From: a phage | NCBI GenBank assembly: GCA_014750165.1 | Contig: GCA_014750165.1_4319.1 | Direction: 5' to 3' (one strand) | DNA: 45,917 bases | In this document: one piece after another, positions 1 to 45,917 of the stretch | How the letters are laid out: each line of letters begins with the position of its first letter | Numbering within the stretch: the first letter of the stretch is position 1 | Made by a program: the position numbers and the translations under genes | The notes under the pieces: generated by a model | The model's database searches: none | What the model was told of the DNA's origin: nothing | Seen by the model: only the letters and a program-made list of their open reading frames with translations

Positions 1-8
1 AAAAAAAC

Positions 9-31
9 AGGGCGCTTCGGCGTCCTTTATT
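9..31 (+). terminator. intrinsic terminator-like hairpin
   Basis: AGGGCGC-TTCG-GCGTCCT stem-loop (one G:U) then TTATT, preceded by A7. It sits right after the TAA that would close the ORF leaving the window end. Confidence 0.6.
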
Positions 32-44
32 GTATGGAGCTAAT

Positions 45-446
45 ATGAATGATGCAATTTTGGCGTTTATGCGCTCGCTTGTTCCTGCGCTCAAGGCGGT
101 GGATGACGAATCAATTAATGTATGGATTGATTTGGCACGCCTATACGTATGCGAAAGCAAATTTGGTGCAGACAAAGACAAGGCTGTCGGGCTTTATGTG
201 CTACACCTGATGCTTGCTGATGGCGCATTTAAGGGTGAGAATGAAGGCCTGGAAACATACAGCCGTAGAATGGCAAGTTATGCACTGAGCGGTGAATTCT
301 CTATCACTTATGATAACCAATCAGCAATCCAGGGTGACTTATCATCTTCCTCATGGGGCCGCATGTACAAGGCACTTCTCCGCAAGAAAGGTGGCGGCTT
401 TGGATTGATTACTTCCGCTACTGGCGGTGGGTGCGGTTGCCGATGA
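45..446 (+). CDS. putative head-tail adaptor/connector protein
   Basis: ORF track 30..446. ATG at 45 follows GGAG (36-39). It is the first gene after the capsid block, and its stop overlaps the next start (ATGA at 443). Function assigned by position only. Confidence 0.55.
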   Translation: MNDAILAFMRSLVPALKAVDDESINVWIDLARLYVCESKFGADKDKAVGLYVLHLMLADGAFKGENEGLETYSRRMASYALSGEFSITYDNQSAIQGDLSSSSWGRMYKALLRKKGGGFGLITSATGGGCGCR

Positions 447-814
447 ACTACAGCGAAATCGAATCAATCACTCGCGCTGGTATTAACTTCTTTAGTGATG
501 CAAATTGTGTTTACGAAATGAGCACCGGAGCCGGTTATGTTGAAATCGTTAACGGCGTTGAGGTAGATGTTCCTTCGCAGACATCCCAGCTAAAAGGATT
601 GGTGAGAGAAATCAAGACGCGCGATATTGATGGCGAGTTTATCCAGTTTGGCGATAAGCGCGGAATCTTCACGGCACAGGTGGAAATTAAGCAGGGTTAT
701 CAGATTAAGGTTGATGGTGAGACTTTTGTTGTTGTTGACCCACGCCCTGTTAAACCAACTGGCACAGTTGTTGGTTATAGACCGATTCTTCGTAGGGTGG
801 CTACTTATGGCTAG
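443..814 (+). CDS. putative head-closure/neck protein
   Basis: ATG 443 overlaps the upstream TGA; 123 aa; lies in the head-to-tail joining gene run. Confidence 0.5.
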   Translation: MNYSEIESITRAGINFFSDANCVYEMSTGAGYVEIVNGVEVDVPSQTSQLKGLVREIKTRDIDGEFIQFGDKRGIFTAQVEIKQGYQIKVDGETFVVVDPRPVKPTGTVVGYRPILRRVATYG

Positions 815-1244
815 AAATATTGGAAGCGTGGCTATTTTTGAGAAATCTATTGCTGACTGGATTGATAGAGCAGACAGGGGCTTTGAGATTGTAGTAGCAA
901 ACACGGTAACTAAGGCAGCTAACGCAATTGTTGACCTTTCTCCCGTAGACACTGGTAGGTTCAAGGCTAACTGGCAAATCACTGCAAACTCACCAGCCCA
1001 GCAATCACTAAATGAGTACGATCAAACTGGTGGGCAGACGAAAACATATCTCGCCAGACAGGCTATGGCAGTTGCCAATTCAAAGGCCACTAGTGTTATT
1101 TATATCACTAACAGACTTGATTACGCTGCGGGGCTTGAGTATGGCGCATCAAATCAGGCTCCGGCTGGCGTTCTTGGCGTGGTGCAAGCAAGGTTGGGCA
1201 GGTATTTCCAGGAAGCGGTAGAGGAGGCTCGTCGTGCAATATGA
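807..1244 (+). CDS. HK97 gp10-like neck/tail-completion protein
   Basis: ATG 807 inside ORF 627..1244. LSPVDTGRFKANW resembles the HK97 gp10-family VDTG motif. Overlaps the neighbouring genes. Confidence 0.6.
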   Translation: MARNIGSVAIFEKSIADWIDRADRGFEIVVANTVTKAANAIVDLSPVDTGRFKANWQITANSPAQQSLNEYDQTGGQTKTYLARQAMAVANSKATSVIYITNRLDYAAGLEYGASNQAPAGVLGVVQARLGRYFQEAVEEARRAI

Positions 1245-1635
1245 ATTATCATTGGCAGCAAGGGCATTCGTCGACGATTTGTTGGTAAATGAATTTCCGG
1301 TCAGATATACAGTCGCTTGGGAGAACTGTAAGTTTACTCCTCCTGCCGATGGATCAATCTGGCTTAAGTACGACTATACAGAGGTTGACACAGTAACCTA
1401 CGGATTAAGCAGGAAGTGCAAATACTACGTAGGCATGGTTCAAATTTCAGTATTCTTCAGTCCTGGTACTGGAATTGACAGGCCCAGACAAATCGCTAAT
1501 AAATTGGCAGAATCTATCGTTGATGGTACAATGCTTGACAGCGGGACCATTTATGAGTCTGGAGTTGTTAACCCCGTTATCAAATCCAAGTCTGGGTGGT
1601 TTATCCCGGTTCGTTTTTATGTTCGTCTAGACTAA
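1234..1635 (+). CDS. tail terminator-like protein (gpU position)
   Basis: GTG 1234 lies 6 nt after GAGGAGG. 133 aa, immediately upstream of the major tail gene. Confidence 0.55.
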   Translation: MQYELSLAARAFVDDLLVNEFPVRYTVAWENCKFTPPADGSIWLKYDYTEVDTVTYGLSRKCKYYVGMVQISVFFSPGTGIDRPRQIANKLAESIVDGTMLDSGTIYESGVVNPVIKSKSGWFIPVRFYVRLD

Positions 1636-1650
1636 CAAAAGGAAAAATAC

Positions 1651-2307
1651 ATGGCTCACTTATCAAACGGCACCCAGGTGTTCGTAGAAGGCTCTCGCGG
1701 AGCTGCAATTGACGTAACTGCAATTTCTAACGCAGCTACCCCTGTTTTAACTGTATCTGACGCAGCTAGTTTGGTTGTTGGTGATTACCTGCTTTTCACA
1801 TCTTCAGCTTCCACTCTACTGGCCGACAAGCAAGTACGAATTACTGAAGTTTCTGGCACTTCGGTAACGGTTGAAGGTATTGATACCTCCAGCACCACCA
1901 AGTTCCCAGCTGGTTTAACTGGTGAAGTTGTCAAGATTACTTCCTGGTTCGAAGTTCCGTGTGTTCAGGACGTTTCCACTGACGGCGGCGAACAGCAGTT
2001 CGTTAACTTCCAGTGCTTGTCCGATGACCGCGAACAGCAGATTCCGACTTATAAATCTGCGGTAACGAACACCTTTACCTTCGCTCATGAGTACACTAAC
2101 CCGGTTTATCCGGTTCTGCGTAACTACGATGAGTCTGGCCAGGTTGTTGCGATTCGACTGTTCGTACCTCGCGCTAGCGAAATGCGTTTGCAGTCCGGCA
2201 CTATCGCTTTCAACGACACCCCTACAATTGGTGTTAACGAAATCGAAACTGTATCCATCGCAGTATCCATTCGTGGTCGACTGTCCTCCGTGGCAGCGGA
2301 AGTTTAA
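1651..2307 (+). CDS. major tail (tube) protein
   Basis: 218 aa with a strong RBS (AAGGAAAAA). Placed before the chaperone pair and tape measure, and followed by a strong terminator. Confidence 0.8.
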   Translation: MAHLSNGTQVFVEGSRGAAIDVTAISNAATPVLTVSDAASLVVGDYLLFTSSASTLLADKQVRITEVSGTSVTVEGIDTSSTTKFPAGLTGEVVKITSWFEVPCVQDVSTDGGEQQFVNFQCLSDDREQQIPTYKSAVTNTFTFAHEYTNPVYPVLRNYDESGQVVAIRLFVPRASEMRLQSGTIAFNDTPTIGVNEIETVSIAVSIRGRLSSVAAEV

Positions 2308-2312
2308 AACAC

Positions 2313-2336
2313 AAACCCTCTTCGGAGGGTTTTTTA
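2313..2336 (+). terminator. intrinsic terminator
   Basis: CCCTC-TTCG-GAGGG followed by T6. Confidence 0.75.
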
Positions 2337-2340
2337 TTGC

Positions 2341-2400
2341 ATAGCACTTTTTGCTAAAGCGTTAATCCAGTCTTCCTGTATAGTTAACTCATCGAAACGA
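2341..2400 (+). promoter_or_regulatory. box/-10/leader cassette (T-spacer variant)
   Basis: ATAGCACTTTTTGCTAAAG (2341-2359), a 22-nt spacer, TATAGT (2379-2384), then CATCGAAACGA (2390-2400). Confidence 0.6.
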
Positions 2401-2417
2401 AATGAGAGACTAAAGAA

Positions 2418-2543
2418 ATGAAAGCAATCATCACAATTATGGCAGTGGCAGCGGCAACAACCCTTTCAATTACTTATGTTAAGTTTTGCATGTCAGTAGC
2501 TGAGAGCTACTCAATCTGGCAATTTGCAACTCATTGGCACTAA
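2418..2543 (+). CDS. 41-aa hydrophobic peptide (moron-like)
   Basis: ATG 2418 follows the cassette leader. Sequence MKAIITIMAVAAATTLSITYVKFCM... Below the ORF-track size cutoff. Sits between the major tail terminator and the chaperone gene. Confidence 0.45.
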   Translation: MKAIITIMAVAAATTLSITYVKFCMSVAESYSIWQFATHWH

Positions 2544-2586
2544 GTGTTAGAATACTGATTCACAAACAATAAGAGGATTAACTAAG

Positions 2587-2901
2587 ATGGCAAAATTCAA
2601 ACTTTCACTAGCAGCGCTTCCTGACTTTAAGCTGCCTGTAAAATTCAAGCTGGCTAACGACCAGGATGTAGAGGTTATCTTTACAGTCAAGCACAAGAAA
2701 ACCTCAGAGCTTCAGGAGTTACTTAATAAAGAAGGCCTAAGCACCAAAGAACTCATTATGGCAATTGCATCTGATTGGGATTTGGAGGAGGAATACAACG
2801 AAGACAACGTTAATGAGTTCTCAGACCTGTTCCCGTCTTCAACCGTTGCTCTTACCACTGCTTACATGCAGGCGCTCGCTGGTCAGAGAGTAAAAAACTA
2901 A
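2587..2901 (+). CDS. tail assembly chaperone (gpG-like)
   Basis: 104 aa, directly upstream of the tape measure, with a slippery heptamer at its 3' end. Confidence 0.8.
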   Translation: MAKFKLSLAALPDFKLPVKFKLANDQDVEVIFTVKHKKTSELQELLNKEGLSTKELIMAIASDWDLEEEYNEDNVNEFSDLFPSSTVALTTAYMQALAGQRVKN

Positions 2902-3221
2902 AACGAGCGGTGTATCTACAGTACCAGTCAGAGCCAACAGATGCCGAACTGGAAGCTATTGGGATGCGCCGCTCCGATTACGAAGATGAAGAGCCTGAAG
3001 TTTTACACTTCGACGAAAACATGATGAAGGCGTGGGACATTTACTGTTCAATGGCTACGCAATGGCGAGTCGGAGCTAACGGAGCTACAGGCCTAGATTA
3101 CAACGTGCTAAATTTCCTCTTTAGAGTGTATAATGTTTCTGAAGAAGAATTGGTACTCAGCGATTTACGCATCCTTGAAGCTAAGGCTCTTGAGATGATG
3201 GATAACCTGAGAAAAAAATAA
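2587..3221 (+). CDS. tail assembly chaperone G-T fusion (via -1 frameshift at 2892-2898)
   Basis: The downstream ORF 2910..3221 has no RBS of its own and lies in the -1 frame of the G-like ORF. This is the conserved lambda G/GT arrangement. Confidence 0.7.
2892..2898 (+). other. -1 programmed frameshift slippery site A_AAA_AAC
   Basis: Zero-frame codons are gtA AAA AAC TAA. A -1 slip reads AAA AAA CTA AAA CGA GCG GTG, which is in frame with ORF 2910..3221. Confidence 0.75.
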
Positions 3222-3242
3222 CCCGCTTCGGCGGGTTTTCTA
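3222..3242 (+). terminator. terminator-like hairpin
   Basis: CCCGC-TTCG-GCGGG followed by TTTTCTATT. Confidence 0.5.
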
Positions 3243-3256
3243 TTATGGAGGCTTAG

Positions 3257-6241
3257 ATGGCAACAAATGAATTAGCCGGAATCACACTAGCCGTAGACGT
3301 CTCGCAAGTAGACAGGGGCACGCAATCCCTACAGAAGTTCAGGCAAGCTAACCAGCAAGCCGCTTCCGGCATTAGTGAATTCGTCAATGCTGAGCAGGTT
3401 GCTAAAAACCAGGCAAGAGACACAGCTCGCGCACTGGCTGAACAGCAAGCATCTTTAGCTAAATTGCAAACAGCTATCGACCCAACGGCTGCAAAGTTCC
3501 GCAAGCTGCAAGAGGCCGCAGTGGGTCTTGATAAGGCATTCGCGGCTGGCGTAGTTCCTGATGAGGAATTTTTCCGATTAGGCGAGGCGATTGAAACGCA
3601 GAACGCAAAACTTGCTCGCTCACGTGCAGCGCTAACTGAAGAGGGAAGAGCGGCTGCTCAGGCTGCAAAGGATAAGGCAAAAGCGAAGGCTGAAGCTGAT
3701 AGATTCATTGCATCACTTGAGCGTCAGGCTCAAGCAGCGACATTGACGCGAGAGGAGTACCTAAAGTTACAAGCGGCCCAGCTTGGAGTTAGTTCCCAGG
3801 CTGCACCAATCATTGACAGAATCGCCGACGCATCACAGAAGGCAAATACCCAGTTAATTGCTCAGAGTAAGGCTTTTCAGAAATCAGGATTAAGCGCCGG
3901 GCAATACAAGAATGCCATATCTCAACTACCAGCGCAGATTACTGATATTGGCACGTCGCTTGCTGGCGGAATTCCGATTTGGCTTATTGCAATTCAGCAG
4001 GGCGGGCAAATTAAGGATGCTTTTGGTGGTATTGGCAACACCTTTAGATTCGCGCTTGCGGCCTTAAATCCATTCAATGTTGCTGTTGGTGTTTTGGGTG
4101 GGGCTCTTGTGGCTCTTGGTGTTGGTGCGGCTCAGGCTGAAAGTGAATTCAGGGCGTTAAACTCCGCAATTGCGTTCTCAAACAACTCTACAATCGCATC
4201 AATCTCTCAGGTTAGAGAGTTGGTTAGCTCTGTTTCTGATGCAACGGGTGCCACCAGAGGACTTGTGACTAGCATCGCAACAAGCCTTACTGAGCAAGGG
4301 AACCTTACGCTGACGCAGATTGACAAGATTACTAAATCGACCGCAAGATGGGCGCAGTTGACAGGTAAGGATGCGAAGGAGATTACTGGTTACTATAACC
4401 AGATTGCGAGCGACCCAATACAGGGTTTAGTTGATTTGGATAAGCGCTTTAACTTCCTCACGCAGGGGCAGTTGACGACAATCGAAAACCTGAGAAAGAC
4501 AAAGGGAAAGGTTGAGGCTGTTACCGCCGCAATTGACATTTTCAGCAAGTCGCAGGAAGCCAACCTTAACGACATAGCGGCGCAGTTAACTCCGCTTGAG
4601 CTAGCCTGGAATGATTTCAGAAAGTACATCTCTGATATCTGGGATGCAATTAGTCGTAGAACGGTTGGGGCGCTAAACCTTTTTGTTGATGTAATCGCCG
4701 GAACGATTGAACAGATTAGGGTGTTCATTAACCAGGGCGACGTGCTGATTGGTGAGTTTGTAATCAGTGCAACGCAAGCGCTGCAAAACATCCCTGGTCT
4801 TGGCGATGCTGGAAATAATGTAATATCTGAGCAGCAGAAGATTATCGATGCTGCCAAGAGGCAAAACCTTGAGCTGGAAAAGTCCATCAGGGAGAGAGAT
4901 GCCAGAATCAGAGAGGGAGAACTTGGTTACGTTACTCGCAGGGAAAATCAGAATACCAATGAGCAATCAGGGACCGATGAGGAATTCGCAAAAAGGAAGA
5001 AGGCACTTCAGGATGAGCTTGACGCGATCAAGAAGAATAGGAAAGAGAAAAAAGGGAGGGTTAAGGAGCAAAGGGATTTAACAATTGGTTACGAATCTGG
5101 CGTGTTGGCACTTCAGGCCCAACTCAAGGTGCTTCAGGAAAACAGGGATGTTGGCGCAGTAATAAGCAATGAGCGCAATCAGTACCTTCAGGAAGAGGCT
5201 AAATTCAGGATTCTTGAGCAGAGGCAGCTTGATGGCTCGATTACCAAAGAGCAAGCAAGACTTCTCATTGAGAAGGATAAAGTACTAGAATTGGCAAGGC
5301 AGAAGGCTGAACTTGGCGACCAGATTGTTTTGCAGGAGCGAGCCAATAAGTTAGCTGAAGATAACCGTAAAAAGATCCTTCAGATTAACAATGAAGCAAG
5401 TAATATCGACTTGGGTGCTGGCCTGTCTTCTCGGGAGCAGCAGAGACTTAAAGAGATACAGGCACTCAAATCAAATCAGGAAAACGCTGGTGGATCTGTC
5501 AATGACGTTGATTTCCAGCAATTACTGGAAGCAAGAAAGGAATATTACAAGCAGGAGGATAATCTTAGATCAGACTGGCAATCCGGTGTAACATCCACTC
5601 TCGCCGACTTGACAGAGAAGTACACTGACTACAACCAGATTGCTAAGGACTTAACCGTTGCGGCATTTGACGGGATAACAGAGCAAATTACAAACCTTGT
5701 AACCACTGGTGAGACGAACTTTAGGGAGTTCACCGCAAGCATCCTCAAAATGATTGCGAAGATTGCAACTCAATTGCTTTTGGTTAAGGCTATTGAATCT
5801 ACAATCAAGAGCTTTGGTGGTGACACTGGTGCAGGTAGCGCTTTCGAGTCAATAAAATCAGCAATTGGTTTTGCTGGCGGTGGCTACACTGGTGATGGTG
5901 GGAAATATCAGCCAGCAGGAACCGTACACCGCGGTGAGTTTGTATTCACAAAAGAAGCGACAAGCCGAATTGGTGTTAAAAACCTATACGCACTGATGAA
6001 AGGTTATGCAAACGGCGGAGCGGTTGGTGGTCAATCTGGTTATGCTAATGGCGGCTTGGTTTCTAGTGGCTCAGATGTTAATGTTAGCGGCATCACTGTT
6101 AACGTAAACTCGGGTGTAGGTAGCGATCCGGAACAAGCTAAAGCATTGCAGAGTGGCGTTAAGGCAATAGTAGCGGAAGAGATTGCTCAGTCTTTCCAGC
6201 AAGGCGGCCGTGCTTATGCTTACCTTCGCGGATTCAACTAA
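3257..6241 (+). CDS. tail tape measure protein
   Basis: 994 aa. Ala/Gln-rich coiled-coil N-terminus, a hydrophobic glycine-rich segment (GGIPIWLIAIQQGG..), and a position after the G/GT chaperones. Confidence 0.9.
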   Translation: MATNELAGITLAVDVSQVDRGTQSLQKFRQANQQAASGISEFVNAEQVAKNQARDTARALAEQQASLAKLQTAIDPTAAKFRKLQEAAVGLDKAFAAGVVPDEEFFRLGEAIETQNAKLARSRAALTEEGRAAAQAAKDKAKAKAEADRFIASLERQAQAATLTREEYLKLQAAQLGVSSQAAPIIDRIADASQKANTQLIAQSKAFQKSGLSAGQYKNAISQLPAQITDIGTSLAGGIPIWLIAIQQGGQIKDAFGGIGNTFRFALAALNPFNVAVGVLGGALVALGVGAAQAESEFRALNSAIAFSNNSTIASISQVRELVSSVSDATGATRGLVTSIATSLTEQGNLTLTQIDKITKSTARWAQLTGKDAKEITGYYNQIASDPIQGLVDLDKRFNFLTQGQLTTIENLRKTKGKVEAVTAAIDIFSKSQEANLNDIAAQLTPLELAWNDFRKYISDIWDAISRRTVGALNLFVDVIAGTIEQIRVFINQGDVLIGEFVISATQALQNIPGLGDAGNNVISEQQKIIDAAKRQNLELEKSIRERDARIREGELGYVTRRENQNTNEQSGTDEEFAKRKKALQDELDAIKKNRKEKKGRVKEQRDLTIGYESGVLALQAQLKVLQENRDVGAVISNERNQYLQEEAKFRILEQRQLDGSITKEQARLLIEKDKVLELARQKAELGDQIVLQERANKLAEDNRKKILQINNEASNIDLGAGLSSREQQRLKEIQALKSNQENAGGSVNDVDFQQLLEARKEYYKQEDNLRSDWQSGVTSTLADLTEKYTDYNQIAKDLTVAAFDGITEQITNLVTTGETNFREFTASILKMIAKIATQLLLVKAIESTIKSFGGDTGAGSAFESIKSAIGFAGGGYTGDGGKYQPAGTVHRGEFVFTKEATSRIGVKNLYALMKGYANGGAVGGQSGYANGGLVSSGSDVNVSGITVNVNSGVGSDPEQAKALQSGVKAIVAEEIAQSFQQGGRAYAYLRGFN

Positions 6242-6271
6242 TTAATGGGGCTCCGGCCCCTAAGGATTTTT

Positions 6272-6622
6272 ATGGCTATTGATACTTTTAAATGGTGCAC
6301 TCAGATACAAAATGGAGGAGCCGCATTTTCCAACACGAACAATGTGCGAATCGTTAGCTTTGGTAATGGTTACGAGGCTAGAGGCACGGGAGGCTATCGC
6401 AGCAACAAGCGCAGCTACCAGATGACATACACTAACAAGGACTGGCGAGATGTGATGGATTTCTGCTTCAACCACATCATTACCCCGTTCTTCTGGACAA
6501 CTCCGCAGGGTGATACATCAATGTTTGTGATTCAACAGGATAGTATTAGCGTGACACCAGTCAGTAAGGAAGTTCAGACTGTAAACATGCAATTCGTGGA
6601 AGTATTTAGCTCAATGCGTTAA
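6272..6622 (+). CDS. minor tail protein (lambda gpM-like)
   Basis: ATG 6272 follows AAGGA. 116 aa. First gene of the M-L-K-I-J order. Confidence 0.75.
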   Translation: MAIDTFKWCTQIQNGGAAFSNTNNVRIVSFGNGYEARGTGGYRSNKRSYQMTYTNKDWRDVMDFCFNHIITPFFWTTPQGDTSMFVIQQDSISVTPVSKEVQTVNMQFVEVFSSMR

Positions 6623-6625
6623 ACT

Positions 6626-6648
6626 AGGCCCCATTAGGGGCTTTTTTA
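6626..6648 (+). terminator. terminator-like hairpin inside the tail operon
   Basis: GGCCCC-ATTA-GGGGCT followed by T6. Confidence 0.55.
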
Positions 6649-6660
6649 TTGGAGAAAATC

Positions 6661-7416
6661 ATGTTAAGTCCAAAGTTTGAAAATCAGTTGCAAAGTCTTT
6701 TCCCAGGCGAGATTGTGACTCTAATCCAGGTTGACGGAACCTCCTTTGGCTCTCTCGTTTATTCGTTCCATAATGAGAACATTTCATACACGCCAGAAGA
6801 GATCATGCTTGCCCAAATGAATGGCGAGCCACTGCCAGAGAAAACGATTACATTCCGTGGTGAAGAGTACGGCCCAAGACCTTTCGGCATCTCTGGCATC
6901 AATATGACTTCTGATGGCAAGGCAAACAAAGTTACGCTAACTGTATCAAACGTAGACCAGAGGATTAGCGCCTTGATTCGAACATACAACGGACTTGTTA
7001 AAGCTAAGGTTACCATATGGATTACTACGCGAGATAACATCAATGAAGACGGGAGTATTGCTGATGGAGATTATCGCAAATTCGTTTACTTCATTGAGCG
7101 ACCTAAGCAGGTTGATTACAAAACTGCGTCATTTGAGCTTAGTAGCCCGATGGATATGGATGGCATTTACATACCCGCACGGCTTGTTCAGTCTGTTTGT
7201 TATTGGGCGTCAAGGGGTTGGTATCGTAGCGGTAATGGATGCGACTACGCTGGTAATCGTTATTTTGACAAAGACGACAACCCGGTCAGTGACCCTTCTC
7301 TAGATTTCTGTGCGGGCACTGTTAACAGTTGCAAGATTAGATTCGGCGAGAATAATCAGCTTTCATTTGGTGGATGCGCAGCAGCAAGCCTTCAAGCCAA
7401 AGCGAATCAATCATAG
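6661..7416 (+). CDS. minor tail protein (lambda gpL-like)
   Basis: ATG 6661 follows GGAG. Has LTVSN and a C-terminal Cys cluster (CYW..C..C..C) as in gpL. Its stop TAG is part of the repeat box. Confidence 0.85.
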   Translation: MLSPKFENQLQSLFPGEIVTLIQVDGTSFGSLVYSFHNENISYTPEEIMLAQMNGEPLPEKTITFRGEEYGPRPFGISGINMTSDGKANKVTLTVSNVDQRISALIRTYNGLVKAKVTIWITTRDNINEDGSIADGDYRKFVYFIERPKQVDYKTASFELSSPMDMDGIYIPARLVQSVCYWASRGWYRSGNGCDYAGNRYFDKDDNPVSDPSLDFCAGTVNSCKIRFGENNQLSFGGCAAASLQAKANQS

Positions 7417-7470
7417 CACTTTTTGTTAAGAGGAAGGCGCAGGAATGCGCTATCCTCTAATCTCTTAAAC
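7413..7470 (+). promoter_or_regulatory. degenerate box cassette (T-spacer variant)
   Basis: ATAGCACTTTTTGTTAAG, then a long GAGGA..GCGC/GCGC..TCCTC hairpin and a weak TATCCT hexamer at the 22-nt spacing. Confidence 0.4.
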
Positions 7471-7482
7471 TGGAGATTAAAA

Positions 7483-7968
7483 ATGAACTGGAATGAAATT
7501 TTCGAATACAGAGATGGCAAGATTTATTGGAAAGTTAGCCCTGGCAGGAGGGCTAAGGTTGGTTCGGAAGCTGGATCAAATCAAATAAAAGGGTATAGAT
7601 TTGTGAAATTTCACGGAGTTTTATATATGACACACAGGGTTATTTGGGAGATGCATAACTGTGAAATACCGCATGGAATGGAGGTTGACCATTTAAATCA
7701 CATTAGGGACGATAACAGGATAGAGAATTTAAGAGTTGTTACAAAGTCAATTAATCAGAGGAATGCATCTAAAAGAATTGATAATAAAAGCGGTTTTACA
7801 GGCGTTTCTTGGTATCCCAAATATTCAAAGTGGAATGCTTACGCGACAGTAAATTCCAAGAGGTTTAATCTTGGTTACTTTGAATCAAAGCAAGATGCCT
7901 ATGTGGCTGTTAAAAAATTTAGGTCCATAAATGATTTTCATAAAAACCATGGAGTTGATTTATGTTAA
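7483..7968 (+). CDS. HNH homing endonuclease with AP2-like DNA-binding domain (copy 1)
   Basis: ATG 7483 follows GGAG. Contains HRVIWE..EVDHLNHIRDDNRIENLR (HNH) followed by GVSWYPKYSKWNAY (AP2-like). Inserted between the tail genes L and K. Confidence 0.85.
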   Translation: MNWNEIFEYRDGKIYWKVSPGRRAKVGSEAGSNQIKGYRFVKFHGVLYMTHRVIWEMHNCEIPHGMEVDHLNHIRDDNRIENLRVVTKSINQRNASKRIDNKSGFTGVSWYPKYSKWNAYATVNSKRFNLGYFESKQDAYVAVKKFRSINDFHKNHGVDLC

Positions 7969-8720
7969 CAAAAAGATGCAAATTAGAAATCTTTCGCCAC
8001 GCCAACGAGGTTTACCCGCATGAGTGCTGTGGAGTCGTCACACAGAAGGGTCGCGCTCAGAAATACCATAGAATCAAAAACGCCAGTAAAGACCCGGAAA
8101 ATGAGTTTATCCTTGATTCAAATGAGTATGCAGATGTTCTCTTTGAGTTAGCTCACAATGAGTCAATTGTTTACGTAGTTCACTCCCACACGGGTGATGG
8201 AGCCACAACAAGACCCAGCCCAGCGGATATCTGTAGCTGCAATGAATGCGAGATTCCTTATGTTATTGTAAGCATCCCAGAGGGAGACATGCGGATTCTT
8301 GAGCCATCAAATATGCCACTGATTGGTCGACCGTGGGGTCTTGGTAGCTTCGATTGCTGGGAGTTGGTTATGGCATTTCACAAGAAATACGGCGTAAAGC
8401 TGAACGACTATCGCGTTAATTACCCATGGTGGGAGAAGAAGTACAGCGAAAATATCTATGACGACAATTGGGCTAAAGAAGGTTTTGAGCTAGTAAAAAA
8501 CTCAGATATTCCCATTGGATCAATGATTATGATGCAGGTGCAGAGTGAGGTGACAAACCACGCCGGAATCTATATTGGCAACAACAGATTCATCCACCAT
8601 CTCTATGGTAAAATGAGTTCTGTAGATATCTACTCCGATTACTGGCGCGAGCGCACGGTGCGAATCGTTCGCCATAAGGATTTACCAGAGGATGTAATTT
8701 ATGACCCAGAAACTGATTGA
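7962..8720 (+). CDS. minor tail protein (lambda gpK-like, JAB/MPN + NlpC/P60)
   Basis: HECCG..HSHTGDGATTRPSPADI matches a JAMM-type motif. A C-terminal NlpC/P60-like region is present. Confidence 0.85.
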   Translation: MLTKRCKLEIFRHANEVYPHECCGVVTQKGRAQKYHRIKNASKDPENEFILDSNEYADVLFELAHNESIVYVVHSHTGDGATTRPSPADICSCNECEIPYVIVSIPEGDMRILEPSNMPLIGRPWGLGSFDCWELVMAFHKKYGVKLNDYRVNYPWWEKKYSENIYDDNWAKEGFELVKNSDIPIGSMIMMQVQSEVTNHAGIYIGNNRFIHHLYGKMSSVDIYSDYWRERTVRIVRHKDLPEDVIYDPETD

Positions 8721-9273
8721 TATTAAGTTAGGCCTGTCGCTAGGCCGTAAGTTTGGCAAGATTCACCAAATGGCAGTGAGTAGCGTGCCAGAGGCAATGC
8801 GAGCGCTTTGCTCTCAGATTCCCGCCCTCAAGGAGTTCATGAACAGTCATGTTGGTCAAAACACAAGGTACGCCGTGTTCGTTGATGGCAAAAATGTGAA
8901 CGAGCATCGAATCTCTGATTTTAGCGCCGTTCATGAGATACGCATCTTACCAATCCCTCAAGGCCGCAAGTCAGGTGGGTTATTTCAGACAATCCTAGGT
9001 GCTGCGCTTATCACGGTTGGTATCTTTACTGGTCAGATTTATCTTGTTGGTGCTGGTGTGTCTTTGGCAGCGGGTGGTATTGCTCAGCTACTTTCACCAC
9101 AAGCAACTGGATTAAAGACCCAGAACAACCAAGCGAGCAACCGCGCATCTTACGCATTTGGCTCAGCTGTAAACACGGTAGCCGCTGGTTATCCAGTCTG
9201 CCTACCATATGGCTACAGAACGGTTGGTGGCTCGGTATTTAGTGCCGGCAGCTACGCCGAAGACAATGCTTAA
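8701..9273 (+). CDS. tail assembly protein (lambda gpI-like)
   Basis: 190 aa, overlaps K, has a C-terminal hydrophobic Gly-rich segment, and precedes J. Confidence 0.8.
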   Translation: MTQKLIDIKLGLSLGRKFGKIHQMAVSSVPEAMRALCSQIPALKEFMNSHVGQNTRYAVFVDGKNVNEHRISDFSAVHEIRILPIPQGRKSGGLFQTILGAALITVGIFTGQIYLVGAGVSLAAGGIAQLLSPQATGLKTQNNQASNRASYAFGSAVNTVAAGYPVCLPYGYRTVGGSVFSAGSYAEDNA

Positions 9274-9280
9274 ATATCAT

Positions 9281-9303
9281 ACCCGCCTAGTGCGGGTTTT
9301 TTA
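9281..9303 (+). terminator. terminator-like hairpin
   Basis: ACCCGC-CTAGT-GCGGGT followed by T6. Confidence 0.6.
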
Positions 9304-9314
9304 TTTAGTGTAGA

Positions 9315-12300
9315 ATGGCACAAATGATCAAAACAAACATGGGGCTTTTTGATATGGCTGAAGAGATTAAGATTTATGGTGCTAAGGGTGGTAGCCAGAA
9401 GCAGCACCAACCAGTGGAGCAAGAAGATAACCTAATTTCACTTAACAAGGTTAAGGTACTGCTTGCGGTTGCTGATGGTGAGGTTGACCCTAATTTCTCA
9501 ATGAAGGATTTATACCTTGCTGACGTTCCGGTGCAAAACCAGGATGGTAGCTACAACTATGAAGGTGTTCGTGCTGAGTTCCGCGCTGGCACGCAGTATC
9601 AGGATTATATCGCTGGCCTTGATGGTGCTAACTCAGAGATTCAGGCTTCCAGAGAAATTACGAACGATACCCCGTACATCATTGCGGTTAACAACACTCA
9701 GCTATCAGCAATTCGAGTTAAGCTATTTTGGCCTCGACTTGTCAAGCAGGAAAGTAACGGTGACCTGAACGGTACAACATGCGAGTATGCAATTGACCTA
9801 TCTGTTAATGGTGGTGCTTACCAGGAATACACTCGCGGAGTTGCTAACGGGAAGACAACTACAGGTTACGACCGCAGCATTCGTATAAACCTTCCGGCTG
9901 AATTTGATAGCGCTTTGGTTCGTATCCGCAAGATTACAGCAGATTCAACAAGTAGCACACTGGTAAACGGGATGCAGATTACAACCTATCAGGAAGTAAT
10001 TGACGCTAAATTCCGCTATCCGCTTACCGCCCTGGTTTATGTTGAGTTTGGTTCTGACTTGTTCCCTAACGGAATCCCGACAATCTCAATCAAGAAGCGC
10101 TGGAAGTTAATTCAGGTTCCTACAAACTACGACCCGGAGACAAGAACTTACAGCGGGACATGGAATGGCCTTTTCAAAATGGCGTGGTCAAATAACCCGG
10201 CATGGGTTTTATATGACTTAGTAACAAACCGACGTTACGGACTTGACCAAAGAGAATTGGGTGTAGAGATTGATAAGTGGGGTCTTTACGAAGCTGCGCA
10301 ATTTTGTGACCAGATGGTTCCTGATGGTAAGGGTGGAATGGAGCCGCGCTACCTGTGCGATATGGTTGTGCAGAACAAGGTTGAGGCTTACACGCTAATT
10401 CGTGATATCTGCTCAATCTTCCGTGGCCTGACTTTCTATGACGGCGAAAAGATTGGTATCGTGGTTGATAAGCCTCGCAATCCATCTTACATTTTCACAA
10501 ATGATAACGTTGTAAACGGATTATTCAGCCGCACCTTTGCCAGTGACAAGAGTCTTTACACTACCGCAAACGTCCAGTTTGATGATGTAGAGAACAACTA
10601 TCAACAAGATGTAGAGCCGGTATTTGAATTAGAGGCAACTCGTCGTTTTGGATTTAACCCTGTAGATTTAACTGCGATTGGCTGTACTCGCAGAAGTGAA
10701 GCAAACAGACGTGGCAGATGGCTCCTAAAAACCAACCTGAGAAGCGAAACTATCAGCTTCACTACCGGGTTGGAGGGTATGATTCCGATGATTGGCGAGG
10801 TGATTGCGGTTAATGACGCGGCATGGTCTAGCAACTATCAGTTAAACCTTTCAGGTCGTATTGAATCAGTTCAGGGATTGCAGGCTTTTACCCCGTTCAA
10901 AGTTGACGCAGCGCCGGGTGACAGAATTCTTCTGAACAAGCCAGACGGCAGCCCAGAGGCAAGAACTATTGCCAGCGTTTCGGAGGATGGTAGAACAATC
11001 AACCTTAACACTGCTTTCAGCTTTGTAGCTCAGCCTGATACTGTATTCGCAATCGATAAGGATAATCTGGCGCTTCAGCAGTATGTTGTGACCGGGATTC
11101 AAAAAGCAGATACTGACGGCTCAGATTCATTCCAGTATACGATTACCGCGGTGGAGTATGACCCTAACAAGTATGACGAGATTGACTACGGCGTTAACAT
11201 CGTTGATCGTCCGACTTCAATCGTAGAGCCTGACAGATTGTCGCCGCCTGAGAATTTAACAGTGTCAAGCTACAGTAAGGTTGTTCAGGGCTTGTCAGTC
11301 GAGACGATGGTAATTGGCTGGGACAAGGCTCCATACGCTAAAACATACAATATTCAGTGGAGGAAAGAAAATGGTAACTGGATTAACGTACCCAGAACAG
11401 CAAGTACAGAAGTTGATATTGAGGGCATTTACGCAGGAATCTATGACGTTAGGGTTCGCAGCGTATCAGATACTGAAAACGTGTCTGCCTGGTCTAGCGT
11501 TGTAACGGTATCGCTAACTGGCAAGATTGGTCGACCTTCGGCGCCTACGGTTATCACGGCTTCAACTGATGAGGTATTTGGCATCCGTGTTAAGTGGGGT
11601 TTCCCTGAGGGTTCTGGTGACACTGCTTACACCGAACTTCAGCAGGTTCCAGATAATGGTGATGGTACTTACAATGCTGATAACGCGAGCTTACTTACGC
11701 TGCTTCCGTATCCGGCGTATGAATACTGGCACACGCCAATTCAGCCAGGCAAGGTGATTTGGTATCGCGCAAGATTGATTGACAGAATCGGTAACACATC
11801 TGATTGGTCTAATTTCGCAAGAGGCATGAGTACTGACGATGCCAACATTATCAATGATTACATCAAGGTTGATATTGAAGGTTCTGAAGGATTCAAATAT
11901 CTCGAGCAGAATGCGATTCAAAAGAATCAGGACATTCAGAATCAGGCAGAATCAATTCTCGAGAACGCATTAGCTAATGATACTGATGTTCGCCGCATGA
12001 CAAGGGAGAACGGCAAACGCAAGGCTGAATATGTTCAGGCAGTGAATCTAATAGCTGATGAAACTCAGGCGCGAGTAGAGGCTCTCACAGCTCTTAAGGC
12101 GCAGATAGATGATGAAGTTGTAGCATCGATTACAGAAGTTCAGACAGCTCTAGCAACTGAGACGGAAGCAAGAACTACTGCAGACACGGCTCTATCAGCA
12201 AGATTGGGTGATAACGAGGCGGCCATAAACCAGAAGTTAGACGCATTCTCCAATGCGACATCTACTGGCGTGCAATACGGAATCAGTTTAGGTCTTAAAT

Positions 12301-12740
12301 ATAACGGCCAGACTTATTCATCCGGCATGAGCATGGAGCTAGTTGGCACTGGTGGAAACGTTCGCAGTCAGTTCATTTTTGACGCAAACAGATTCGCAAT
12401 CAGTAACGGCATTGGTTCTGGTTCCGGTCAGTGGCAGCTCCCCTTCGTTGTAGAGAACGGAAACGTAATCATCCAGAGCGCAGTAATTGGTGATGGCTCA
12501 ATCAGTAACGCGAAGATTGGTAACTTTATTCAGTCTAATAACTACGTACCAGGAACTACAGGTTGGAGGATTGATAAGTCAGGAAGTGCAGAACTAAGTA
12601 ACGCAACTGTAAGGGGGAATCTGTACGCAAATAACGGTAACTTCGCATTCAATGGAACAAACAATACTGTTCAGATTAACAACAATGGAATTACAGTAAA
12701 CTTACCGAATGGAGGCAGGGTTGTAGTTGGAGTGTGGTAA
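9315..12740 (+). CDS. host-specificity / central tail fibre protein (lambda gpJ-like)
   Basis: 1141 aa, occupies the gpJ position, and carries an FN3-like segment (PPENLTVSS...W). Confidence 0.9.
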   Translation: MAQMIKTNMGLFDMAEEIKIYGAKGGSQKQHQPVEQEDNLISLNKVKVLLAVADGEVDPNFSMKDLYLADVPVQNQDGSYNYEGVRAEFRAGTQYQDYIAGLDGANSEIQASREITNDTPYIIAVNNTQLSAIRVKLFWPRLVKQESNGDLNGTTCEYAIDLSVNGGAYQEYTRGVANGKTTTGYDRSIRINLPAEFDSALVRIRKITADSTSSTLVNGMQITTYQEVIDAKFRYPLTALVYVEFGSDLFPNGIPTISIKKRWKLIQVPTNYDPETRTYSGTWNGLFKMAWSNNPAWVLYDLVTNRRYGLDQRELGVEIDKWGLYEAAQFCDQMVPDGKGGMEPRYLCDMVVQNKVEAYTLIRDICSIFRGLTFYDGEKIGIVVDKPRNPSYIFTNDNVVNGLFSRTFASDKSLYTTANVQFDDVENNYQQDVEPVFELEATRRFGFNPVDLTAIGCTRRSEANRRGRWLLKTNLRSETISFTTGLEGMIPMIGEVIAVNDAAWSSNYQLNLSGRIESVQGLQAFTPFKVDAAPGDRILLNKPDGSPEARTIASVSEDGRTINLNTAFSFVAQPDTVFAIDKDNLALQQYVVTGIQKADTDGSDSFQYTITAVEYDPNKYDEIDYGVNIVDRPTSIVEPDRLSPPENLTVSSYSKVVQGLSVETMVIGWDKAPYAKTYNIQWRKENGNWINVPRTASTEVDIEGIYAGIYDVRVRSVSDTENVSAWSSVVTVSLTGKIGRPSAPTVITASTDEVFGIRVKWGFPEGSGDTAYTELQQVPDNGDGTYNADNASLLTLLPYPAYEYWHTPIQPGKVIWYRARLIDRIGNTSDWSNFARGMSTDDANIINDYIKVDIEGSEGFKYLEQNAIQKNQDIQNQAESILENALANDTDVRRMTRENGKRKAEYVQAVNLIADETQARVEALTALKAQIDDEVVASITEVQTALATETEARTTADTALSARLGDNEAAINQKLDAFSNATSTGVQYGISLGLKYNGQTYSSGMSMELVGTGGNVRSQFIFDANRFAISNGIGSGSGQWQLPFVVENGNVIIQSAVIGDGSISNAKIGNFIQSNNYVPGTTGWRIDKSGSAELSNATVRGNLYANNGNFAFNGTNNTVQINNNGITVNLPNGGRVVVGVW

Positions 12741-12746
12741 ATGACT

Positions 12747-12772
12747 AGGCCCCTGAAGGGGCCTTTTCTTTT
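12747..12772 (+). terminator. intrinsic terminator at a convergent junction
   Basis: AGGCCCC-TGAA-GGGGCCT followed by TTTTCTTTT. Confidence 0.65.
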
Positions 12773-13733
12773 AGTAGAAGTTTGGAATAAATGGAAGTGC
12801 CATTGATATATTTGTGTCAAAAGGAAACTGAGCGCCTGTCTGAGTTGAGTAGTTACCTATTACAGATCCAGGAACAGCCCTAACGGAGCCACCAGACATA
12901 CAAACTCCCTTGTATCGTAAGTTGTTATACCCTCCGGTAACTCTAGTCGTAGCGCCGCACCTAAGTAGCGGGAAGAAACCACCATTTATTGACTGATATC
13001 CATTGCTTATTTGTATAAATCCACCAAGAACGAATGGTCGTCTAACGCTTGAAAAAACAATCTGACCAGAACTATTTGACATTGTGAGCCCTGGTCCTGC
13101 TGGTGGCGGTTCATTCCTGAATATCACTAACTGAACGTAAGTGCTTGCCGCCACGTCATCTATGCCACCATAGTTTACATCACGGCACCATATTGTACTA
13201 CCATCACTCTCCAGCGACACATTTGGGTTATCCCACTTACCAAATGGTATTCCGCTAACCGGTAGCGATGCTGCCCCGTTAACCTGTATTCCTCCAACCC
13301 ATGCTGCTGACATTAGTCTCGAGTTGCTTGATATGGCAAGGAAATCAGTTGAGTTCTCAACGAGTATGCCTGGACTTGATGAAGATGAAGCCGGTAGTAT
13401 CTCAAAGCAATTACCAGCAAAGTCAATTATTCTACCATTAGCACCATTGAAGTTGCTGAGCGTTATCCTGCCAGTTCCGTCATTTACCTTTTGAAACCCG
13501 TTCATGTAATAAACTTCGGGTATAACATCGTAAGCGTCAACGTGGACTGCCTTCGTTGGTAGGCAGAAAGCCGTAGAACCAGGTGACATTGTCAATCCAA
13601 AATCCCACGATATTGCTGGTGTTGAAAGTCCATTGGTATTTATTGATCCAGTCACAGCAGGTGCCCTTAATCCTGCCGTGATTTCCATCGCTGGTCTTCC
13701 GTCATTGAGGTCAATCAATATACCCTGCGGCAT
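12771..13733 (-). CDS. hypothetical Gly/Ser/Asn-rich protein, translationally coupled to the cor-like gene
   Basis: ATG 13733 overlaps the upstream stop (TAATG), and the AAGGAG RBS lies inside the cor-like 3' end. 320 aa with no motif I can name. Confidence 0.6.
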   Translation of the reverse strand: MPQGILIDLNDGRPAMEITAGLRAPAVTGSINTNGLSTPAISWDFGLTMSPGSTAFCLPTKAVHVDAYDVIPEVYYMNGFQKVNDGTGRITLSNFNGANGRIIDFAGNCFEILPASSSSSPGILVENSTDFLAISSNSRLMSAAWVGGIQVNGAASLPVSGIPFGKWDNPNVSLESDGSTIWCRDVNYGGIDDVAASTYVQLVIFRNEPPPAGPGLTMSNSSGQIVFSSVRRPFVLGGFIQISNGYQSINGGFFPLLRCGATTRVTGGYNNLRYKGVCMSGGSVRAVPGSVIGNYSTQTGAQFPFDTNISMALPFIPNFY

Positions 13734-13978
13734 TATTTCCACTCCTTACTGCCGTGATCTGCAACAGAACCGCCGTAACCTCCGCCAGCTTTACTTTCAA
13801 TGCCAGCGTATCGAATATCAACCTCACCAGCAGGAACAACTACACCGCCTTTCCACTTAGCTACGCACACGCCGTTTGCTTGCGTTGCACACCAACCGTC
13901 CGGTCGAGGACCAGAAGAACAACCAACTGCCATGATTACTGCCGCTGCGATGATTGCTGATTTGATTAAGTTAGTCAT
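13733..13978 (-). CDS. cor: Cor-like superinfection-exclusion lipoprotein (putative)
   Basis: 81 aa with a signal peptide and lipobox (IMAVG-C). Size and its location next to the J gene match cor of T1/phi80/N15-type phages. Confidence 0.55.
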
Positions 13979-13997
13979 TTTGTATTCCTTATTAAGT

Positions 13998-14064
13998 GCG
14001 TTTCGTTTCGATGGAGTAATAGTATCGCATCCTTGCGATCAGTGTTTAGCAATTAGTGCTATTC
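13998..14064 (-). promoter_or_regulatory. box/-10/leader cassette
   Basis: Minus strand reads AATAGCACTAATTGCTAAAC, 22 nt (ATCGCA..TGCGAT hairpin), TACTAT, then CCATCGAAACGAAACGC. Confidence 0.6.
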
Positions 14065-14696
14065 GCCAAAAATACAGCTCTTGCAAATCCACGAGGTGTA
14101 AGACTGCGAATTACCTTTGTTTTCTTGCTCTTCCCGCCTAGCTTCTTGTGCTGGTCTGAGTATCCATCATTAACGTCAACTGGTGAGGCATGAGGCCATT
14201 TAAACCCATTGCCAGACCAAATGCACGTCTTCTTAGGATATGCGTCTCTTGGCTTTATTAGGTCGCTAAAAAACGGGTGTAAATCATCTTCCGGCAAATA
14301 GCCTCCGTATTCGTAAGGGTGAAACGTGTTATCAGGTTTACGCCAGAGCGATGACAGCACGCTGACTGGGTTCTCAATCATGTATGGAACTCCGTATTTT
14401 TCAGCCAGTTTAAAAGCAACCTTGCAAGTCTCTGCCGCCTCAATTTGGAAGTTTTGGTTGGCTAGGCGCTTACGCTCAAAGTGTGCTGCCCCGCTCACGG
14501 CTAAATCCGTACAGGGCGGGAATGCCATGATAAAATCAGGCTTCACATCAAAATCAAAACTGGAATCTATCCAGGCGTTAACGTATGTAATGTTCTCATG
14601 TTCAACTCTTGCGTTTAAGTAGCTATAGCTCCCGTGGTCAGACTCATCAAAGTTGAAGCAGTAGCAAGTGTGACCAGCTTCAGCCCAATCCTTCAC
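14046..14696 (-). CDS. DNA (cytosine-5) methyltransferase, short form
   Basis: AFPPCTDLAVSG matches motif IV (PC) and MIENPVS matches motif VI (ENV). The SAM motif I (SLFDGSG) lies in frame upstream of the GTG at 14696, so the real start is probably near 14735. The protein ends in box-encoded NSTNC. Confidence 0.7.
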   Translation of the reverse strand: MKDWAEAGHTCYCFNFDESDHGSYSYLNARVEHENITYVNAWIDSSFDFDVKPDFIMAFPPCTDLAVSGAAHFERKRLANQNFQIEAAETCKVAFKLAEKYGVPYMIENPVSVLSSLWRKPDNTFHPYEYGGYLPEDDLHPFFSDLIKPRDAYPKKTCIWSGNGFKWPHASPVDVNDGYSDQHKKLGGKSKKTKVIRSLTPRGFARAVFLANSTNC

Positions 14697-14744
14697 AGCT
14701 AGACCAGAACCATCAAATAAAGACCAGATAACTATTTTTAAATC

Positions 14745-14810
14745 CTCGTTAGTTTAAGTGCGGCGATTATACCGCACAGAATTTATTGTTCTTTAGCAAT
14801 TCGTGCTATT
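14745..14810 (-). promoter_or_regulatory. box/-10/leader cassette
   Basis: Minus strand reads AATAGCACGAATTGCTAAAG, 22 nt (GTGCGG..CCGCAC hairpin), then TATAAT (14771..14766). Confidence 0.6.
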
Positions 14811-15453
14811 TCTTTTCCAGCAGCAGCTTGATGTCAATGCCGAGATTATTCTCAATCAATCCGGTCAGCGCATCATTCTTTTCTTTAAGGGCGAAGCATT
14901 GGGCTTCATATTTAAATCTCTCCTCCATCTCATCCGATCGACTAACCCAACATTGTCTAGCCTCACAAGCCAGCATATCGAGCTTTTCATCGGTATTCTT
15001 ATCCATGAGTAAAATCTCATTTATTCTTTGCTCTGCAACAATTCGCTGGCTCAGGTGTGCATTTTGCGCATTAGCCACACCAAGCATCATTCGAGCCTCT
15101 TTTAACTCATCAATGCTTACCATCTGGCTGATTACTTCTGCTTGCTTTTTAACTAATGCCTCCAGCTCATGAAGTCGACGGATTACTTTGTGTCGAAGCA
15201 CGACACTGTAGCCAGTGATTAGCGTTTCAGTGAGTTCCTTGTTGAGTAAAATCTCAGATGTATAGCCTCGATTGTCTGTAAGTAGTTGATAATCATCATG
15301 CCCCAAATCTGGGGCATCGTTATAATGTAACAATTCATTGATCATTTCCTTTGTGTCGCGAACGACGTGATCATGACGTTTGCCGGTTAACTCTGCGATT
15401 TCCTTTGTGCTCATCATGGTTTTTGGTTGTTCTTTGTACGCTTTAATGTTCAT
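14806..15453 (-). CDS. Rha-family phage regulatory protein
   Basis: STKEIAELTGKRHDHVVRDTKEMI matches the Rha N-terminal domain pattern. ATG 15453 preferred over the track start 15534. The stop TAG lies inside the box. Confidence 0.75.
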   Translation of the reverse strand: MNIKAYKEQPKTMMSTKEIAELTGKRHDHVVRDTKEMINELLHYNDAPDLGHDDYQLLTDNRGYTSEILLNKELTETLITGYSVVLRHKVIRRLHELEALVKKQAEVISQMVSIDELKEARMMLGVANAQNAHLSQRIVAEQRINEILLMDKNTDEKLDMLACEARQCWVSRSDEMEERFKYEAQCFALKEKNDALTGLIENNLGIDIKLLLEKK

Positions 15454-15519
15454 TTTAATCTCTCTATATGTTTTGACTTCGAAAATTTCGTATTCAAGCA
15501 GCACCATTGCCGCCATGAG

Positions 15520-15568
15520 CCTAAATATACCCAAAGATACCCAGTTGTCTTTAGCAAATCGTGCTATT
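15520..15568 (-). promoter_or_regulatory. box/-10 cassette
   Basis: Minus strand reads AATAGCACGATTTGCTAAAG, 22 nt, then TATATT (15529..15524). Confidence 0.55.
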
Positions 15569-15665
15569 TATAGCCAATTTCACCATAAATCACGGTTACA
15601 CGTAACCGATGTAACTCGATGTATACAATCTCATCCGCGGAAAATGATATACGCGCTGTTACGCC

Positions 15666-15938
15666 AATTTACGCAACAGTTACATTAAAATATCTATATA
15701 TATCAACCTTTTACTCTTATTATTATTATTATATATATTACTGTGTATATCATGTAACTACTTCTATAGAGTGTTCCGGTTATAATTTTAATATCATGTG
15801 ATTTTATACAGTATTGCACGGCAGCTATACCAATGCACCATCAGCAATAAATGATATACACGATATACACGCCGGTTACATTGAGCTATAGCTGGGCTTA
15901 GATGCCAAAAAACGTAACTAATGGCAATACCTACACGG
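15666..15938 (+). repeat. control-region repeat, copy A
   Basis: Collinear with 35031..35299. A 93-nt AT-rich core (15666-15758, including (TAT)n) aligns at roughly 85 percent identity. A second block (15877-15938) includes the start of ORF 15902. Confidence 0.8.
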
Positions 15939-16252
15939 AATTACAAGGATTCACGCGTAAACTTAAATCAACGATTGGCAAAACCAATTGGACTGGCTAC
16001 GGTGACGAATATATAGTTAACCCATCGAAAGCAAGCAACCAGAGAGATATAGAAATGGTAAAGAAGATAGATTTGTACTCAGCTCACACCGTAATACTGC
16101 CTAGCTATGCTCCGGTTTTTATTGGTGTAACTTACGAAATAGCTCTTAAATTATGCGAGTCATCATATGGTAAAGACTGGAAAAATAAATCAATTAGAAT
16201 AGAAAAGACAACTAAAGAGCATATCGAAATCATCGTGGGGTTGCAAAAATGA
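15902..16252 (+). CDS. hypothetical protein (first rightward gene)
   Basis: 116-aa ORF at the strand switch. Confidence 0.6.
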   Translation: MPKNVTNGNTYTELQGFTRKLKSTIGKTNWTGYGDEYIVNPSKASNQRDIEMVKKIDLYSAHTVILPSYAPVFIGVTYEIALKLCESSYGKDWKNKSIRIEKTTKEHIEIIVGLQK

Positions 16253-16443
16253 CATACTACATTATCAAAGAGAAAAACAACGCACTGTTCGGCGACTGCT
16301 ACTTTGGTGGTCCGGCTGGGTACACAACAGATAAGAGCGAGGCTGACAGATTCGAGACGAAAGAAGAAGCCCGTGATGTACTGACCGGTTACTTCACTGA
16401 AGAAGATTTGAAGTCTGTTAAAGTGGTTAAGATCAAGGGGTGA
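16249..16443 (+). CDS. hypothetical protein
   Basis: ATGA start/stop overlap with the upstream gene; 64 aa. Confidence 0.6.
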   Translation: MTYYIIKEKNNALFGDCYFGGPAGYTTDKSEADRFETKEEARDVLTGYFTEEDLKSVKVVKIKG

Positions 16444-16446
16444 GTT

Positions 16447-17412
16447 ATGAGATTTAAGGTTTTTACTCGAGAGGAACTAAGCAACGAGGCTTACCACTCA
16501 GAGACTGAACACATCTCCGGCAGCTCACTTGTTGAGATTATCCAGGGCTCACCAGCTAAGTGGAAATTCAAACAACGTAACAATGATAGCAAGGCTCTTA
16601 AGTTTGGCACACTAAGCCACACGATGATTCTCGAGCAAGATGTATTCGACAAGGAGTATCTTCGAGCTACAGATCTTGATGCGATTGAAGGATTAATTAC
16701 AAGTCAGACCGGATTGGCCTCAGCACTTAAAAAAGTTGGTGTAGCTGGCACGTCCGGTAAGGGGTATAGCGAGCTAGTAGAGATGATGCATCGCTCTGGT
16801 GAGGATTGGCCTGTTAAGTGGCTAATTGAGCAGCAGGAGAGCGCTCAGGCGCTCGTGGAGGGTAAAGAGCTAGTTAGTGCAGCGGACTATGACAAAGTGG
16901 TAGCGATGCGTGAGGTTCTTTGCAACATTCCAGCATATGATGCAATCGTGAACAGCGAGACGGCGCAGAAAGAGCTATCAATCTTCGGTGAGATTCTAGG
17001 TGTTGGCGTTAAGATTCGAATCGACCATGTTGATGTTGTTGATGGAGTCGTTCGGATCACAGATTATAAAACTACCGCAGACGCTAGCCCGGAAGGATTT
17101 GGTAAGTCGGCTTTTAATCACGGATACCTTGCAAAAATGGCGCTTCAGCGCGACCTGTTTGTGAAGGCATTCAACGAGAAGAGAAAGGTTATTGTAGGAT
17201 TGCTGGCGCAGGAGAAGGTAGAGCCATATTTACCAATGCTGTACACCTTGACGGACGAACAGCTACGAATTGGTCGTCTCCAGTATCTTGAGGCGCTCGC
17301 CACTTACAAGAAGTGCAAGGAGCTAGATATCTGGCCTGGATATTCGAACGGCATTACAGAGCAAGAATTGATGATTCCTGAGTGGGCGTTAAAACAATAT
17401 AAAGAAATCTAA
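16447..17412 (+). CDS. PD-(D/E)XK exonuclease (RecE/YqaJ-like)
   Basis: IRIDHVD...RITDYKT matches a D..D/E-x-K nuclease core. Adjacent to an annealase and SSB. Confidence 0.7.
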   Translation: MRFKVFTREELSNEAYHSETEHISGSSLVEIIQGSPAKWKFKQRNNDSKALKFGTLSHTMILEQDVFDKEYLRATDLDAIEGLITSQTGLASALKKVGVAGTSGKGYSELVEMMHRSGEDWPVKWLIEQQESAQALVEGKELVSAADYDKVVAMREVLCNIPAYDAIVNSETAQKELSIFGEILGVGVKIRIDHVDVVDGVVRITDYKTTADASPEGFGKSAFNHGYLAKMALQRDLFVKAFNEKRKVIVGLLAQEKVEPYLPMLYTLTDEQLRIGRLQYLEALATYKKCKELDIWPGYSNGITEQELMIPEWALKQYKEI

Positions 17413-17479
17413 ATAGCACGAATTGCCAAAACAAAGCGGGATGACTTAGGTATAGTTATCCCATCAACAACGAACGAGG
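17413..17479 (+). promoter_or_regulatory. box/-10/leader cassette
   Basis: ATAGCACGAATTGCCAAA, 22 nt (GGGAT..ATCCC hairpin), TATAGT (17451-17456), then CCATCAACAACGAACGAGG. Confidence 0.6.
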
Positions 17480-17485
17480 TTAAAG

Positions 17486-18136
17486 ATGCAAATTTCAGAA
17501 TCATGCAAATCAATTTTAAACGCGCTTCACACCGCTAAATCGCTATTTGCTAAGGCTGAGAAGTCTAAGCAGAACTCACACTTAAAGAACAAGTACGCCA
17601 CCTTAGAAGACGTGCTAGCGGCCGTTGAGCCAGGCTTAGATGAGTGTGGCTTGGTTATGTTCCAGAGCGTGCTTGATGATGAACAAACCAACCGTATGAA
17701 GGTTGAGACAAAACTGTTTCATGCTGAATCTGGAGAGTGGGTTAGCTTCTTGATGATAGTCCCAATCAGTAAGAATGATGCTCAAGGTTACGGATCTGCG
17801 CTTACATACGCTCGTCGCTACGGAATCACAGCAGCCTTAGGCCTTAGCCAGGCAGATGATGATGGCAATCTGGCAGCCAAGGGTGTTAAAGACTTTAAGC
17901 GAGAACTTGAGAAGTGTAATACGCTCGATGAGCTTCGTAACGTTTGGAAGGATGCTAAGCAATCACTTGATGCGGCAGGATGGAAGGTTTTCGAGCCTCA
18001 TATTATCGAGCGAAAAGCAGAGATTGAAGCAAACGCAGCAACTGGCTTCAACCCAGCAACACCAAAGAGAGTCGCAGAAAAAAGTAGTCCTGAAGAAAAG
18101 ATTGAAGTAGAATCACAACAAATCGACACATTCTAA
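17486..18136 (+). CDS. Erf-like single-strand annealing protein
   Basis: KNKYATLEDVL...GYGSALTYARRYGITAALGL fits the ERF-family pattern. Confidence 0.75.
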   Translation: MQISESCKSILNALHTAKSLFAKAEKSKQNSHLKNKYATLEDVLAAVEPGLDECGLVMFQSVLDDEQTNRMKVETKLFHAESGEWVSFLMIVPISKNDAQGYGSALTYARRYGITAALGLSQADDDGNLAAKGVKDFKRELEKCNTLDELRNVWKDAKQSLDAAGWKVFEPHIIERKAEIEANAATGFNPATPKRVAEKSSPEEKIEVESQQIDTF

Positions 18137-18176
18137 TTTAAGAGGGGCTTCGGCCCAAACAATAGAGAGATAAAAC

Positions 18177-18608
18177 ATGCACGTAATTACTGGTCAGATT
18201 CGCCGCGCTCCGTTCACCAAAGAAGGTCAAAACGCTAATGGTACATGGAAAATGTTTGCGGTTGATTTGAGTGAGCGATACAAGGATAAAGATGGGCAGA
18301 CTCAGTATAGTAACTATCGCGCCGTCTTCTTCGCCAAAGAGTCCATGTTAGATTGGTATAATGAAGCATTTCAAGAGGGTAAGGTTATTAGCGTTAGTGC
18401 TGAAACATTGGCTGTAGATGTTAGGGATAAAGATGGTAAGACTTACGTTACTGTCAATATGAACAATCCTCGACTTGAATTTAGTCAGCGTGGTGATTCA
18501 GCAACACAACAGACACAGCAAAATCAACATCAGCCAAAACAGCAGCAACAGCAGAATCAACGACAACCACAGCAGCAAAGTCAATTCAACGATGACATCC
18601 CATTCTGA
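18177..18608 (+). CDS. ssb: single-stranded DNA-binding protein
   Basis: OB-fold-sized N-terminus, a Gln-rich linker and the acidic tip DDIPF. Confidence 0.85.
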   Translation: MHVITGQIRRAPFTKEGQNANGTWKMFAVDLSERYKDKDGQTQYSNYRAVFFAKESMLDWYNEAFQEGKVISVSAETLAVDVRDKDGKTYVTVNMNNPRLEFSQRGDSATQQTQQNQHQPKQQQQQNQRQPQQQSQFNDDIPF

Positions 18609-18616
18609 TAAAAGAT

Positions 18617-18640
18617 AAAGCCCCTTTCGGGGCTTTTTTG
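18617..18640. terminator. bidirectional intrinsic terminator
   Basis: AAGCCCC-TTTC-GGGGCTT flanked by an A-run and a T-run, between convergent genes. Confidence 0.75.
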
Positions 18641-21238
18641 TTATGGCCTCATGAATCTAATTGCAGCCTGACCAGACACGCTAACTTCAGATGTATTGTG
18701 ATTAACTAAGAATACGTTAACACTACCAGTCCCGCCACCAGCCCTGGATGCAAATATATCAATACCACTAAGCCCAGAACTAACATCCACGTTTATGAAA
18801 TCACCATACTTAACTCCAGGGACGCTAACTGTTCCTAGAAATGACATTCCACCATTAGCTGCAAGTGTAACAGTGTAGTCAATATATGAAGGCTGTGAGA
18901 ATCCATTAATGAAAACAGATCCATTAACAAGCCCGCCAACATCACAGTTACTTGTGTAATCTATTCTGCTATCAGCGGATGCAGAGAGAGGGTAAGAGTA
19001 CTGCGATCCAGAGACTACAGGTAGGTTGCTTGCGCTAACCCTTACATTTGAACCTGAATTTGCAAGCACTACATAAGAGTTTGCTCCATCACTAATAACA
19101 TCAGAACTTCCACCAGAAACAAAACCAGATAAGTTGACTCCTGAAATATCAACGTCTGAGTTTGTGAATCTAAAAAGATAAGCCTCCTGTCCTTTCGGGT
19201 TTTGGTTTCTCCATGACGGTATCGAAAACCCTGAAATCTTTGCTGAATTGCAGTCAATAAGAACAAAGTCTGATCCGCCATTAATATTAACCTTTGATGA
19301 TTCATGCTGCATTCCAGTTATCGTCAACCCAGGGCACTGAGTTGCAATAAACGGCGTTAAGTTTCCAAAATTAGAGCTGCCATCGTACGCGCAGTTCACC
19401 AAAGTAGCTACGTGACAGTACTTTAGCGCCCATGACGCATAGCAATCAAGCGAGTAGCATGATGAGTACTTAACGGTTGTCCCGTAGTCTTTCCTAAAGC
19501 CCTGAATGCAATCCCACGCCCAGCAATTAACATACTCCATCAAATAAGCTGACGTCACATCGTAGAATCCATAGTAGGCACCTCTTACTATTACATTCTC
19601 AACCTTAAAGTTTGTAACTCCACCTGCGAGAGGGTCAATTGAAGAATCTCTGGTTCCAAAATCAATGCCACGACTAAAACCACTGTCTGTCGTTGGCTTA
19701 CCAGACTGATAGTTAATCCAAAAGTTAGCTATTGACCCACCTGGTTGATATCCGGTAGGGAAGTGCTCGAATCCAGAATGATCACCAGAGCATTGTATAA
19801 TTGTTCCGTATTTTGAATTTGGGTAGGTTGATGCCCCTCTTATGTTTTGAGTTCCGAAAAGTATTGGCCCACTAGTCAAAATTACACCTGGAGGAAAAGT
19901 CACATCCTGAAGCGTCGATGTTGCTCTGTTTGCTGCCGCGGTGTCATCACTTACACCGTCAGCTTTCACTCCAAACCATCTAGCATCAACTGGACCAGTG
20001 TAGCTTCTCTTCCATCTTCTATCCAATGCGTCAACAAGAATAGTACCATCATTGTCCTCGCTAGATGTGTCTGAATCATCTCTCTGGAATATACCAAAAG
20101 CATTATCTGCGATCGTCTCTCTTCCGTAACAACTAATGGAATAATCAGAACCCGAATAACCCCTTATGTCGCTATAGTTTGCCGAACCTATTTTTGAGAG
20201 TGAAGACACTCCTCCAAGATCTGCTTTTGAGTAAACGTCAAGATTAATTCTCGCAGCTTCTTTATTTGGGATGTCGCTAAGGTTGGAAGACCTTAGAAAG
20301 GTTTCACCCTTCGAGTAAACATCAAGCAACCCCCTAACCCTCAAGGCGCTAGAACCACCAGTAGCACCATCTCCACCAGGAACGCTTAGAAGTTCCCTTA
20401 CATAAAAATTCCTAGAACCAGTAGCTCCAGTAAAGGTAATTTCCGCAACCCTAAAAACTGCGTTTGAGGTTGTAGAAGGAGAAATTCTTACTACGTTACT
20501 TCCATTAATACCACGCGTTGCAAGAACATCAATACAAATAGTGGTGTTTGTCGCCGGGAACATTGAACTTAAGTCTGCCGGAATGTTAACCATGTTGTCA
20601 ATTTTGCACTGGTAACTACCACCTGAATAAAATTGCATTGTCTGCCAATCAAGAGATGTTAAAAGTGGAGTTGTTGTGCTTCCTATACCGTGTTCTGCAA
20701 AGTAAGCCACTGCGGCGGTATTCCCGGCTGCATTTATTGCGGCAACGGTTCTGTTGTATGAGTTCTGTGCATTATTGCTAGCACCAACGGCAGTTGATGC
20801 GCTTTCTGCGGCAGCAACCTGACTAGCAAGCGCCTCCGCAGCTCCAGTGGTGGATTGATTTGCAAGTTGCTCGAATCGAGGCCAGTCGAAAGTGTCTTGA
20901 CCAATAAATTGCAGCAATCCTTCGATGGATGTCTCCTTAGACTGGTAGTAACGCAAAGTCTCTGCTACATCCTGAGCTAAACCCTGAACGGTAATCCCAT
21001 CGTGAGCAAGGATCGCATAACCAGTTCCTGCAGGAACAGTTTCAGAATTAGGGTTATAAACATTAATCTGCGTATCGCTGATGATTTCTGAGATGGTGTA
21101 AATCTTCAGGGGGCTTGTTTTAAAAATAATGGTTGCACCTACACGAATCAGTGTAAGCGGTGCTTTCCATGTTGTTCCGACCCCAGTCACCTCGCCATTT
21201 GCGGCTAGCGACGCTGTTCCTAAGTCATAAATTGCCAT
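18641..21238 (-). CDS. tailspike / side tail fibre with beta-helix depolymerase-like domain
   Basis: ATG 21238 (MAIYDLGTASLAANGEVTGVGTTW, a T1-type fibre N-terminus). The central WFGVKADGVSDDTAA... stretch is typical of pectate-lyase-like beta-helices. Confidence 0.75.
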   Translation of the reverse strand: MAIYDLGTASLAANGEVTGVGTTWKAPLTLIRVGATIIFKTSPLKIYTISEIISDTQINVYNPNSETVPAGTGYAILAHDGITVQGLAQDVAETLRYYQSKETSIEGLLQFIGQDTFDWPRFEQLANQSTTGAAEALASQVAAAESASTAVGASNNAQNSYNRTVAAINAAGNTAAVAYFAEHGIGSTTTPLLTSLDWQTMQFYSGGSYQCKIDNMVNIPADLSSMFPATNTTICIDVLATRGINGSNVVRISPSTTSNAVFRVAEITFTGATGSRNFYVRELLSVPGGDGATGGSSALRVRGLLDVYSKGETFLRSSNLSDIPNKEAARINLDVYSKADLGGVSSLSKIGSANYSDIRGYSGSDYSISCYGRETIADNAFGIFQRDDSDTSSEDNDGTILVDALDRRWKRSYTGPVDARWFGVKADGVSDDTAAANRATSTLQDVTFPPGVILTSGPILFGTQNIRGASTYPNSKYGTIIQCSGDHSGFEHFPTGYQPGGSIANFWINYQSGKPTTDSGFSRGIDFGTRDSSIDPLAGGVTNFKVENVIVRGAYYGFYDVTSAYLMEYVNCWAWDCIQGFRKDYGTTVKYSSCYSLDCYASWALKYCHVATLVNCAYDGSSNFGNLTPFIATQCPGLTITGMQHESSKVNINGGSDFVLIDCNSAKISGFSIPSWRNQNPKGQEAYLFRFTNSDVDISGVNLSGFVSGGSSDVISDGANSYVVLANSGSNVRVSASNLPVVSGSQYSYPLSASADSRIDYTSNCDVGGLVNGSVFINGFSQPSYIDYTVTLAANGGMSFLGTVSVPGVKYGDFINVDVSSGLSGIDIFASRAGGGTGSVNVFLVNHNTSEVSVSGQAAIRFMRP

Positions 21239-21261
21239 TGCGTAAAGTCTCCATTTGTAAA

Positions 21262-21292
21262 ATAGCACGAATTGCTAAGTTGGATTGTAGCA
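21262..21292 (-). promoter_or_regulatory. extended -10 promoter with an inverted orphan box at the predicted transcript start
   Basis: Minus strand reads TGcTACAAT (-10 at 21289..21284). The box (21262-21279) is in the opposite orientation to the gene and starts about 7 nt downstream of the hexamer. Confidence 0.45.
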
Positions 21293-21301
21293 TCTTTCAG
21301 G

Positions 21302-21327
21302 TATAAAAAAACCTCCCGAAGGAGGTT
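21302..21327 (-). terminator. intrinsic terminator after the primase gene
   Basis: Minus strand reads AACCTCC-TTCG-GGAGGTT followed by T8. Confidence 0.8.
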
Positions 21328-22249
21328 AGTCTAGTAATTCACTTGCTTTGTATATTCGTTTTCTTATTCCTGACTTAAAAAAATTATCATCATTTGGCAT
21401 TACCACATCAAGATCGCGATCGTCAGCAACGGCGAGTAAATCAAAAGCGTGGCGAGTACAAGCGACGCGTAACTTGTAGTTTCTAAGCGCGTAAGCAACC
21501 ATTTCCATGTTGTAACTGGAGTGGCAAACAAGCACACAGCGGTTCCCTGTAGCAATGTGAACGCGATAGCCGTCAATGAAATTATCGACCAGATAAGCGT
21601 ACTCATCATCTTTAAAGGAACCAATAACAGCAATAGACTGGCGAGTATAATCTTTTGCAGCATAACTAACATCTCCCTCTTCATTGATAAACATTACATT
21701 GCACATTTCTTCTGATATACCATCACTATAGGCCATAAAACAAGGCACTGCGTGTATTAGTTCGCCTGATTTTGCCCTGCCAACATCAAAACCAAACTCA
21801 CTATAGATACCCTCGTATGTACTGAGCGGAGTTGATTCTACTCTTTCCGTCCTTTCCATTATCTCTAAGCATCTTTCGTGATCAATCTTGGCTCCCATTT
21901 TGTAGATCTGGGTTCTTGATGCTTGCTTGTTTGCCTTGTTGACAACCTCAACCGGGATAAGGTTTAGCCACTCACCGAGAACGTCGATACACTCACTGAA
22001 TGACTCGCCTCGAAGCTTCTGGACCCAGAGAATTCCATCCCCTGAGCCGCATTGGTTGCAGATAATGCCGCCATCACCCTCCTCGCTAACCTTGTTAGTC
22101 CATCTTGCCCTATCGTTGCCGCCACAATAAATGCACGGCTGATGCTTCTTAGTCTGGAAAAACTTAGGATCTGCGCCGCATATATTGACAAGAGCCTTAT
22201 CCCACAGGCCTCTCATTCTTGGTAGAACCTCTTTCTTATCGTAGTGCAT
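21326..22249 (-). CDS. DNA primase (P4-type zinc-binding domain)
   Basis: CIYCGGNDRARW...CNQCGSGDGILW matches the primase zinc-ribbon pattern. 307 aa. Confidence 0.7.
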   Translation of the reverse strand: MHYDKKEVLPRMRGLWDKALVNICGADPKFFQTKKHQPCIYCGGNDRARWTNKVSEEGDGGIICNQCGSGDGILWVQKLRGESFSECIDVLGEWLNLIPVEVVNKANKQASRTQIYKMGAKIDHERCLEIMERTERVESTPLSTYEGIYSEFGFDVGRAKSGELIHAVPCFMAYSDGISEEMCNVMFINEEGDVSYAAKDYTRQSIAVIGSFKDDEYAYLVDNFIDGYRVHIATGNRCVLVCHSSYNMEMVAYALRNYKLRVACTRHAFDLLAVADDRDLDVVMPNDDNFFKSGIRKRIYKASELLD

Positions 22250-22270
22250 ATCAATCTATCTCTTAACAAA

Positions 22271-22301
22271 TAAAAAAGGATGTACCGATTATGGCACATC
22301 C
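22271..22301 (-). terminator. intrinsic terminator
   Basis: Minus strand reads GGATGTgCC..GGtACATCC followed by T6. Confidence 0.65.
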
Positions 22302-22307
22302 AATTAT

Positions 22308-22781
22308 TTACCCTTTAGCTTTTCGTGCTGCCTCGTTAGCGGCCTTAATCTTGCGCCATGATCGACACTCTGGCTTGGTGGCTAACTCAGCCTCAGTAAC
22401 CACGCGTAGCATGTGACGCTTTTTGCACCGGAGTGTCAGTGGCTTGCCGTTACCGTCAAATTGCAGGTCTGGTCGGCAGAATGTAGCACGAAAACCCTCT
22501 CCGTTTCGTTTGTAGTAGTTGTGCGACAGTTGAGCACCGCGCGCAGAAATCATACCACGCTTAAACCATTCTTCTACAGCCTGCGGAGTTACCTTTAACT
22601 TCTTTGCAATATTCGCCTTTGTGACGAAGAAATCAAGGAGCATCTCAAGCCGCGCGCGTAGCCCGGCTCTTACTTCATCTTTTAAAACGTAGTAGCCTGA
22701 AGGTCGTTTACGTTGTTTTTTGTCTTCAGTGCGGATAGTTCCGTTATTACCGTTAGTGGTTCGCTTGTCAACTGCATTCAT
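22308..22781 (-). CDS. helix-turn-helix DNA-binding protein
   Basis: ANIAKKLKVTPQAVEEWFKRG is HTH-like. Basic N- and C-termini. 157 aa. Confidence 0.6.
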   Translation of the reverse strand: MNAVDKRTTNGNNGTIRTEDKKQRKRPSGYYVLKDEVRAGLRARLEMLLDFFVTKANIAKKLKVTPQAVEEWFKRGMISARGAQLSHNYYKRNGEGFRATFCRPDLQFDGNGKPLTLRCKKRHMLRVVTEAELATKPECRSWRKIKAANEAARKAKG

Positions 22782-22793
22782 TTCATCACCTCA

Positions 22794-22840
22794 ATAGCAT
22801 TTTTTGTTAAAAGTCATTCAGATTTGATGGTAGTATTGTA
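22794..22840 (+). promoter_or_regulatory. box cassette (T-spacer variant) upstream of the helicase
   Basis: ATAGCATTTTTTGTTAAAA, a 21-nt spacer, then TAGTAT (22831-22836). Confidence 0.45.
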
Positions 22841-22863
22841 CTCAATTAAACGCTACAAGACAA
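22835..22863 (-). promoter_or_regulatory. sigma70-like promoter for the HTH gene
   Basis: Minus strand reads TTGTCT (22863..22858), 17 nt, TACAAT (22840..22835). It overlaps the + strand TAGTAT hexamer. Confidence 0.5.
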
Positions 22864-22882
22864 TTTTTATAGGAATTTAGAT

Positions 22883-24877
22883 ATGTTGCCTATCGAGAAG
22901 CTGGTTGCAAACTTCGATAAAGAAAGAATCAAGCAGATTCAGAAAGATTATCAGTTTGGCGAGATAACCCCTTACGAGTTCCAGTGCGTAACATTCGATG
23001 CAATCGGAAAGGCTATTGGAAAGTACGAGGCCCCATTTATCGCTGACCTTTCCGTGTCTGCGGGTAAGACAATTATTCTCGCTATGATTGGAAAGCGTAT
23101 GGAGCAGCTTGGTCTTCCTTATATGGTCCTCTCTCGCCAGTCAGAGATAATCAGCCAGAACTCAGAAGAGCTTCGCAACTTCGGCATCCGTAACAGCGTC
23201 TATTGCGCTGGCCTTAACGTTAAATCAGTTTACTACCCAACCATAGTCGCTAGTGAAGGTACCGCGGCTAACGGCTTGTTTAAGGGGCTTGGTGACTATG
23301 TTCCGGCAGTTATCGCAATCGATGAGTGTCACATGCTTGATGCTATGGATATCGTTGAAGCCGAGGAGAACGAAGAAACATTTGAGCAAATGAGCACAAA
23401 GAAAGGTGAGATGGTATTTAAGGATGGTGTTAATACCGGGTTGCTTGGCACTGGCCGCGCGCAGTACACGCTAATCATTACCGAGATGAAACGTCGTTGT
23501 CGTGAGAAGTACGGTCGCGAGCTTAGGATTTTTGGCCTTACTGGTAGCCCATATCGTAACAACGATCACATTGTCGTTAGTAACCAAAATGTCCGTGGAT
23601 TCTGGCGCAAAACGGTAATACAAGTACCAACAAATTACCTTGTTGATTTGGGATTCGTTGTTCCAACCGTTTACGGAGAGGTTGGTGATTTGGGTTACGA
23701 CCTTGCAGAGTTTGCGCCAGACGGAAGCGATGGCGTTAAAGACTTTAGCAAGAAAGAAATGGAAGCAATGGCTGCAAAGATTCACGACAACCAATCCATG
23801 ACTCAAAGGATAATGGGTTTTGTTGTAAAAATACTTGAGACTCGAAACGCCGCATTGGTCACCTGTGCTGGCAAACTCCATTGTGATGAGGCTGCTGCGG
23901 CACTCCCAGACGGATACCCCTACGCCATCATCACAGACTCCACTGGAGAGAGGAAGCGCAGAGAGATTCTAGCTGATTGCCAGACTGGAAAGTACAAAAT
24001 AATATTCCAGATTGGCTGTCTAACTACGGGCGTAAACCAGCCATTGTGGGATACCAGCGTTATACTGCGCAAGATTGGCAGTTTGACTTTGATGATTCAG
24101 CTTCTTGGTCGTGGCATGCGAAAACTAAAAAAGGCGCACATAGATGCGGGGTTCAAGAAGGAGGATCACTTGGTATTAGACTTTGCCGGAGCGCTGGATG
24201 ATATGGCCGAGCTTTACTTTGACCCAATAATTGAAGAAATTCAGGCTGAGAAGTTCAAGTCCTCAAGGAAAGGTGGTGATGAGGCCCGTCAGTGCCCGCA
24301 ATGTGGATATGAGAACTCACCATTTGCTCGACGCTGTGGCAATAAGATTGATGGTGTTAGATGCGATCACTTCTTTCAGTTCACAACTTGCGAAGACATT
24401 ACGGACCCACAAACTAAATCGGTAATTAAAAAGGGATGTGGCGCTCGTAACGACATAGCGGCAAAGGTTTGCCGAGAGTGCGGTGAGATGCTTAAAGACC
24501 CGAATGCTAATCTGACCGGTAAGATGTATCGTCGAGGAGATTACTTGCGCGTTTATGATTTCCAGATTGGATTGAGTAAAAATCAAACAGGAATAGTAGT
24601 TAAATACAACATCATGGCACATAACGGAGAGAGGTTTAACGCGTGGGAATTCTTTAACCCTGAGTCTGACCATCGAGTTTGCAGTGTTCTATGGAAAAAC
24701 TTCTGCCTAGCTCATATTGAGAATCGAACAGAAGCAGCACGAATTGGAAGATTAAAGAATGCTAGAATGATCATGACCAACGTAGATAAGTTCCGTGCGC
24801 CAGTGCAAGTAACACACAGAAAAAACGGCAAAGGAAAGGACGTGATCGCGTTTAAGAATTTTGGAGAATTGAAGTGA
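22883..24877 (+). CDS. SF2 DNA helicase (DEAD/DEAH-like) with C-terminal zinc ribbons
   Basis: Walker A SAGKT, motif II DECH, and CPQCG..C..C plus CRECG in the C-terminus. Confidence 0.8.
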   Translation: MLPIEKLVANFDKERIKQIQKDYQFGEITPYEFQCVTFDAIGKAIGKYEAPFIADLSVSAGKTIILAMIGKRMEQLGLPYMVLSRQSEIISQNSEELRNFGIRNSVYCAGLNVKSVYYPTIVASEGTAANGLFKGLGDYVPAVIAIDECHMLDAMDIVEAEENEETFEQMSTKKGEMVFKDGVNTGLLGTGRAQYTLIITEMKRRCREKYGRELRIFGLTGSPYRNNDHIVVSNQNVRGFWRKTVIQVPTNYLVDLGFVVPTVYGEVGDLGYDLAEFAPDGSDGVKDFSKKEMEAMAAKIHDNQSMTQRIMGFVVKILETRNAALVTCAGKLHCDEAAAALPDGYPYAIITDSTGERKRREILADCQTGKYKIIFQIGCLTTGVNQPLWDTSVILRKIGSLTLMIQLLGRGMRKLKKAHIDAGFKKEDHLVLDFAGALDDMAELYFDPIIEEIQAEKFKSSRKGGDEARQCPQCGYENSPFARRCGNKIDGVRCDHFFQFTTCEDITDPQTKSVIKKGCGARNDIAAKVCRECGEMLKDPNANLTGKMYRRGDYLRVYDFQIGLSKNQTGIVVKYNIMAHNGERFNAWEFFNPESDHRVCSVLWKNFCLAHIENRTEAARIGRLKNARMIMTNVDKFRAPVQVTHRKNGKGKDVIAFKNFGELK

Positions 24878-25293
24878 ACATAACAGATAAAGAATATTAC
24901 ATTGAGTTTTACCCAGGTTCAGTTAAGTCATGCCCGAAAGAGGATGACGAACAAATCTTTTGCTCTGATTGGGTTAAGTATAACTATCCAGAGATGGTAT
25001 TTTTCCACTGTGTGAATGAGGGTAAGAAAACCATTGGTCAAGCAAGAAAAGACCAGGCAAAGGGTTTGCTCAAGGGCGTATCAGACTGCATGTTTTTGAT
25101 ACCTGAATCCGTGCGAGGAAGGTATCCATTTGGCGCAATAGAGCTAAAGAGAGCTGGAAAAACACAGGCTAGCCCAGTCAGTAACGAGCAGAAGTCATTC
25201 CTGAAAAGTGTAAGGGAATCAGGAGGTTTCTCCGCTGTGGCTTACGGTCGCGAGGGTTTTCTGGCAGCATTCAAAGAAATGATTTCTAAATAG
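24874..25293 (+). CDS. VRR-NUC domain nuclease
   Basis: GTGA overlap with the helicase. GVSDCMF..IELKR matches the D..E-x-K core. The stop TAG lies inside the box. Confidence 0.7.
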   Translation: MNITDKEYYIEFYPGSVKSCPKEDDEQIFCSDWVKYNYPEMVFFHCVNEGKKTIGQARKDQAKGLLKGVSDCMFLIPESVRGRYPFGAIELKRAGKTQASPVSNEQKSFLKSVRESGGFSAVAYGREGFLAAFKEMISK

Positions 25294-25354
25294 CACGAAT
25301 TGCTAAACTCGATTTTAAAAGATGTTGTATAGTTACTTCATAGAAACGAAACAC
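25289..25354 (+). promoter_or_regulatory. box/-10/leader cassette
   Basis: AATAGCACGAATTGCTAAA, 22 nt, TATAGT (25328-25333), then TCATAGAAACGAAAC. Confidence 0.6.
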
Positions 25355-25370
25355 ATAGAGAGATAAAGAA

Positions 25371-25577
25371 ATGAAATTAATGAAATTGAAACCTATCGAT
25401 ATCCGAGTTGGTGATTATATATATAGTGGATATACAGGAAAAAAGAAATGGCGAAGAGTATCTGAAATAATTGTTCAATCAGCATATAGGTATACATTAA
25501 TTATGAATTCGTGGAACTTATCAGCTGGTAGTTGTTGTGAATTTTTAGTAAAGGGTGTTCGTAACAATACTTTTTAA
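25371..25577 (+). CDS. hypothetical protein
   Basis: 68-aa ORF after the cassette leader and an RBS. Confidence 0.6.
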   Translation: MKLMKLKPIDIRVGDYIYSGYTGKKKWRRVSEIIVQSAYRYTLIMNSWNLSAGSCCEFLVKGVRNNTF

Positions 25578-25580
25578 TTA

Positions 25581-25645
25581 ATAGCACGAATTGCTAAAGA
25601 CTAATCGGTGAGGTGGTGTATTATCACCACATCGAAACGAAACGC
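25581..25645 (+). promoter_or_regulatory. box/-10/leader cassette
   Basis: ATAGCACGAATTGCTAAA, 22 nt, TATTAT (25619-25624) in the loop of GTGGTG..CACCAC, then ACATCGAAACGAAACGC. Confidence 0.6.
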
Positions 25646-25660
25646 AGAGAGATAAACAAA

Positions 25661-25855
25661 ATGGCTACTATCTACACTGGTAAATTCTACGAATCACGCA
25701 AAACCGGTTACGAATATGAATTAGTAATCACCCCTGATGGTTATGTTCTTGACGATGGAGATGGTTACGCATTTGATGTTAGCCCAACTTACAAAGATGA
25801 TTTAGAAACTGTTAAAAACGCATTTGGCGAAAAATTTGACGAGGTATCAGAATAA
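25661..25855 (+). CDS. hypothetical protein
   Basis: ATG 25661 follows the leader. The track start 25613 lies inside the cassette. Confidence 0.6.
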   Translation: MATIYTGKFYESRKTGYEYELVITPDGYVLDDGDGYAFDVSPTYKDDLETVKNAFGEKFDEVSE

Positions 25856-26076
25856 TGGCAATTTTTAAATTTGAGCACCAATTGGAAGTGTTTAAGTTAA
25901 TGGCAGTTGAGGAGCTAAAGAAATCTGGATATAACAAAAACCCGTGGGACTTAGCATTTTGCCTGGATATGAGCTTTGAAGAAGACTACATGAACACTGA
26001 TATCGAGACATGGCGTGACCGTATGGTTGCTGACATTGCGGAAATGAAAAAAGATTGCCCAGAGGATTTTGAATAA
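25855..26076 (+). CDS. hypothetical protein
   Basis: TAATG overlap with the upstream gene; 73 aa. Confidence 0.6.
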   Translation: MAIFKFEHQLEVFKLMAVEELKKSGYNKNPWDLAFCLDMSFEEDYMNTDIETWRDRMVADIAEMKKDCPEDFE

Positions 26077-26201
26077 TGAAAATTGTAGACAAAGAGATGT
26101 TTAGGGTTGCCCAGAATTTTGCTGAATTTGCAGTTGAGTTTCAATCAGAAGAGCATTGGATGTGCGCTAGAGAATATCTAAAACTGGCTTACGGACTATG
26201 A
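26076..26201 (+). CDS. hypothetical 41-aa protein
   Basis: TAATG overlap at its start and ATGA overlap at its end fill the gap between the flanking genes. Below the ORF-track cutoff. Confidence 0.45.
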   Translation: MKIVDKEMFRVAQNFAEFAVEFQSEEHWMCAREYLKLAYGL

Positions 26202-26446
26202 TAGTTGAAACCGGACGCGCCGCCGTATGGGCGCACTGTGGAGAGGCGGGGTTGCAGAATGACATTAAGCAGATATCCCGCTTCTTTGACATAAAAGATA
26301 TCAGTGTTGTTTTTAATGGTAAATTCTCTTACATGGATGAGCGACCAAGAAAATACGTAAGAGTTAAGCCAGGCGTCAGGATTGATGTTAATGAGTTCCT
26401 TAAATCTGAGGGATTCAAGTTTAAGATAACCAAGCCTAAGGATTGA
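26198..26446 (+). CDS. hypothetical protein
   Basis: 82-aa ORF. Confidence 0.55.
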   Translation: MIVETGRAAVWAHCGEAGLQNDIKQISRFFDIKDISVVFNGKFSYMDERPRKYVRVKPGVRIDVNEFLKSEGFKFKITKPKD

Positions 26447-26448
26447 GT

Positions 26449-26700
26449 ATGTTGGGTTTAGATTTTCAGCCAGAGCATTACGATTTAGCATATGGTAAAA
26501 GTGGTGCAAAGTTTAGAGCGATCCCTATTGCTGACTGGTTCCCTCCTGATTATGTGGATGTGAACGCAAAAACTAAAGACGGCAATTGGGTGCAGATTTA
26601 TTACTCGCCAGCATGTGGAAACCTTTGTATGACTGACCTTGATCAGAAATTAGCAATTAGTGCGGAAGTTATCGACTACTGGTTGAAAGAAGTTGAATGA
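26449..26700 (+). CDS. hypothetical protein
   Basis: ATG 26449 lies 6 nt after AAGGA (track start is TTG 26443). Confidence 0.55.
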   Translation: MLGLDFQPEHYDLAYGKSGAKFRAIPIADWFPPDYVDVNAKTKDGNWVQIYYSPACGNLCMTDLDQKLAISAEVIDYWLKEVE

Positions 26701-26783
26701 AGAGCCTGATACTAGTAGCATTAGTCCCACTGTTTAGCTTTACTATCTTATACTTTATCGTAATGAATTAAGGAACTTATATA

Positions 26784-27920
26784 ATGGCAACTGCAAAAAT
26801 CACTAACGAAGAGCTGCGTGAAGAGCTTGCTAATGGCATGACAAACAAGGCAATCGCAGAGAAATACGGAATGAACATTCGCAACGTTGAATTGCGTCGT
26901 AGTAAATTGGCAAAGAGTGGAGAATTGCACGGAAACCCAGGTATCAAGAAGTTAGTTCCTGACGGTTATATGGTTAAGGGAACCTCCACGATGATTGATG
27001 CGGATGGTAACGAGAAGCTGCGCTGGGTTAAAACCTCTGTAGACAATGAGCGACTTGAGGTTTTAATGGAGCAAGCTCGAGAAGCATTTTGCTCTGATTT
27101 GCCAAAGGCTATTCCATCTGAATCACCGAATGTTAACTTTGATGATAACACGCTTGCGATGTATCCAGTTTTTGATTTACACATTGGGGCGATGGCTCAC
27201 AAACATGAGTGTGGCGAAAACTATGATACAGCAACAGCAGAGAAAGTAATGAATGGGTTCTTTGACTACGCTGTTGATAAGGCTCCAAACTCTAAGAATG
27301 CTGTATTGGTATTGGGTGGTGATTTCCTGCATTACGACTCTCTGGAGGCTAAAACCCCGGCATCAGGTCATATCTTAGATTCTGACAGTCGTTACGCCAA
27401 GATTGTTTATGTTGCAATCCGGTCAGTGCGTCGTGCCATTTCTCGAATGATGGAAAAGCACCAAGTTATTGAAATTAAAGTAATAAGTGGCAATCACGAC
27501 GAGGCAGGAATGGTTTGGCTCCGCGCTGCACTTGCTGCATTTTATGAAGATGAGCCTCGCGTAAATGTTGATGTTAGCCCAGCCGCAATGATGATGACCA
27601 GCTTTGGAACGACGCTTATTGGATACACTCACGGGCACCAAATGCGGAAAGCCGATACTCGACTAACTGTTATGGCAACTGATTTTCGTAAGTTATTTGG
27701 CCAAAGTGAGTATGTTTACACACATAGTGGCCACTGGCATTCGCAGAAGATTACAGAAACAAACTTGGGAATTGATGAGGTTCATGGGCAGCTTGGAAGC
27801 CCTGACGCGTACTCCGCAAATGGCGGTTGGCGTTCTCAACGTCAAGCGGCAGTCATTGTCTACCATAAAGAATTCGGTGAAGTTGGCCGATTCATTTGTC
27901 GCCCTAAAATGTTTGGCTAA
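26784..27920 (+). CDS. metallophosphoesterase with N-terminal HTH
   Basis: DLHIG, GGDFLH, GNHD and GHWH match calcineurin-like motifs. The N-terminal NKAIAEKYGMNIRNVELRR is HTH-like. Confidence 0.7.
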   Translation: MATAKITNEELREELANGMTNKAIAEKYGMNIRNVELRRSKLAKSGELHGNPGIKKLVPDGYMVKGTSTMIDADGNEKLRWVKTSVDNERLEVLMEQAREAFCSDLPKAIPSESPNVNFDDNTLAMYPVFDLHIGAMAHKHECGENYDTATAEKVMNGFFDYAVDKAPNSKNAVLVLGGDFLHYDSLEAKTPASGHILDSDSRYAKIVYVAIRSVRRAISRMMEKHQVIEIKVISGNHDEAGMVWLRAALAAFYEDEPRVNVDVSPAAMMMTSFGTTLIGYTHGHQMRKADTRLTVMATDFRKLFGQSEYVYTHSGHWHSQKITETNLGIDEVHGQLGSPDAYSANGGWRSQRQAAVIVYHKEFGEVGRFICRPKMFG

Positions 27921-27985
27921 TAGCGCTTTTTGTTAAAACGATACCCGCGAAAGCGGGTATTATTGTTTTATCGAAACGGCAGGGG
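27919..27985 (+). promoter_or_regulatory. box/-10/leader cassette (T-spacer variant)
   Basis: AATAGCGCTTTTTGTTAAAA, 22 nt (ATACCCGC-GAAA-GCGGGTAT hairpin), TATTAT (27958-27963), then TATCGAAACGG. Confidence 0.55.
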
Positions 27986-28002
27986 GATTGAAATGAATTG
28001 GC

Positions 28003-28485
28003 ATGATTTTTTTATACTATAAGGATGGAAAGGTTTTCTGGAGAGATCCGCACTGCACGAGATTGAAGCCAGGTGATGAGGCTGGTAGTAGGCACCATAG
28101 GGGTTATTGGTATATTCGTAGATATGACAAAACAATGTCAAGGCACCGAATCGTATGGGAGATGCACAACGGAACAATACCAGACGGTATGGAGATAGAT
28201 CATATAAATCACGTGCCTGGTGATGACAGAATTGAAAACCTAAGAATGGTCACAAGAAGGCAAAACAATCAAAACAAAAAATTAAATGAAAGAAATACAA
28301 GCGGACACGTCGGGGTTAGCTGGAACAAGAAGACAAACAAATGGAGAGCAATGATAGGCATAAGGGGAGAGGACGGAAAGAGGAAAACTTTATACGTTTA
28401 TTATGGTGATTCTTTCGATGATGCGGTATCAGCAAGAAAGAAAGCAGAGGCTGAGCACTCGTTTCATGAAAATCACGGTAAATAG
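28003..28485 (+). CDS. HNH homing endonuclease with AP2-like domain (copy 2)
   Basis: HRIVWE..EIDHINHVPGDDRIENLR followed by GVSWNKKTNKWRA. The RBS-backed ATG at 27993 is out of frame by one across a T7 run (28007-28013). Confidence 0.8.
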   Translation: MIFLYYKDGKVFWRDPHCTRLKPGDEAGSRHHRGYWYIRRYDKTMSRHRIVWEMHNGTIPDGMEIDHINHVPGDDRIENLRMVTRRQNNQNKKLNERNTSGHVGVSWNKKTNKWRAMIGIRGEDGKRKTLYVYYGDSFDDAVSARKKAEAEHSFHENHGK

Positions 28486-28544
28486 CACTTTTTGCCTAAC
28501 TCATGCCGTAGAAATGCGGCATAATCACCAAATCGAAACGAGAT
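28480..28544 (+). promoter_or_regulatory. box/-10/leader cassette (T-spacer variant)
   Basis: AAATAGCACTTTTTGCCTAA, 22 nt (ATGCCG..CGGCAT hairpin), CATAAT (28520-28525), then AAATCGAAACGAGA. Confidence 0.55.
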
Positions 28545-28555
28545 GAGGAATTGTA

Positions 28556-29029
28556 ATGATTTATGTATTTGATATCGATGGAACTATAGCTAATAATGAG
28601 CATAGAAGCCACCTCTTGCCATCCAGTGACCTTCACTTGACTTCAAGTTGGAAGGATTACAATAAAGCCTGTTCCGGAGACTCACCAATAATTCCAATGA
28701 TAAAAATGATGAATTCTTTAGCTGAGTCATCTCAAGTTTACATAATGACCTCAAGAAGTGATGAAGTTGAATGGAGAACGCTTCAGTGGCTTCATGATAA
28801 TGATGTTGAGTATGATTCGATATACATGAGAAGTCGACATGACAACCGAAAAGATTACAAAATAAAAGAGGAATGGCTTACTGAAATCAGTGGTGGCGAT
28901 AAAAGCAATGTGGTTATTTTTGAAGATAACCCGCAAGTAATCAAGCACTTAAGGAGCTTCGGATATACTGTAATGTCAGTTTGCGAATATGAAGACCTAC
29001 CTAAAGACTGCGAATCTCACGGAGAATGA
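28556..29029 (+). CDS. HAD-family phosphatase (polynucleotide 3'-phosphatase / nucleotidase-like)
   Basis: N-terminal VFDIDGT motif I; 157 aa. Confidence 0.65.
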   Translation: MIYVFDIDGTIANNEHRSHLLPSSDLHLTSSWKDYNKACSGDSPIIPMIKMMNSLAESSQVYIMTSRSDEVEWRTLQWLHDNDVEYDSIYMRSRHDNRKDYKIKEEWLTEISGGDKSNVVIFEDNPQVIKHLRSFGYTVMSVCEYEDLPKDCESHGE

Positions 29030-29031
29030 AA

Positions 29032-29586
29032 ATGACTAAATTATTTATCCTTAATGGCCCAGCTGGAGTTGGCAAGGACACTATAGCCGATATCATGGTT
29101 GAGACTGGTGTCGCCAAAGAAAAGGTATCATTCAAGTCACCAATGTTTAACGTTGTAAAAGGAATGCTATCAAGCGATGAATTTGATGGATTCATCAAGA
29201 ATTACGACAATAGAGACTATAAGGAATCACCTCATGGATTTCTTAGCGGTATGACAGTTCGTGAATTTATGATTTGGATTAGCGAGTCTGTAATGAAGCC
29301 AGTCTTTGGTGATGATGTTTTCGGTAAAAGGCTAGCACAGTCACTTGGTGATGGTTGCTACATTTGCGCTGACGGTGGGTTTGCTAGCGAGATTAAGCCA
29401 CTGATCGACACTGGTGTTGAGGTAACGTTAATCAGGTTGCATAGGGAAGGGTACACATTTTATGGCGATAGTCGCTCATACATTCACGGTGTGTGTGCAA
29501 GAGAGATTGATGTTCATGTTGTTGATGGTGATATTAATGGAACATCAGCATTGGTAAGGCACGTAATAAATAGCACGAATTGCTAA
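29032..29586 (+). CDS. P-loop (d)NMP kinase-like protein
   Basis: NGPAGVGKDT P-loop. ATG 29032 lies 7 nt after GGAG (track start 29026). The C-terminus is box-encoded NSTNC. Confidence 0.65.
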   Translation: MTKLFILNGPAGVGKDTIADIMVETGVAKEKVSFKSPMFNVVKGMLSSDEFDGFIKNYDNRDYKESPHGFLSGMTVREFMIWISESVMKPVFGDDVFGKRLAQSLGDGCYICADGGFASEIKPLIDTGVEVTLIRLHREGYTFYGDSRSYIHGVCAREIDVHVVDGDINGTSALVRHVINSTNC

Positions 29587-29632
29587 AGATAATATTAAAA
29601 ACTGGGTTATCATTAACACATCGAAACGAGAT
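29569..29632 (+). promoter_or_regulatory. box/-10/leader cassette
   Basis: AATAGCACGAATTGCTAAA, 22 nt, TATCAT (29608-29613), then ACATCGAAACGAGA. Confidence 0.6.
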
Positions 29633-29654
29633 GAACCAAACGAGGAAAAACAAA

Positions 29655-29831
29655 ATGACTAAAATGATTTACTGCACCAAGAACAACTCCAAGACGCTTC
29701 CATTTACAGTTAACCAGCCGTATAGCGCAGAGTACCAGGGCGATGGATACTACAAGATTTATGGCGACGATATGACGCACATCTTAGCGCCGATTGATGG
29801 TTCGTTAGTTGAATTTATTGTCGCTGACTAG
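29655..29831 (+). CDS. hypothetical protein
   Basis: ATG 29655 follows GAGGA. The track start 29580 lies inside the box. Confidence 0.55.
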   Translation: MTKMIYCTKNNSKTLPFTVNQPYSAEYQGDGYYKIYGDDMTHILAPIDGSLVEFIVAD

Positions 29832-29858
29832 CGCATAAAAAACATAGCGTTACGAACG

Positions 29859-29884
29859 GGGAGCCTTTTGGCTCCCTTTTTTTA
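29859..29884 (+). terminator. intrinsic terminator
   Basis: GGGAGCC-TTTT-GGCTCCC followed by T7. Confidence 0.8.
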
Positions 29885-29962
29885 TGCTTCTTTTCCGAGC
29901 GGTGATAATGTATCATTCTTTTACTAACTTAAACATTGACAAATACATAAATGGAGGATCAC

Positions 29963-30178
29963 ATGAGGGAAGTAATCAACGCTGCTACTGCGTCAACTGG
30001 CGGTGCTGCGGTAACTGGCGCAGCAACTGGTCAAATGACTATAGCAATAATCAGCCTCATCGCTCTTATTATTTTTGGTGTCTGGGGCGCTTACTGGAAG
30101 TTCAAAGATAGCCAGGCGATTCGTCGAGCACTTGAATCTGGCGACCTAAAAACAGCAATAAAGATAAGGAGTAAGTAA
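29963..30178 (+). CDS. holin (pinholin-like candidate)
   Basis: ATG 29963 follows GGAGGA, with an upstream in-frame ATG at 29951. Has a hydrophobic segment (TIAIISLIALIIFGVWGAYW), a charged C-terminus, and directly precedes the endolysin. Confidence 0.65.
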   Translation: MREVINAATASTGGAAVTGAATGQMTIAIISLIALIIFGVWGAYWKFKDSQAIRRALESGDLKTAIKIRSK

Positions 30179-30664
30179 ATGAAGCAGAAGCTGCTACTTA
30201 GCGCAGTTACGGCTGCGGCAATATACATCGCAGCGCCGCTTATTGAACTCGTTGAGGGTGTGGAGAACAAGCCTTACATGGACATTGCCGGAATACCTAC
30301 AGTCTGCGCGGGTATCACTGGTCCTGACGTAGTTTGGGGTAAAACATACAGCAACAGGGAGTGCCGTAACCTGCTGGAGAAACACATTCAGATTCATGGG
30401 GAGCATGTTCAGGATGCGGTTACCTACCCAATTGCACCGCAGACAAGGGCGGCGTTAATCAGCTTTAGCTACAATGTTGGCGGTTCAGCGATGAGGAAGT
30501 CTACGGCTGTTAAGTTGATTAACCAGGGTAATATTGAGCAGGGTTGCAATGCCCTCGGTATGTGGAATAAAGCTACCATTAATGGTAAGAAGGTTGTCGT
30601 TAAGGGGTTAGTGAATCGCCGGAATGAGGAGATTAAGTTATGCTTAAGTGGATTGCAGCGTTAG
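30179..30664 (+). CDS. SAR endolysin (GH24 lysozyme)
   Basis: The N-terminal weakly hydrophobic LLLSAVTAAAIYIAAPLI is followed by E-x8-D-x5-T (EGVENKPYMDIAGIPT). Confidence 0.85.
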   Translation: MKQKLLLSAVTAAAIYIAAPLIELVEGVENKPYMDIAGIPTVCAGITGPDVVWGKTYSNRECRNLLEKHIQIHGEHVQDAVTYPIAPQTRAALISFSYNVGGSAMRKSTAVKLINQGNIEQGCNALGMWNKATINGKKVVVKGLVNRRNEEIKLCLSGLQR

Positions 30665-31029
30665 TGTTGTGTGTAGCTTTAACTGGATGCTCGGCAACAT
30701 CTGCGCTGACTGGTTTAATTGGCAGTAAGCCAGAGATTAGCGCTCAAGCTGGTGCAGAGAACAATAAGGTTGGTGTCGGGTTAACGAACAAGGTTGACTC
30801 CAGTAACTCCAGCGATGCTTCCGTTAAGGATTCTAGCGTAGGCTCTCTGGATAGCTCGAGCGGAAAAAAGACTGCTGACAATTCGATTAAGGCCTCAACA
30901 ATCACTGCCGAAAAGATTGAAATTACCAATAACGAATCATCAGCGCTTCCGTGGGTTGGAACAGGGGCTATGGGGTTGCTTGTTCTGATTCTCCTGGCCT
31001 TAATCTTAAGACGTAAAAAAGCCTCCTAA
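30640..31029 (+). CDS. unimolecular spanin (T1 gp11-like)
   Basis: N-terminal lipobox LTGC plus a C-terminal TM (AMGLLVLILLALIL) followed by RRKK. Confidence 0.8.
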   Translation: MLKWIAALVLCVALTGCSATSALTGLIGSKPEISAQAGAENNKVGVGLTNKVDSSNSSDASVKDSSVGSLDSSSGKKTADNSIKASTITAEKIEITNNESSALPWVGTGAMGLLVLILLALILRRKKAS

Positions 31030-31046
31030 TGGAGGCTATATTTTTA
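31014..31046. terminator. bidirectional intrinsic terminator
   Basis: A6-AGCCTCC-TAAT-GGAGGCT-ATATTTTT between convergent genes. Confidence 0.75.
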
Positions 31047-31379
31047 GCTAAATAACTCGTCGTCAGTCATTGTTCCTATATTCATCATCTCTTTTATGTA
31101 ATTGCTCTGATACCCGCCAAGCGCCTCGAAGTTGAAATCAAATGGCCTTTTCAAACTCCCCTTGCTAACAAACTCACCACACTTACCATCAATGTATCCA
31201 GCAGTTAACATCTTTGCGCAAAACTCCTTTGAAGCCGCGCTGCAAAACTCTCTATGAGATAACCCCGCCGCCTTGCTGAATCTCTGGGAGTCCTTATGTT
31301 GGTAGATGAATCGCGCCAAATGCTGACGCGTGAAAAAGCTATAAGATTCGCAAAAACGATACAAATCCAAAATGAACAC
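31044..31379 (-). CDS. hypothetical protein
   Basis: GTG 31379 follows GGGGTGA; 111 aa. Confidence 0.55.
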   Translation of the reverse strand: MFILDLYRFCESYSFFTRQHLARFIYQHKDSQRFSKAAGLSHREFCSAASKEFCAKMLTAGYIDGKCGEFVSKGSLKRPFDFNFEALGGYQSNYIKEMMNIGTMTDDELFS

Positions 31380-31382
31380 TTA

Positions 31383-32966
31383 TCACCCCAGCAGTCGTGG
31401 ATTAATGTAAACTTTATCACCAATCAGGCAAGTATAGTTTTTCTCATCAAGCATTGGCAGTAAGTGATCTTTAATCTTCGTCATTACTCCAGCCTGAGCC
31501 TCGAATGGCTTAACCTTGCGAGCAGCTTCATACAATGAACGAATACCAACTACGCCCTTCCCGTTTTTCCCTTGCTTGATCAGGATATCAATCAGCTTAT
31601 TCATCTCGGCATTGTCGCCAGCGTGACCAGCTGCGCTGGCAGATGACAGGTAAGTCTTGCTTAGTTCCTGGAACATGATTACAGCTTCTTGCATGGTATC
31701 AAGTTCAATCTCTCTGGATTTCTGCGGACTCCCACCGTTAGGGTTGAACCAGTTACGAACAGCATGAAGAACGGCTGCAATCCTGATGGCCTGTTTATCG
31801 AACTTGCCCAGGGCACCACGTAACATTGTGTGTGAATACTTCCCGCCATCAGCAAGGTGAGGTTCCATTTCTTGGCGCGCTCGGTTGAGGTACTTCATCG
31901 CTGAGTTGCTTACTGTCAGCTTAACATCTTGCTCATTCATTATCTCATGAACTAAGCGGAAGTAATCAGCCTTTAGTCCACCATCAATTGGCTCGTAAGT
32001 TGAGTCTCCATTCTCATCAACAAATACACGCTCGCCCAGGAATGATTTTTCACGTACAAGCAGAAAACGCTCAGATACACCGATACCACGCGCACCGGCA
32101 TTCATGATTGCATTGATTGTTTCGTCTTGCGCAATTACAGAGATGCAACCCAAAGCAACGAAGCTCATGTTGTTCTCTGCGTTAGCACGCGCAATAGATA
32201 CGTTACCCGCATCCCATGCTTTAAGCACTAGTTCGCTGTTCGTTTTCTTTGAGCCATCACCATAGGTCATGCCAAGCAGTGAGTTCACGCTCGTTGCTTC
32301 ATCCGAGATTACAGCAAAGTTACCCTGACGGTTGTTTATTCGCGCAAGACCTTCCGGCGTGGTATCGGACACGGGGAAAACGATATCGCATAGCTTCTCG
32401 AGCTTCTCCTCTAACTCCTCTTTCTCCTCAAAAAGTGAGGCCATCTCTGATGGTGACTTTTCCTGTTTCATCTCTTTTGATAATGCAGACAGCTTTGCCA
32501 TAATCTTTTTACGCTCACGCTTTCGCACTTCATTCAGCCGCTCAGTCTCAGCAATCATTGGAGCAATTGAAAGTGAGTTAATTGCTGATTTACCTGTCGA
32601 TGGCGGCTGGCTTGTCACGACATAAAGCGAAGTTGGCTGCTGAGTTCCGTGATACTCAACAGTGAATCGACCAAGCATTGCAGCGGAAATACACCCCAGG
32701 AAGTGCATATATGCGGACGACTCAGGAAACTGAACAGAACGAGCAATATTGGCTGACAGCTTACCAACAACATCAATATCATTGCCTAGTGAGATTACAG
32801 GGTACTTGTCATTAGCCGCATCAATCTCTACAGGTGCCTTCCAGAATGATTGAGACTGGCGATAGCCATTGGCATTAATAGCCACGCGCAGGGGTGGGAG
32901 GTTGTCTGCGGCTGCAATTGCCATAACCTGTTCAACAGATAGCTTATCTTCGTTGAAATCAAACAT
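31383..32966 (-). CDS. DUF3987/YfjI-like putative replication ATPase
   Basis: 527 aa with a P-loop-like SQPPSTGKSA. The overall layout is recalled from DUF3987 primase-associated proteins and has not been checked against a profile. Confidence 0.5.
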   Translation of the reverse strand: MFDFNEDKLSVEQVMAIAAADNLPPLRVAINANGYRQSQSFWKAPVEIDAANDKYPVISLGNDIDVVGKLSANIARSVQFPESSAYMHFLGCISAAMLGRFTVEYHGTQQPTSLYVVTSQPPSTGKSAINSLSIAPMIAETERLNEVRKRERKKIMAKLSALSKEMKQEKSPSEMASLFEEKEELEEKLEKLCDIVFPVSDTTPEGLARINNRQGNFAVISDEATSVNSLLGMTYGDGSKKTNSELVLKAWDAGNVSIARANAENNMSFVALGCISVIAQDETINAIMNAGARGIGVSERFLLVREKSFLGERVFVDENGDSTYEPIDGGLKADYFRLVHEIMNEQDVKLTVSNSAMKYLNRARQEMEPHLADGGKYSHTMLRGALGKFDKQAIRIAAVLHAVRNWFNPNGGSPQKSREIELDTMQEAVIMFQELSKTYLSSASAAGHAGDNAEMNKLIDILIKQGKNGKGVVGIRSLYEAARKVKPFEAQAGVMTKIKDHLLPMLDEKNYTCLIGDKVYINPRLLG

Positions 32967-32969
32967 TAC

Positions 32970-33040
32970 TTCTCTCCGTATTGTTTCTGAGCGGCCATTA
33001 TATCAACGACCGCTTATAATTCATTATCAATTTGTGCTAT
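32970..33040 (-). promoter_or_regulatory. box/-10 cassette (variant box)
   Basis: Minus strand reads ATAGCACAAATTGATAA, 22 nt, TATAAT (33002..32997), then CTCAGAAACAATACGGAGAG. Confidence 0.55.
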
Positions 33041-33424
33041 TTACAGGTATTGCGCCTCAAAAAAGTAAGTCTGGCAAAGCGTGTAAAAACCAACGTCCTC
33101 ACTGCGGTAAAGCTGCCAGGCGTTTCCATCCTCGTCATAAATGTATCCGGCATTTTGTCCAAGCCCAGCATGCATAGATACCTGGTAACGCTTTCCTTCT
33201 TTAAAGTCTTTTTTAACTCCTGACTTGTGGTTAACATTTGTGCAATAGAGAGTCTTTGTCTTAATGTATCTACCTAGCTCAGTAAGGTTCTGCCACTTGC
33301 CATTAACCTTGATTTGCTTTACACCATCCTTATCTCTAGCTTTATACAATACGTTATTGTTGCTAATCCAGTTCTTTGTGGTTTTGTTCCATCCGGCAGT
33401 TATCTTGCACTGATTGATAGTCAT
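33041..33424 (-). CDS. hypothetical protein
   Basis: ATG 33424 follows GAGAG (track start is GTG 33448); 127 aa. Confidence 0.55.
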   Translation of the reverse strand: MTINQCKITAGWNKTTKNWISNNNVLYKARDKDGVKQIKVNGKWQNLTELGRYIKTKTLYCTNVNHKSGVKKDFKEGKRYQVSMHAGLGQNAGYIYDEDGNAWQLYRSEDVGFYTLCQTYFFEAQYL

Positions 33425-33585
33425 TTTTTTACTCTCTTCGTTGTCCACATAAATTTGTTTTGTACTGATTTGCGCACTATTCGCACAGCAATCTTATCTG
33501 TCTTTTGTACAAGTCCGTAAATCTTGCCGTCAAGCGACGCGCGGTACACCGCCTCTTCCATCGCGTCGTAAAAGTTGTCGAACAT
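33421..33585 (-). CDS. hypothetical 54-aa protein
   Basis: ATG 33585 lies right after the cassette leader plus GGGAG. Its stop overlaps the next start (ATGA). Below the ORF-track cutoff. Confidence 0.45.
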   Translation of the reverse strand: MFDNFYDAMEEAVYRASLDGKIYGLVQKTDKIAVRIVRKSVQNKFMWTTKRVKK

Positions 33586-33589
33586 TTCT

Positions 33590-33655
33590 CATCTCCCGTT
33601 TCGATGGAAAGATAATACCGCATCCTTGCGATTTCGTTTTAGCAATTCGTGCTGT
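33590..33655 (-). promoter_or_regulatory. box/-10/leader cassette
   Basis: Minus strand reads ACAGCACGAATTGCTAAAA, 22 nt (TCGCA..TGCG hairpin), TATTAT (33617..33612), then CCATCGAAACGGGAG. Confidence 0.6.
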
Positions 33656-33803
33656 TGCGCGCCCTTTCTATCGCCTTGAGCATAATTTCGTGACTTTCCA
33701 GTAAATCCTCTCGGAACCAATCCCCGCAAGGCCAACCATTTCCGCTGTAAGCTGCGATGGTGCAAAGATCGTAATAGTTAATATCTGATGGTAGTAGCAT
33801 CAT
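33639..33803 (-). CDS. hypothetical 54-aa protein ending in NSTNC
   Basis: ATGA overlap with the upstream gene at 33803. Reads through the box, so the C-terminus is ..RARNSTNC. Below the ORF-track cutoff. Confidence 0.5.
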   Translation of the reverse strand: MMLLPSDINYYDLCTIAAYSGNGWPCGDWFREDLLESHEIMLKAIERARNSTNC

Positions 33804-34039
33804 TTCACCTCATCAAAAGTTGCAATCCCAGGGATGAACATCCCAACCTTCCAACCTGCAATGGCAATCCATCCAGAATCGTGCTTGTGCGTTCTCTCAG
33901 CGCCATTAATCAACCATTCGTTCGGGATTGTCTTGCCGTTAATGATTAGCGGCTCAGCGTCGTATACAGAGCCTTTAACGAATGGCGTTAATACTTTCTT
34001 GTCGGTACTGGTGATGCAATTAGTGCAGATTATCTTCAT
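33800..34039 (-). CDS. hypothetical protein
   Basis: 79-aa ORF after a GAGG RBS. Confidence 0.55.
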   Translation of the reverse strand: MKIICTNCITSTDKKVLTPFVKGSVYDAEPLIINGKTIPNEWLINGAERTHKHDSGWIAIAGWKVGMFIPGIATFDEVK

Positions 34040-34043
34040 TATA

Positions 34044-34535
34044 CTACCTCATTCCGCTGTTCTTGTGGTATTTCGCATTAACCTCAGCAACAATCCTCGC
34101 CTCGCAAGCACAGATAAAGTCTATGAATGTTCCTAAACATACAATTTTCCCATCTATGCTAATTCTTGCCGACCACTTACCTCTAACATCCATGTTCACA
34201 CCAGTTACCCCTGGCTTTCTTCTTACATACCTTTTGAGATTCTTATGATTTTCCATGTGGCTAACTAGCCTTAAGTTTTCAATCCTATTATCAGACCTAT
34301 CTCCATTAATGTGGTCGATCTGCATTCCTTTTGGTATATCTCCGTTGTGAATAATCCAGACCGCTCGATGGCAATAAATTAGCTTATTCTTAACCCTAAA
34401 TGCCTTGTATCCATGGCTATGCATGCAGCCAGCCTCGTCACCAACTTTTACTTGGGATGAGTTATACTTTCTGTAAAGTTTCCCATCCTTATACTCTACG
34501 GCGTTTACAATATCCTCAACTAGAATGGCACACAT
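34044..34535 (-). CDS. HNH homing endonuclease with AP2-like domain (copy 3)
   Basis: HRAVWI..QIDHINGDRSDNRIENLR followed by GVNMDVRGKWSAR. Confidence 0.8.
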   Translation of the reverse strand: MCAILVEDIVNAVEYKDGKLYRKYNSSQVKVGDEAGCMHSHGYKAFRVKNKLIYCHRAVWIIHNGDIPKGMQIDHINGDRSDNRIENLRLVSHMENHKNLKRYVRRKPGVTGVNMDVRGKWSARISIDGKIVCLGTFIDFICACEARIVAEVNAKYHKNSGMR

Positions 34536-34696
34536 GATTCACACCCCCAATCCCCACAACAGAAATCTTCATCCTCTGACTGGAATTGCTTAGCCAAATC
34601 AATATCCAACTTTCCGCGGACAACAATTTCGGTGTAATCTTCGTTAAGTCCGATCAGCGCGCATTCGTGGCGTAACTCGTCTTTATCAATCTTCAT
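34520..34696 (-). CDS. hypothetical 58-aa protein with Cys-rich C-terminus
   Basis: ATG 34696 follows the cassette leader plus GAGGAG. Ends ..FCCGDWGCESCVPF. Its last 16 nt overlap the HNH start. Confidence 0.45.
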   Translation of the reverse strand: MKIDKDELRHECALIGLNEDYTEIVVRGKLDIDLAKQFQSEDEDFCCGDWGCESCVPF

Positions 34697-34699
34697 ATC

Positions 34700-34768
34700 T
34701 ATCTCCTCGTTTTGATGAGTTAACTATATCCTCCATGACCCCCAATGTCTTTGGCAAAAAGTGCTATT
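34700..34768 (-). promoter_or_regulatory. box/-10/leader cassette (T-spacer variant)
   Basis: Minus strand reads AATAGCACTTTTTGCCAAAG, 23 nt, TATAGT (34728..34723), then CTCATCAAAACGAGGAG. Confidence 0.55.
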
Positions 34769-34779
34769 CGTTAGATTTA

Positions 34780-34867
34780 TTGATTGTTGCATATATTGCA
34801 ATGATTATCATGACTATTGCACATATGGCAATATTGCTTCAGATGCAATGATGTTTTTGATTGTTGC
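34780..34867 (+). repeat. iteron-like nested direct repeats
   Basis: TTGATTGTTGC occurs at 34780 and 34857. TGCAATGAT occurs at 34797 and 34844. Several (A/C)TATTGC units lie in a non-coding AT-rich stretch. Confidence 0.5.
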
Positions 34868-35030
34868 GAAAAGTGAAATGAAGTGGTGAGTGAGTGAATG
34901 AAAGATGGATGGACTACCATACAAGTTGATTTTTATTCTTGCTGAGCCATTTTCACGCATACGCGTTATAAAAGTTATGCCTTGTGGATGATGCCACCCT
35001 CCGCAGTAATCGTGCACGCCTATAACGCTG

Positions 35031-35299
35031 AATTACGCAATGGTTACACTATAATATCTATATATAACAACCATTTAGTATAATTATTATTATTATATAT
35101 ATTACTATGTATATCATGTAACCACGCATCCGGCGGGGGTCGATAGTTTTTCTATGAAAATGACATTTTCTATATATATAAGGATAGGCATATACCCTCC
35201 CCGATTTCCGCGGAAATCCATACACAGGCAAATTACATACGCTATAGCTGGGCTGAGGTAGCAAAAAGCGTAACCGGGGCCAATATAAACACGAAATAA
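35031..35299 (+). repeat. control-region repeat, copy B
   Basis: Collinear with 15666..15938. The core is 35031-35122 and the second block is 35233-35299. Confidence 0.8.
35258..35299 (+). pseudogene. remnant of the 5' end of the ORF-15902 homologue
   Basis: GTA GCA AAA AGC GTA ACC GGG GCC AAT ATA AAC ACG AAA TAA aligns codon for codon with ATG CCA AAA AAC GTA ACT AAT GGC AAT ACC TAC ACG GAA at 15902. Confidence 0.5.
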
Positions 35300-35302
35300 C
35301 AC

Positions 35303-35330
35303 TTGATAACGTGTATATGTGTGTTATTAT
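35303..35330 (+). promoter_or_regulatory. sigma70-like promoter for the rightward small-gene operon
   Basis: TTGATA (35303-35308), 16 nt, TATTAT (35325-35330), then a CATCTTAACGAAGGG leader. Confidence 0.5.
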
Positions 35331-35372
35331 GGATTCATCTTAACGAAGGGCAACCAATCAGGAGTAATGAAT

Positions 35373-35891
35373 ATGTCAGAACATAAAGAAGCAGTAAGTC
35401 TCGGTGAGGTGGTTCGTTACATGGCTGGCCAGGCTTTGGCTAGCGATAATAAATCATTTGCGGTTCCATTGCGCATGATCGTACAGCAAGTGTATGGACT
35501 TGATAAAGTGGATATGATGAGGGTGTACGAAGAGGACCTTACGCCTGGTGGTAAGTATCATCTCAAGAAGCTGAAGGCATCATACGTTTCAAACACAGTA
35601 AGCCGCATGCCTGAAATCAAAGCTGCTAACGTCCGGTCCATGTTCTCACTGAAGGACATGGAGTTTAATGAGGAGGAAGTTCGATGTGCGGTAATCTCAC
35701 TTGTGCCAGGCGCTATCAATACCGGGTCGCGTAACAAAGCAGAAGCAGAGAAGGAGGCGGCTATCATTGAAAAATTCAAGAAGCGACTCTTATCCGTTAC
35801 GCCAAGCGTCATTCACTTGAAAGGTGAGGAGCTTCAGGGTGCAATGTTCGCACTGTCCGCATACCAGGAACTTATTAAGGAGACAAAGTAA
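35373..35891 (+). CDS. hypothetical protein
   Basis: ATG 35373 lies 8 nt after AGGAG (track start is GTG 35319, inside the promoter). Confidence 0.6.
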   Translation: MSEHKEAVSLGEVVRYMAGQALASDNKSFAVPLRMIVQQVYGLDKVDMMRVYEEDLTPGGKYHLKKLKASYVSNTVSRMPEIKAANVRSMFSLKDMEFNEEEVRCAVISLVPGAINTGSRNKAEAEKEAAIIEKFKKRLLSVTPSVIHLKGEELQGAMFALSAYQELIKETK

Positions 35892-35907
35892 CAGACTACC
35901 ATACCAC

Positions 35908-35988
35908 TTGCGGTACAGCGAAGAAGATGTGGAGAGGGCGATTGAGTTCTACCGGAAAGCTAAATCACTACTGAATGGTGAATATTAA
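35908..35988 (+). CDS. possible 26-aa ORF (TTG start)
   Basis: Protein-like sequence RYSEEDVERAIEFYRKAKSLLNGEY. Its stop overlaps the next ATG (TAATG). The start is uncertain. Confidence 0.3.
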   Translation: MRYSEEDVERAIEFYRKAKSLLNGEY

Positions 35989-36215
35989 TGCTTATAAAAT
36001 GCGTGTATGCAAGGCAAGCCAATCACCACAACCTTTCAGTTGTAAATGGTGGGATATACTCGGCAAAGCCAATCACTCGCTTTAATGGCTCATACTACAT
36101 CAAGGTTGATGGCAATGAGTACATGGTGAAGACGATAGGTGAAGCTCTTATGATAAAAAGCCTTGGCGTCATAATGGCTAAATTCGAAATCTTTCACAAT
36201 AGCACTAATTGCTAA
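35988..36215 (+). CDS. hypothetical protein ending in NSTNC
   Basis: 75-aa ORF whose C-terminus is encoded by the box. Confidence 0.55.
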   Translation: MLIKCVYARQANHHNLSVVNGGIYSAKPITRFNGSYYIKVDGNEYMVKTIGEALMIKSLGVIMAKFEIFHNSTNC

Positions 36216-36263
36216 ACCCGCTCCGGCAGGTTTTGTTATAGTTGGTTCACACCAAACGAGAGG
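36198..36263 (+). promoter_or_regulatory. box/-10/leader cassette
   Basis: AATAGCACTAATTGCTAAA, 22 nt, TATAGT (36237-36242), then CACACCAAACGAGAGG. Confidence 0.6.
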
Positions 36264-36271
36264 AAGCAAAG

Positions 36272-36463
36272 ATGATTACAATTAACCTATCAGAGGAAAT
36301 GGCTGCCGACCTTCTTGATTCACTAAGCCTGGTTAAAATTCGATACGGAACTTACCACAGAAGCGAATCAGTAAAGGAAGTGGTAAAGCAAGTTAAGCAG
36401 CATGTCGTAGCGGCCAAAATTGAATTGCAGAACACCCCGTACGATTTTAATAAAGGTGAATAA
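36272..36463 (+). CDS. hypothetical protein (MITINLSE paralog 1)
   Basis: ATG 36272 follows GAGGAAG. Confidence 0.55.
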   Translation: MITINLSEEMAADLLDSLSLVKIRYGTYHRSESVKEVVKQVKQHVVAAKIELQNTPYDFNKGE

Positions 36464-36464
36464 G

Positions 36465-36701
36465 ATGATTACGATTAACCTGTCAGAGAAGGATGCAGAG
36501 GTGCTGAAGAGTGGCTGCAATTACCTTCGCTCAATTAAAGCATTCAACGATAATGAAGTTAATAAGAATGTCATTCAACAGATCAACAACCAGCAGTTCG
36601 ACGTTAGTGACTTTGAGAGTTCAAGGCAATACGAGGCGATGAGCGTCAATGCTGCGTACATTGATAAAAAAGTATGGGAAAAGGCGAGAAATAAAAAATG
36701 A
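36465..36701 (+). CDS. hypothetical protein (MITINLSE paralog 2)
   Basis: ATG 36465. Has the same first eight residues as the upstream gene. Confidence 0.55.
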   Translation: MITINLSEKDAEVLKSGCNYLRSIKAFNDNEVNKNVIQQINNQQFDVSDFESSRQYEAMSVNAAYIDKKVWEKARNKK

Positions 36702-36835
36702 TTTACATCCATACTTACTACACTGGGAAGTTTAATAGCGTTAAGCATTCCAGTGTTCACGATAGCTACGAGAGCGCAAAGGCCCAATGGTTGGTTCTTG
36801 GTGGTGATATCAATTCATATAGAGTCGCTGAATAG
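36698..36835 (+). CDS. hypothetical 45-aa protein
   Basis: ATGA overlap at its start, and its stop TAG lies inside the box. Below the ORF-track cutoff. Confidence 0.45.
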   Translation: MIYIHTYYTGKFNSVKHSSVHDSYESAKAQWLVLGGDINSYRVAE

Positions 36836-36897
36836 CACGAATTGCTAAAACAGTATTGGGGTAATTTGGTATAGTTACCCCATCGAAACGAACGAGG
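36831..36897 (+). promoter_or_regulatory. box/-10/leader cassette
   Basis: AATAGCACGAATTGCTAAAA, 22 nt, TATAGT (36870-36875) in the loop of GGGGTAA..TTACCCC, then CATCGAAACGAACGAGG. Confidence 0.6.
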
Positions 36898-36905
36898 AAT
36901 CAGAA

Positions 36906-37118
36906 ATGAAAATTGAAATTATCGACGTGGACTACAGACCAGAGGTAGACGTACTGACTCTTGGTGAGTGTGGATTTGAAGTTGGCGACGTAGTTGAAGT
37001 GTCAGGTCACTACGTTGATGGCAACCTTTTAATCCAGGCTATCCGTGGTACTGAGTTCGTGAGTGTAGGAAATGAAGTAAGCGCAAGCGAGCATGAATAT
37101 AAGGTGGTTGAGGAATGA
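36906..37118 (+). CDS. hypothetical protein
   Basis: 70-aa ORF after the cassette. Confidence 0.55.
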   Translation: MKIEIIDVDYRPEVDVLTLGECGFEVGDVVEVSGHYVDGNLLIQAIRGTEFVSVGNEVSASEHEYKVVEE

Positions 37119-37294
37119 GATTTAGACAAAGCGAGCCTAAGCTCCAGGCTAACCACTTCGATGGCTACTCCACATTCATCATTGCTCAGGCTTGCGGAAT
37201 GCGTGAAGACCCACAGGTTCACACCATCCACTTAACCGAAGAGCAGGCCAGAGAGCTAGCATACGAAATTCTAGAGCAATTGAACCGAATCTAA
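37115..37294 (+). CDS. hypothetical 59-aa protein
   Basis: ATGA overlap with the upstream gene. Below the ORF-track cutoff. Confidence 0.45.
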   Translation: MRFRQSEPKLQANHFDGYSTFIIAQACGMREDPQVHTIHLTEEQARELAYEILEQLNRI

Positions 37295-37345
37295 CGGTCC
37301 TAAAACGCATTCTAACTAACAATAATTTAAGTAAGGTGATTCATC

Positions 37346-37477
37346 ATGGAAGTACAAGAAGGCCCATTAGAGTGGTGTAAGCGAATGCAGGACGAAGCCA
37401 AAACGGGCGAAGAGGCGATGGCTTACTACGAGTTGGCGCAAATTTGGATGGAACGGGAGGGCAAGAGCAATGGTTGA
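37346..37477 (+). CDS. hypothetical 43-aa protein
   Basis: ATG follows AAGGTGA. Overlaps the next ORF by 8 nt. Confidence 0.4.
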   Translation: MEVQEGPLEWCKRMQDEAKTGEEAMAYYELAQIWMEREGKSNG

Positions 37478-37622
37478 CACTTGCATTTATTTTTATGGCC
37501 ATGAATTTATTGATGACTTAATGTACTTTCACGAAAATTATGGCGACACATTCGAATGCGATGGTGACAATCTTGAGGTTCTAGCGACATTCAATAGGGG
37601 TGGCAAAAATGAACTTCACTGA
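37470..37622 (+). CDS. hypothetical 50-aa protein
   Basis: Member of the chain of overlapping small ORFs. Confidence 0.4.
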   Translation: MVDTCIYFYGHEFIDDLMYFHENYGDTFECDGDNLEVLATFNRGGKNELH

Positions 37623-37752
37623 ATATGTAATAGCATGTGAACGACTGGTCTTTGATATGAATACTTTTCACTGGTTCATCATTAAGGATTTAATCAAGCC
37701 TTACAAGCAGGGGGTAACACCTGAGGCTTTTGTTAAGTCATTCTATAAATAA
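37609..37752 (+). CDS. hypothetical 47-aa protein
   Basis: Member of the chain of overlapping small ORFs. Confidence 0.4.
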   Translation: MNFTEYVIACERLVFDMNTFHWFIIKDLIKPYKQGVTPEAFVKSFYK

Positions 37753-37778
37753 TTTAACAAGAAATATAGGAGAGGAAA

Positions 37779-37970
37779 ATGTGGATTAAGTGCAGTGTTC
37801 GGATGCCTGAGCATTTCAGTTATGTTATCATTACAGATGGCGAGCATGTCGAGGTTAAATGGTGGAATGGTGACAAATGGGATTGTTGGGCGGATTGTTG
37901 GGTGGGTAACTCGAATATCTGTAGCGACGATGTTACCCACTGGATGCCGCTACCAGTAGCCCCTAAATAG
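37779..37970 (+). CDS. hypothetical Trp-rich protein
   Basis: 63-aa ORF after AGGAGAGGA. The stop TAG lies inside the box. Confidence 0.55.
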   Translation: MWIKCSVRMPEHFSYVIITDGEHVEVKWWNGDKWDCWADCWVGNSNICSDDVTHWMPLPVAPK

Positions 37971-38032
37971 CAAGAATTGCTAAATGGAGTCGCCACGGAT
38001 GGCATACAATAACCACATCAACACAACGAGAG
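37965..38032 (+). promoter_or_regulatory. box/-10/leader cassette
   Basis: AAATAGCAAGAATTGCTAAA, 22 nt (GCCA-CGGA-TGGC hairpin), TACAAT (38005-38010), then CACATCAACACAACGAGAG. Confidence 0.55.
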
Positions 38033-38040
38033 ATTTAGAA

Positions 38041-38280
38041 ATGTTCGGACTAAATGAAGCGATGTTCAATGCTGTAAAGCGACAGGCTAAAAAGCTCAAC
38101 GATAAGTATGAGTCACTAAGCAAGCTGGACCGCAAGAGTGATAAACTAGTTGCCGGTATCATCACTGAGATTTGGCAGCCTGTTTCCACAGTGATTAGCA
38201 GGGATCGATTTGTGTGGGTAGCTGGTTACTTGCGAGGTCGAGTTGGTCATGATGAGAATGGGAACAGCCTTTATGAGTAA
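38041..38280 (+). CDS. hypothetical protein
   Basis: ATG 38041 follows the leader. The track start 37984 lies inside the cassette. Confidence 0.55.
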   Translation: MFGLNEAMFNAVKRQAKKLNDKYESLSKLDRKSDKLVAGIITEIWQPVSTVISRDRFVWVAGYLRGRVGHDENGNSLYE

Positions 38281-38389
38281 ATTCATTGATTGCGTTATTT
38301 ACATGTGGTTTTTAGCCTTGGCCTCTGCCTCTGGTATGCTAATCATCGCGGCGATTATGATGATGACGGGGTATGTACGAGTGAGCTAA
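38273..38389 (+). CDS. hypothetical 38-aa membrane peptide
   Basis: MSKFIDCVIYMWFLALASASGMLIIAAIMMMTGYVRVS. Overlaps the upstream stop. Confidence 0.4.
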   Translation: MSKFIDCVIYMWFLALASASGMLIIAAIMMMTGYVRVS

Positions 38390-38463
38390 CAATCTGGTTT
38401 ATCGCAGGGATGATTACTTGGGCTTACTTTTTAATCGTTTAGATGGAGATTGTTAAAAAGAGC

Positions 38464-38492
38464 TTGCATTACTGACTGGAAACTTCTAATAT
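38464..38492 (+). promoter_or_regulatory. near-consensus sigma70 promoter
   Basis: TTGCAT (38464-38469), 17 nt, TAATAT (38487-38492). Confidence 0.65.
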
Positions 38493-38499
38493 TAACCAC

Positions 38500-38658
38500 G
38501 TAGGCAAACGAGCCATCCAAGATGGAACGGCGCACGGAGCGCAACTACTAAGTCCGTTGCTCATTAAGTAGCGCATGCGGCATTAAGACCTAGCGCAAAT
38601 ATGCAGATTAACCGGCTGTATCAGGCAGCCCCGGAGCCGTAACCGGGACTCATTCAAA
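38500..38658 (+). ncRNA. candidate structured leader / small RNA upstream of the tRNA
   Basis: No ORF longer than about 13 codons. Hairpins CCATC-caa-GATGG, GCGC-acgga-GCGC, GCAAC..GTTGC, GGCTG..CAGCC and CCCGG..CCGGG. Direct repeat CATTAAG(N0-3)TAGCGCA occurs twice. Confidence 0.35.
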
Positions 38659-38736
38659 GCTCTGCTAGCTCAATTGGATAGCAGCAACGACCTTCTAAGT
38701 CGTAGGTTACTGGTTCGAGGCCAGTGCAGAGCGCCA
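38659..38736 (+). tRNA. tRNA-Arg (anticodon UCU), CCA encoded
   Basis: Acceptor GCTCTGC/GCAGAGC, anticodon stem ACGAC/GTCGT with loop CTTCTAA, T arm ACTGG-TTCGAGG-CCAGT, discriminator G followed by CCA. Confidence 0.9.
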
Positions 38737-38751
38737 ATAAGGGAGTTCATT

Positions 38752-38934
38752 ATGTGGGATGTGAAGTTGTCCATTCGCTTAATGGGCCGCTCATGCAAGA
38801 GTTGCAGTCAAGATTACATCGCGTCAGTTGCCGCAATCAGCGCTGAGGATGCGGTAGCGAAAGTAAAGGAGATGTCGGGCGCTGACCCTGACACTCACAA
38901 ATTCCTGGTAGCTTACGTTCGTGAGCGAAAGTAA
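38752..38934 (+). CDS. hypothetical protein
   Basis: ATG 38752 lies 7 nt after AAGGGAG. The track start 38674 lies inside the tRNA. Confidence 0.55.
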   Translation: MWDVKLSIRLMGRSCKSCSQDYIASVAAISAEDAVAKVKEMSGADPDTHKFLVAYVRERK

Positions 38935-38978
38935 AAAGTGTTATACCCTCGTTAAGTTTCGTTTCTCTCGTTGTTTTT

Positions 38979-39003
38979 ATCCCTCTCTTGAGGGATTTTT
39001 TTC
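38979..39003 (+). terminator. intrinsic terminator
   Basis: ATCCCTC-TCTT-GAGGGAT followed by T7. Confidence 0.75.
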
Positions 39004-39013
39004 GCCTGTAATA

Positions 39014-39022
39014 TGGTATAAT
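39014..39022 (+). promoter_or_regulatory. extended -10 promoter upstream of the terminase genes
   Basis: TGgTATAAT (TATAAT at 39017-39022). No good -35. Confidence 0.5.
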
Positions 39023-39046
39023 CTGACCTCAACAAAGGGGGATTAA

Positions 39047-39553
39047 ATGAGCAAAGCAGCATTAAAGATGGGTGAGGGAAACTTCAAGGCGCTCTACAAC
39101 AAGAAGTATGGCGACATTGCCATGGTGGCAATCAACCGCAAGTACACGCCAGAAGAGGTTTTAGATTTCGCCGTTCGATATTTCTCCTGGGCGGAGAGTG
39201 AGGCAATCAAAGCAATTGAGACAGCAGCATTTCAGGGCGTGGTTAGCGAGAGCTTAGTGCACAAGCCGAGAGTGTTCACATTAACCGGGCTGGCGCTATT
39301 TATGGGTGTTAACATCAATAGATTCGCTCGCTGGCGCACTGAAGCTGGATACTCCGATGTGATGGAATTCATTGATAACGTAATCTACGAGCAGAAATAT
39401 CAGCTTGGCGTTGCAGGTATTATCAACTCTACCATCGTTGGTAAAGAGCTTGGAATTGATAAGCCTCAGGAAATCACCATTAGCAACAACTCTACAGCTA
39501 ACGACGTTGATAGCATGAAGGAAGCTCTGGAATCTGTGATTAGCAAGTTATAA
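39047..39553 (+). CDS. terminase small subunit
   Basis: 168 aa directly upstream of the large subunit. The N-terminal half is HTH-like (LTGLALFMGVNINRFARW). Confidence 0.75.
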   Translation: MSKAALKMGEGNFKALYNKKYGDIAMVAINRKYTPEEVLDFAVRYFSWAESEAIKAIETAAFQGVVSESLVHKPRVFTLTGLALFMGVNINRFARWRTEAGYSDVMEFIDNVIYEQKYQLGVAGIINSTIVGKELGIDKPQEITISNNSTANDVDSMKEALESVISKL

Positions 39554-39571
39554 CAATAAGAGGGTATAACA

Positions 39572-41143
39572 ATGAGTGATTTAATCGTGTGGGATGAACT
39601 TACATACGCAGAAAAGATGGCTATCAAGGCCATCTCTGAGCATAGTTTCGAGGGGTTCTTGCGGTGTTTCTTCCAGATAACGCAGGGTGAGAGATTTAAA
39701 ATGAATTGGCACGCGAAGTACCTTTGCCGCGTCATAGATGAGATTCTTGATGGTAAGAGAAAGGACACCATCATAAACATAGCTCCGGGATCTGCCAAAA
39801 CCGAACTGTTTAGCATCCACTTCCCTGTATATAGCATGATTAAGATTAAGAAGGTTAGAAATCTTAGTTTGTCTTTCTCTGATTCATTGGTGAAGCGCAA
39901 CTCAAAGCGTGTTCGTGACCTGATAAAGTCAAAGGAGTTCCAGGAGCTTTGGCCCTGCAAGTTTGGAACATGCAGGGATGACGAAATTCAAGTGCTGGAT
40001 GAGAATGGTAAAGTTAGGTTTGAGTCTATATCTAAGGCGATGGCGGGGCAGGTGACGGGAAGCAGGGGAGGCTACATGACTGACGATTATAGTGGTTGCA
40101 TAATGCTGGATGACCCACTAAAACCTGATGACGCGCTAAGTAATGTAAGAAGAGAGGCTGTCAACATGCTTCTCAAGAACACAATTCGTTCACGTCGAGC
40201 TAGCTCAGTAAAGGGAAAGGAAACGCCAATACTTGCCGTGCAGCAAAGACTTCATGTCCTGGACACTAGCCACTTCATGGAGTCAGGGCAGATGGGCATC
40301 AAGTTCGACGTAGTGAAAGTTCCAGCCATAGTCACGGAGGATTACGCCGACACGCTCCCTGATTGGATTAAGCAGCAATTTATTGATGATGTTCTTTCGT
40401 CACCATTTGTTGAGAGGGATGGGGTTAAGTATTACAGCTACTTCCCAGCAAAGGAATCAATAGAAGACTTGATGGCAATGCGGGATGCTGACCCTTATAC
40501 ATTCCTAAGTCAGTACGCTCAAGAACCAGTAGCACTTGGCGGCAATCTGATTAACGTGGATTGGTTCCAGCGCCTTAGCGATACATTCAGACCTCCCGCT
40601 AAGTATGATTATCGATTCATCACATGCGATACTGCGATGACCACAAAGAGTTATAGTGACTTCTCTGTACTTCAGTTGTGGGGATATAAGGATGCTAAGA
40701 TTTACCTGATAGACCAGCGCAGAGGTAAATTTGAAGCACCAGAGTTGGAGGCTGAACTACTGGACTTCGAGAAGAAATCAAGGGCAACCAGTCAGTCAGA
40801 TGGCATCCTCCGAAAGATCATCATCGAGAAGAAAGCGTCTGGTATCGGCCTGATTCAATCAGCTGGCAGGGTTATGCGAACACCGATAGAGTCATACGTA
40901 CCGGATAATGACAAGCTAACCAGGGTGATGAGTGCACTACCACAGATTAAGGCTGGTAACGTAGTTCTTCCAGAGTCATCGCCGTGGCTAAACGGATTGC
41001 TCACTGAGGTTGCGGCTTTTACGGCAGATGACTCGCATAAGCACGACGACCAAATTGACTGTCTAACAATGGCGGTAAACCTTGTACTTAACATCGCGGA
41101 TGATCCTAAGGCGAGACTAATGCGCATAGCAGGAATTAAATAG
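39572..41143 (+). CDS. terminase large subunit
   Basis: 523 aa. ATPase motifs (NIAPGSAKTE, IMLDDP) and a C-terminal nuclease region (..HDDQIDC). The stop TAG lies inside the box. Confidence 0.9.
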   Translation: MSDLIVWDELTYAEKMAIKAISEHSFEGFLRCFFQITQGERFKMNWHAKYLCRVIDEILDGKRKDTIINIAPGSAKTELFSIHFPVYSMIKIKKVRNLSLSFSDSLVKRNSKRVRDLIKSKEFQELWPCKFGTCRDDEIQVLDENGKVRFESISKAMAGQVTGSRGGYMTDDYSGCIMLDDPLKPDDALSNVRREAVNMLLKNTIRSRRASSVKGKETPILAVQQRLHVLDTSHFMESGQMGIKFDVVKVPAIVTEDYADTLPDWIKQQFIDDVLSSPFVERDGVKYYSYFPAKESIEDLMAMRDADPYTFLSQYAQEPVALGGNLINVDWFQRLSDTFRPPAKYDYRFITCDTAMTTKSYSDFSVLQLWGYKDAKIYLIDQRRGKFEAPELEAELLDFEKKSRATSQSDGILRKIIIEKKASGIGLIQSAGRVMRTPIESYVPDNDKLTRVMSALPQIKAGNVVLPESSPWLNGLLTEVAAFTADDSHKHDDQIDCLTMAVNLVLNIADDPKARLMRIAGIK

Positions 41144-41206
41144 CACGAATTGCTAAACTAAGTCGCCACGGATGGCGTATAGTTACTTCATCGAAACGAG
41201 AGGAGA
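41140..41206 (+). promoter_or_regulatory. box/-10/leader cassette
   Basis: ATAGCACGAATTGCTAAA, 22 nt (CGCCA-CGGA-TGGCG hairpin), TATAGT (41178-41183), then TCATCGAAACGAGAGGAG. Confidence 0.6.
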
Positions 41207-41213
41207 TAAACAA

Positions 41214-41603
41214 ATGACTACAATTTATTCAAAGGCATTATATCTTGGTAACATTGATAATGAAGACTGTGGATTCACAGTGGGTAAGAAATATAGGGTT
41301 AACCGTTTTGATACTGATGATGAAAACTATTTTTGGTGCGTAGATGATCATGATGGTTACCGTTACATAAAAAACGGAGAATTCCACAAGTTTGATATCC
41401 GCGAAGAGGGCGAGGGTTTCTTAACTGAAAGCGAATGCGCAGCCAAAGCCACTGACAATAATAAAAAACCATATCTAAGATATTACATAAACGGACATGA
41501 GGTTGACGTGATTGAGTTCGGAAATGTGGGTCGTACTGTATATGCGCTTGATCGGGATGGCGTAAAGTGCGACACAATCAAGTTCGAAGTAAAATTCGAG
41601 TAA
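41214..41603 (+). CDS. hypothetical protein (moron between TerL and portal)
   Basis: ATG 41214 follows the leader. 129 aa with its own cassette and terminator. Confidence 0.55.
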   Translation: MTTIYSKALYLGNIDNEDCGFTVGKKYRVNRFDTDDENYFWCVDDHDGYRYIKNGEFHKFDIREEGEGFLTESECAAKATDNNKKPYLRYYINGHEVDVIEFGNVGRTVYALDRDGVKCDTIKFEVKFE

Positions 41604-41624
41604 TTAAAAGCCGTGTGATAAACT

Positions 41625-41647
41625 AGCCCCTACATGGGGCTTTTTTA
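41625..41647 (+). terminator. intrinsic terminator
   Basis: AGCCCC-TACAT-GGGGCT followed by T6. Confidence 0.75.
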
Positions 41648-41659
41648 TTGGAGAAAAAC

Positions 41660-42913
41660 ATGGTTAAGACAGACAGCTACGCCAATATCTTTCTAGGCGG
41701 CAGTGATGGTAGTGAGATTTACGGGAGTTTACAGAATCAAGACCCTACAATTCTTGGTTCGCTTTATGCAAATAATGCGCTGGTGCGTCGAATCATTGAC
41801 ACAATCCCGGAAACAGCACTAGCGGCAGGGTTCCACATTGATGGTATTGATGATGAGTCAGCATTTTGGTCGCGCTGGGATGATTTAGAAATGACGCAGA
41901 ACATTAACGACGCTTGGTCATGGGCGCGATTATTTGGCGGCGCTGCAATTGTCGCTATCGTTAAGGACAATAGAGCATTAACGAGTCCGGTCAGAGAAGG
42001 TGCCGAGCTTGAAACTGTTCGCGTTTACGACCGTACGCAGGTAAAGGTACAAACTCGCGAGGAGAACCCACGCAACGCGCGATTTGGTAAGCCGCTAACC
42101 TATCGTATCACCACAAACGAAAGCGATATGTTCTACGATGTGCACTACAGCCGCATTCACATCATTGACGGAGAGCGAATTCCTAACGTAATGCGTCGGC
42201 AGAATGATGGCTGGGGCCGCAGCGTTCTATCCAGTGACATTCTTGACTCAATTAAGGATTACACCAACTGCGAACGACTGGCTACGCAGTTACTGAAGCG
42301 CAAGCAGCAAGCAGTGTGGAAGGCGAAAGGTCTGGCTGAGTTATGTGATGATAGCGAAGGATTTGGTGCCGCTAGATTACGACTTGCACAGGTTGACAAC
42401 AATAGCGGCGTTGGTCAGGCTATTGGCATTGATGCAGAGTCTGAAGAATACAGCGTTCTGAACTCTGATATTGGTGGGATTGACGCGTTCCTGGATAAGA
42501 AGTTTGACAGAATCGTTGCCCTGAGCGGAATTCATGAAATCATCCTGAAGAACAAGAACGTTGGTGGCGTGTCATCAAGCCAGAATACGGCGCTAGAGAC
42601 ATTCCATAAGCTAGTTGACCGCAAGCGTAACTCTGAGTTGCTTCCTATTCTTGAGTTCTTAATCCAGTTCATCGTTAACGTTGACGAATGGTCAGTTGAG
42701 TTTAATCCTTTAGCCCAGGAGTCCAGCAAGGATAAAGCAGAGATTCTTGAGAAGAACGTAAGCAGCATTGCGGCACTAATTGGGGCTGGCGCTATGGATA
42801 CTAACGAAGCACGTGATACACTACGCACTATCGCACCAGAGATTAAGATCTCAGATGTCGATATTGACGCCCAACAACAAGAGCCATTAGAGGAGGTCGT
42901 AATTAATGAGTAA
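41660..42913 (+). CDS. portal protein
   Basis: ATG 41660 follows GGAG. About 417 aa, placed after TerL and before the scaffold/capsid genes. Confidence 0.75.
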   Translation: MVKTDSYANIFLGGSDGSEIYGSLQNQDPTILGSLYANNALVRRIIDTIPETALAAGFHIDGIDDESAFWSRWDDLEMTQNINDAWSWARLFGGAAIVAIVKDNRALTSPVREGAELETVRVYDRTQVKVQTREENPRNARFGKPLTYRITTNESDMFYDVHYSRIHIIDGERIPNVMRRQNDGWGRSVLSSDILDSIKDYTNCERLATQLLKRKQQAVWKAKGLAELCDDSEGFGAARLRLAQVDNNSGVGQAIGIDAESEEYSVLNSDIGGIDAFLDKKFDRIVALSGIHEIILKNKNVGGVSSSQNTALETFHKLVDRKRNSELLPILEFLIQFIVNVDEWSVEFNPLAQESSKDKAEILEKNVSSIAALIGAGAMDTNEARDTLRTIAPEIKISDVDIDAQQQEPLEEVVINE

Positions 42914-43994
42914 AATCCGATATGACAGCGCAAAGGTGAAAGCTAGATTTGATGAAAACGGCTTTCTGGTTGATACCCCGATTGTTGCGCGCGTCGGGGT
43001 GCAAACCTACTACCTTCCAGATGGCACAGAACGCAGAGAATTTAGACCAGCCTCAGAGGTCTTTAAGCCTGATTCTCTGTCTAGTTATCAGGGTAAGCCA
43101 ATTACATTAGGTCATGTGTTTGTTAACTCAGAGAATGCTAAAGAGGTCGTTGTAGGTGCGGTATCTGGCTCAGCAATGCGTGAGGATTCAAATGTGATTG
43201 TTCCCCTAATTGTTTACGACAAGGAATCAATCGAGAAGGCAAAAAATGGCATTGCTGGTGAGTTATCTGTAGGTTACTCAACTGTTGACGTTGAGTCCAA
43301 AGGCTGGGGTAGTAACGAAACTGGTGAGTATAAGCTAGATGGTGAGTATCAATCACAGGATGAAATTCCTTCTGACTGGGTTAGATTCGATGCGCTGCAA
43401 ACTGAAATTAAAGTAAACCATGTCGCGCTGGTATACAAAGGAAGAGCCCAAGTAGCAAAGTTAAATTTTGACGCTCAACAGGAAAACCCGTATACTACTG
43501 ACGTTGATATCAATAAAGAGGATAAACAGGAAATGATTAAGATTAAACTCGATGGCGCGCAGGAATTTGAAGTCGCCCCTGAAGTCGCTTCTCACATCGA
43601 AGCGCTGAACGCAAAGGCTGACACTGCAATCGCAGAGCGTGATGCACTGAAAGCAAAAGTAGATGCAATGCCTTCTGAAATCGAAGCTGCAGTTGCTAAA
43701 GCGAAAGCTGACGCTGATGCTCTTGCTGCTCTGGTAGCTGTTGCTGCTGAAGCTGGTGTAAAGGCTGATGGCCTGGATGCTAAAGGCATTAAAGTTGCCT
43801 ACGTTAAAGAAATCTCCGGCCTTGATGTTAGTGAGAAATCCGATGCGTACATCGACGCGGCGTTCGACATTGCCAAAGAATCTGATAAAATGGCTGAAGT
43901 ACGTAAAGCGACTACCGCTTCCGACAAATCTGACAGCGCCGATGAGCCTAAGAAATTAGACCCACGTGCTCGTTTAGCTAAAATTAAGAAATAA
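42906..43994 (+). CDS. head scaffold/maturation protein (DUF2213-like)
   Basis: Globular N-terminus with ..AGELSVGY.. and an Ala/Lys/Asp-rich coiled-coil C-terminus typical of scaffolds. Confidence 0.55.
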   Translation: MSKIRYDSAKVKARFDENGFLVDTPIVARVGVQTYYLPDGTERREFRPASEVFKPDSLSSYQGKPITLGHVFVNSENAKEVVVGAVSGSAMREDSNVIVPLIVYDKESIEKAKNGIAGELSVGYSTVDVESKGWGSNETGEYKLDGEYQSQDEIPSDWVRFDALQTEIKVNHVALVYKGRAQVAKLNFDAQQENPYTTDVDINKEDKQEMIKIKLDGAQEFEVAPEVASHIEALNAKADTAIAERDALKAKVDAMPSEIEAAVAKAKADADALAALVAVAAEAGVKADGLDAKGIKVAYVKEISGLDVSEKSDAYIDAAFDIAKESDKMAEVRKATTASDKSDSADEPKKLDPRARLAKIKK

Positions 43995-44006
43995 GGAGTT
44001 ATAAAC

Positions 44007-44528
44007 ATGGCAATTCGTTCCGTAGCACTGGCTGGTATGATTTCTGATACTTCGCTCTATAACATCGACGGCGCTTGCGTGGTTGGTGGCGCAGCAGCCA
44101 TTCCGGTTGGCACTTTTGTTGGCGTTACATCCGCTCAGCCTGTAGATGGTCACAAGGTTGTTGGCCTTCCCGCTGTAACTGGCTCGGCAGTTAAACCTTA
44201 CGGTGTTGTTGTTAAATCTCATTACGAGACTCCAGATGGCACAGCTCGCGTAAATGAAGCAGTTAACGTAATGACTCATGGTCGAATCTGGGTTCGTACA
44301 ACTCTAGCGGCTGCGCCAGTTTTTGGTAGCAAGGTTTACGTAAACGCGAGTGGCGTTGTTGCTACTGAGGTTGCTACCACTACTTGGGAGACTGGCTTTA
44401 CATTTGCTGGCGGTTATGTGTCGGCTTACGCTGGCGGCTCTGACCCAATTAAGCAAGGTGAAAGCGTTGATGGTGCACTGGTTGAAGTTCAGTTGATTCA
44501 ATCCGCAGACTCAACCGTAGCTGCTTAA
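44007..44528 (+). CDS. putative head decoration/cement protein
   Basis: 173 aa, Gly/Val/Ala-rich, placed between the scaffold-like and major capsid genes. Confidence 0.45.
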   Translation: MAIRSVALAGMISDTSLYNIDGACVVGGAAAIPVGTFVGVTSAQPVDGHKVVGLPAVTGSAVKPYGVVVKSHYETPDGTARVNEAVNVMTHGRIWVRTTLAAAPVFGSKVYVNASGVVATEVATTTWETGFTFAGGYVSAYAGGSDPIKQGESVDGALVEVQLIQSADSTVAA

Positions 44529-44545
44529 TAATTAAGATATATAAA

Positions 44546-44568
44546 GCCTCCTTCGGGAGGTTTTTTTA
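44546..44568 (+). terminator. intrinsic terminator
   Basis: CCTCC-TTCG-GGAGG followed by T7. Confidence 0.75.
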
Positions 44569-44573
44569 TACCA

Positions 44574-44601
44574 TTGCGTGGGCTAAAAACTCGTGTATAA
44601 T
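44574..44601 (+). promoter_or_regulatory. sigma70-like promoter upstream of the capsid gene
   Basis: TTGCGT (44574-44579), 16 nt, TATAAT (44596-44601). Confidence 0.55.
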
Positions 44602-44639
44602 GAATCCGTAGACACCTAACTGAAAAGGAACAATAAAGA

Positions 44640-45581
44640 ATGGCCATTAAATTTGATGCAGAACAAGCAAAAATCACCGCTCATCTCGAGCAAATGGGCG
44701 TAGATAAGGCTGATGCCGCTGGTATCTGGACTGTTAGCCAGCTGACCGCCGCTCTTAATCGCGCTTATGAAAAAGAATATGCAGAAAACTCAGTTGTTAA
44801 TATCTTCCCTGTAACCAATGAAATCCCTGGTCATGCGAAGTATTTCGAATATCCAGAGTTTGATGGTGTTGGTATTGCTCAGATTATCGCTGATTACTCT
44901 GATGACCTGCCGCTGGTTGATGCTTTCATGACTGAGAAACAAGGTAAAGTGTTCCGTTTCGGTAACGCGTTCCTTATTTCTACCGATGAAATCAAAGCAG
45001 GCGCTGCAACTGGTCAGTCACTGTCAACTCGCAAGCAAGCCCTGGCTTTCGAAGCGCACGATAACCTGCTTGATAAACTGGTTTGGTCTGGCTCCACCCC
45101 GCACGGTATCCCTAGCGTATTCGACCACCCGAACATCAACAACGTTGTTGCTGGTACGTGGAACTCCGCAGCTGCCGCCATGACTGATATCACCGCACTT
45201 ATTGATGCGATCGAGACTTCGACCAATGGCACTCACACCGCAACCGATATCTTGCTGCCTGCTTCCGCTCGCCGCCTGATGCAAGAGCTGGTTCCTAACA
45301 CCTCTATCAGTTACGCGCAGTTGTTTGCTACCAACAACTCGGGCATCAATCTTCGTTATCTTCAGTTCCTGGATAACTACGACGGCGCAGGCGGCAAAGC
45401 AGCATTGGCATTTGAAAAAAATCCGCTTAACCTTTCGATTGAGATCCCGGAAGCCACTAACGTGCTGCCTGGGCAAGTGAAGGATTTACATATCAAGTAC
45501 CCTGTAACCTCTAAGACCACAGGATTGATTTTATATCGCCCTCTGACAGTGGCAGTAATGAAAGGTATCACCTTCGCGTGA
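44640..45581 (+). CDS. major capsid protein
   Basis: 313 aa with its own promoter and a strong terminator. Position in the head module. Confidence 0.8.
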   Translation: MAIKFDAEQAKITAHLEQMGVDKADAAGIWTVSQLTAALNRAYEKEYAENSVVNIFPVTNEIPGHAKYFEYPEFDGVGIAQIIADYSDDLPLVDAFMTEKQGKVFRFGNAFLISTDEIKAGAATGQSLSTRKQALAFEAHDNLLDKLVWSGSTPHGIPSVFDHPNINNVVAGTWNSAAAAMTDITALIDAIETSTNGTHTATDILLPASARRLMQELVPNTSISYAQLFATNNSGINLRYLQFLDNYDGAGGKAALAFEKNPLNLSIEIPEATNVLPGQVKDLHIKYPVTSKTTGLILYRPLTVAVMKGITFA

Positions 45582-45587
45582 TAAATC

Positions 45588-45610
45588 GCCCTCTTCGGAG
45601 GGCTTTTTTA
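45588..45610 (+). terminator. intrinsic terminator
   Basis: GCCCTC-TTCG-GAGGGC followed by T6. Confidence 0.8.
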
Positions 45611-45673
45611 CGTCTGTACCAAATGGATTTGTTGGGTTATAATCACTCAATCAGATAAACAAAGGAGACAAAA

Positions 45674-45917
45674 ATGATTCGTTTAGAACACACTGGCGCT
45701 TGCCTTATCGTTTACAAAGGTGAGAAATATTTGCCTGGTGACACTTTCGAGGTTGATGTAATTTGCGACGGACTCAAGCGTTTAATCGCAGAGGGTAAAC
45801 TCACTATTGAAGGTGACGCTAAAGCAACCAAGCAGATTGCGCAAGAAATTGTTAGCAAGAAAAAGCGCAAAGAACCGAAAACCATCTCCGAAGCTGAGAC
45901 TGGTAACGAGTACAAAT
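45674..45917 (+). CDS. hypothetical protein, runs off the window end
   Basis: ATG 45674 follows AAGGAGA. 81 codons plus 1 nt. The final T plus window positions 1-2 (AA) would form TAA. Confidence 0.6.
   Translation, partial: MIRLEHTGACLIVYKGEKYLPGDTFEVDVICDGLKRLIAEGKLTIEGDAKATKQIAQEIVSKKKRKEPKTISEAETGNEYK

Follow-up and report, generated by a model that had tools for sequence, protein, structure and literature searches.

Conserved inverted repeats, 10 in number, were reportedly noticed in phage Rtp in 2006 and regarded as putative Rtp52 sites. In the re-annotation of phage TLS (2024), aaATAGCACnnnTTGnTAAAA was found at 21 sites, co-directional with the genes and ~76 nt upstream of start codons; similar repeats were seen in T1, Rtp, and Rogue1, and only three canonical −35/−10 sites were found in TLS. 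The literature that we searched holds no measured transcription start or protein binding for any T1-like phage. Composite units of another kind, the PeSLs, are known from T4-type phages, with a stem–loop placed between the promoter elements or across the −10 (PeSL paper). A PeSL needs no phage factor; its sigma-70 promoter has a consensus −35 and −10, and the DNA upstream of it is A/T-rich.

The window analyzed here, a stretch of 45,917 nucleotides, is the DNA of an Rtp-like phage of the Drexlerviridae. An original prediction made from its letters held that some 20 copies of a ~70-bp cassette (inverted-repeat box, spacer, −10 hexamer, and leader) stand at its gene boundaries, and that no equivalent description was known for T1-like phages. 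This last point is not supported, given the TLS re-annotation. The cassette is an already known repeat of T1-like phages and is not new: its box has been published for TLS, and the whole of it is also found in Rtp, T1, KP36, A14a, and Vibrio phage Vc1. What, then, is it for? We lean, if only by a little, toward the standard sigma-70 promoter of the Drexlerviridae, one with a −10, no −35, and a box near −42 for an activating phage dimer, which is likely the regulator encoded at 22308–22781.

Anatomy of the Cassette

The box ATAGCACnnnTTGCTAAA occurs 20 times in the window (0.18 expected), the form ATAGCACNNNTTGCTAAA at two or fewer mismatches picks out exactly 20 sites (0.18 expected from shuffles), and the strict palindrome TAGCA-N5-TGCTA has 12 sites (0.07 expected), so the predicted repetition is confirmed against shuffled controls. 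All 14 plus-strand and six minus-strand sites were recovered, several of them 1–2 nt away from where they had been placed (Table 1). The central triplets are GAA in 10 boxes, TTT in six, TAA in two, and GAT and AAA in one each. TAGCA and TGCTA lie 10 bp apart, center to center, which is what one expects of a site for a helix-turn-helix dimer.

The regularity extends well past the box. The best −10-like hexamer lies 22 nt after TTGCTA in 17 of the 20 copies if the weak hexamer of copy 7413 is counted, which bears out the 16 of 19 first claimed; one copy has 21 nt and one has 23 nt, and the earlier tally of hexamers (TATAGT six times at 22 nt, TATTAT three times, TATAAT twice, and singles) is correct. 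Of the hexamers at 22 nt, 74% have a score of 4 bits or more; genome-wide, the figure is 1.4%. The leader CATCGAAACGA, at no more than one mismatch, is found 11 times (0.71 expected), 10 of them within cassettes; its C begins 5 nt past the hexamer, making its A the seventh base after it. If this A is taken as the transcription start, the 18-bp box would run from about −50 to −33 with its dyad near −42; in this numbering, the conserved positions are the box, a G at −14, TAtnnT (best at the A of −11 and the T of −7), CA at −1/+1, and AAAC.

A −35 is what the cassette does not have. At 16–18 nt spacing, the best score was no different from background (−0.21 vs. −0.37, with strong matches at 4% in both), and canonical −35/−10 sites across the whole window fell below shuffles (19 vs. 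26.6, 28 vs. 33.4, and 22 vs. 28.3), a scarcity that agrees with the three sites of the TLS paper. Stem–loops between box and −10, or across the −10, are in marked excess (mean z −2.2 vs. −0.23 in controls, p = 5e-16). In 15 of 20 copies, the upstream gene ends within the box or directly at it. Of the 20 copies, 19 point toward a gene, whose start codon lies a median of 74 nt from the box. The idea that a cassette precedes nearly every nonstructural gene or gene pair was overstated; on a rough count from the gene map, the 19 gene-oriented cassettes serve ~50 such genes in units of one to about six.

Table 1. Cassettes of the window, with the candidate regulator gene and its promoter; "corrected" marks box starts (plus strand) or box ends (minus strand) shifted by 1–2 nt from the original prediction
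Position	Strand	Sequence features	Surroundings
2341..2402	+	box ATAGCACTTTTTGCTAAA, 22 nt, TATAGT, CATCGAAACGA	after terminator 2313-2332; ahead of small gene and tape-measure chaperone genes
7413..7474	+	weak hexamer TATCCT, degenerate leader	upstream tail gene's stop codon is box TAG; upstream of HNH gene 7483-7968
14001..14062 (corrected)	−	TACTAT, CATCGAAACGA	upstream of cor-like lipoprotein gene 13733-13978
14748..14809 (corrected)	−	TATAAT within stem GTGCGG/CCGCAC	upstream of C5-methyltransferase-like ORF
15506..15567 (corrected)	−	TATATT, atypical leader	heads minus-strand block 12771-15557
17413..17474	+	TATAGT in GGGATGAC/GTTATCCC loop	between recE-like and erf-like genes
21262..21279	+	orphan box, no −10 at 21-23 nt	between primase terminator and tail-fiber gene start; no downstream gene in its own orientation
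22794..22855	+	21 nt spacing, TAGTAT	helicase-gene cassette; box in 5' UTR of divergent regulator gene
25290..25351 (corrected)	+	TATAGT, CATAGAAACGA	upstream of 68-aa gene 25371-25577, absent from all four relatives compared
25581..25642	+	TATTAT between arms GTGGTG/CACCAC	
27920..27981 (corrected)	+	spacer hairpin CCCGCGAAAGCGGG ends at TATTAT, then T-rich run; terminator-like	upstream of HNH gene
28482..28543 (corrected)	+	CATAAT	upstream of PNK and dNMP-kinase genes
29570..29631 (corrected)	+	TATCAT, CATCGAAACGA	upstream of 29655 gene and lysis genes
32979..33040	−	TGA-TATAAT, extended −10	upstream of DUF3987 ATPase gene 31383-32966
33594..33655	−	hairpin CGCAAGGATGCG, then TATTAT	
34706..34767 (corrected)	−	23 nt spacing, TATAGT, CATCAAAACGA	
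36199..36260 (corrected)	+	TGT-TATAGT	within small-gene block
36832..36893 (corrected)	+	TATAGT in GGGGTAA/TTACCCC loop, CATCGAAACGA	
37967..38028 (corrected)	+	hairpin GCCACGGATGGC, TACAAT	
41140..41201	+	TATAGT, CATCGAAACGA	large terminase gene's stop codon is box TAG; ahead of gene 41214-41603 and portal/head genes
22308..22781	−	candidate box-binding regulator, 157 aa	95% identical to Rtp52; homologue of T1 gp23
22835..22863	−	regulator-gene promoter, canonical sigma-70-type TTGTCT-17-TACAAT	−10 overlaps helicase-cassette −10

The Cassette Among Relatives

Cassette geometry is identical in Rtp, T1, KP36, and Vc1, and the box is identical from the coliphages to Vc1. Boxes also occur in Msk, A110b, 12397V, and A14a, and with these genomes included in the spacing statistics, seven genomes other than the window have the hexamer at 22 nt in 86 of 121 copies and at 21–23 nt in 105 of 121. 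Even the orphan box at 21262 has its counterparts in Rtp (33762) and T1 (34902).

A Candidate Regulator and Its Promoter

The protein most likely to read the box is, we think, the conserved Cro-like regulator at 22308–22781. It has a Cro/cI-type helix-turn-helix core (AlphaFold model, pLDDT 87), its best structural match is a dimeric helix-turn-helix fold, and it is present in 826 phage records. Bound to the box as a dimer, it would replace the contact that a −35 hexamer makes elsewhere and recruit RNA polymerase to a host sigma-70-type −10 element, much as lambda cI does from OR2 at PRM and as the C proteins of restriction–modification systems do at their own promoters.

The promoter of the regulator gene itself is of the ordinary −35/−10 sort, so host polymerase alone can make the regulator first. 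In all nine genomes, such a pair lies on the regulator strand with its −10 overlapping that of the helicase cassette and the box 20–23 nt downstream; eight of these pairs are clearly canonical, and that of Vc1 is weak. Because the −10 is shared with the divergent helicase promoter and the box sits in the regulator 5' UTR, a bound protein would redirect polymerase to the helicase gene and silence the regulator gene. The leader would supply every transcript with a 5' UTR that is short, rich in A and C, and closed by a GAGG-type ribosome-binding site. The upstream gene usually stops inside the box, and its transcripts are probably attenuated or ended by the stem–loops of the spacer.

Several observations pull the other way. 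In the regulator, the predicted recognition helix (residues 66–75) varies freely, the usual base-contacting positions included. Among Escherichia, Klebsiella, and Vibrio phages, the protein diverges to ~50% identity and its recognition helix differs; its invariant residues lie in a predicted-disordered N-terminal arm and in helix 1. An invariant box and a variable helix are contrary to a simple prediction that the helix reads the box, and the case for the regulator as reader is weakened by that much. A need for the regulator at most promoters would make the phage hinge on one midgenome gene being expressed first, which is plausible, but we have counted it against the proposal. Finally, four cassettes (22794, 33040, 36199, and 36832) have a TGn extended −10 and might fire without an activator.

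Other Readings

Might the box be a negative operator, where the regulator or another phage protein, once bound, shuts promoters or blocks elongation in the manner of the mycobacteriophage L5 stoperators, the promoters running on their −10 or extended −10? The four TGn elements would suit such an operator, and so would the box of the regulator gene, which stands downstream of a canonical promoter in a repressing position, and the orphan box, which lies between a terminator and a gene start without a −10 and fits a roadblock or repressor better than an activator. L5 stoperators are said to be asymmetric sites inside the transcribed regions of a temperate phage, unlike these near-palindromic boxes upstream of the −10 in virulent phages. 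Although repression is among the TLS authors' suggestions, we consider it improbable: a repressor has no need of a fixed 22 nt to the −10, which is typical of factors that touch polymerase, the box overlaps neither the −10 nor the start site, and most cassettes, lacking both −35 and TGn, would be very weak promoters with nothing to repress. The reader of the box could instead be a conserved host component. RNA polymerase might contact it through sigma-70 region 4, at TTGCTA, or through the alpha C-terminal domains, in the way of an UP element; a global regulator (Lrp, for one) is the other candidate. A host reader would explain why the box is constant across Escherichia, Klebsiella, and Vibrio phages while the regulator diverges; TTGCTA also equals TTGACA at four of six positions, UP elements were mentioned by the TLS authors, and the arms TAGCA and TGCTA fit those of the E. 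coli Lrp consensus yAGhAwATTwTdCTr at 10 of 10. We would nevertheless bet against a host reader. UP elements are A/T tracts, and the best-conserved box bases include G and C; the center of the Lrp consensus fits poorly (1–3 of 5), chance is expected to yield one 5-base arm match when known motifs are so many, and bacterial genomes show scattered single box matches only, with no regulon-like clusters. The reach of sigma region 4 is well established, and a 22-nt spacer puts TTGCTA out of that reach by 5 bp, or about half a helical turn. T1-like phages, moreover, grow well in rich medium, and Lrp is scarce there.

It has also to be asked whether the cassette is chiefly mobile or recombinogenic, like the PeSLs, and kept for moving genes (HNH endonuclease genes included), with regulation secondary. 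Homology breakpoints do cluster at cassettes: 13–14 of 32–36 lie within 30 nt of one in three relatives, and in Rtp the count is 7 of 30, where ~2 would be expected at random, and they fall at 15 of 20 cassette junctions versus 20 of 54 others (p = 0.004). When the comparison is with other intergenic spacers, 40 nt or longer, however, the enrichment is not significant (14/19 vs. 8/16, p = 0.14), and the breaks may merely fall between genes. Cassette sequence forms the exact borders of one HNH gene and one PNK/dNMP-kinase block, and they look like cassette-bounded insertions because Rtp has, at 40395, a single cassette in which the upstream flank of window cassette 27920 is followed by the box, spacer, and −10 of 28482 (near-identical, with two mismatches). 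The PNK gene occupies other genome regions in T1, Rtp, and Vc1 than it does in KP36 and the window. A cassette stands directly before it in T1, Rtp, and the window, as one does before two of the three HNH genes of the window. Mobility as the chief purpose seems to us doubtful all the same, since recombination requires similarity only, and box, spacing, and leader are strictly kept across subfamilies with ~50% protein identity, which argues for a molecular function. As activated promoters, too, the ~20 near-identical units of 60–70 bp would be joints for recombination between relatives, because they flank unrelated genes.

Comparison with Known Systems

With the PeSLs, the cassettes share a good deal. 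Both are ~70-bp intergenic composites of upstream stop, promoter, stem–loop, ribosome-binding site, and start codon, both come in many copies per genome, and in both, insertions and replacements between relatives end at the units. The predicted PeSL likeness is in fact stronger than the original prediction could show, in view of the stem–loops, the stops at the box, the clustered breakpoints, and the cassette-bounded inserts, and the regular promoter-type unit, far from chance, is supported. Membership is not supported: where a PeSL has its consensus −35, the cassettes have nothing at 16–18 nt and, instead, a near-palindromic box at about −42, and their phages are of another virus family. Experiments have demonstrated promoter and terminator activity, as well as mini-circles, for the PeSLs; the cassettes are promoters by prediction.

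For the proposed activation, lambda cI at PRM and the C proteins are close parallels, with a dimeric helix-turn-helix fold like that of the candidate regulator, a palindromic site centered near −42 beside a poor or absent −35, and, as in the putative scheme here, repression of the protein's own gene from a differently placed site. For our regulator, binding and activation are predictions. Those proteins govern one or two switch promoters, whereas here there are ~20 across the genome of a virulent phage, and the regulator adds to the Cro/cI/C-protein plan a long N-terminal arm, which is invariant, and, at the C terminus, an extension in which two cysteines are conserved. The middle and late promoters of Mu Mor/C and T4 MotA use host sigma-70 polymerase with a good −10, no −35, and an activator site at a fixed upstream distance. 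Theirs is the logic that we propose for the cassette, in which the activator site would define a whole promoter class. The MotA box lies at about −30 and needs AsiA, and Mor and C bind at about −43.5 to different sequences. The proteins are unrelated; for homologues in the window, the comparison covered seven of its conserved proteins, small or uncharacterized ones, which were scanned against Pfam and PHROGs.

Closest of all are the repeats of TLS. Those 21-nt direct repeats and the boxes of the window have the same sequence, ~20 copies, and the same orientation with the genes in the same family, the distances to the start codon are ~76 and 74 nt, and the central triplets are comparable to the AAA, TTT, and GAA groups of TLS. 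Between these, or the inverted repeats of Rtp assigned to Rtp52, and our boxes, there is no essential difference; it is the same element in another Rtp-like genome. To the portions of the TLS text considered here, which do not mention them, we have added the fixed 22-nt distance to the −10, the absence of a −35, the leader at the putative start site, the stem–loops of the spacer, and the −10 that is shared at the regulator gene.

A Box Set at a Fixed Distance from a −10 Hexamer

At up to two mismatches, the box ATAGCACNNNTTGCTAAA occurs at 20 sites in the window against 0.18 in shuffled sequence, and the strict inverted repeat at its core, TAGCA-N5-TGCTA, occurs at 12 sites against an expectation of 0.07. 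Written as a consensus, the box reads ATAGCAC-nnn-TTGnTAAA(A), and nine of its 20 copies (two mismatches allowed) are exact. Nineteen of the 20 point toward a downstream gene, with a median distance of 74 nt from box to start codon. When all copies were aligned on the box and their hexamers scored, the best −10-like hexamer lay exactly 22 nt past TTGCTA in 17 of 20, at 21 nt in the helicase cassette (22794) and at 23 nt in cassette 34767. The leader CATCGAAACGA, at no more than one mismatch, appears 11 times in the window (0.71 expected), and 10 of these are inside cassettes, so the leader is essentially never found without a box. The original prediction had described just such a recurrent unit of box, fixed spacer, hexamer and leader, and it was both real and accurately described: every box site that it listed was recovered (a few coordinates moved by 1–2 nt), and its tally of hexamers was correct.

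One copy stands apart. An orphan box, between the primase terminator and the start of the tail-fibre gene, faces away from nearby genes, has no hexamer at 21–23 nt and has no gene downstream; it always terminates in G (CTAAG), and its place is conserved across subfamilies (33762 in Rtp and 34902 in T1).

For the anatomy of the unit, we took +1 as the A of CATCGAAACGA, the seventh base past the hexamer, with the start placed by reference to the −10. On this scale the hexamer spans −12 to −7 and the box about −50 to −33, and the dyad of TAGCA-N5-TGCTA is centered near −42. In a profile of 141 distinct cassettes from eight genomes, conservation is seen in the box and one A preceding it, in a G at −14, in a hexamer of the form TAtnnT (strongest at A −11 and T −7), in CA at −1/+1 and in AAAC within the leader. 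There is no −35 element: at 16–18 nt spacing the best hexamer scores at background level (mean −0.21 versus −0.37, with strong matches at 4% in both). TTGCTA resembles a −35 element yet sits 5 bp, or about half a helical turn, too far upstream, and we rejected it as one because the 22-nt spacer is that much too long and no hexamer is found at 16–18 nt.

Over the window as a whole, canonical −35/−10 pairs are no commoner than in shuffles and if anything rarer (19 versus 26.6, 28 versus 33.4 and 22 versus 28.3), and few are intergenic: the regulator's own promoter is one, and others lie in a divergent intergenic region, 35265–35372, that has no box and carries ordinary matches in both directions (Table). 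These may be activator-independent, immediate-early promoters.

Stem-Loops and Upstream Stop Codons

Between the box and +3 lies a stretch of 35 nt that folds far better than chance would have it. Across 136 distinct cassettes, the mean z score against each sequence's own shuffles was −2.2, compared with −0.23 for random genome windows (Mann–Whitney p = 5e-16), and z was below −1.5 in 57% of cassettes. The stems come in two layouts, one in which a G+C stem-loop ends right at the hexamer (as in CCCGCGAAAGCGGG followed by TATTAT or CGCAAGGATGCG followed by gTATTAT) and one in which the arms flank the hexamer and leave it in the loop (GGGGTAA-tttggtatag-TTACCCC and GTGGTG-tattat-CACCAC, for example, and AAGGCC...GGCCTT in T1 and KP36). 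The arms differ in sequence from cassette to cassette and remain complementary. In 15 of 20 cases the upstream gene terminates inside the box or right at it, the stop codon being either a TAG or TAA that belongs to the box or a TAA immediately ahead of it. The stem-loops, these stop codons and the shared −10 at the regulator gene (described below) are absent from the original prediction.

As general intrinsic terminators the spacer hairpins were rejected, only two of 20 passing a simple sense-direction terminator scan (27940–27961 and 33617–33632). In the T1 GenBank record at least one cassette-spacer stem-loop (e.g., 41978–42000) is annotated as a rho-independent terminator, and the cassettes there carry no promoter annotation. 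An Rfam search of the cassettes returned no known RNA family.

The Regulator and Its Gene

Divergent from the helicase cassette is the gene for a Cro/cI-like regulator, 95% identical to Rtp52 and with homologues in 826 phage records. Sequence searches returned weak Cro-type helix-turn-helix matches only, and a sequence search against solved structures returned no match. An AlphaFold model built with 40 homologues has a pLDDT of 87 and is confident except for residues 1–30; among its matches are C.AhdI, the controller protein of a restriction-modification system, and lambda cI in complex with sigma region 4. Such proteins are dimers that recognize palindromic sites, and two of them act as activators from a position near −42.

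A −35/−10 pair on the strand of the regulator gene was present in each of the nine genomes that we compared (Table). In all nine, the −10 of this pair and that of the divergent, box-type helicase promoter overlap, and the box falls 20–23 nt downstream of the regulator −10, within the regulator 5′ UTR.

How the regulator might read the box is less straightforward. In Vibrio phage Vc1, the most divergent member and the one in which we looked for co-variation, the regulator is only about 50% identical and the box is unchanged; there is therefore no co-variation, which counts against a simple model in which a helix reads the box. Across the family nearly every position of the predicted recognition helix (residues 66–75) is variable, and the invariant residues are those of the N-terminal arm, IDKRxxNGNNGTxRxxDKKxR, and of helix 1. 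The reader of the box would then be either the regulator's N-terminal arm or something else.

The most conserved segment of the protein, IDKRxxNGNNGTxRxxDKKxRKRP within residues 1–45, is predicted by AlphaFold to be disordered (pLDDT of about 50), and at least 90% of the aligned homologues retain two cysteines of the C-terminal part, C102 and C119. Five other universally conserved small proteins (encoded at 31044–31379, 33041–33424, 26252–26446, 37999–38280 and 38752–38934), considered as other possible readers of the box, gave no informative family matches and are less conserved than the regulator.

Features of the window, with regulator promoters of related phages for comparison
Feature	Position	Strand	Detail
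Regulator gene	22308–22781	−	157 aa
Regulator promoter, window	22863–22835	−	TTGTCT-17-TACAAT
Regulator promoter, T1			TTGAAT-17-TATAAT
Regulator promoter, KP36			TTGTCA-16-TATAAT
Regulator promoter, A14a			TTTAGT-16-TATAAT
Regulator promoter, Vc1			weaker −35/−10 pair
Promoter match, divergent region	35303–35330	+	TTGATA-16-TATTAT with TG
Promoter match, divergent region	35353–35326	−	−35/−10 match
Promoter match, divergent region	35309–35282	−	−35/−10 match
Orphan box	21262–21279		
HNH endonuclease paralogues (two of three directly after a cassette)	7483–7968, 28003–28485, 34044–34535		
C5-cytosine-methyltransferase-like ORF	14046–14745	−	after cassette 14809
tRNA-Arg, single	38659–38736		anticodon TCT; annotated likewise in related phages

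An Element Already in the Literature

The window genome is that of a T1-like siphovirus (family Drexlerviridae, subfamily Braunvirinae), and its nearest relatives (PsgS01F, Msk and the vB_EcoS-12210I group) are about 86% identical over 64–70% of the 22-kb stretch searched. Wietzorrek et al., describing the Rtp genome in 2006, are said to have noted ten conserved inverted repeats upstream of genes and to have proposed them as putative Rtp52 sites. In the GenBank record of Rtp, rtp52 is annotated as a putative transcriptional regulator with a helix-turn-helix. A re-annotation of TLS (2024) lists 21 copies of a “direct repeat” of 21 nt, aaATAGCACnnnTTGnTAAAA, 18 of them intergenic, co-directional with transcription and about 76 nt upstream of start codons; it distinguishes three groups of copies according to the triplet at the center (AAA, TTT or GAA), notes similar repeats in T1, Rtp and Rogue1, raises stoperators, enhancer-binding sites or UP elements as possibilities for their function, and finds only three ordinary sigma-70 promoters in TLS.

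The window box matches the consensus sequence of that repeat, is likewise gene-oriented and present in about 20 copies per genome at nearly the same distance from the start codon (74 nt against about 76 nt), and is carried by a T1-like genome that encodes an Rtp52/gp23-type regulator. We counted 20 boxes in Rtp, about 22 in T1 and about 17 in KP36 (at no more than three mismatches, evident chance matches left out), and 14–18 in each of Msk, A110b, 12397V and A14a (at no more than two); Vc1 has the box too. The downstream geometry is common to the relatives' cassettes that we examined and to those of the window. In a scan of viral contigs, multi-copy matches fell on contigs of about 28–53 kb, mostly of 45–53 kb, which is the size of a T1-like genome. 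The papers on MSK, SU57, AHP24 and KanT1 do not discuss the element, and a search of the T1-like phage literature found no usable transcription-start or transcriptome data. Because the element has already been published for T1-like phages, the cassette is not novel.

The value of the present work is therefore a sharper and directly testable model rather than a discovery. What it adds, as read from sequence, is a set of regularities: the −10 stands at a fixed distance, the −35 is missing, the start region is conserved, the spacers carry stem-loops, and at the regulator gene two promoters share a −10. T1-like phages often contaminate laboratories and industrial processes and are candidates for phage therapy, and their published annotations contain almost no ordinary promoters. 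Should the cassettes prove to be the promoters in use, and should a single small phage protein turn them on, that protein would be the master control of infection and an evident point of attack for anyone wishing to block or engineer these phages, and the cassette itself would be a compact, portable expression unit.

What Might Read the Box

We think it very probable that the cassettes are promoters. We favor the fuller model with some reserve: its anatomy and conservation are observed, and we infer where transcription starts, which protein binds and whether that protein activates or represses. The cassettes would be the working promoters of these phages, of sigma-70 type with a −10 and without a −35, and a dimeric factor at about −42 (the regulator, we propose) would provide the missing upstream contact, in the manner of lambda cI at PRM. 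The regulator's ordinary promoter would allow it to be made first; it would then switch on the cassette promoters and, at the box in its own 5′ UTR, lower its own expression and steer polymerase to the helicase gene. The leader would provide every message with a 5′ UTR that is short, unstructured and rich in A and C and that closes with a GAGG-type ribosome-binding site. The geometry fits a class II activator-dependent sigma-70 promoter of the lambda cI/PRM kind (site at about −41.5 or −42, a −10, and a weak or absent −35), with the dyad fixed 42 bp upstream of the putative +1. The predicted Cro/cI-like fold and the conserved autoregulatory layout suggest a dimeric activator that touches polymerase; a recognition helix that varies while the box does not argues against the regulator as the reader of the site.

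A purely negative role, as operator or roadblock, would suit the regulator-gene box and the orphan box, the only two with roadblock-like placement, and leaves unexplained why boxes should stand a constant distance ahead of promoters without a −35; we consider it unlikely. The stoperators of mycobacteriophage L5, a temperate phage, are asymmetric repressor sites that lie within transcribed regions and act on elongation, whereas the boxes here are near-palindromic and lie at a fixed distance upstream of a −10. We think a reader supplied by the host, either polymerase itself or Lrp, equally unlikely, although it would account for an invariant box. The spacing is wrong for sigma region 4. An UP element is an A/T-rich tract at about −40 to −60 bound by alpha C-terminal domains, and the position of the box fits, but its composition does not, with G and C among its most conserved bases (AGCAC, TGC). 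The Lrp consensus yAGhAwATTwTdCTr agrees with the arms of the box at 10 of 10 positions and with its centre at 1–3 of 5, a match that may well be chance, and 596 Gb of bacterial genomes held only scattered single boxes, at about the chance expectation. Nor is the box a sigma-54 promoter, in which GG and GC dinucleotides stand exactly 12 bp apart (TGGCAC-N5-TTGC): TAGCAC-N3-TTGC has AG for GG and is 2 bp too short.

There is a bolder reading, and we entertain it as a long shot: that a box invariant from T1 to a Vibrio phage is read, not by a helix-turn-helix as usual, but by the regulator's predicted-disordered N-terminal arm or by a conserved host component, and that, with the −10 in the loop of a compensating stem in many cassettes, this is a promoter class of its own that doubles as the family's recombination joint.

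Cassettes as Possible Joints, and the PeSLs of T4-Type Phages

In comparisons with four relatives, 7–14 of 30–36 homology breakpoints fall no more than 30 nt from a cassette; random placement would give about two. Cassettes are thus enriched in breakpoints over random positions, and also over all gene junctions (breakpoints at 15/20 cassette junctions versus 20/54 others, p = 0.004), but they do not significantly exceed other spacers of at least 40 nt (14/19 versus 8/16, p = 0.14). A single cassette in Rtp, at 40395, is a hybrid: its upstream flank is that of window cassette 27920, its box, spacer and −10 are those of window cassette 28482, and divergence begins at the leader. On the strength of this hybrid, we regard the HNH gene and the PNK/dNMP-kinase block of the window as insertions bounded by cassette sequence. 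The genomic region that holds the PNK gene differs among family members, and in T1, Rtp and the window alike the gene comes immediately after a cassette.

All three HNH genes lie in stretches that do not align at the DNA level with some relatives, as expected of free-standing homing-type genes, and distant paralogues (44–47% identity) are found elsewhere in Rtp. The HNH gene after cassette 27920 opens with MNWHDFF like its paralogues and then meets a stop, the remainder of the protein continuing in another frame from an ATG at 28003; the shift (27993–28012) falls within a run of seven T and is therefore either a homopolymer sequencing error or a real frameshift. In the methyltransferase-like ORF, the conserved N-terminal motif IVIWSLFDGSG precedes the first in-frame ATG, GTG or TTG, and an ATA codon has a good ribosome-binding site, GAGGA, 7 nt upstream of it; either this gene uses a non-canonical start codon or it is damaged.

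The PeSLs (promoter-early plus stem-loop cassettes) of T4-type phages, to which the original prediction likened the cassettes, consist of an upstream stop codon, a sigma-70 promoter with a stem-loop in the −35/−10 interval or across the −10, and then a ribosome-binding site and start codon; a genome carries many of them, and they serve as joints in modular exchange. Their stem-loops have been demonstrated by experiment to attenuate or terminate transcripts, and by analogy those in the spacers here probably attenuate or end the transcripts of upstream genes. The PeSL account also includes cassette-to-cassette mini-circles and reporter-shown promoter and terminator activity. The likeness in form is striking, and it extends to a stem-loop in or beside the promoter; it stops at the promoter itself, which in PeSLs has a consensus −35 and −10 with A/T-rich sequence upstream and here has a −10 only. 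The cassettes may thus behave like PeSLs as recombination joints, but because they lack the consensus −35/−10 promoter and belong to a different virus family, they are not PeSLs.

Follow-up and report, generated by a model that had tools for sequence, protein, structure and literature searches.

An 18-base repeat of a T1-like coliphage as the probable upstream block of a portable, promoter-like module between genes

Copies of the box and the modules they head

The window, the whole stretch of 45,917 nucleotides analyzed here, is the genome of a T1-like coliphage (Drexlerviridae, Braunvirinae) with 86–89% identity to Braunvirinae genomes. Its 18-base box is a member of the 21-nt direct repeat aaATAGCACnnnTTGnTAAAA published for phage TLS, which has 18 intergenic copies that are co-directional with transcription, with start codons about 76 nt beyond; the repeat was also found in T1, Rtp and Rogue1, and its function was listed as an open question (PMC11447400). 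The genome papers of Rogue1 and AHP24 make no mention of it. A search of the window with AATAGCACNAATTGCTAA gave 14 matches at two mismatches or fewer, as against 0.02 expected from shuffles, and 20 copies are credible once the CTTTTTG variant is allowed. The G-, T- and A-type copies (TLS subtypes GAA, TTT and AAA) are all present. The comparison set consists of the window and five relatives (six genomes, the relatives not being independent samples), and its 112 copies have the consensus aAATAGCAC.aaTTGcTAAA. With respect to the hand-curated gene list of the window, 19 of the 20 copies aim at the downstream gene (p = 4e-5), and the distance from box to start codon is 71–90 nt in 17 of 19.

The box constitutes the 5' block of a module of about 75 nt, in which it is followed by a 21-nt spacer that usually contains a hairpin, a TATAGT-like -10 hexamer, the block CATCGAAACGA, a Shine-Dalgarno sequence and the ATG. 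The copies, together with a candidate regulator gene, are arranged as follows.

Module 1, 2340..2420 (+): T-type box 2340-2357, -10 TATAGT 2379-2384, ATG 2418; preceded by the major tail gene and by a terminator hairpin, upstream stop 2305-2307
Module 2, 7412..7485 (+): box CATAGCACTTTTTGTTAA 7412-7429, TAG 7414-7416 for the gpL-like gene; strong hairpin, degenerate -10, predicted to drive HNH gene 7483..7968
Module 3, 13976..14063 (-): box 14046-14063, methyltransferase NSTNC*, TAA 14048..14046; -10 14019-14024, predicted to drive gene 13733..13978
Module 4, 14733..14810 (-): box 14793-14810, TAG 14808..14806 for Rha; -10 TATAAT 14766-14771, predicted to drive the methyltransferase cassette
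Module 5, 15451..15568 (-): box 15551-15568; head of the leftward operon (Rha)
Module 6, 17412..17488 (+): box 17412-17429, exoVIII TAA 17410-17412 overlapping box base 1; -10 17451-17456, predicted to drive the Erf-like gene
Orphan box, 21261-21278 within 21261..21325 (+): on the strand opposite to both neighbor genes; -10-like TATAAA running into a bidirectional terminator
Candidate regulator, 22308..22781 (-): conserved Cro/YdaS-type HTH "transcriptional regulator"
Module 8, 22793..22885 (+): box 22793-22810; heads the rightward helicase operon; the divergently oriented Cro-like regulator gene starts 12 nt away
Module 9, 25289..25373 (+): box 25289-25306, TAG 25291-25293 for VRR-NUC; -10 TATAGT 25328-25333, ATG 25371
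Module 10, 25580..25663 (+): box 25580-25597, upstream ORF TAA 25575-25577; -10 25619-25624 within a stem, ATG 25661
Module 11, 27919..28005 (+): T-type box 27919-27936, exonuclease TAA 27918-27920, then the box TAG; terminator-like hairpin 27940-27961, predicted to drive HNH copy 2
Module 12, 28481..28558 (+): T-type box 28481-28498, TAG 28483-28485 for HNH copy 2; predicted to drive the PNK and kinase-like cassette
Module 13, 29569..29657 (+): box 29569-29586, NSTNC* for the dNMP-kinase-like gene; -10 29608-29613, ATG 29655
Module 14, 32964..33041 (-): box 33024-33041, upstream gene TAA 33043..33041 overlapping box base 1; -10 TATAAT in the hairpin loop, predicted to drive helicase 31383..32966
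Module 15, 33583..33656 (-): box 33639-33656, NSTNC* for the 54-aa ORF 33639..33803
Module 16, 34694..34768 (-): T-type box 34751-34768; head of the leftward early operon
Module 17, 36198..36274 (+): box 36198-36215, NSTNC* for ORF 35988..36215
Module 18, 36831..36908 (+): box 36831-36848, TAG 36833-36835 for the 45-aa ORF; the stem encloses the -10
Module 19, 37966..38043 (+): box 37966-37983, TAG 37968-37970 for ORF 37779..37970
Module 20, 41139..41216 (+): box 41139-41156, TAG 41141-41143 for TerL; predicted to drive accessory cassette 41214..41603, with terminator 41625-41641 at its end

Gene ends at the box

The box holds two intrinsic stops, a TAG at +2 and a TAA at +15, and genes arriving in the third frame end on a TAA that overlaps box base 1. 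The upstream stop is held or touched by the box in 15 of the 16 boxes with a co-directional upstream gene, Module 1 being the only co-directional box that does not touch it. The first-pass annotation had assigned seven TAG stops to the box, and all their coordinates are correct, with the TAG at box +2; they represent 7 of the 13 TAG stops of the window. The four proteins that it described as ending in NSTNC through the box TAA (+15) were found at every coordinate given, and so was the TAA directly at or before the box in four more genes (ending at 17412, 25577, 27920 and 33041), where it occupies -5 to -1. The stop/box overlaps recur in the five relatives and in annotated genes of phage T1, and therefore they are not sequencing errors of the kind that re-sequencing would correct. 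A relation between box phase and the upstream ORFs, which the annotation had also raised, did not reach significance: the frames occur at 8:4:3 in the window (chi-square p = 0.25) and 13:5:15 across 48 junction families of the six genomes (p = 0.08).

Closure of all three frames by an extended box, TAAATAGC..., was considered as an intrinsic feature and rejected, as T occupies -2 in just 55 of the 112 copies; only two stops are therefore intrinsic to the box. Any arriving frame is closed, since the box provides TAG and TAA in two frames and the TAA fused to base 1 serves the third. The genome probably has no spare DNA, and upstream genes extend right up to the box; genes in two frames lose nothing by this, and those in the remaining one gain a passenger tail, (N)STNC.

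Box-less orthologues of TerL (...AGIK*), gpL (...AKANQS*) and exoVIII (...KQY(K/R)EI*) keep identical ends and stop with their own TAA or TAG at the identical residue. Only the stop triplet is therefore borrowed in these genes, which for them refutes, by the annotation's own criterion, the earlier proposal that each gene captured its 3' end from a junction. The box-encoded tail NSTNC is gained by frame-0 genes only. Across 21 kinase homologues it hardly changes, in contrast to the variable 10 residues before it, and it follows the box subtype (NSTFC variant); box-less kinase homologues end in QNYIE* or LKLGL*, followed by a terminator. The notion of imported C-termini holds for NSTNC, which is box-encoded and absent from box-less homologues, but not for the TAG and TAA classes, which import no protein terminus. 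Recombination is not the source of every such tail either: ORF 35988..36215 acquires NSTNC via the box TAA, the L001 orthologue stops at the box TAG instead, and the difference results from an indel of a single nucleotide shortly before the box.

Promoter-like anatomy and its possible reading

The distance from the end of the box to the -10 is 21 nt in 87 of the 112 copies of the six genomes and 20–23 nt in 109 of them, and the hexamers are mostly TATAGT, TATAAT or TATTAT. In T1, which belongs to another subfamily, the identical 21-nt spacing is found in 15 of 23 copies. Three modules (5, 8 and 16) head operons and have no upstream gene. This organization suggests that many genes of T1-like phages are probably preceded by a compact and portable promoter-like transcription-unit boundary, of which the box is the upstream block. 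A search of the literature on this group found no usable transcription start, termination or transcriptome data.

The TTG of the box is located 22 nt, and not 17 nt, from the -10, and a canonical sigma-70 scan of the window missed the modules, with 32 sites as compared to 43 in shuffles; a canonical -35/-10 promoter with 16–18 nt spacing was rejected on both grounds. A sigma-54 promoter (GG-N10-GC; TGGCAC-N5-TTGC) was discarded because the box, TAGCAC-N3-TTGC, has AG for GG and is 2 nt short, and a MerR-type promoter, with a 19–20-nt spacer and one conserved dyad operator, because the dyads vary from copy to copy and the spacer is longer, at 22 nt. The box is not an UP element (A/T-only tract, -59 to -38) either, as it contains invariant G/C positions (GCAC, G, C) and the overlap in location is only partial. 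The 22-nt distance matches no known sigma-70 geometry.

The 22-nt rather than 17-nt distance makes it probable that the promoter is read with the help of a box-bound factor, and not through a plain sigma-70 -35. The start would likely be the A of CATCGAAACGA, followed by a short leader, the Shine-Dalgarno sequence and the ATG, which would place the box at about -51 to -34 as an imperfect dyad, TAGCA-N5-TGCTA, centered near -42. The Cro/YdaS-type HTH protein encoded at 22308..22781 might be the box binder. A weak PHROG match suggests a MerR type for this protein, an identity that was dismissed because its AlphaFold model resembles Cro proteins and not MerR; a PDB sequence search with the regulator gave no match.

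Hairpins in the spacer were evaluated over 25 non-redundant families and have a mean z of -2.5 (Wilcoxon p = 1.5e-6), and the T1 record contains annotated terminators inside three such spacers. Their position differs between copies, most lack a U-tract, and the dyads are not conserved in sequence. Transcripts that come from upstream are probably attenuated or terminated by the hairpin, which in some copies is a full terminator.

Cassette exchange, alternative explanations and known systems

The junctions that carry a box are frequently mosaic. Synteny is broken at 69 of 80 box junction-by-relative comparisons and at 100 of 245 elsewhere (Mann-Whitney p = 5e-5), and the non-structural region alone shows 54 of 65 at boxes versus 75 of 155 elsewhere (p = 0.002). 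This junction-level test replaced a test of per-nucleotide breakpoint density, in which box and non-box junction windows are not clearly different. An excess of broken synteny might arise merely from inserted genes that bring their own promoter, with no recombination between boxes. Three-way alignments locate crossovers inside the box for the methyltransferase cassette (versus L004) and the orf25371 cassette (versus L001), and inside the CATCGAAACGA block for L003 and for the PNK-kinase cassette (versus L001 and L002). With some 20 copies per genome, the common box and leader block would provide short stretches of homology, and the cassettes between them, one to three genes in size, would be deleted, inserted or swapped.

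The first-pass annotation had read the box as a recombination junction. That part stands insofar as boxes lie at mosaic junctions and crossovers fall within the box or leader; the box is not primarily a scar of such events, because it belongs to an oriented, promoter-like module with a fixed 21 nt to the -10 that is family-wide, including T1. An essentially recombinational site that supplies gene 3' ends, with regulation secondary, would account for the clustering of breakpoints and for the tail common to four unrelated proteins, but we consider it improbable: the spacing and downstream co-orientation are conserved from Braunvirinae to T1, copies stand at operon heads that have no upstream gene, the crossovers in the leader block imply that the box is not special, and TerL, gpL and exoVIII retain native termini without it. 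The mosaic association could instead be a side effect, whereby morons with their own box promoter enter by illegitimate recombination, selection trims the junctions, and the boxes are not substrates. The TerL/portal cassette, whose flanks share a microhomology of only some 9 nt (AATTAAA(T)AG) in place of two boxes, agrees with this, as does the frequency with which non-box junctions are mosaic as well. We regard it as unlikely, given that several indels run exactly from box to box or from module to module, that the single remaining module of a relative is chimeric with the partner switch inside a conserved block, and that the switch point for one and the same cassette differs between lineages (B versus B2; D2/D3).

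Two further explanations concern function. A stoperator-like operator, at which a bound phage repressor would halt RNA polymerase during elongation, in the manner of mycobacteriophage L5, was raised as a possibility by the TLS authors (PMC11447400) and is consistent with the many copies at gene ends, their single orientation to transcription, their overlap with stop codons and the Cro-type gene that adjoins one box. The rigid -10 spacing is unexpected for a roadblock, however, the operon-head copies have nothing to block, and Drexlerviridae are described as virulent (for TLS, PMC11447400), which makes this reading very doubtful. We attach an equally slight likelihood to an RNA-level module in which box and hairpin form a 3'-UTR processing or stability element and CATCGAAACGA is a processed 5' end. 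The significant hairpin excess, the overlap with translation stops and the conservation of sequence after the putative start, unusual for sigma-70 promoters, are in its favor; it leaves the near-consensus TATAAT-like hexamer at a fixed distance unexplained, does not fit Modules 5, 8 and 16, and is at odds with the unfixed hairpin register and with an Rfam search that matched no RNA family beyond the tRNA.

A promoter-like boundary remains the preferred interpretation. More tentatively, and with considerable doubt, the box and its rigid 22-nt geometry may define an uncharacterized class of factor-dependent T1-like promoters; the Cro-type regulator or some other protein of phage or host could read them. 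The module would then be a universal cassette adaptor at which every reading frame ends and incoming transcription is attenuated and started anew, and the phage's own RecE/Erf-type recombination system would use it in shuffling accessory genes, as an independently evolved siphovirus counterpart of the T4 PeSL.

The finding is modest and mostly explained. The repeat was already published; the stop overlap, the tails, the -10 spacing and the mosaic link are added here. The fixed -10 distance, missing -35, hairpin and link to cassette turnover make the question of the TLS authors about repeat function testable. For annotation, many Drexlerviridae proteins carry a tail, NSTNC or NSTFC, that is encoded by the box and has no meaning, and a good share of their TAG stops is promoter-like sequence. 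To phage engineering they offer natural insertion points that are tolerated and already supply a stop, a putative promoter and a leader; these points are marked by the modules.

Among known systems, activator-dependent phage promoters include those of Mu, with Mor/C sites near -43.5, and T4, with the MotA box at -30. Like these, the module combines a good -10 with the lack of a usable -35 and with a conserved upstream element for a presumed phage factor; there is no sequence match, the position differs from that of the MotA box, and neither a Mor/C nor a MotA homologue was found, so that the analogy is functional only. The stoperators of L5, reportedly described by Brown et al. in 1997, are likewise many short asymmetric sites in one orientation at short intergenic gaps and stop codons of cluster A mycobacteriophages, but they are repressor sites of temperate phages with no fixed -10 distance, in contrast to the rigid spacing in this virulent group. 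The morons of lambdoid phages, said to have been introduced by Juhala et al. in 2000, resemble units such as 41139-41641 (TerL/portal) in being self-contained accessory units with promoter and terminator between conserved genes; unlike the modules, they have no common promoter sequence usable as portable homology.

The TLS repeat itself agrees in sequence, G/T/A subtypes, co-orientation, distance to the start (about 75 nt) and copy number (about 20 per genome); the TLS paper calls the repeats intergenic and reports neither overlap with upstream stops nor C-terminal tails, nor the 21-nt -10 spacing or the coincidence with mosaic junctions (PMC11447400). Of the known systems, the nearest to the module is the PeSL of T4-like phages, a cassette of promoter and terminator (PMC2839356, PMC4122927). 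PeSL belongs to a different phage family, the present phages being siphoviruses, and shares no sequence similarity with the module; it has a canonical strong sigma-70 promoter with an AT-rich upstream region in place of a specific, G/C-containing 18-mer with its TTG 22 nt from the -10, and its promoter, terminator and mini-circle activities were demonstrated experimentally, whereas the module is known from sequence. Both are composite units that extend from the stop codon of the upstream gene to the Shine-Dalgarno sequence and ATG, with a promoter (putative here) and a stem-loop that either lies over the -10 or separates it from the upstream hexamer. In both, copies flank small accessory genes, and recombination between copies, for which the evidence here is comparative, appears to delete or insert cassettes through crossovers at varied points of the unit.

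Stop codons within the box

The window is from a T1-like coliphage that is 86–89% identical, as mosaic pieces, to members of the Braunvirinae (Drexlerviridae) such as vB_EcoS-12210I, CEB_EC3a, SU57, JeanPiccard and 2725-N35 (MN840485), the last with about 88% identity and a different arrangement. The repeated 18-mer AATAGCACNAATTGCTAA, here called the box, occurs in 14 copies at ≤2 mismatches in the window, against 0.02 in shuffled sequences, and credible copies number 20 once a variant with CTTTTTG in the middle (T-type) is admitted. The box itself was already known, as it is the 21-nt direct repeat aaATAGCACnnnTTGnTAAAA reported in the 2024 re-annotation of phage TLS (PMC11447400). There it has 18 intergenic copies, oriented with transcription and some 76 nt ahead of start codons, with GAA, TTT and AAA subtypes, and was also noted in T1, Rtp and Rogue1 (PMC11447400).

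Every copy was tabulated for all three incoming reading frames. The table reproduces the coordinates of the first-pass annotation: the TAG at box +2 is the stop of seven genes, four genes acquire the C-terminus NSTNC through the reading AAT AGC ACN AAT TGC TAA, and four carry a TAA just ahead of the box, at −5 to −1. The stop of the co-directional upstream gene is held or touched by the box in 15 of 16 such boxes. Of the 72 curated window genes, 13 stop at TAG, and the box supplies 7 of these. Besides the TAG at +2, the box has a TAA at +15 in a second frame; in third-frame genes, the closing TAA has its last A as box base 1. Among 48 junction families from six genomes, 11 show this TAA at −2, and not one gene reads through the box in this frame. 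Whichever frame arrives, the box closes it. The 75-aa ORF, for example, ends in ...AKFEIFHNSTNC in the window versus ...AKFEIVRK in 12210I, with a 1-nt indel immediately ahead of the box that shifts the frame onto TAG. The stop observation is real and reproducible family-wide. A relation between box phase and the upstream ORFs, raised in the same annotation, did not emerge: the frames are used at 8:4:3 in the window (p=0.25) and at 13:5:15 over the 48 families (p=0.08), so the preference is not significant. Stop-borrowing is mainly due to an ordinary cause, tightly packed genes abutting a stop-rich, putative promoter element.

Two variants of stop usage were also observed. The final Ser codon of gpL is TCA rather than AGC or AGT, which lets TCA-TAG merge into the box. 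In phage T1, gene ST19 stops at an extra TAA at +8 of a CTAATTG-type box (39975–39992); A-type boxes therefore give an additional TAG-frame stop.

Module anatomy and a candidate regulator

A module of about 75 nt opens with the box, which is followed by a 21-nt spacer, a −10 element (TATAGT, TATAAT or TATTAT), some 5 bases, the leader CATCGAAACGA, a purine-rich Shine-Dalgarno and the ATG. The CA within CATCGAAACGA is positioned where a start site would fall. Of 112 copies (window plus five relatives), 87 have a spacer of exactly 21 nt and 109 one of 20–23 nt; phage T1, a member of another subfamily, carries about 23 boxes, 15 of them with identical 21-nt spacing. With one complete module as the query, blastn matched at least 200 records of phages, whose hosts are Escherichia, Klebsiella, Shigella, Yersinia and their relatives. 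In the window, 19 of 20 copies are aimed at a downstream gene (p=4e-5), and three of them (15568, 22793 and 34768) head operons in divergent regions, without an upstream gene. The fixed −10 spacing, the orientation and the operon-head copies together place the box in a promoter-like unit, though a non-canonical one. A standard sigma-70 scan misses the modules because the distance from the box TTG to the −10 is 22 nt; the scan gave 32 sites in total versus 43 in shuffles. The box would occupy about −51 to −34, with the imperfect dyad TAGCA-N5-TGCTA centered near −42, a common activator location. Elsewhere, the divergent region 34769–35340 holds a canonical strong sigma-70 promoter unlike the box modules (TTGATA-16-TATTAT with an upstream TG, 35303–35330, + strand), which is possibly an immediate-early promoter.

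The spacer plus −10 folds more stably than shuffles (mean z = −1.75, 105 unique sequences). When spacers were collapsed into 25 unrelated families and the −10 was held fixed, the mean z was −2.5 (Wilcoxon p=1.5e-6). The stem lies right before the −10, around it, or forms a full terminator whose T-tract merges into the −10, as at 27940–27961, and the T1 record has three annotated rho-independent terminators inside box-to-(−10) spacers. The register of the stem is unfixed, which favors a structural role of the spacer over a dyad bound by protein.

A candidate reader of the box is the conserved 157-aa 'transcriptional regulator' (22308..22781, − strand), whose start is 12 nt away from box 22793. 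The protein matches PHROG 2856, and Cro and YdaS Pfam domains are present in homologues of the protein. Its AlphaFold model (pLDDT 87) contains a Cro-type helix-turn-helix domain that comes closest to the Cro proteins of Xfaso 1 and N15 (target TM-scores near 0.72, E-values weak), followed by a conserved C-terminal part with invariant cysteines C101 and C118. A dimeric helix-turn-helix protein would suit the imperfect dyad of the box.

One orphan box lies between two minus-strand genes and is kept in 5/5 relatives.

Orphan box and its neighbors
21261–21325 (+), orphan box
21326..22249 (−), primase
start at about 21238–21268 (−), lateral tail fibre

Its −10-like TATAAA leads directly into the bidirectional terminator AAAAAACCTCCCGAAGGAGGTT. 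The orphan box could be the promoter of a transcript antisense to the primase 3' end, or else its reverse complement might serve as an operator about 20 nt ahead of the tail-fibre start.

Imported termini and cassette exchange

The first-pass annotation had proposed that the box marks a recombination junction at which genes capture their 3' ends, and had asked whether orthologue C-termini diverge where the box starts. For three genes, such divergence is contradicted by box-free orthologues, which keep the same endings.

C-termini in the window and in box-free orthologues
TerL: window ...AGIK + box TAG; without box ...AGIK, TAA (12210I), TAG (JeanPiccard)
gpL: window ...AKANQS + box TAG; without box ...AKANQS + TAA (two relatives)
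exoVIII: window ...KQYKEI + TAA; without box ...KQYREI + TAA (JeanPiccard)

The three proteins are thus unchanged, and the stop triplet is all that they have in common with the box. SU57 gpL likewise ends in ...AKANQS, in a different cassette with the TAA fused to the SU57 box. Imported termini consequently fail for the TAG and TAA classes, but hold for the NSTNC tail. In the kinase-like protein, 21 close full-length homologues end in (I/V)NSTNC, single variants are NSTKC, NSTNY, NSTNR and DSTNC, and the tail becomes NSTFC where the box is T-type, while the 10 residues ahead of it vary freely. Remoter homologues end in QNYIE, LKLGL or DDIPW, and the two inspected have a terminator next and no box. 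Because the tail is constant, follows the box subtype and is missing in box-free homologues, it reads as promoter DNA translated into protein: about 4–5 extra residues that would be held constant via selection on the DNA, a putative promoter.

The recombination proposal itself stands in a modified form. Homology breakpoints versus the five relatives occur at all 16 co-directional box junctions, in a test biased by window size. We also scored whether the upstream gene end and the downstream gene start were still adjacent in each relative, and adjacency is lost more often at box junctions.

Lost adjacency at box and other junctions
Whole window: box 69/80; other 100/245; Mann-Whitney p=5e-5
Non-structural region only: box 54/65; other 75/155; Mann-Whitney p=0.002

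Three-way alignments locate the switch points. The methyltransferase cassette, between boxes 14810 and 14063, is missing in CEB_EC3a, whose single module switches from left to right partner inside the box. Both 12210I and SU57 lack the orf25371 cassette, and the switch lies in the box in the former and in the CATCGAAACGA leader in the latter. For the PNK + kinase cassette, missing in 12210I and JeanPiccard, it lies in the leader. Switch points that differ by lineage for one cassette are predicted by exchange between paralogous modules. The alignments thus identify the whole module, and not the box alone, as a recurrent crossover site. The TerL-portal cassette is bounded by only about 9 nt of microhomology, and therefore two boxes are not used in every event. 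Exchanges may be carried out by the exonuclease VIII homologue, Erf-like annealing protein and SSB encoded by the phage.

Several cassettes have features of their own. In the TerL-portal slot (41143–41641) lies the gene of a 129-aa 'virion structural protein' (PHROG 14592), equipped with a putative box promoter and a terminator of its own; the slot has a different gene in SU57, CEB_EC3a and 2725-N35 and is empty in 12210I and JeanPiccard. Both HNH_3+AP2 homing-endonuclease genes (7412–7968 and 27919–28498) have T-type boxes ahead and are missing from most relatives at these sites. In the methyltransferase (− strand), 14733–14735 is ATA, at the position of the ATG start in the JeanPiccard orthologue, and the next in-frame start, GTG 14696, is downstream of the FDGSG motif; in this phage, translation of the gene may thus be poor, or the gene inactive.

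Relation to known systems

The TLS authors suggested a stoperator, an enhancer site or an UP element, and left function as an open question (PMC11447400). Stoperators, the repressor sites of mycobacteriophage L5 type, are like the box in copy number, orientation and stop overlap; however, a roadblock role is disfavored by the rigid tie to the −10, and also by the description of TLS as virulent. Readings as a UP element, a sigma-54 promoter or a MerR-type promoter failed direct tests.

No published account of the box/coding overlap, the fixed promoter geometry or behavior like that of the PeSL (promoter-early stem-loop) was found in the literature. The PeSL, a composite promoter/terminator cassette of T4-like phages, is the nearest described system. 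It begins at the upstream stop codon, ends in a Shine-Dalgarno and ATG, and has a stem-loop that either separates the upstream hexamer from the −10 or covers the −10; its copies recombine, so that small accessory genes are shuffled (PMC2839356, PMC4122927). The T1-like module, known here from sequence, would resemble the PeSL in its working, but it lacks the canonical sigma-70 promoter, one of the defining features of the PeSL, has no sequence relation to the PeSL, and belongs to a different phage family.

Follow-up and report, generated by a model that had tools for sequence, protein, structure and literature searches.

A predicted LptD-specific receptor-binding protein and its coupled Rtp45-type exclusion lipoprotein beside the J-like gene of an Rtp/OzMSK-like coliphage

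The loci for receptor-binding proteins (RBPs) of small siphoviruses are located downstream of gpJ and encode the RBP together with a cognate exclusion protein (Maffei 2021; Dunbar 2025). Exclusion or accessory proteins encoded next to the RBP, in loci that follow gpJ, are also described in a 2026 preprint, and allelic variants of the locus track receptor specificity (Maffei 2021; 2026 preprint). Among the closest described systems are two examples of the LptD-targeting 'bona fide RBP locus' of small siphoviruses: Rtp44/Rtp45 in phage Rtp, and in phage Oekolampad the pair of an RBP and an exclusion lipoprotein (bas18_0026). The Oekolampad RBP binds the extracellular face of LptDE through an interface of approximately 1,700 Å2, and formation of this complex in vitro is slow and partial, reaching 15-35% after 48 h (Dunbar 2025). 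The cryo-EM structure of Rtp45-LptDE(M) showed that Rtp45 binds on the periplasmic side and that loop EL4 is displaced by up to 20 Å; the structural roles of the Cys30-Cys38 disulfide and of a beta-hairpin in the LptD lumen were described in the same study, which also found the AlphaFold3 models of Rtp45 and of the Rtp45-LptDE complex to be wrong (Dunbar 2025). Phage OzMSK is unable to infect two mutants with loop deletions in lptD (Black 2025), and in a screen of 255 phages the whole RBP family (>30% identity) was associated with LptD (2026 preprint). A like logic is seen in T5, where the monomeric tail-tip RBP pb5 (oad) acts on a barrel that the periplasmic lipoprotein Llp blocks from inside; however, the T5 receptor is FhuA, and Llp works by long-range allostery, whereas Rtp45 displaces EL4 sterically. 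Cor of T1, phi80 and N15 is also a small outer-membrane lipoprotein encoded near J, and it shuts out phages that depend on the same receptor as its producer, but it belongs to the phrog_1119 family and targets FhuA.

In the present study, we analyzed a phage DNA of 45,917 nucleotides (the whole stretch, referred to as the window), in which two minus-strand genes face a J-like gene. It is very probable that these genes constitute the known module of an RBP and its cognate superinfection-exclusion protein (Maffei 2021; Black 2025; Dunbar 2025) in a Drexlerviridae coliphage of the Rtp/OzMSK kind. The module itself brings no new biology; only the boundaries at the cassette described below and the use of LptD by Kuravirus-type podoviruses could lead further. 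An initial annotation, made from the letters of the window, regarded a large protein coupled to a lipoprotein as outside the textbook picture, but loci of this composition downstream of gpJ had been published (Maffei 2021; Dunbar 2025). All of the features that it named were found where it had placed them, and they are given here with those added by our analysis:

9315..12740, plus strand: J-like tail-tip gene (1141-aa product)
12222..12740, plus strand: 'Phage_Tail_Tip' C-terminal domain of the J-like tail-tip protein (PF09327, 3.8e-37, residues 970-1109 of 1141)
12747..12764, no strand assigned: GC-rich hairpin in the gap that separates J from the convergent RBP gene (terminator-like match AGGCCCCTGAAGGGGCCT, then a plus-strand T-tract)
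12771..13733, minus strand: DUF6453 gene for the predicted RBP (320 aa)
12810..13695, minus strand: variable core of the RBP gene, from comparison with phage BEK2
13731..13747, minus strand: translational coupling junction (AAGGAG ribosome-binding site, 13747..13742, and TAATG, 13735..13731)
13733..13978, minus strand: lipoprotein open reading frame (81-aa precursor, Cys20 predicted to be lipidated)
13998..14064, minus strand: promoter-like cassette upstream of the two coupled genes (palindrome, -10-like hexamer and box)

The 81-aa lipoprotein gene and the 320-aa gene, with the cassette upstream of the pair, are convergent on the plus-strand J-like gene, as was originally noticed. The stop codons of the RBP gene (ending at 12771) and of the J-like gene (9315..12740) are 30 nt apart, and the hairpin lies in this gap. 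It is likely the shared terminator of the two genes; the equivalent site in CEB_EC3a carries a terminator annotation, and the T-tract is poor on the minus strand. Since the lipoprotein and the 320-aa protein belong to strong database families, their genes are not chance open reading frames, and the antisense plus-strand reading frames within 13300..14141 were treated as by-products of these family-supported genes. The lipoprotein gene has its own ribosome-binding site, AAGGA (13990..13986), 7 nt ahead of the ATG at 13978. The coupling junction, reported in the initial annotation, is read directly from the sequence: AAGGAG lies inside the final lipoprotein codons (S-K-E-W-K), and the TAA stop (13735..13733) shares 1 nt with the RBP ATG (13733..13731). 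The TAATG junction is also present in five of the seven related phages compared (OzMSK, CEB_EC3a, Rtp, TheodorHerzl and BEK2), and a 2-nt gap takes its place in Haito_Bas83 and pSf-2. A GTG start at 13742, which extends the product to 323 aa in the list of open reading frames, was rejected because homologues begin at the overlapping ATG, as do the annotated genes of OzMSK, Rtp and TheodorHerzl. The coupling is common but not obligatory, since in the genomes of Webervirus and Kuravirus the RBP gene and the lipoprotein gene lie apart.

The described systems share this layout. In both Rtp and Oekolampad, a PF20051 protein and a PF24052 protein are encoded convergently on a J-like gene, and in Rtp the lipoprotein gene likewise comes first and overlaps the RBP gene by 1 nt. 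The nearest relatives are OzMSK_038 and OzMSK_039 of vB_EcoS_OzMSK (Black 2025), a phage of the same group with an identical locus layout; both proteins are 96.3% identical to those of the window. OzMSK differs upstream of the cassette, where it carries a PF01555 methylase gene instead of the Dcm-like methyltransferase gene of the window.

The 320-aa protein, which had been taken as unrecognisable, is a full-length member of the DUF6453 family (PF20051 in Pfam, 3.1e-139, 463.7 bits against a threshold of 25 bits, 291 of 291 profile positions) and matches phrog_1265 in PHROGs (1.1e-129). OzMSK_038 is annotated as a putative LptD RBP. The homology to the Oekolampad RBP also covers the full length (PDB 9RPT chain C, from the cryo-EM structure with LptDE, E = 6e-68, 44.6% identity; further structures are 9RPW and 9RQI), and the identity to Rtp44 is 39%. 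The composition (12.2% Gly, 10.6% Ser, 7.5% Asn) and the predicted structure, all-beta save one 5-residue helix in an AlphaFold2 model with a pLDDT of 86.6, bear out the earlier description. Two checks proposed with that description were carried out. In the Foldseek search of this model against the PDB, 9rpt_C (E = 7.6e-22, target-normalised TM 0.92, rmsd 2.1 Å) was the sole match with E <= 0.001, and the next of the 50 matches listed had E = 0.12. As a comparison of fold only, no pb5 chain was among these 50 matches and no sign of relatedness to pb5 emerged, and a pb5-like or other known fold was rejected since only 9rpt_C was matched. Hydropathy analysis found neither a signal peptide nor a transmembrane segment, and on this ground we rejected the membrane or secreted location suggested by the label of the family in PHROGs ('membrane protein / moron'). 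From the homology and the modeled fold, the protein is predicted to be an LptD-binding RBP of the tail tip. Among the roles initially suggested for it, that of a virion protein thus appears essentially correct, and this evidence from sequence and model comes close to a structural virion component of known fold, the outcome named at that time as speaking against the proposal.

On this prediction, the terminal receptor of the phage of the window would be LptD, the essential LPS translocon. One possible alternative is that the two genes are an RBP and exclusion pair, but that the RBP recognises some outer-membrane protein instead of LptD, or depends on a co-receptor. The alleles are divergent, the window RBP belonging to a different clade from both Rtp44 and the Oekolampad RBP, and the RBP core is exchanged by recombination. 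Since the identities to these two proteins are just 39-45%, the details of contact may differ, even with the shared predicted fold. Furthermore, phage Bas01 requires NupG, via a GpJ domain, as well as LptD (2026 preprint), and thus a second receptor is possible for the phage of the window. However, its RBP is nearly the same as that of OzMSK, which is blocked by two lptD mutants, the family at >30% identity is LptD-associated in the 255-phage screen, and the linked lipoprotein is approximately 77% identical to the LptD-binding Rtp45. We therefore regard a receptor other than LptD, or a necessary co-receptor, as very improbable.

The PF09327 domain at the C-terminus of the J-like protein is presumed to be the docking platform for the RBP, and we infer that the RBP attaches to the virion there. 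The DUF6453 gene adjoins a PF09327-bearing gene in the window, in an Enterobacter prophage and in podovirus Bas88, and lies beside an annotated J-like or tail-fibre gene in other Drexlerviridae, Dhillonvirus, Nonagvirus, Webervirus and Salmonella phage loci. In 10 related loci the gene likewise neighbours J, with convergent orientation in the coliphage loci and co-directional orientation in three, and in every siphovirus or prophage context examined the DUF6453 gene immediately adjoins the J-like gene. No structure was found in which a DUF6453 protein is attached to the J tip; in the cryo-EM structure of T1 the distal C-terminus of J is unresolved.

The leading idea of the initial annotation was that the 320-aa protein is not a virion protein but a second exclusion or receptor-modifying factor, acting with the lipoprotein in the infected cell. 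Its gene is indeed co-transcribed and translationally coupled with that of an exclusion lipoprotein, on the strand opposite the late tail operon; copies of the cassette that precedes the pair are also found ahead of non-structural genes, and the PHROGs label would suit such a function. However, a protein with neither a signal peptide nor a transmembrane segment could not reach the envelope from within the cell, and the homologue of known structure contacts LptD on its extracellular face. In addition, the DUF6453 gene follows the J or tail-fibre gene directly and co-directionally, with no lipoprotein gene beside it, in Enterobacter prophages (where it thereby falls within the tail-gene cluster), Webervirus and Salmonella phage S137, and the alleles of the locus track receptor specificity. 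A second factor of this kind is hardly credible, and we retain the RBP reading.

As first recognised, the 81-aa protein has the lipobox AVGC. Lys6 forms the n-region, the hydrophobic core reaches a Kyte-Doolittle 19-residue maximum of 1.94, and the lipobox M-A-V-G-C20 (context IMAVG-C20-SS) has Ser at +2, the sequence after the cysteine being SSG. In the Lol pathway, the absence of Asp at +2 implies sorting to the outer membrane; thus, with Ser at this position, the protein has no inner-membrane retention signal. It matches PF24052, the Rtp45 family, over positions 1-80 of 80 (Pfam, 1.1e-38, 131.5 bits against a threshold of 27 bits), and its PHROG is phrog_4281. The identity to Rtp45 is 76.5% by tblastn, and 77.5% over an 80-column phmmer alignment with PDB 9RPS chain D (E = 9.6e-36). 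Cys30, Cys38 and the hairpin segment align near-identically with those of Rtp45, and the structural features of Rtp45 are kept, except that there is a 5-residue insertion near the C-terminus. With the same high confidence as for the module as a whole, these similarities point to an Rtp45-type superinfection-exclusion lipoprotein. The earlier term 'Cor-like' is apt for the class, which blocks the phage's own outer-membrane receptor, but not for the sequence family, and the context points to LptD, not FhuA, as the receptor concerned. That the protein is a genuine FhuA-inactivating Cor protein as in T1, phi80 and N15 is close to untenable: against the similar size, the lipoprotein nature, the position near the J gene, one public record labeling a homologue 'Cor superinfection exclusion protein' and weak sub-threshold cross-matches between the two families, there is no phrog_1119 match at E <= 0.1 (compared with 3.3e-30 for T1 Cor), the BLASTP alignment to T1 Cor spans only residues 1-45 (mostly signal peptide, with some twelve residues beyond it, 20.8 bits), the closest characterised relative is Rtp45, solved with LptDE, and the T1 locus differs, with a solitary cor and with gp32 and gp31 in the J-adjacent RBP-locus position on the J strand. 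Membership of the Cor family was rejected on the PHROG search and BLASTP.

We propose that the module works as follows. The RBP, without a signal peptide, would be made in the cytoplasm and become part of the virion at the far end of the J-like fibre, a trimer, to which it would probably attach via its conserved N-terminal base. Its loop-rich end would insert into the lumen of LptD-LptE, the outer-membrane LPS translocon, leading to irreversible adsorption. The lipoprotein would leave the cytoplasm, receive its lipid at Cys20 and reach the outer membrane, in whose inner leaflet it would be anchored. There it would bind the periplasmic side of LptD and push its beta-hairpin up the barrel. With extracellular loop 4 displaced by the hairpin, neither an incoming phage nor released progeny could bind through its RBP. 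Since the two genes share one cassette and the TAATG overlap, cells making the RBP may also make its antidote, and the two genes may travel together in module exchange between phages. For annotation, 'membrane protein / moron' and 'hypothetical protein' could be replaced with a predicted LptD-specific RBP and a predicted Rtp45-type superinfection-exclusion lipoprotein, which would be of use in host-range prediction and in engineering phage-resistant production strains.

Gordonclarkvirinae (Kuravirus-type) podoviruses carry a PF09327 domain, a DUF6453 protein and a PF24052 lipoprotein. In Bas88, a 336-aa protein annotated as a tail fiber has a C-terminal PF09327 domain, and its position suggests that it is the tail-needle protein; its gene is followed directly by the DUF6453 gene and then by a transglycosylase gene. 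The PF24052 lipoprotein of these genomes is encoded away from the DUF6453 gene. By gene order alone, the Bas88 DUF6453 protein would correspond to gp19 of SU10, which the paper on the SU10 virion never mentions, and our literature search found no report of LptD use by Kuravirus-type podoviruses. A tentative explanation, slightly more apt to fail than to hold, is that the docking domain, the DUF6453 RBP and the PF24052 lipoprotein form a portable LptD kit independent of morphotype. If this is true, Kuravirus-type phages have in LptD a terminal receptor that has gone unrecognised, and Rtp45-type lipoproteins would cross-exclude siphoviruses and podoviruses alike.

Comparison with phage BEK2 revealed the extent of allele variation. 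Nucleotide similarity is approximately 88-91% up to position 12809 of the window and resumes at 13696, and the BEK2 RBP is 39.6% identical to the window RBP at the protein level. Only the first approximately 38 nt and the last approximately 39 nt of the RBP gene are conserved between the alleles, and the best-conserved parts of DUF6453 are the N-terminal MPxGILIDLNDGRPxMEITAGLRAP and the C-terminal LPxIPNMY. These sequence comparisons indicate that the RBP core is swapped by recombination.

The cassette at 13998..14064 reaches into the methyltransferase gene at its 3' end and consists of a TAGCA-N5-TGCTA palindrome (core match 14061..14045), TACTAT (14024..14019) and CATCGAAACGAAAC (14013..14000). 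Its core, TAGCACTAATTGCTAAA, occurs in 17 copies in the window at <=3 mismatches, against 0.16 expected by chance. In most copies, a TATAGT-like hexamer at a fixed distance and a CATCGAAACGA box come next, with a ribosome-binding site and an ATG after them; a few copies diverge. A literature search on the cassette sequence found nothing, and a simple sigma-70 scan upstream of the lipoprotein gene gave no promoter; the scan misses the cassette because the distance between TTGCTA and the -10-like hexamer is 22 nt instead of 16-18 nt. The cassette is real, and the promoter activity by which, according to the earlier statement, it drives the lipoprotein gene is putative. Exact copies are present in T1, OzMSK and BEK2. 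The similarity to OzMSK ends exactly at the cassette (position 14063), where the methylase gene of OzMSK and the methyltransferase gene of the window differ. As a separate observation, cassette copies lie at or near two boundaries of module exchange.

The arrangement described in the initial annotation, in which a cassette precedes a lipoprotein gene that is coupled to a 320-codon open reading frame (ORF) convergent on the tail-tip gene J, was confirmed by reading the sequence and consists of the following elements.

9315..12740, plus strand: J-like tail-tip gene (1141 aa), on which the pair converges
12747..12764: GC-rich hairpin inside the 30-nt gap between J and the 320-aa gene
13733..12771, minus strand: 320-aa ORF, whose start ATG overlaps the lipoprotein stop
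13747..13742 and 13735..13731, minus strand: coupling junction, with AAGGAG inside the last lipoprotein codons and the TAA stop and ATG overlapping as TAATG
13978..13733, minus strand: lipoprotein ORF (81 aa), with an AAGGA ribosome-binding site, then 7 nt to the start

This pair is a module of an LptD-specific receptor-binding protein (RBP) and an Rtp45-type exclusion lipoprotein, and is real, already known and explained. The phage is a Drexlerviridae coliphage (Braunvirinae, Rtp/Guelphvirus-like), and 80-84% of the first 25 kb of the window is approximately 88% identical in nucleotide sequence to CEB_EC3a, BEK2/3, JeanPiccard, SU57 and OzMSK. Several near-identical T1-like coliphage genomes are labelled "Campylobacter phage" (A110b, A131, A123) or "Pseudomonas phage PsgS01F" in public records; these are probably contaminating coliphages or wrongly labelled hosts.

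The 320-aa protein (Gly 12.2%, Ser 10.6%, Asn 7.5%; all-beta in the structure model) had been regarded as unrecognizable, with no motif that could be placed. However, it matches Pfam DUF6453 (PF20051) over its full length (3.1e-139), belongs to phrog_1265, and has homologues in 411 phage records (tblastn). A PDB sequence search yielded one match, covering the whole length, to chain C of 9RPT/9RPW/9RQI (E = 6e-68; 44.6% identity to 9RPT chain C, counted from the alignment). These entries are cryo-EM structures of Shigella LptDE, the outer-membrane LPS translocon, with the RBP of phage Oekolampad (Dunbar et al. 2025, PNAS, PMC12685063), and this homologous RBP binds the extracellular face of open-state LptDE. 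The fold search that had been proposed gave the same answer: with an AlphaFold2 model built from a 39-sequence alignment (mean pLDDT 86.6, pTM 0.87), the sole significant Foldseek match in the PDB was 9rpt_C (E = 7.6e-22, target-normalised TM 0.92, rmsd 2.1 A), and the next-best match had E = 0.12. The closest annotated relative is OzMSK_038 (96.3% identity), deposited as [quoted passage not shown], and the E. coli lptD mutants delta(Y658-Y678)::H and delta(L394-V396)::Y are both refractory to OzMSK (Black et al. 2025, PMC13035648). Because the two RBPs are 96% identical, it is very likely that the present phage also uses LptD as its receptor. A check for secretion features, also proposed in the initial annotation, detected neither a signal peptide nor a transmembrane segment in the 320-aa protein by hydropathy (Kyte-Doolittle 19-residue maximum 1.11), and thus the PHROG label "membrane protein / moron" for this family is misleading.

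The 81-aa protein is indeed a lipoprotein, with a classical lipoprotein signal peptide, Cys20 and Ser at +2, but its description as Cor-like did not hold at the sequence level. It matches PF24052 "Phage_lipoprotein" (1.1e-38) and phrog_4281, and membership of the Cor family was rejected since phrog_1119 was not matched, whereas T1 Cor matches it at 3.3e-30. Pairwise similarity to T1 Cor goes no further than the signal peptide and the first few residues that follow it, and the layout of the T1 Cor locus is unlike that of the lipoprotein-RBP locus. The lipoprotein shares 76.5% identity with Rtp45 of phage Rtp (tblastn) and matches chain D of PDB 9RPS with E = 9.6e-36; that entry is the cryo-EM structure in which Rtp45 is bound to LptDE(M) (Dunbar et al. 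2025, PMC12685063). In that structure, Rtp45 is located between LptE and LptM, near strands 5-8 on LptD's periplasmic side, and carries a Cys30-Cys38 disulfide; its hairpin extends up the LptD lumen and moves extracellular loop 4 (EL4) by up to 20 A, so that RBP binding is sterically blocked. Both cysteines and the hairpin segment are kept in the alignment with the present lipoprotein.

A large coupled partner had been considered a departure from the textbook picture, but the pairing was already published. Maffei et al. (2021, PMC8594841) described "bona fide RBP loci" immediately 3' of gpJ in Drexlerviridae, Dhillonvirus, Nonagvirus and Seuratvirus, comprising a dedicated RBP, believed to be non-covalently fixed on the J-like protein, plus a cognate superinfection-exclusion protein, and tied one allele to LptD. 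A 2026 preprint, which cites the LptDE structures, confirmed this picture on 255 phages. The present analysis establishes the gene structure, the families, the fold identity with the Oekolampad RBP, the Rtp45 features, the synteny and the coupling. The TAATG overlap is common to OzMSK, CEB_EC3a, Rtp (rtp45/rtp44), TheodorHerzl and BEK2; in Haito_Bas83 and pSf-2 the genes are separated by a 2-nt gap, and in all seven the ribosome-binding site lies within conserved (K/R)-E-W codons. The DUF6453 gene has no adjoining lipoprotein gene in Klebsiella phage Domnhall, Salmonella phage S137 and Enterobacter lambdoid prophages, where it comes after the gene for J or the tail fibre on the same strand, and no lipoprotein is annotated upstream of it in FritzHoffmann. 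The linkage is conserved but not obligatory. The cassette at 13998..14064 would be the promoter of the pair, and coupling may serve to co-express and co-inherit weapon and antidote. The RBP would be carried, through its conserved N-terminus, on the C-terminal PF09327 domain of J; none of the structures found shows it on the J tip, and that of T1 does not resolve the distal part of J.

The two genes differ in conservation. The lipoprotein is 85% identical to that of BEK2 and approximately 77% to that of Rtp, versus 39.6% and 39% for the RBP; thus, one lipoprotein type is paired with at least two RBP clades. The high conservation fits a protein that binds LptD on its conserved periplasmic face, and the shared lipoprotein suggests broad cross-exclusion among LptD-dependent phages. 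Nucleotide similarity to BEK2 breaks over 12810..13695 and is retained in J, at both ends of the RBP gene (its last ~39 nt and its first ~38 nt), in the lipoprotein gene and upstream; the RBP core, between conserved ends, is therefore the exchangeable unit. Similarity to CEB_EC3a and OzMSK ends at 14063, within the cassette. It restarts in CEB_EC3a exactly at the next copy, 14792, so that both edges are at cassette copies, and in OzMSK at 15597, ~30 nt from the copy at 15550..15566. The gene affected is as follows.

14046..14696: Dcm-like methyltransferase gene (phrog_757), between cassette copies 14045..14061 and 14792..14808

In its place, CEB_EC3a has a DNA-binding protein and OzMSK a PF01555 methylase. 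The cassettes may serve as recombination linkers in the swapping of gene modules.

The same parts occur in Gordonclarkvirinae (Kuravirus-type) podoviruses (~68-78 kb), which encode a PF09327 protein, a DUF6453 protein and a PF24052 lipoprotein. In Bas88 StefiGeyer (locus L010, 2890-4930), Bas88_0014 (336 aa, annotated as tail fiber) has coiled-coil-like matches and the PF09327 tip domain, which suggests a tail-needle protein. It is directly followed by the DUF6453 gene Bas88_0015 (PF20051 7.2e-25; PDB 9RPT_C 1.6e-12) and a transglycosylase gene; by gene order, the three would correspond to gp18, gp19 and gp20 of SU10. The SU10 structure paper nowhere mentions gp19. The Rtp45-like lipoprotein gene lies ~45 kb away, and its product retains the RPDGWCA...CV...VP.GE.D.RY core; Bas94 ManiMatter (locus L011, 2426-2704) was the second genome inspected for these parts. 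Both genes are present in at least five Kuravirus-type genomes (tblastn). These homologies predict that LptD is a terminal receptor of these podoviruses; a search of the available literature found no paper linking Kuravirus to LptD. In lambdoid prophages of the Enterobacter cloacae complex (L014-L016, 2502-6966), the DUF6453 gene lies among the tail genes and starts 1 nt after J, which shares the domain architecture of the window J (FNIII-A_GpJ, Phage-tail_3, Phage_Tail_Tip) and is preceded by the Phage_min_tail, Phage_tail_L, JAB/NlpC and Lambda_tail_I families. The prophage protein belongs to a cluster of 1,656 member sequences, and the use of LptD may extend to temperate phages of Enterobacter, Citrobacter and Salmonella.

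The cassette itself was also borne out: 17 copies of its core, TAGCACTAATTGCTAAA, were counted in the window when up to three mismatches were allowed, versus 0.16 expected.

17-mer match starts: 2342, 14045, 14792, 15550, 17414, 21263, 25291, 25582, 26649, 29571, 33023, 33638, 34750, 36200, 36833, 37968, 41141

The conserved order is AATAGCACGAATTGCTAAA, 22 nt, a TATAGT-like hexamer, CATCGAAACGA, a ribosome-binding site and ATG; the downstream elements are at fixed spacing from the core in most copies and missing from a few. The centre of a palindrome, TAGCA-N5-TGCTA, falls ~42 nt upstream of where the -10-like hexamer would set the start site, and a sigma-70 scan fails to detect the cassette, which resembles an activator/operator site combined with a -10 element more than it does a standard -35/-10 promoter. 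A text search of the literature found no paper on the cassette sequence; exact copies are also present in T1, OzMSK and BEK2. The copy at 2342 lies in a part of the window whose counterpart in related phages is the tail-gene region, and the ORF downstream of it, from 2428 on the plus strand, begins with the signal-peptide-like MKAIITIMAVA.

Follow-up and report, generated by a model that had tools for sequence, protein, structure and literature searches.

A duplicated AT-rich early control region conserved across four lineages of the T1-like phage family Drexlerviridae

Genome organization and the two sites

The stretch of DNA analysed here (45,917 nt, referred to as the window) belongs to a T1-like siphovirus, which BLAST against phage records places in the Braunvirinae, family Drexlerviridae, with Rtp, CEB_EC3a, Veterinaerplatzvirus isolates and the BASEL Piccard phages as relatives at ~85-95% identity. 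The family comprises common coliphages and Klebsiella phages, which are present in therapy collections and feared by fermentation plants. The gene order is the usual one for T1-like phages, i.e., a long block, read rightward, with small early genes and the terminase, head and tail genes, which wraps round the window ends, a leftward cor/membrane block that here also includes a Rha-family gene and a methyltransferase gene, a rightward exoVIII-Erf-SSB block, a leftward block of tail-fibre, primase and regulator genes, a rightward block running from helicase to lysis genes, and a further leftward block that carries a DUF3987 helicase-like gene. Its genes include an ExoVIII/Erf recombination system; the primase carries a zinc ribbon of the P4-alpha type, and the DUF3987 helicase-like product is a separate protein.

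Divergent junctions are found at three places, namely ~15.5-16.0 kb (site A), 22.8 kb (22781/22883) and ~34.7-35.4 kb (site B). An initial annotation, made from the letters alone, had described a control region of ~270 bp duplicated at "both" divergent junctions of the genome. The equation of the repeat with such junctions has to be given up, as there is a third one at 22781/22883, and copy A of Klebsiella phage KP36 is off any strand switch. The features of site A are as follows.

15524 to 15571, minus strand: leftward box promoter of site A, for the Rha-family gene (inverted repeats, promoter scan)
15594 to 16054, plus strand: unit A, the whole conserved non-coding module from the leftward box promoter to ATG 16055 (six-phage alignment, variability map)
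15651 to 15761, no strand assigned: core A, AT-rich, with runs of (TA)n and (TAT)n (one side of the best self-BLAST match)
15658 to 15685, plus strand: three helically phased TTACR repeats (GTTACG, TTTACG, GTTACA) at the left edge of core A (sequence reading)
15701 to 15713, plus strand: TATCAACCTTTTA, an exact match to the IHF consensus WATCAANNNNTTR, in core A (consensus search)
15743 to 15758, minus strand: right-edge motif GTGTATATCATGTAAC, an inverted copy of ATGATATAC(AC) and of GTTACA (inverted repeats)
15853 to 15870, plus strand: tandem GATATACAC GATATACAC with a 9-nt period (a further copy at 15644-15652)
15863 to 15945, no strand assigned: block 2 of A, with the palindrome AGCTATAGCT at 15884-15893 bracketed by GTTACA/GTAAC (self-BLAST, alignment, motif positions)
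15989 to 16017, plus strand: P_A-right, a box-less sigma-70-type promoter candidate, TGGACT-17-TATAGT (promoter scan, 9/12)

Unit A is near-invariant over ~200 nt in six phages despite differing neighbour genes, and within 15690-15790 only 2 of 100 alignment columns vary. On its left, the Rha-family gene (real start at ATG 15453) and the methylase gene are missing from Rtp, JulesPiccard and 2725-N35. On its right, conservation stops at ATG 16055, beyond which the gene of the window differs from that of its relatives: the window has an extra 65-codon gene (MVKKIDLYS..., 16055-16252), whereas the relatives begin at the equivalent ATG a gene for MTYYIIKEKNN, whose copy in the window lies at 16249-16443. 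The neighbours are therefore mosaic on both sides, yet the stretch 15594-16055 is conserved. In P_A-right both hexamers are invariant and the spacer variable in the six phages; downstream of it come the leader CATCGAAAGCAA, a Shine-Dalgarno sequence of the GAGAGATA type and ATG 16055. The database record MN840485.1 is a different genome, in which unit A is ~94% identical and in the opposite orientation.

The features of site B are as follows.

34723 to 34768, minus strand: leftward box promoter of site B (inverted repeat, promoter scan)
34804 to 34831, minus strand: P_B-left, a leftward promoter candidate, TTGCCA-16-GATAAT (promoter scan)
35016 to 35125, no strand assigned: core B (self-BLAST)
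35220 to 35301, no strand assigned: block 2 of B, containing GCTATAGC at 35241-35248 (self-BLAST, alignment)
35303 to 35330, plus strand: P_B-right, a promoter candidate with an upstream TG, TTGATA-16-TATTAT (promoter scan, 10/12)

The order from left to right is thus the box promoter, a set of GATTGTTGC...GCAATGATT repeats (34777-34881), core B, the middle, block 2, P_B-right and the DUF7174 gene, with the leader GGATTCATCTTAACGAAGG between P_B-right and ATG 35373 of that gene. The GATTGTTGC...GCAATGATT set is near-invariant and holds P_B-left, a region invariant in five phages; the middle part varies by lineage, and block 2 of B is kept in Rtp, G8 and JulesPiccard. Core B has phased TAAC/TTAC/TTAC repeats at 35023-35047 and the right-edge motif at 35107-35122. 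P_B-right is among only 13 sites in the genome that reach at least 10/12 matches, and it is homologous to P01 of phage TLS. Since P_B-left points leftward and P_B-right rightward, core B would lie between diverging promoters.

In Rtp and TLS, too, the first gene beyond copy B on the right codes for a DUF7174 protein; the T1 protein at this position gives a weak match below the Pfam cut-off, and the KP36 protein there has no Pfam match. Sequence searches with the DUF7174 protein found no match among solved structures or in NCBIfam. Its AlphaFold model (mean pLDDT 79.5) has an N-terminal part of the type helix-strand-helix...beta-hairpin; Foldseek returned nothing significant for the model, and the weak matches to RepE54 (E 0.4-1.5, TM ~0.22) all come from one protein deposited many times. 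The model hints at a winged-helix-like domain at most and was given no weight as evidence; by sequence and fold comparison the protein is not recognisable as an initiator.

Similarity of the two copies

In a self-BLAST comparison performed with the low-complexity filter off, the top self-match of the whole window is the core pair, 15651-15761 against 35016-35125 (84.7% over 111 nt, E 1.3e-27), and block 2 follows collinearly at 15863-15945 against 35220-35301 (72% over 83 nt, E 2.8e-4). A repeat search gave a core pair of 15656-15761 and 35020-35125 (106 nt, 85%, offset 19364) and a block 2 pair of 15885-15945 and 35241-35301 (61 nt, 75%, offset 19356). The diverged middle between the two blocks is 123 nt long in copy A and 115 nt long in copy B. 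Significance was assessed with 300 dinucleotide-preserving shuffles: the local alignment of the whole units scores 107.5 against 17.3 +/- 3.0 for the shuffles (z 30), and the sequence right of the core scores 36.5 on its own against 12.8 +/- 1.9 (z 12.5). The sequences to the left of the cores in the window show no significant similarity in the same test (z 1.1).

These z values mean that the similarity is more than AT bias, and an artefact of composition is also argued against by the non-repetitive flanks, which match as well (left, TTACGCAA..GTTACA; right, TGTATATCATGTAAC, 26/27). The duplication of ~270 bp is therefore real, as are the core of ~85% identity, the diverged middle of 110-120 nt and the second conserved block that the initial annotation had described; its proviso that the likeness might be low-complexity AT bias alone disagrees with the shuffles. 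The leftward box that it placed on each left flank is indeed present at both sites (15524-15571 and 34723-34768), with the difference that box promoter B lies ~250 nt from its core and other elements stand in between. Deletion between the direct repeats is possible mechanistically, but it would take out the primase, helicase and lysis genes and would consequently yield defective genomes only.

Block 2 and the start of the downstream gene

According to the initial annotation, block 2 of copy A runs into the start of ORF 15902 and block 2 of copy B survives as a 13-codon remnant of the same gene end. The alignment of six phages does not agree with this. Variable sites in 15902-16054 fall 12, 15 and 17 times on codon positions 1, 2 and 3, i.e., without a third-position bias, and the frame is broken in relatives by in-frame stops 75 nt (G8) and 108 nt (2725-N35) upstream of the ATG. 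From the absence of codon bias, the stops and the end of conservation at 16055, it follows that block 2 is non-coding in both copies, and the remnant of a 5' gene end is rejected for A and B alike. The proposal that a control hub had been duplicated together with the 5' end of a gene is thus retained in its first half, as a non-coding control region heading early operons, and loses the second. The real start codon is the ATG at 16055, and the "116-codon ORF 15902" is over-extended; the same over-extended ORF is annotated in deposited genomes of Rtp (rtp46), EC3a (gp44) and JulesPiccard (bas03_0033).

Promoters and a scheme of transcription

The duplicated region had been suggested as a possible immediate-early promoter/operator region, and the AT core was examined as the promoter itself. 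Promoter matches within the cores reach 9/12 at best, which is no more than in shuffled sequence, and none of the 13 sites with at least 10/12 matches lies in a core; the best -10 hexamer of the cores (TATAAT, minus strand) has its sole -35 candidate at 19-nt spacing. A promoter inside the AT core was accordingly rejected in favour of better sites outside, the candidates being the downstream sites at 15989-16017 and 35303-35330, of which P_A-right lies beyond the originally reported span and P_B-right just past its end. A promoter-like site occupies the same place in relatives (TTGACT-16-TATAAT in T1; P01 and P51 in TLS), and the distance from core to promoter is ~180-230 bp in the window, T1 and TLS.

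Box-less sites of the sigma-70 type are few in the window, consisting of P_B-right, P_B-left, P_A-right and a leftward promoter candidate, TTGTCT-17-TACAAT (22863-22835), in front of the gene for a regulator similar to Rtp52 and T1 gp23. The authors of the TLS genome predicted only three sigma-70 promoters, and these are at the P_A-right, P_B-right and regulator sites. The 100-nt intergenic region of the regulator promoter contains no AT core, and the core is thus no general requirement of early promoters.

Box cassettes stand in front of most genes, among them the helicase gene (22794-22813) and the leftward operons of both sites. They correspond to the 21-nt repeats aaATAGCACnnnTTGnTAAAA, which have been described in TLS, T1 and Rtp without a function (PMC11447400). 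The repeat has a dyad, TAGCA-N5-TGCTA, centred ~41.5 nt upstream of the start implied by a conserved TATAGT, and the promoters that carry it have no -35 hexamer at normal spacing. Class II activator-dependent promoters are built in this way, with a dyad at such a position and the -35 hexamer missing. The Rtp genome paper (J Bacteriol 2006) reportedly linked the inverted repeats to Rtp52. The 21-nt repeats and the units occur in the same genomes, and the former are found on the left flank of both sites; the units themselves contain none, and their own promoters are box-less. The simplest scheme suggested by this arrangement is that the box-less promoters would fire first, the regulator would then be made, and the box promoters would follow. 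Transcriptome data for a T1-like phage were not found in the literature, and the scheme of early box-less and later activator-box promoters is open to direct testing.

Short repeats, IHF-type sites and RNA structure

The TTACR repeats of core A are spaced by 10 and 11 nt, i.e., by one helical turn, at positions collinear with copy B. GTTACR is present in 8 copies in unit A, where 0.5 would be expected (P 1e-7), and is far more weakly enriched in unit B (3 copies for an expectation of 0.5, P 0.013). Five of the GTTACR positions correspond collinearly in the two units: a pair of direct copies on the left of the core, an inverted copy on its right edge, exactly 74 nt further along in either unit, and an inverted pair that brackets the palindrome AGCTATAGCT. 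The region of the right-edge motif agrees with copy B at 26 of 27 positions. ATGATATAC(AC) is found at 15644, inverted at 15745-15756 and as the tandem 9-mer pair at 15853-15870, and 4-5 of the 12 genome copies of GATATAC sit in unit A. The unit motifs are short (6-12 nt) and are candidate binding repeats only.

Other lineages have repeats of their own type. Tandem repeats occupy the equivalent place in relatives (CGATTAACA three times at site B of T1; GTGAACAC GTGAACAG in TLS). In addition, T1 has 7 copies of the related TGTAAC at site A against 0.26 expected, TLS has 14 copies of TGTTC/GAACA (P 7e-6), and the repeat type of KP36 is GTAAGAT/ATCTTAC.

The exact IHF consensus has only 4 matches in the window, one of them in core A, and is not enriched genome-wide; the core A site is invariant in 5 of 6 site-A copies. 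The IHF-like site of core B, TAACAACCATTTA at 35065-35077, has one mismatch, and the consensus is absent from T1. DnaA boxes are found in neither unit, and the whole window contains one.

Structured RNA was also considered and rejected, there being no Rfam family match at the units and no fold common to A and B. The Rfam search of the whole window gave only a tRNA (38659-38733). RNAalifold, applied to 11 A and B sequences with column shuffles as the null, yielded consensus energies of 0 to -1.8 kcal/mol on either strand for the sequence right of the core, with z no better than -2.3, and -4.9 kcal/mol (z -3.0) for the left flank.

Duplex stability and conservation in the family

Duplex stability was calculated from nearest-neighbour stacking energies in 100-nt segments over whole genomes. 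The two least stable segments of the window are 15675-15774 (z 4.9) and 35021-35120 (z 4.7), followed by a segment with z 3.3. The z values of the two sites in the other four genomes are listed below.

2725-N35: site A 4.8, site B 5.2
T1 (Tunavirinae): site A 5.3, site B 5.9
TLS (Tempevirinae): site A 5.0, site B 4.6
Klebsiella phage KP36 (Webervirus): site A 5.4, site B 5.8

In 5 of 5 genomes the cores are the two least stable segments and lie at the same two gene positions, the next segment having z 3.2-4.5. The comparison with relatives thus finds paired elements in 2725-N35, T1, TLS and KP36 as well; the duplicated early control region is confirmed as conserved in relatives, and its conservation spans four lineages of the family. 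The sites have a simple predictor: in each of the five genomes tested they are marked by the two duplex segments of lowest stability, flanked by repeats of the type particular to the lineage. In KP36 the exo-erf-ssb module is inverted, the element is still upstream of exoVIII, and there is no strand switch at A. As the element stays with exoVIII despite the inversion, it is tied to the head of the operon and not to strand switching.

Cores were compared by local alignment scores of 161-nt segments. Copies A and B of the same genome score 77 in the window, 56 in 2725-N35, 38 in T1, 40 in TLS and 88 in KP36, where they have an identical 52-mer in common; the scores of the same site between subfamilies are 19-33, and the shuffle null is 12 +/- 2. 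The two copies are therefore kept alike within each genome while lineages diverge, which is concerted evolution. Such paired likeness is expected if one genome-specific factor recognises both copies, or if gene conversion is frequent. The B copies of Braunvirinae contain A-like patches that differ by lineage, and this patchiness suggests some gene conversion.

Among IMG/VR contigs, an exact 24-mer of the core is present twice in 4 of the 9 contigs that have it. BLAST under-counted copy B, returning 6 full-length and 15 partial records. A search of 5,426 E. coli genomes and 72,556 plasmids found nothing that matches unit A, and copies outside phages, as satellites or plasmids borrowing an origin might carry, were rejected on this basis.

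Possible functions of the units

Judged from their sequence, the units are best read as paralogous non-coding early-control modules with the same layout twice, i.e., a (TA)n/(TAT)n core of 70-110 bp with an IHF-type bend site inside, RTTACR and ATGATATAC(AC) repeats that bracket the core in direct and inverted orientation, and, ~180-230 bp beyond, a predicted activator-independent sigma-70 promoter, which would start the rightward early operon. The origin of T1-like phages has been reported as not found (PMC11447400; PMC7718038). On the reading we favour, to which we nevertheless give somewhat less than even weight, the AT cores would be the unwinding elements of two replication origins, as in oriL and oriR of phage SPP1. 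After injection, host RNA polymerase would fire from the box-less promoters; the negative supercoiling that the diverging polymerases leave behind them would open the AT core, helped by proteins that bind and bend the repeats; and the DUF3987-type helicase and the P4-alpha-like primase would load on the opened core. Both units would in this way be replication origins coupled to immediate-early transcription. Because the predicted promoters transcribe away from the core, negative supercoiling would gather over it.

A purely transcriptional role, without a part in replication, is nearly as likely. Here the units would be upstream platforms from which IHF or another nucleoid protein, a phage regulator, or both, boosts the early promoters or later silences them, for example via transmitted supercoiling-induced duplex destabilisation or looping. 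Both units are upstream of predicted box-less sigma-70 promoters, two of the three predicted in TLS are there, and palindromes lie close by, AGCTATAGCT in A and B alike and the lineage-specific CCTACAnnTGTAGG / CTGACAccTGTCAG in part of the B copies. These palindromes and the steady core-promoter distance of ~180-230 bp in the three phages favour a transcriptional role, and AT-rich, protein-bound upstream regions are also found at purely transcriptional control regions; on the other hand, 180-330 bp is far for an effect of the UP type or of class I/II. Near-invariance over ~200 nt and the least stable DNA of five genomes exceed what promoters usually need, which speaks for origins and against a purely transcriptional platform, and so does the regulator's early promoter, which does without such an element in its 100-nt intergenic region. 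Further points in favour of origins are the co-evolution of the A/B pair, with lineage-specific repeats clustering at both sites, and the phage's own primase and DUF3987 helicase. Against them count the shortness of the repeats (6-12 nt) and the much lower GTTACR enrichment in B. The exact IHF consensus in core A agrees with either role, but for an origin its value is reduced, since the consensus is not enriched, is mismatched in B and is absent in T1. The units provide two precise, conserved candidate sites per genome, with which the origin question of T1-like phages becomes testable.

The remaining explanations are less probable. It is unlikely that the units form an obligatory two-site system, both needed in cis like ori and crr of P4, with an undescribed initiator (DUF7174 or another early protein) with which the repeats co-evolve; if this holds, the T1 family would gain both its long-missing origin and the initiator acting there. 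We consider it improbable that the AT core itself is a bidirectional immediate-early promoter/operator hub co-duplicated with a gene 5' end: the core does sit between oppositely transcribed early genes and has many -10-like hexamers, but its matches stay at the 9/12 level of shuffles with better promoters outside, and the supposed coding remnant lacks codon-position bias and has stops in relatives. No greater weight can be given to a functionless duplication, a conserved linker at module boundaries whose likeness is maintained by homologous recombination between phages or copies. The mosaic genes flanking unit A (presence or absence of Rha and methylase, the extra gene at 16055-16252), the encoded ExoVIII/Erf and the patchily A-like B copies across lineages agree with such a linker, but two copies with extreme composition persist in four lineages with diverged cores, and the flanking repeats change by lineage yet stay clustered at both sites. 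Least probable of all, with a very small chance, is that the units are part of a packaging (pac) recognition region. The T1 record opens with the left end of an annotated 2.8-kb terminal repeat, ~200 nt to the left of the T1 site-B core, and two papers place pac in the untranslated region there; this start lies inside GTGATT / GTTGCATGG...GATTGTTGCTTAGAATGCAATGATTG (the slash marking the start), which matches the window repeats at 34777-34881. These GATTGTTGC...GCAATGATT repeats of the T1 end, however, occur at site B only, 130-240 nt left of core B, site A has the core and none of them, and a second pac site 19 kb away would be unexpected.

Comparison with known systems

An AT-rich control or origin region with repeats is a known kind of element, and we found no prior description of one for Drexlerviridae. 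[quoted passage not shown] The T1-like genomes resemble SPP1 in having two AT-rich copies with repeats in one genome. They differ in that binding of the initiator gp38 and replication in vitro were demonstrated for SPP1, while the present sites are sequence-based candidates, and in that both T1-like copies are intergenic and tied to early promoters, unlike oriL, which lies inside gene 38.

The satellite phage P4 has two distant cis elements, ori and crr, and its alpha primase-helicase binds the short iteron TGTTCACC that both contain. The primase of the window has the P4-alpha-type zinc ribbon, the T1 record calls its primase alpha-like, and TGTTC(A/C) of TLS resembles the P4 iteron. Unlike in P4, the T1-like primase and DUF3987 helicase are separate proteins and the repeat type varies by lineage; no origin-binding domain was identified.

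Iteron plasmid origins such as those of pSC101 and F consist of an AT-rich region with an IHF site, repeats, and a palindrome before the promoter of the next gene. The order of elements in the units is similar, but the units have no DnaA boxes, their repeats are far below the length of 19-22-bp iterons, and the likeness of DUF7174 to RepE is not significant. In the primary origin of T7 and in oriF and oriG of T4, the unwinding element lies downstream of a promoter whose transcript is the primer. A promoter adjoins the AT-rich unwinding element in those origins as it would in the T1-like units, where, in contrast, the predicted promoters point away from the core.

Promoter-like repeats and gene regulation

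The box cassettes, 21-nt repeats found before most genes and already known from TLS, T1 and Rtp (PMC11447400), occur at 17 or more sites in the window, on both strands, including the following:

2338-2401, 17409-17465, 25287-25350, 36829-36892 and 41137-41200, plus strand, box cassettes
14004-14063 and 33597-33656, minus strand, box cassettes

The layout consists of AATAGCAC-GAA-TTGCTAAA, then a stretch of ~20 nt, in which a small hairpin is often present, and then TATAGTTA..CATCGAAACGA. The TAGCA-N5-TGCTA dyad of the cassettes is centred at approximately -41.5 from the implied start and no -35 element is found in them at normal spacing; as read from the sequence, their geometry is that of class II activator-dependent promoters.

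Two overlapping elements occupy the 100-nt junction between the helicase gene and the gene of the regulator (the Rtp52/T1-gp23-like product) at 22781-22883:

22863-22835, leftward, sigma-70-type promoter of the regulator gene
22794-22813, rightward, box of the helicase gene, inside the regulator's own leader

The overlap of the elements and the location of the helicase-gene box within the regulator leader suggest, from layout, that the regulator may be subject to autoregulation.

Gene starts at site A

The ORF at 15902-16252 near site A, the junction at ~15.5-16.0 kb, is annotated at this place in several deposited genomes (Rtp rtp46, EC3a gp44, JulesPiccard bas03_0033) and spans the conserved promoter and leader. 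The annotated ORF is probably over-extended; the ATG at 16055 is its true start codon. In the window, an extra gene of 65 codons (16055-16252), for which no family match was found, is inserted ahead of the conserved MTYYIIKEKNN gene (16249-16443). To the left of site A lie a methyltransferase gene and a gene of the Rha family ("anti-repressor"), both missing in Rtp, JulesPiccard and 2725-N35:

14806-15534, minus strand, Rha-family gene

For the Rha gene, the most likely start codon is the ATG at 15453 rather than the TTG at 15534.

Repeats around the AT cores

To the left of the AT core at site B (~34.7-35.4 kb), the segment 34777-34881 carries repeats GATTGTTGC...GCAATGATT that are nearly invariant among five phages and match the start of the T1 record, which is the left end of the T1 terminal repeat. 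This segment is the probable pac region of the phage, and within its repeats lies one further element:

34831-34804, leftward, promoter-like site TTGCCA-16-GATAAT

In Klebsiella phage KP36, at least 12 GTAAGAT/ATCTTAC copies in both orientations surround the AT core within the region 34514-35008 of that genome, upstream of exoVIII, an array far denser than the repeat arrays of the coliphages.

Homing endonucleases and terminator hairpins

Three HNH homing-endonuclease genes are present in the window. Two share a 100-nt stretch with 71% identity (7645-7744 and 28156-28255); the gene at 34044-34535 lies within the leftward operon adjoining site B and is missing there in several relatives. The 26-nt segments GGTATAAAAAAACCTCCCGAAGGAGG at 21300-21325 and 44547-44572, 23 kb apart, are perfect reverse complements and look like one putative terminator hairpin serving both orientations. 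A module consisting of a terminator hairpin and TTTTTTATTGGAGAAAA(A/T)CATG, repeated at 6613-6663, 41612-41662 and 45575-45610, links successive late genes.

Follow-up and report, generated by a model that had tools for sequence, protein, structure and literature searches.

What does a short regulatory-looking box do when it stands backwards over the predicted start of a structural gene? The question is raised by a stretch of phage DNA of 45,917 nucleotides (hereafter, the window), which belongs to an Rtp-like coliphage of the Drexlerviridae (Braunvirinae) and which, in the region of interest, is 83–91% identical to BEK6, JeanPiccard, SU57 and Rtp. T1-like phages are classic, very common and notorious laboratory contaminants. 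To our knowledge, their genomes contain neither an RNA polymerase gene nor a sigma factor gene and very few sigma70-consensus promoters, and their transcription programme is little known. The literature that we searched contained no transcription-start, binding, expression or time-course data for Drexlerviridae.

A re-annotation of phage TLS in 2024 described 21 copies of a 21-nt direct repeat, aaATAGCACnnnTTGnTAAAA, lying along the direction of transcription about 76 nt before start codons and falling into A, T and G subtypes; similar repeats were noted in T1, Rtp and Rogue1 (PMC11447400). Their function was left between a stoperator, an enhancer-binding site and an UP-like element, and none of the 18 repeats tabulated for TLS lies at the tail fibre (PMC11447400). 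The boxes of the window are identical to these repeats in core sequence. Compared with TLS-type repeats, however, the copy at the tail-fibre gene is reversed, stands 23 nt from the ATG and downstream of a −10 element, and lacks a −10 partner.

Box family and ordinary cassettes

About 20 copies of the box, with the consensus ATAGCACnnnTTGnTAA, occur in the window. The 18-mer TTAGCAATTCGTGCTATT gives 14 matches at three or fewer mismatches over the whole window, against 0.05 expected by chance, and with the degenerate pattern ATAGCAnnnnTTGnTAA there are 15 exact matches and 19 with one mismatch, adding T-type copies at 2341, 7413, 22794, 27920, 28482 and 34751. The A, T and G subtypes of the published middle triplet are all present among the window boxes.

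Nineteen of the boxes aim at a gene and have a −10 hexamer 21 nt further on. On the gene strand, such a cassette runs from the box through a 21-nt spacer to a TATAGT/TATAAT-like hexamer, often followed by a leader (CATCGAAACGA), a Shine-Dalgarno (SD) sequence and the ATG. If the hexamer is taken as −12 to −7, the dyad of the box is centred at about −42, the position that a previous, sequence-only reading of the window had also assigned to it. The dyad arms, TAGCA and TGCTA, are 10 bp apart from centre to centre; the box is only partly palindromic, since its conserved flanks are unlike each other. The box ends in TTGCTA, which is 22 nt from the cassette −10 and therefore unable to serve as a −35 element.

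The primase gene appears to be preceded by a cassette of this kind (22331–22288, minus strand), comprising a degenerate box, gCAGCACGAAAAGCTAA (22331–22315), 21 nt and CATAAT (22293–22288). Clearer boxes stand at the same place in Sd1, T1 (L016, about 35930–35990), L083, L084 and TLS (DR10/T57). The degenerate primase box falls within the last codons of the preceding regulator gene, and its CATAAT lies within the loop of the terminator hairpin of that gene (22301–22278).

A reversed box at the predicted start of the tail-fibre transcript

On the minus strand, the window carries, in this order, a regulator gene (22308–22781), a terminator, the DNA primase gene (21326–22249; assigned by a Zn_Ribbon_Prim match of 2.3e-9 and the annotations of relatives), a second terminator and a lateral tail-fibre/tailspike gene (18641–21238); a helicase gene is divergently oriented, on the plus strand from 22883 onwards. 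T1 has the matching order ST23, ST24 and ST26, with ST22 divergent. The tail-fibre gene encodes 865 aa from an ATG at 21238, the start in all annotated homologues, which open with MAIYDLGT. Its product shares its N-terminus with T1 gp26 and shows a weak pectate-lyase-like beta-helix match; the Rtp counterpart is Rtp50.

The strong terminator that the sequence-only reading had placed behind the primase gene, at 21302–21327, was found at 21327–21303 on the minus strand. It consists of AACCTCC-TTCG-GGAGGTT, a 7-bp stem with a UUCG loop, and a run of seven T residues, and it overlaps the primase stop codon. In other genera, hairpin and T-run are kept by structure with differing stems. Just past it lies the extended −10 element TGCTACAAT (TGcTACAAT; 21292–21284, minus strand), already recognized from the letters alone, whose pattern TGnTAnnnT is kept in every lineage, with or without a box. 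The window offers no usable −35 for this promoter, only TTTTTT/GTTTTT from the T-run of the terminator.

The −10 element is followed by the spacer CCAAC (21283–21279), the sequence of which varies between phages, and then by the box, AATAGCACGAATTGCTAA on the plus strand (21261–21278), an exact match to the family consensus. It is the element previously placed one base further on, at 21262–21279, and agrees with ATAGCACnnnTTGnTAA at 17 of 17 specified positions (21262–21278); its dyad arms are TAGCA (21263–21267) and TGCTA (21273–21277). The box is family-forward on the plus strand and thus reversed relative to the minus-strand tail-fibre gene. Indeed, it is reversed to both flanking genes, and does not follow the family rule, by which a box points along transcription and precedes a start codon by about 76 nt. 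Between the box and the ATG lie 23 nt, including the SD sequence GGAG (21252–21249, minus strand), which is kept in an alignment of relatives. Read along the gene strand, the order is hence terminator (21327–21303), TGCTACAAT (21292–21284), CCAAC, TTAGCAATTCGTGCTATT, 23 nt and ATG (21238).

From this geometry we infer a transcription start at 21278–21276 on the minus strand, 6–8 nt after the −10 element, that is, within the first bases of the box. Beginning 5 nt after the conserved extended −10, the box would cover about −1 to +17, with its dyad centre at about +8. The distance of about 7 nt after the hexamer that had been noted before resolves into the 5-nt spacer and an arm, TAGCA, that begins at the seventh nucleotide.

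Conservation of the reversed box

For comparison, we assembled the hits of a profile search with the tail-fibre N-terminus from 80 viral contigs, together with the window, T1 and GenBank relatives, which yielded 77 distinct tail-fibre upstream sequences of 110 nt. The order terminator, TGnTAnnnT, reversed box, SD, ATG recurs in about 46 of the 77. In these box-bearing sequences, the box lies between the TAnnnT hexamer and the SD sequence, and the hexamer is TG-extended in all but one. Phages with the reversed box include T1, Rtp, NBD2, ESCO41, Ec_L1 and Henu7-like phages, and 15 annotated GenBank relatives from seven genera have the identical order of elements; NBD2 and ESCO41 keep it despite different terminator stems and leaders. 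In T1, the promoter reads TTGCAA, 17 nt, TGATAAAAT, 6 nt, TTAGCAATTCGTGCTATT. While terminator stems, spacers and leaders diverge between phages, the tail-fibre box is near-invariant. The earlier suggestion that the box lies over the predicted +1 thus agrees with what is conserved from Rtp-like phages to T1, namely a fixed short distance downstream of the −10 element.

The gap between the −10 element and the box is constant within a lineage, being 5 nt in Rtp-like phages, NBD2, ESCO41 and Ec_L1 (with the spacers CCAAC, CCACT, GCGCT, TGATT, TTATT, GGCCT, TTTTC and AGCGT), 6 nt in T1-like phages and 11 nt in Henu7/IsaakIselin-like phages. The 5/6-nt and 11-nt classes are about half a helical turn apart. 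In the Henu7 group, the box would stand at +5 to +21 and hence on the other helical face, still overlapping the footprint of the polymerase. A half-turn difference with the overlap maintained fits occlusion better than a face-specific contact. In the Henu7 group, a conserved TTGTCA/CTGTCA directly precedes the tail-fibre box.

A reversed tail-fibre box was not found in Webervirus-like phages (Klebsiella), JK06-like Rogunavirus, L084, TLS or the Vibrio phage Vc1. All of these lineages retain the terminator and the tail-fibre promoter, and the Webervirus-like and JK06-like phages, TLS and Vc1 also retain forward boxes and the regulator gene (for L084, the comparison is limited to a box scan). 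As the promoter persists without the box, the promoter appears to be the older, autonomous part, and the box an accessory kept in many deep branches; by the sequences compared, the tail-fibre promoter is independent of the box, which is dispensable because several lineages do without it.

The tail-fibre boxes also stand apart from the rest of the family in what surrounds them. A −10-like hexamer follows within 19–23 nt in 254 of 264 distinct other boxes (in 208 at exactly 21 nt), compared with none of 34 distinct tail-fibre boxes. The ATCGAAACGA leader accompanies 115 of the 264 other boxes and none of the 34; CATCGAAACGA, with at most two mismatches, likewise follows 115 of 264 distinct boxes across the family and is missing from the tail-fibre leader. 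Nevertheless, the positions that are invariant (ATAGCAC, TTG and TAA) and those that vary (8–10 and 14) are common to tail-fibre and cassette boxes. Shared rules of this kind in both orientations point to the same recognition, as expected if a protein reads duplex DNA, and sit poorly with models that act at the level of RNA or depend strictly on orientation. A G at position 8 (a "G-type" middle) occurs in 82% of the tail-fibre boxes and 25% of the others.

The regulator gene and a second reversed box

The gene two genes upstream of the tail fibre (22308–22781, minus strand) encodes a 157-aa helix-turn-helix (HTH) regulator of the Cro fold, homologous to Rtp52 and T1 ST23 and a candidate for the box-binding protein. 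In the description of the Rtp genome by Wietzorrek et al. (2006), Rtp52 was reportedly proposed as a regulator acting on about 10 inverted repeats. The window protein gives a weak P22_Cro match in Pfam, its homologues carry PF14549 and PF15943, and its structure model shows a Cro-type HTH with a pLDDT of 87. HTH folds of the Cro type typically bind dyads as a dimer. An N-terminal arm, DKRxxNGNNGTxRxxDxxxRK (residues 5–25; 22707–22769, minus strand), is invariant in 28 homologues, including that of the Vibrio phage. Although modelled at low confidence, it is better conserved than the HTH helices and could thus contact DNA or polymerase. The C-terminus contains a conserved Cys-containing segment.

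The tail-fibre copy had been described as the only box pointing the opposite way from its gene. It is indeed reversed, and the other copies face their genes, but a second box is reversed as well, in the 5' leader of the regulator gene. This T-type box, ATAGCATTTTTTGTTAA (22794–22810, plus strand), is forward for the helicase promoter, which has the −10 element TATTGT (22833–22838). The regulator has a sigma70-type promoter found by sequence scan, TTGTCT-17-TACAAT (22863–22835, minus strand), with the same layout as P57/DR11 of TLS, and relative to this promoter the box lies reversed at about +19 to +35. A box stands between the regulator and helicase genes in every lineage examined, in each case reversed within the regulator leader and past a sigma70 promoter. 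Thus, both box-independent promoters found here, those of the regulator and the tail fibre, fire into a reversed box, and the arrangement suggests that the regulator is autoregulated through the box in its own leader. Moreover, the regulator −10 (TACAAT, minus strand) and the helicase −10 (TATTGT, plus strand) overlap face to face at 22833–22840, as do TATAAT and TATTAT at the equivalent place in T1; by their sequence, the two promoters could form a mutually exclusive divergent switch.

We compared HTH and box for covariation with Vc1. The Vc1 box is identical to that of the window, with a regulator that is only 47% identical and a putative recognition helix that differs (RLTNAY versus QAVEEW), and the pairing of regulator and box is thus not confirmed by this comparison. 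The unchanged box beside a diverged helix weakens the case for the regulator as the reader and makes a host factor or another phage factor possible. Recognition may depend on other parts of the regulator, or else on a different, more conserved factor.

A proposed operator at the tail-fibre promoter

Based on these results, we propose that the reversed box is a double-stranded DNA operator at which a bound factor would block RNA polymerase, and we assign to this reading a probability of about 0.5. Much of that figure depends on the Cro-fold protein being the reader of the box, and the regulator encoded at 22308–22781 is probably this factor. Both the identity of the binding protein and the sign of its effect are what we infer from the sequences compared. 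Host polymerase would use the tail-fibre promoter unaided, through the extended −10 in Rtp-like phages and through a near-consensus −35 together with an extended −10 in T1. Once made, the box-binding factor would sit at about −1 to +17 and occlude DNA needed for opening and escape, whereby tail-fibre transcription would be repressed or limited. At about 19 cassettes, the same factor, centred at about −42, would replace the missing −35 and help the polymerase.

Repression by the factor that activates most other phage promoters would call for an extra step to account for late onset. Late tail-fibre expression might be reached if repression were partial and served to keep a low-copy protein low, if the regulator fell by autorepression, or if it were titrated by replicated genomes. 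The full version of this scheme, in which one factor acts as a two-way switch that activates some 20 cassettes from −42, represses its own and the tail-fibre promoter from sites over or shortly past the start, and releases the latter late by titration, seems to us a speculative and rather unlikely extension. If it held, titration over about 20 boxes per genome would provide a copy-number timer for a late structural gene.

The strongest competitor of the proposed operator, though itself unlikely, is that the polymerase of the host, or one of its conserved proteins, reads the box directly as an unusual upstream promoter element, with no phage regulator involved and with the reversed copy serving as a decoy or a competing dock that damps the promoter, or in some other host-dependent role. 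It would account for the finding that the box does not vary among phages of Escherichia, Klebsiella, Enterobacter and Vibrio, in contrast to the HTH helix of the regulator, and UP-like and enhancer-type options were left open for TLS (PMC11447400). However, the conserved core, ATAGCAC, contains G and C and is unlike an A/T-rich UP element, TTGnTA at 22 nt from the −10 is too far away for a −35, the GG-N10-GC spacing of sigma54 promoters is absent, and the box always adjoins the regulator gene.

That the box has a positive or architectural function for the tail-fibre promoter, through activation from a downstream site or through bridging or looping among the roughly 20 boxes, strikes us as doubtful. 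At all other sites, the factor is taken to activate, and the promoter of Rtp-like phages lacks a −35; but the helical phase between −10 and box is not the same in all lineages, the gaps of 5/6 nt and 11 nt being roughly half a turn apart, T1 with its near-consensus −35 and extended −10 should need no activator, and lineages without the box retain the same promoter.

That the box acts in the RNA, as a 5'-terminal hairpin UAGCA-AUUCG-UGCUA stabilizing the tail-fibre mRNA or affecting its translation, had been offered by the sequence-only reading as an alternative to an operator. Such a hairpin would form the very beginning of the predicted mRNA, and the 18-mer by itself has a folding energy of −3.8 kcal/mol (z = −3.2). 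When the leader is folded as a whole, however, its minimum-energy structure leaves the hairpin out and is no more stable than those of shuffled sequences (z = +0.61). Furthermore, the natural variants of the TTATCA and TTAACA types, TTATCAATTAGTGCTAT (12397V, CY1 and TR2) and TTAACAAAACGTGCTAT (Henu7 group), lose the central G-C pair with no compensating change and fold at 0 kcal/mol, and the invariant C of ATAGCAC would sit in the loop. No Rfam 15 family was matched at its gathering score, the best being STnc370 with 23.5 bits against 54 (E = 0.53). On the strength of the folding and the natural variants, we rejected the hairpin as highly improbable.

It is even harder to believe that the box is a non-functional relic of a cassette left by rearrangement: several lineages lack it with no obvious replacement, but T1 and the Rtp-like phages alike keep a perfect or near-perfect consensus amid non-coding bases that diverge, and the spacing to the −10 element is fixed. 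Finally, a forward cassette on the plus strand, driving an antisense RNA to the primase 3' end or a small plus-strand gene, was rejected as the least likely of all, since the TATAAA found 23 nt past the box in the window is an unconserved part of the terminator A-run (relatives have CATAAA, CAATAA, CACAAA or ACAAAA, and the distance differs, being 40 nt in T1), none of the 34 tail-fibre boxes is followed by a −10-like partner, compared with 254 of the 264 others, and there is neither a conserved leader nor a credible ORF.

Relation to known systems

The box family is already known, and both an operator over a start site and a single protein that activates from −42 and represses from +8 are classical designs. 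What we regard as new, and did not find in the accessible literature, is the conserved reversed copy at the tail fibre with its fixed −10 spacing, its patchy distribution and its value for deciding between models of the box.

The lac O1 operator is centred at +11, and a dyad over +1 to +20 at the tail-fibre promoter would block polymerase in the manner of such operators. Dual activators and repressors are represented by lambda CI, acting at OR2 on PRM as opposed to PR, and by the controller (C) proteins of restriction-modification systems; as with these, a site of the same type, if placed near −42, would stand in for a −35 and bring about activation. The candidate regulator has an HTH fold of the Cro/CI/C-protein type, but differs from Cro proteins in its additional conserved N- and C-terminal parts. 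In a further difference from these systems, the window site is only partly symmetric, and its regulation is proposed from sequence.

The Mor and C activators of phage Mu bind dyads centred at −43.5 in promoters lacking a −35, and the cassettes resemble these promoters in having a box at about −42, no −35 and a good −10. In contrast, the regulator shows no sequence match to the Mor family, only the weak P22_Cro match in Pfam, and we know of no Mor or C site that acts as an operator over a start site. Stoperators silence a prophage and are tied to the repressor of lysogeny. Those of mycobacteriophage L5, suggested as a likeness in the TLS paper (PMC11447400), resemble the boxes in being short, numerous and scattered over transcribed regions; the T1-family phages, however, are virulent, and each of their boxes is typically joined to a −10 hexamer at a set distance of 21 nt.

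The reversed copy amounts to a natural experiment, in which the same constraints act on the box in the opposite orientation and with no promoter partner. The outcome speaks for a dedicated factor that recognizes the box in the form of duplex DNA. A cassette and the tail-fibre promoter together make a simple two-promoter system for finding this factor and whether it activates or represses. The reversed box also marks a control point for the gene of a receptor-binding protein, which is useful in host-range engineering.

Other features of the boxes and promoters of the window

Three further promoter-type readings of the box were rejected. A sigma54 promoter fails on sequence inspection, as GCAC-N3-TTGC is 2 nt short of TGGCAC-N5-TTGC and has AG in place of GG; an UP element, an A/T-rich tract at −40 to −60, does not agree with a tail-fibre box downstream of the −10 element and a core, TAGCAC, that is not A/T-rich; and a −35 at long spacing is precluded by the 22 nt between TTGCTA and the −10.

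In many cassettes, the spacer includes an inverted repeat rich in G and C, which either flanks the −10 element or extends up to it (27920–27975, 14758–14810, 25580–25640, 36831–36880 and 41139–41190), for example GATACCCGCGAAAGCGGGTATT followed by ATTGTTTTAT, which was flagged by a terminator scan as well. Terminator-like hairpins and −10 elements thus overlap systematically in the cassettes, forming "transcripton" boundaries. These spacer hairpins, together with the basic N-terminal arm of the regulator, gave rise to the idea of an RNA site similar to lambda nut/boxB upstream of the hairpins, which we set aside because it cannot explain the equally conserved reversed copy.

The leader CATCGAAACGA lies 8–20 nt after the cassette −10, at or just past the predicted start (25343–25353 and 41193–41203). 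Boxes often also provide the stop codon of the upstream gene, either as the TAG within ATAGCAC or as the terminal TAA (17410–17412, 25291–25293, 29584–29586, 36213–36215 and 41141–41143), so that a gene and the next promoter are packed without a spacer.

Sigma70 consensus sites showed no enrichment in the window over shuffled sequences. A divergent region at 35264–35330 carries sigma70-like promoters on both strands, the plus-strand one being TTGATA-16-TATTAT with a TG and the minus-strand one TTGCCA-16-GATAAT (34831–34804), and to judge by its sequence may be an early promoter region. A tRNA gene was found at 38659–38733 on the plus strand (Rfam, 52.9 bits), at the place where relatives have an annotated tRNA-Arg.
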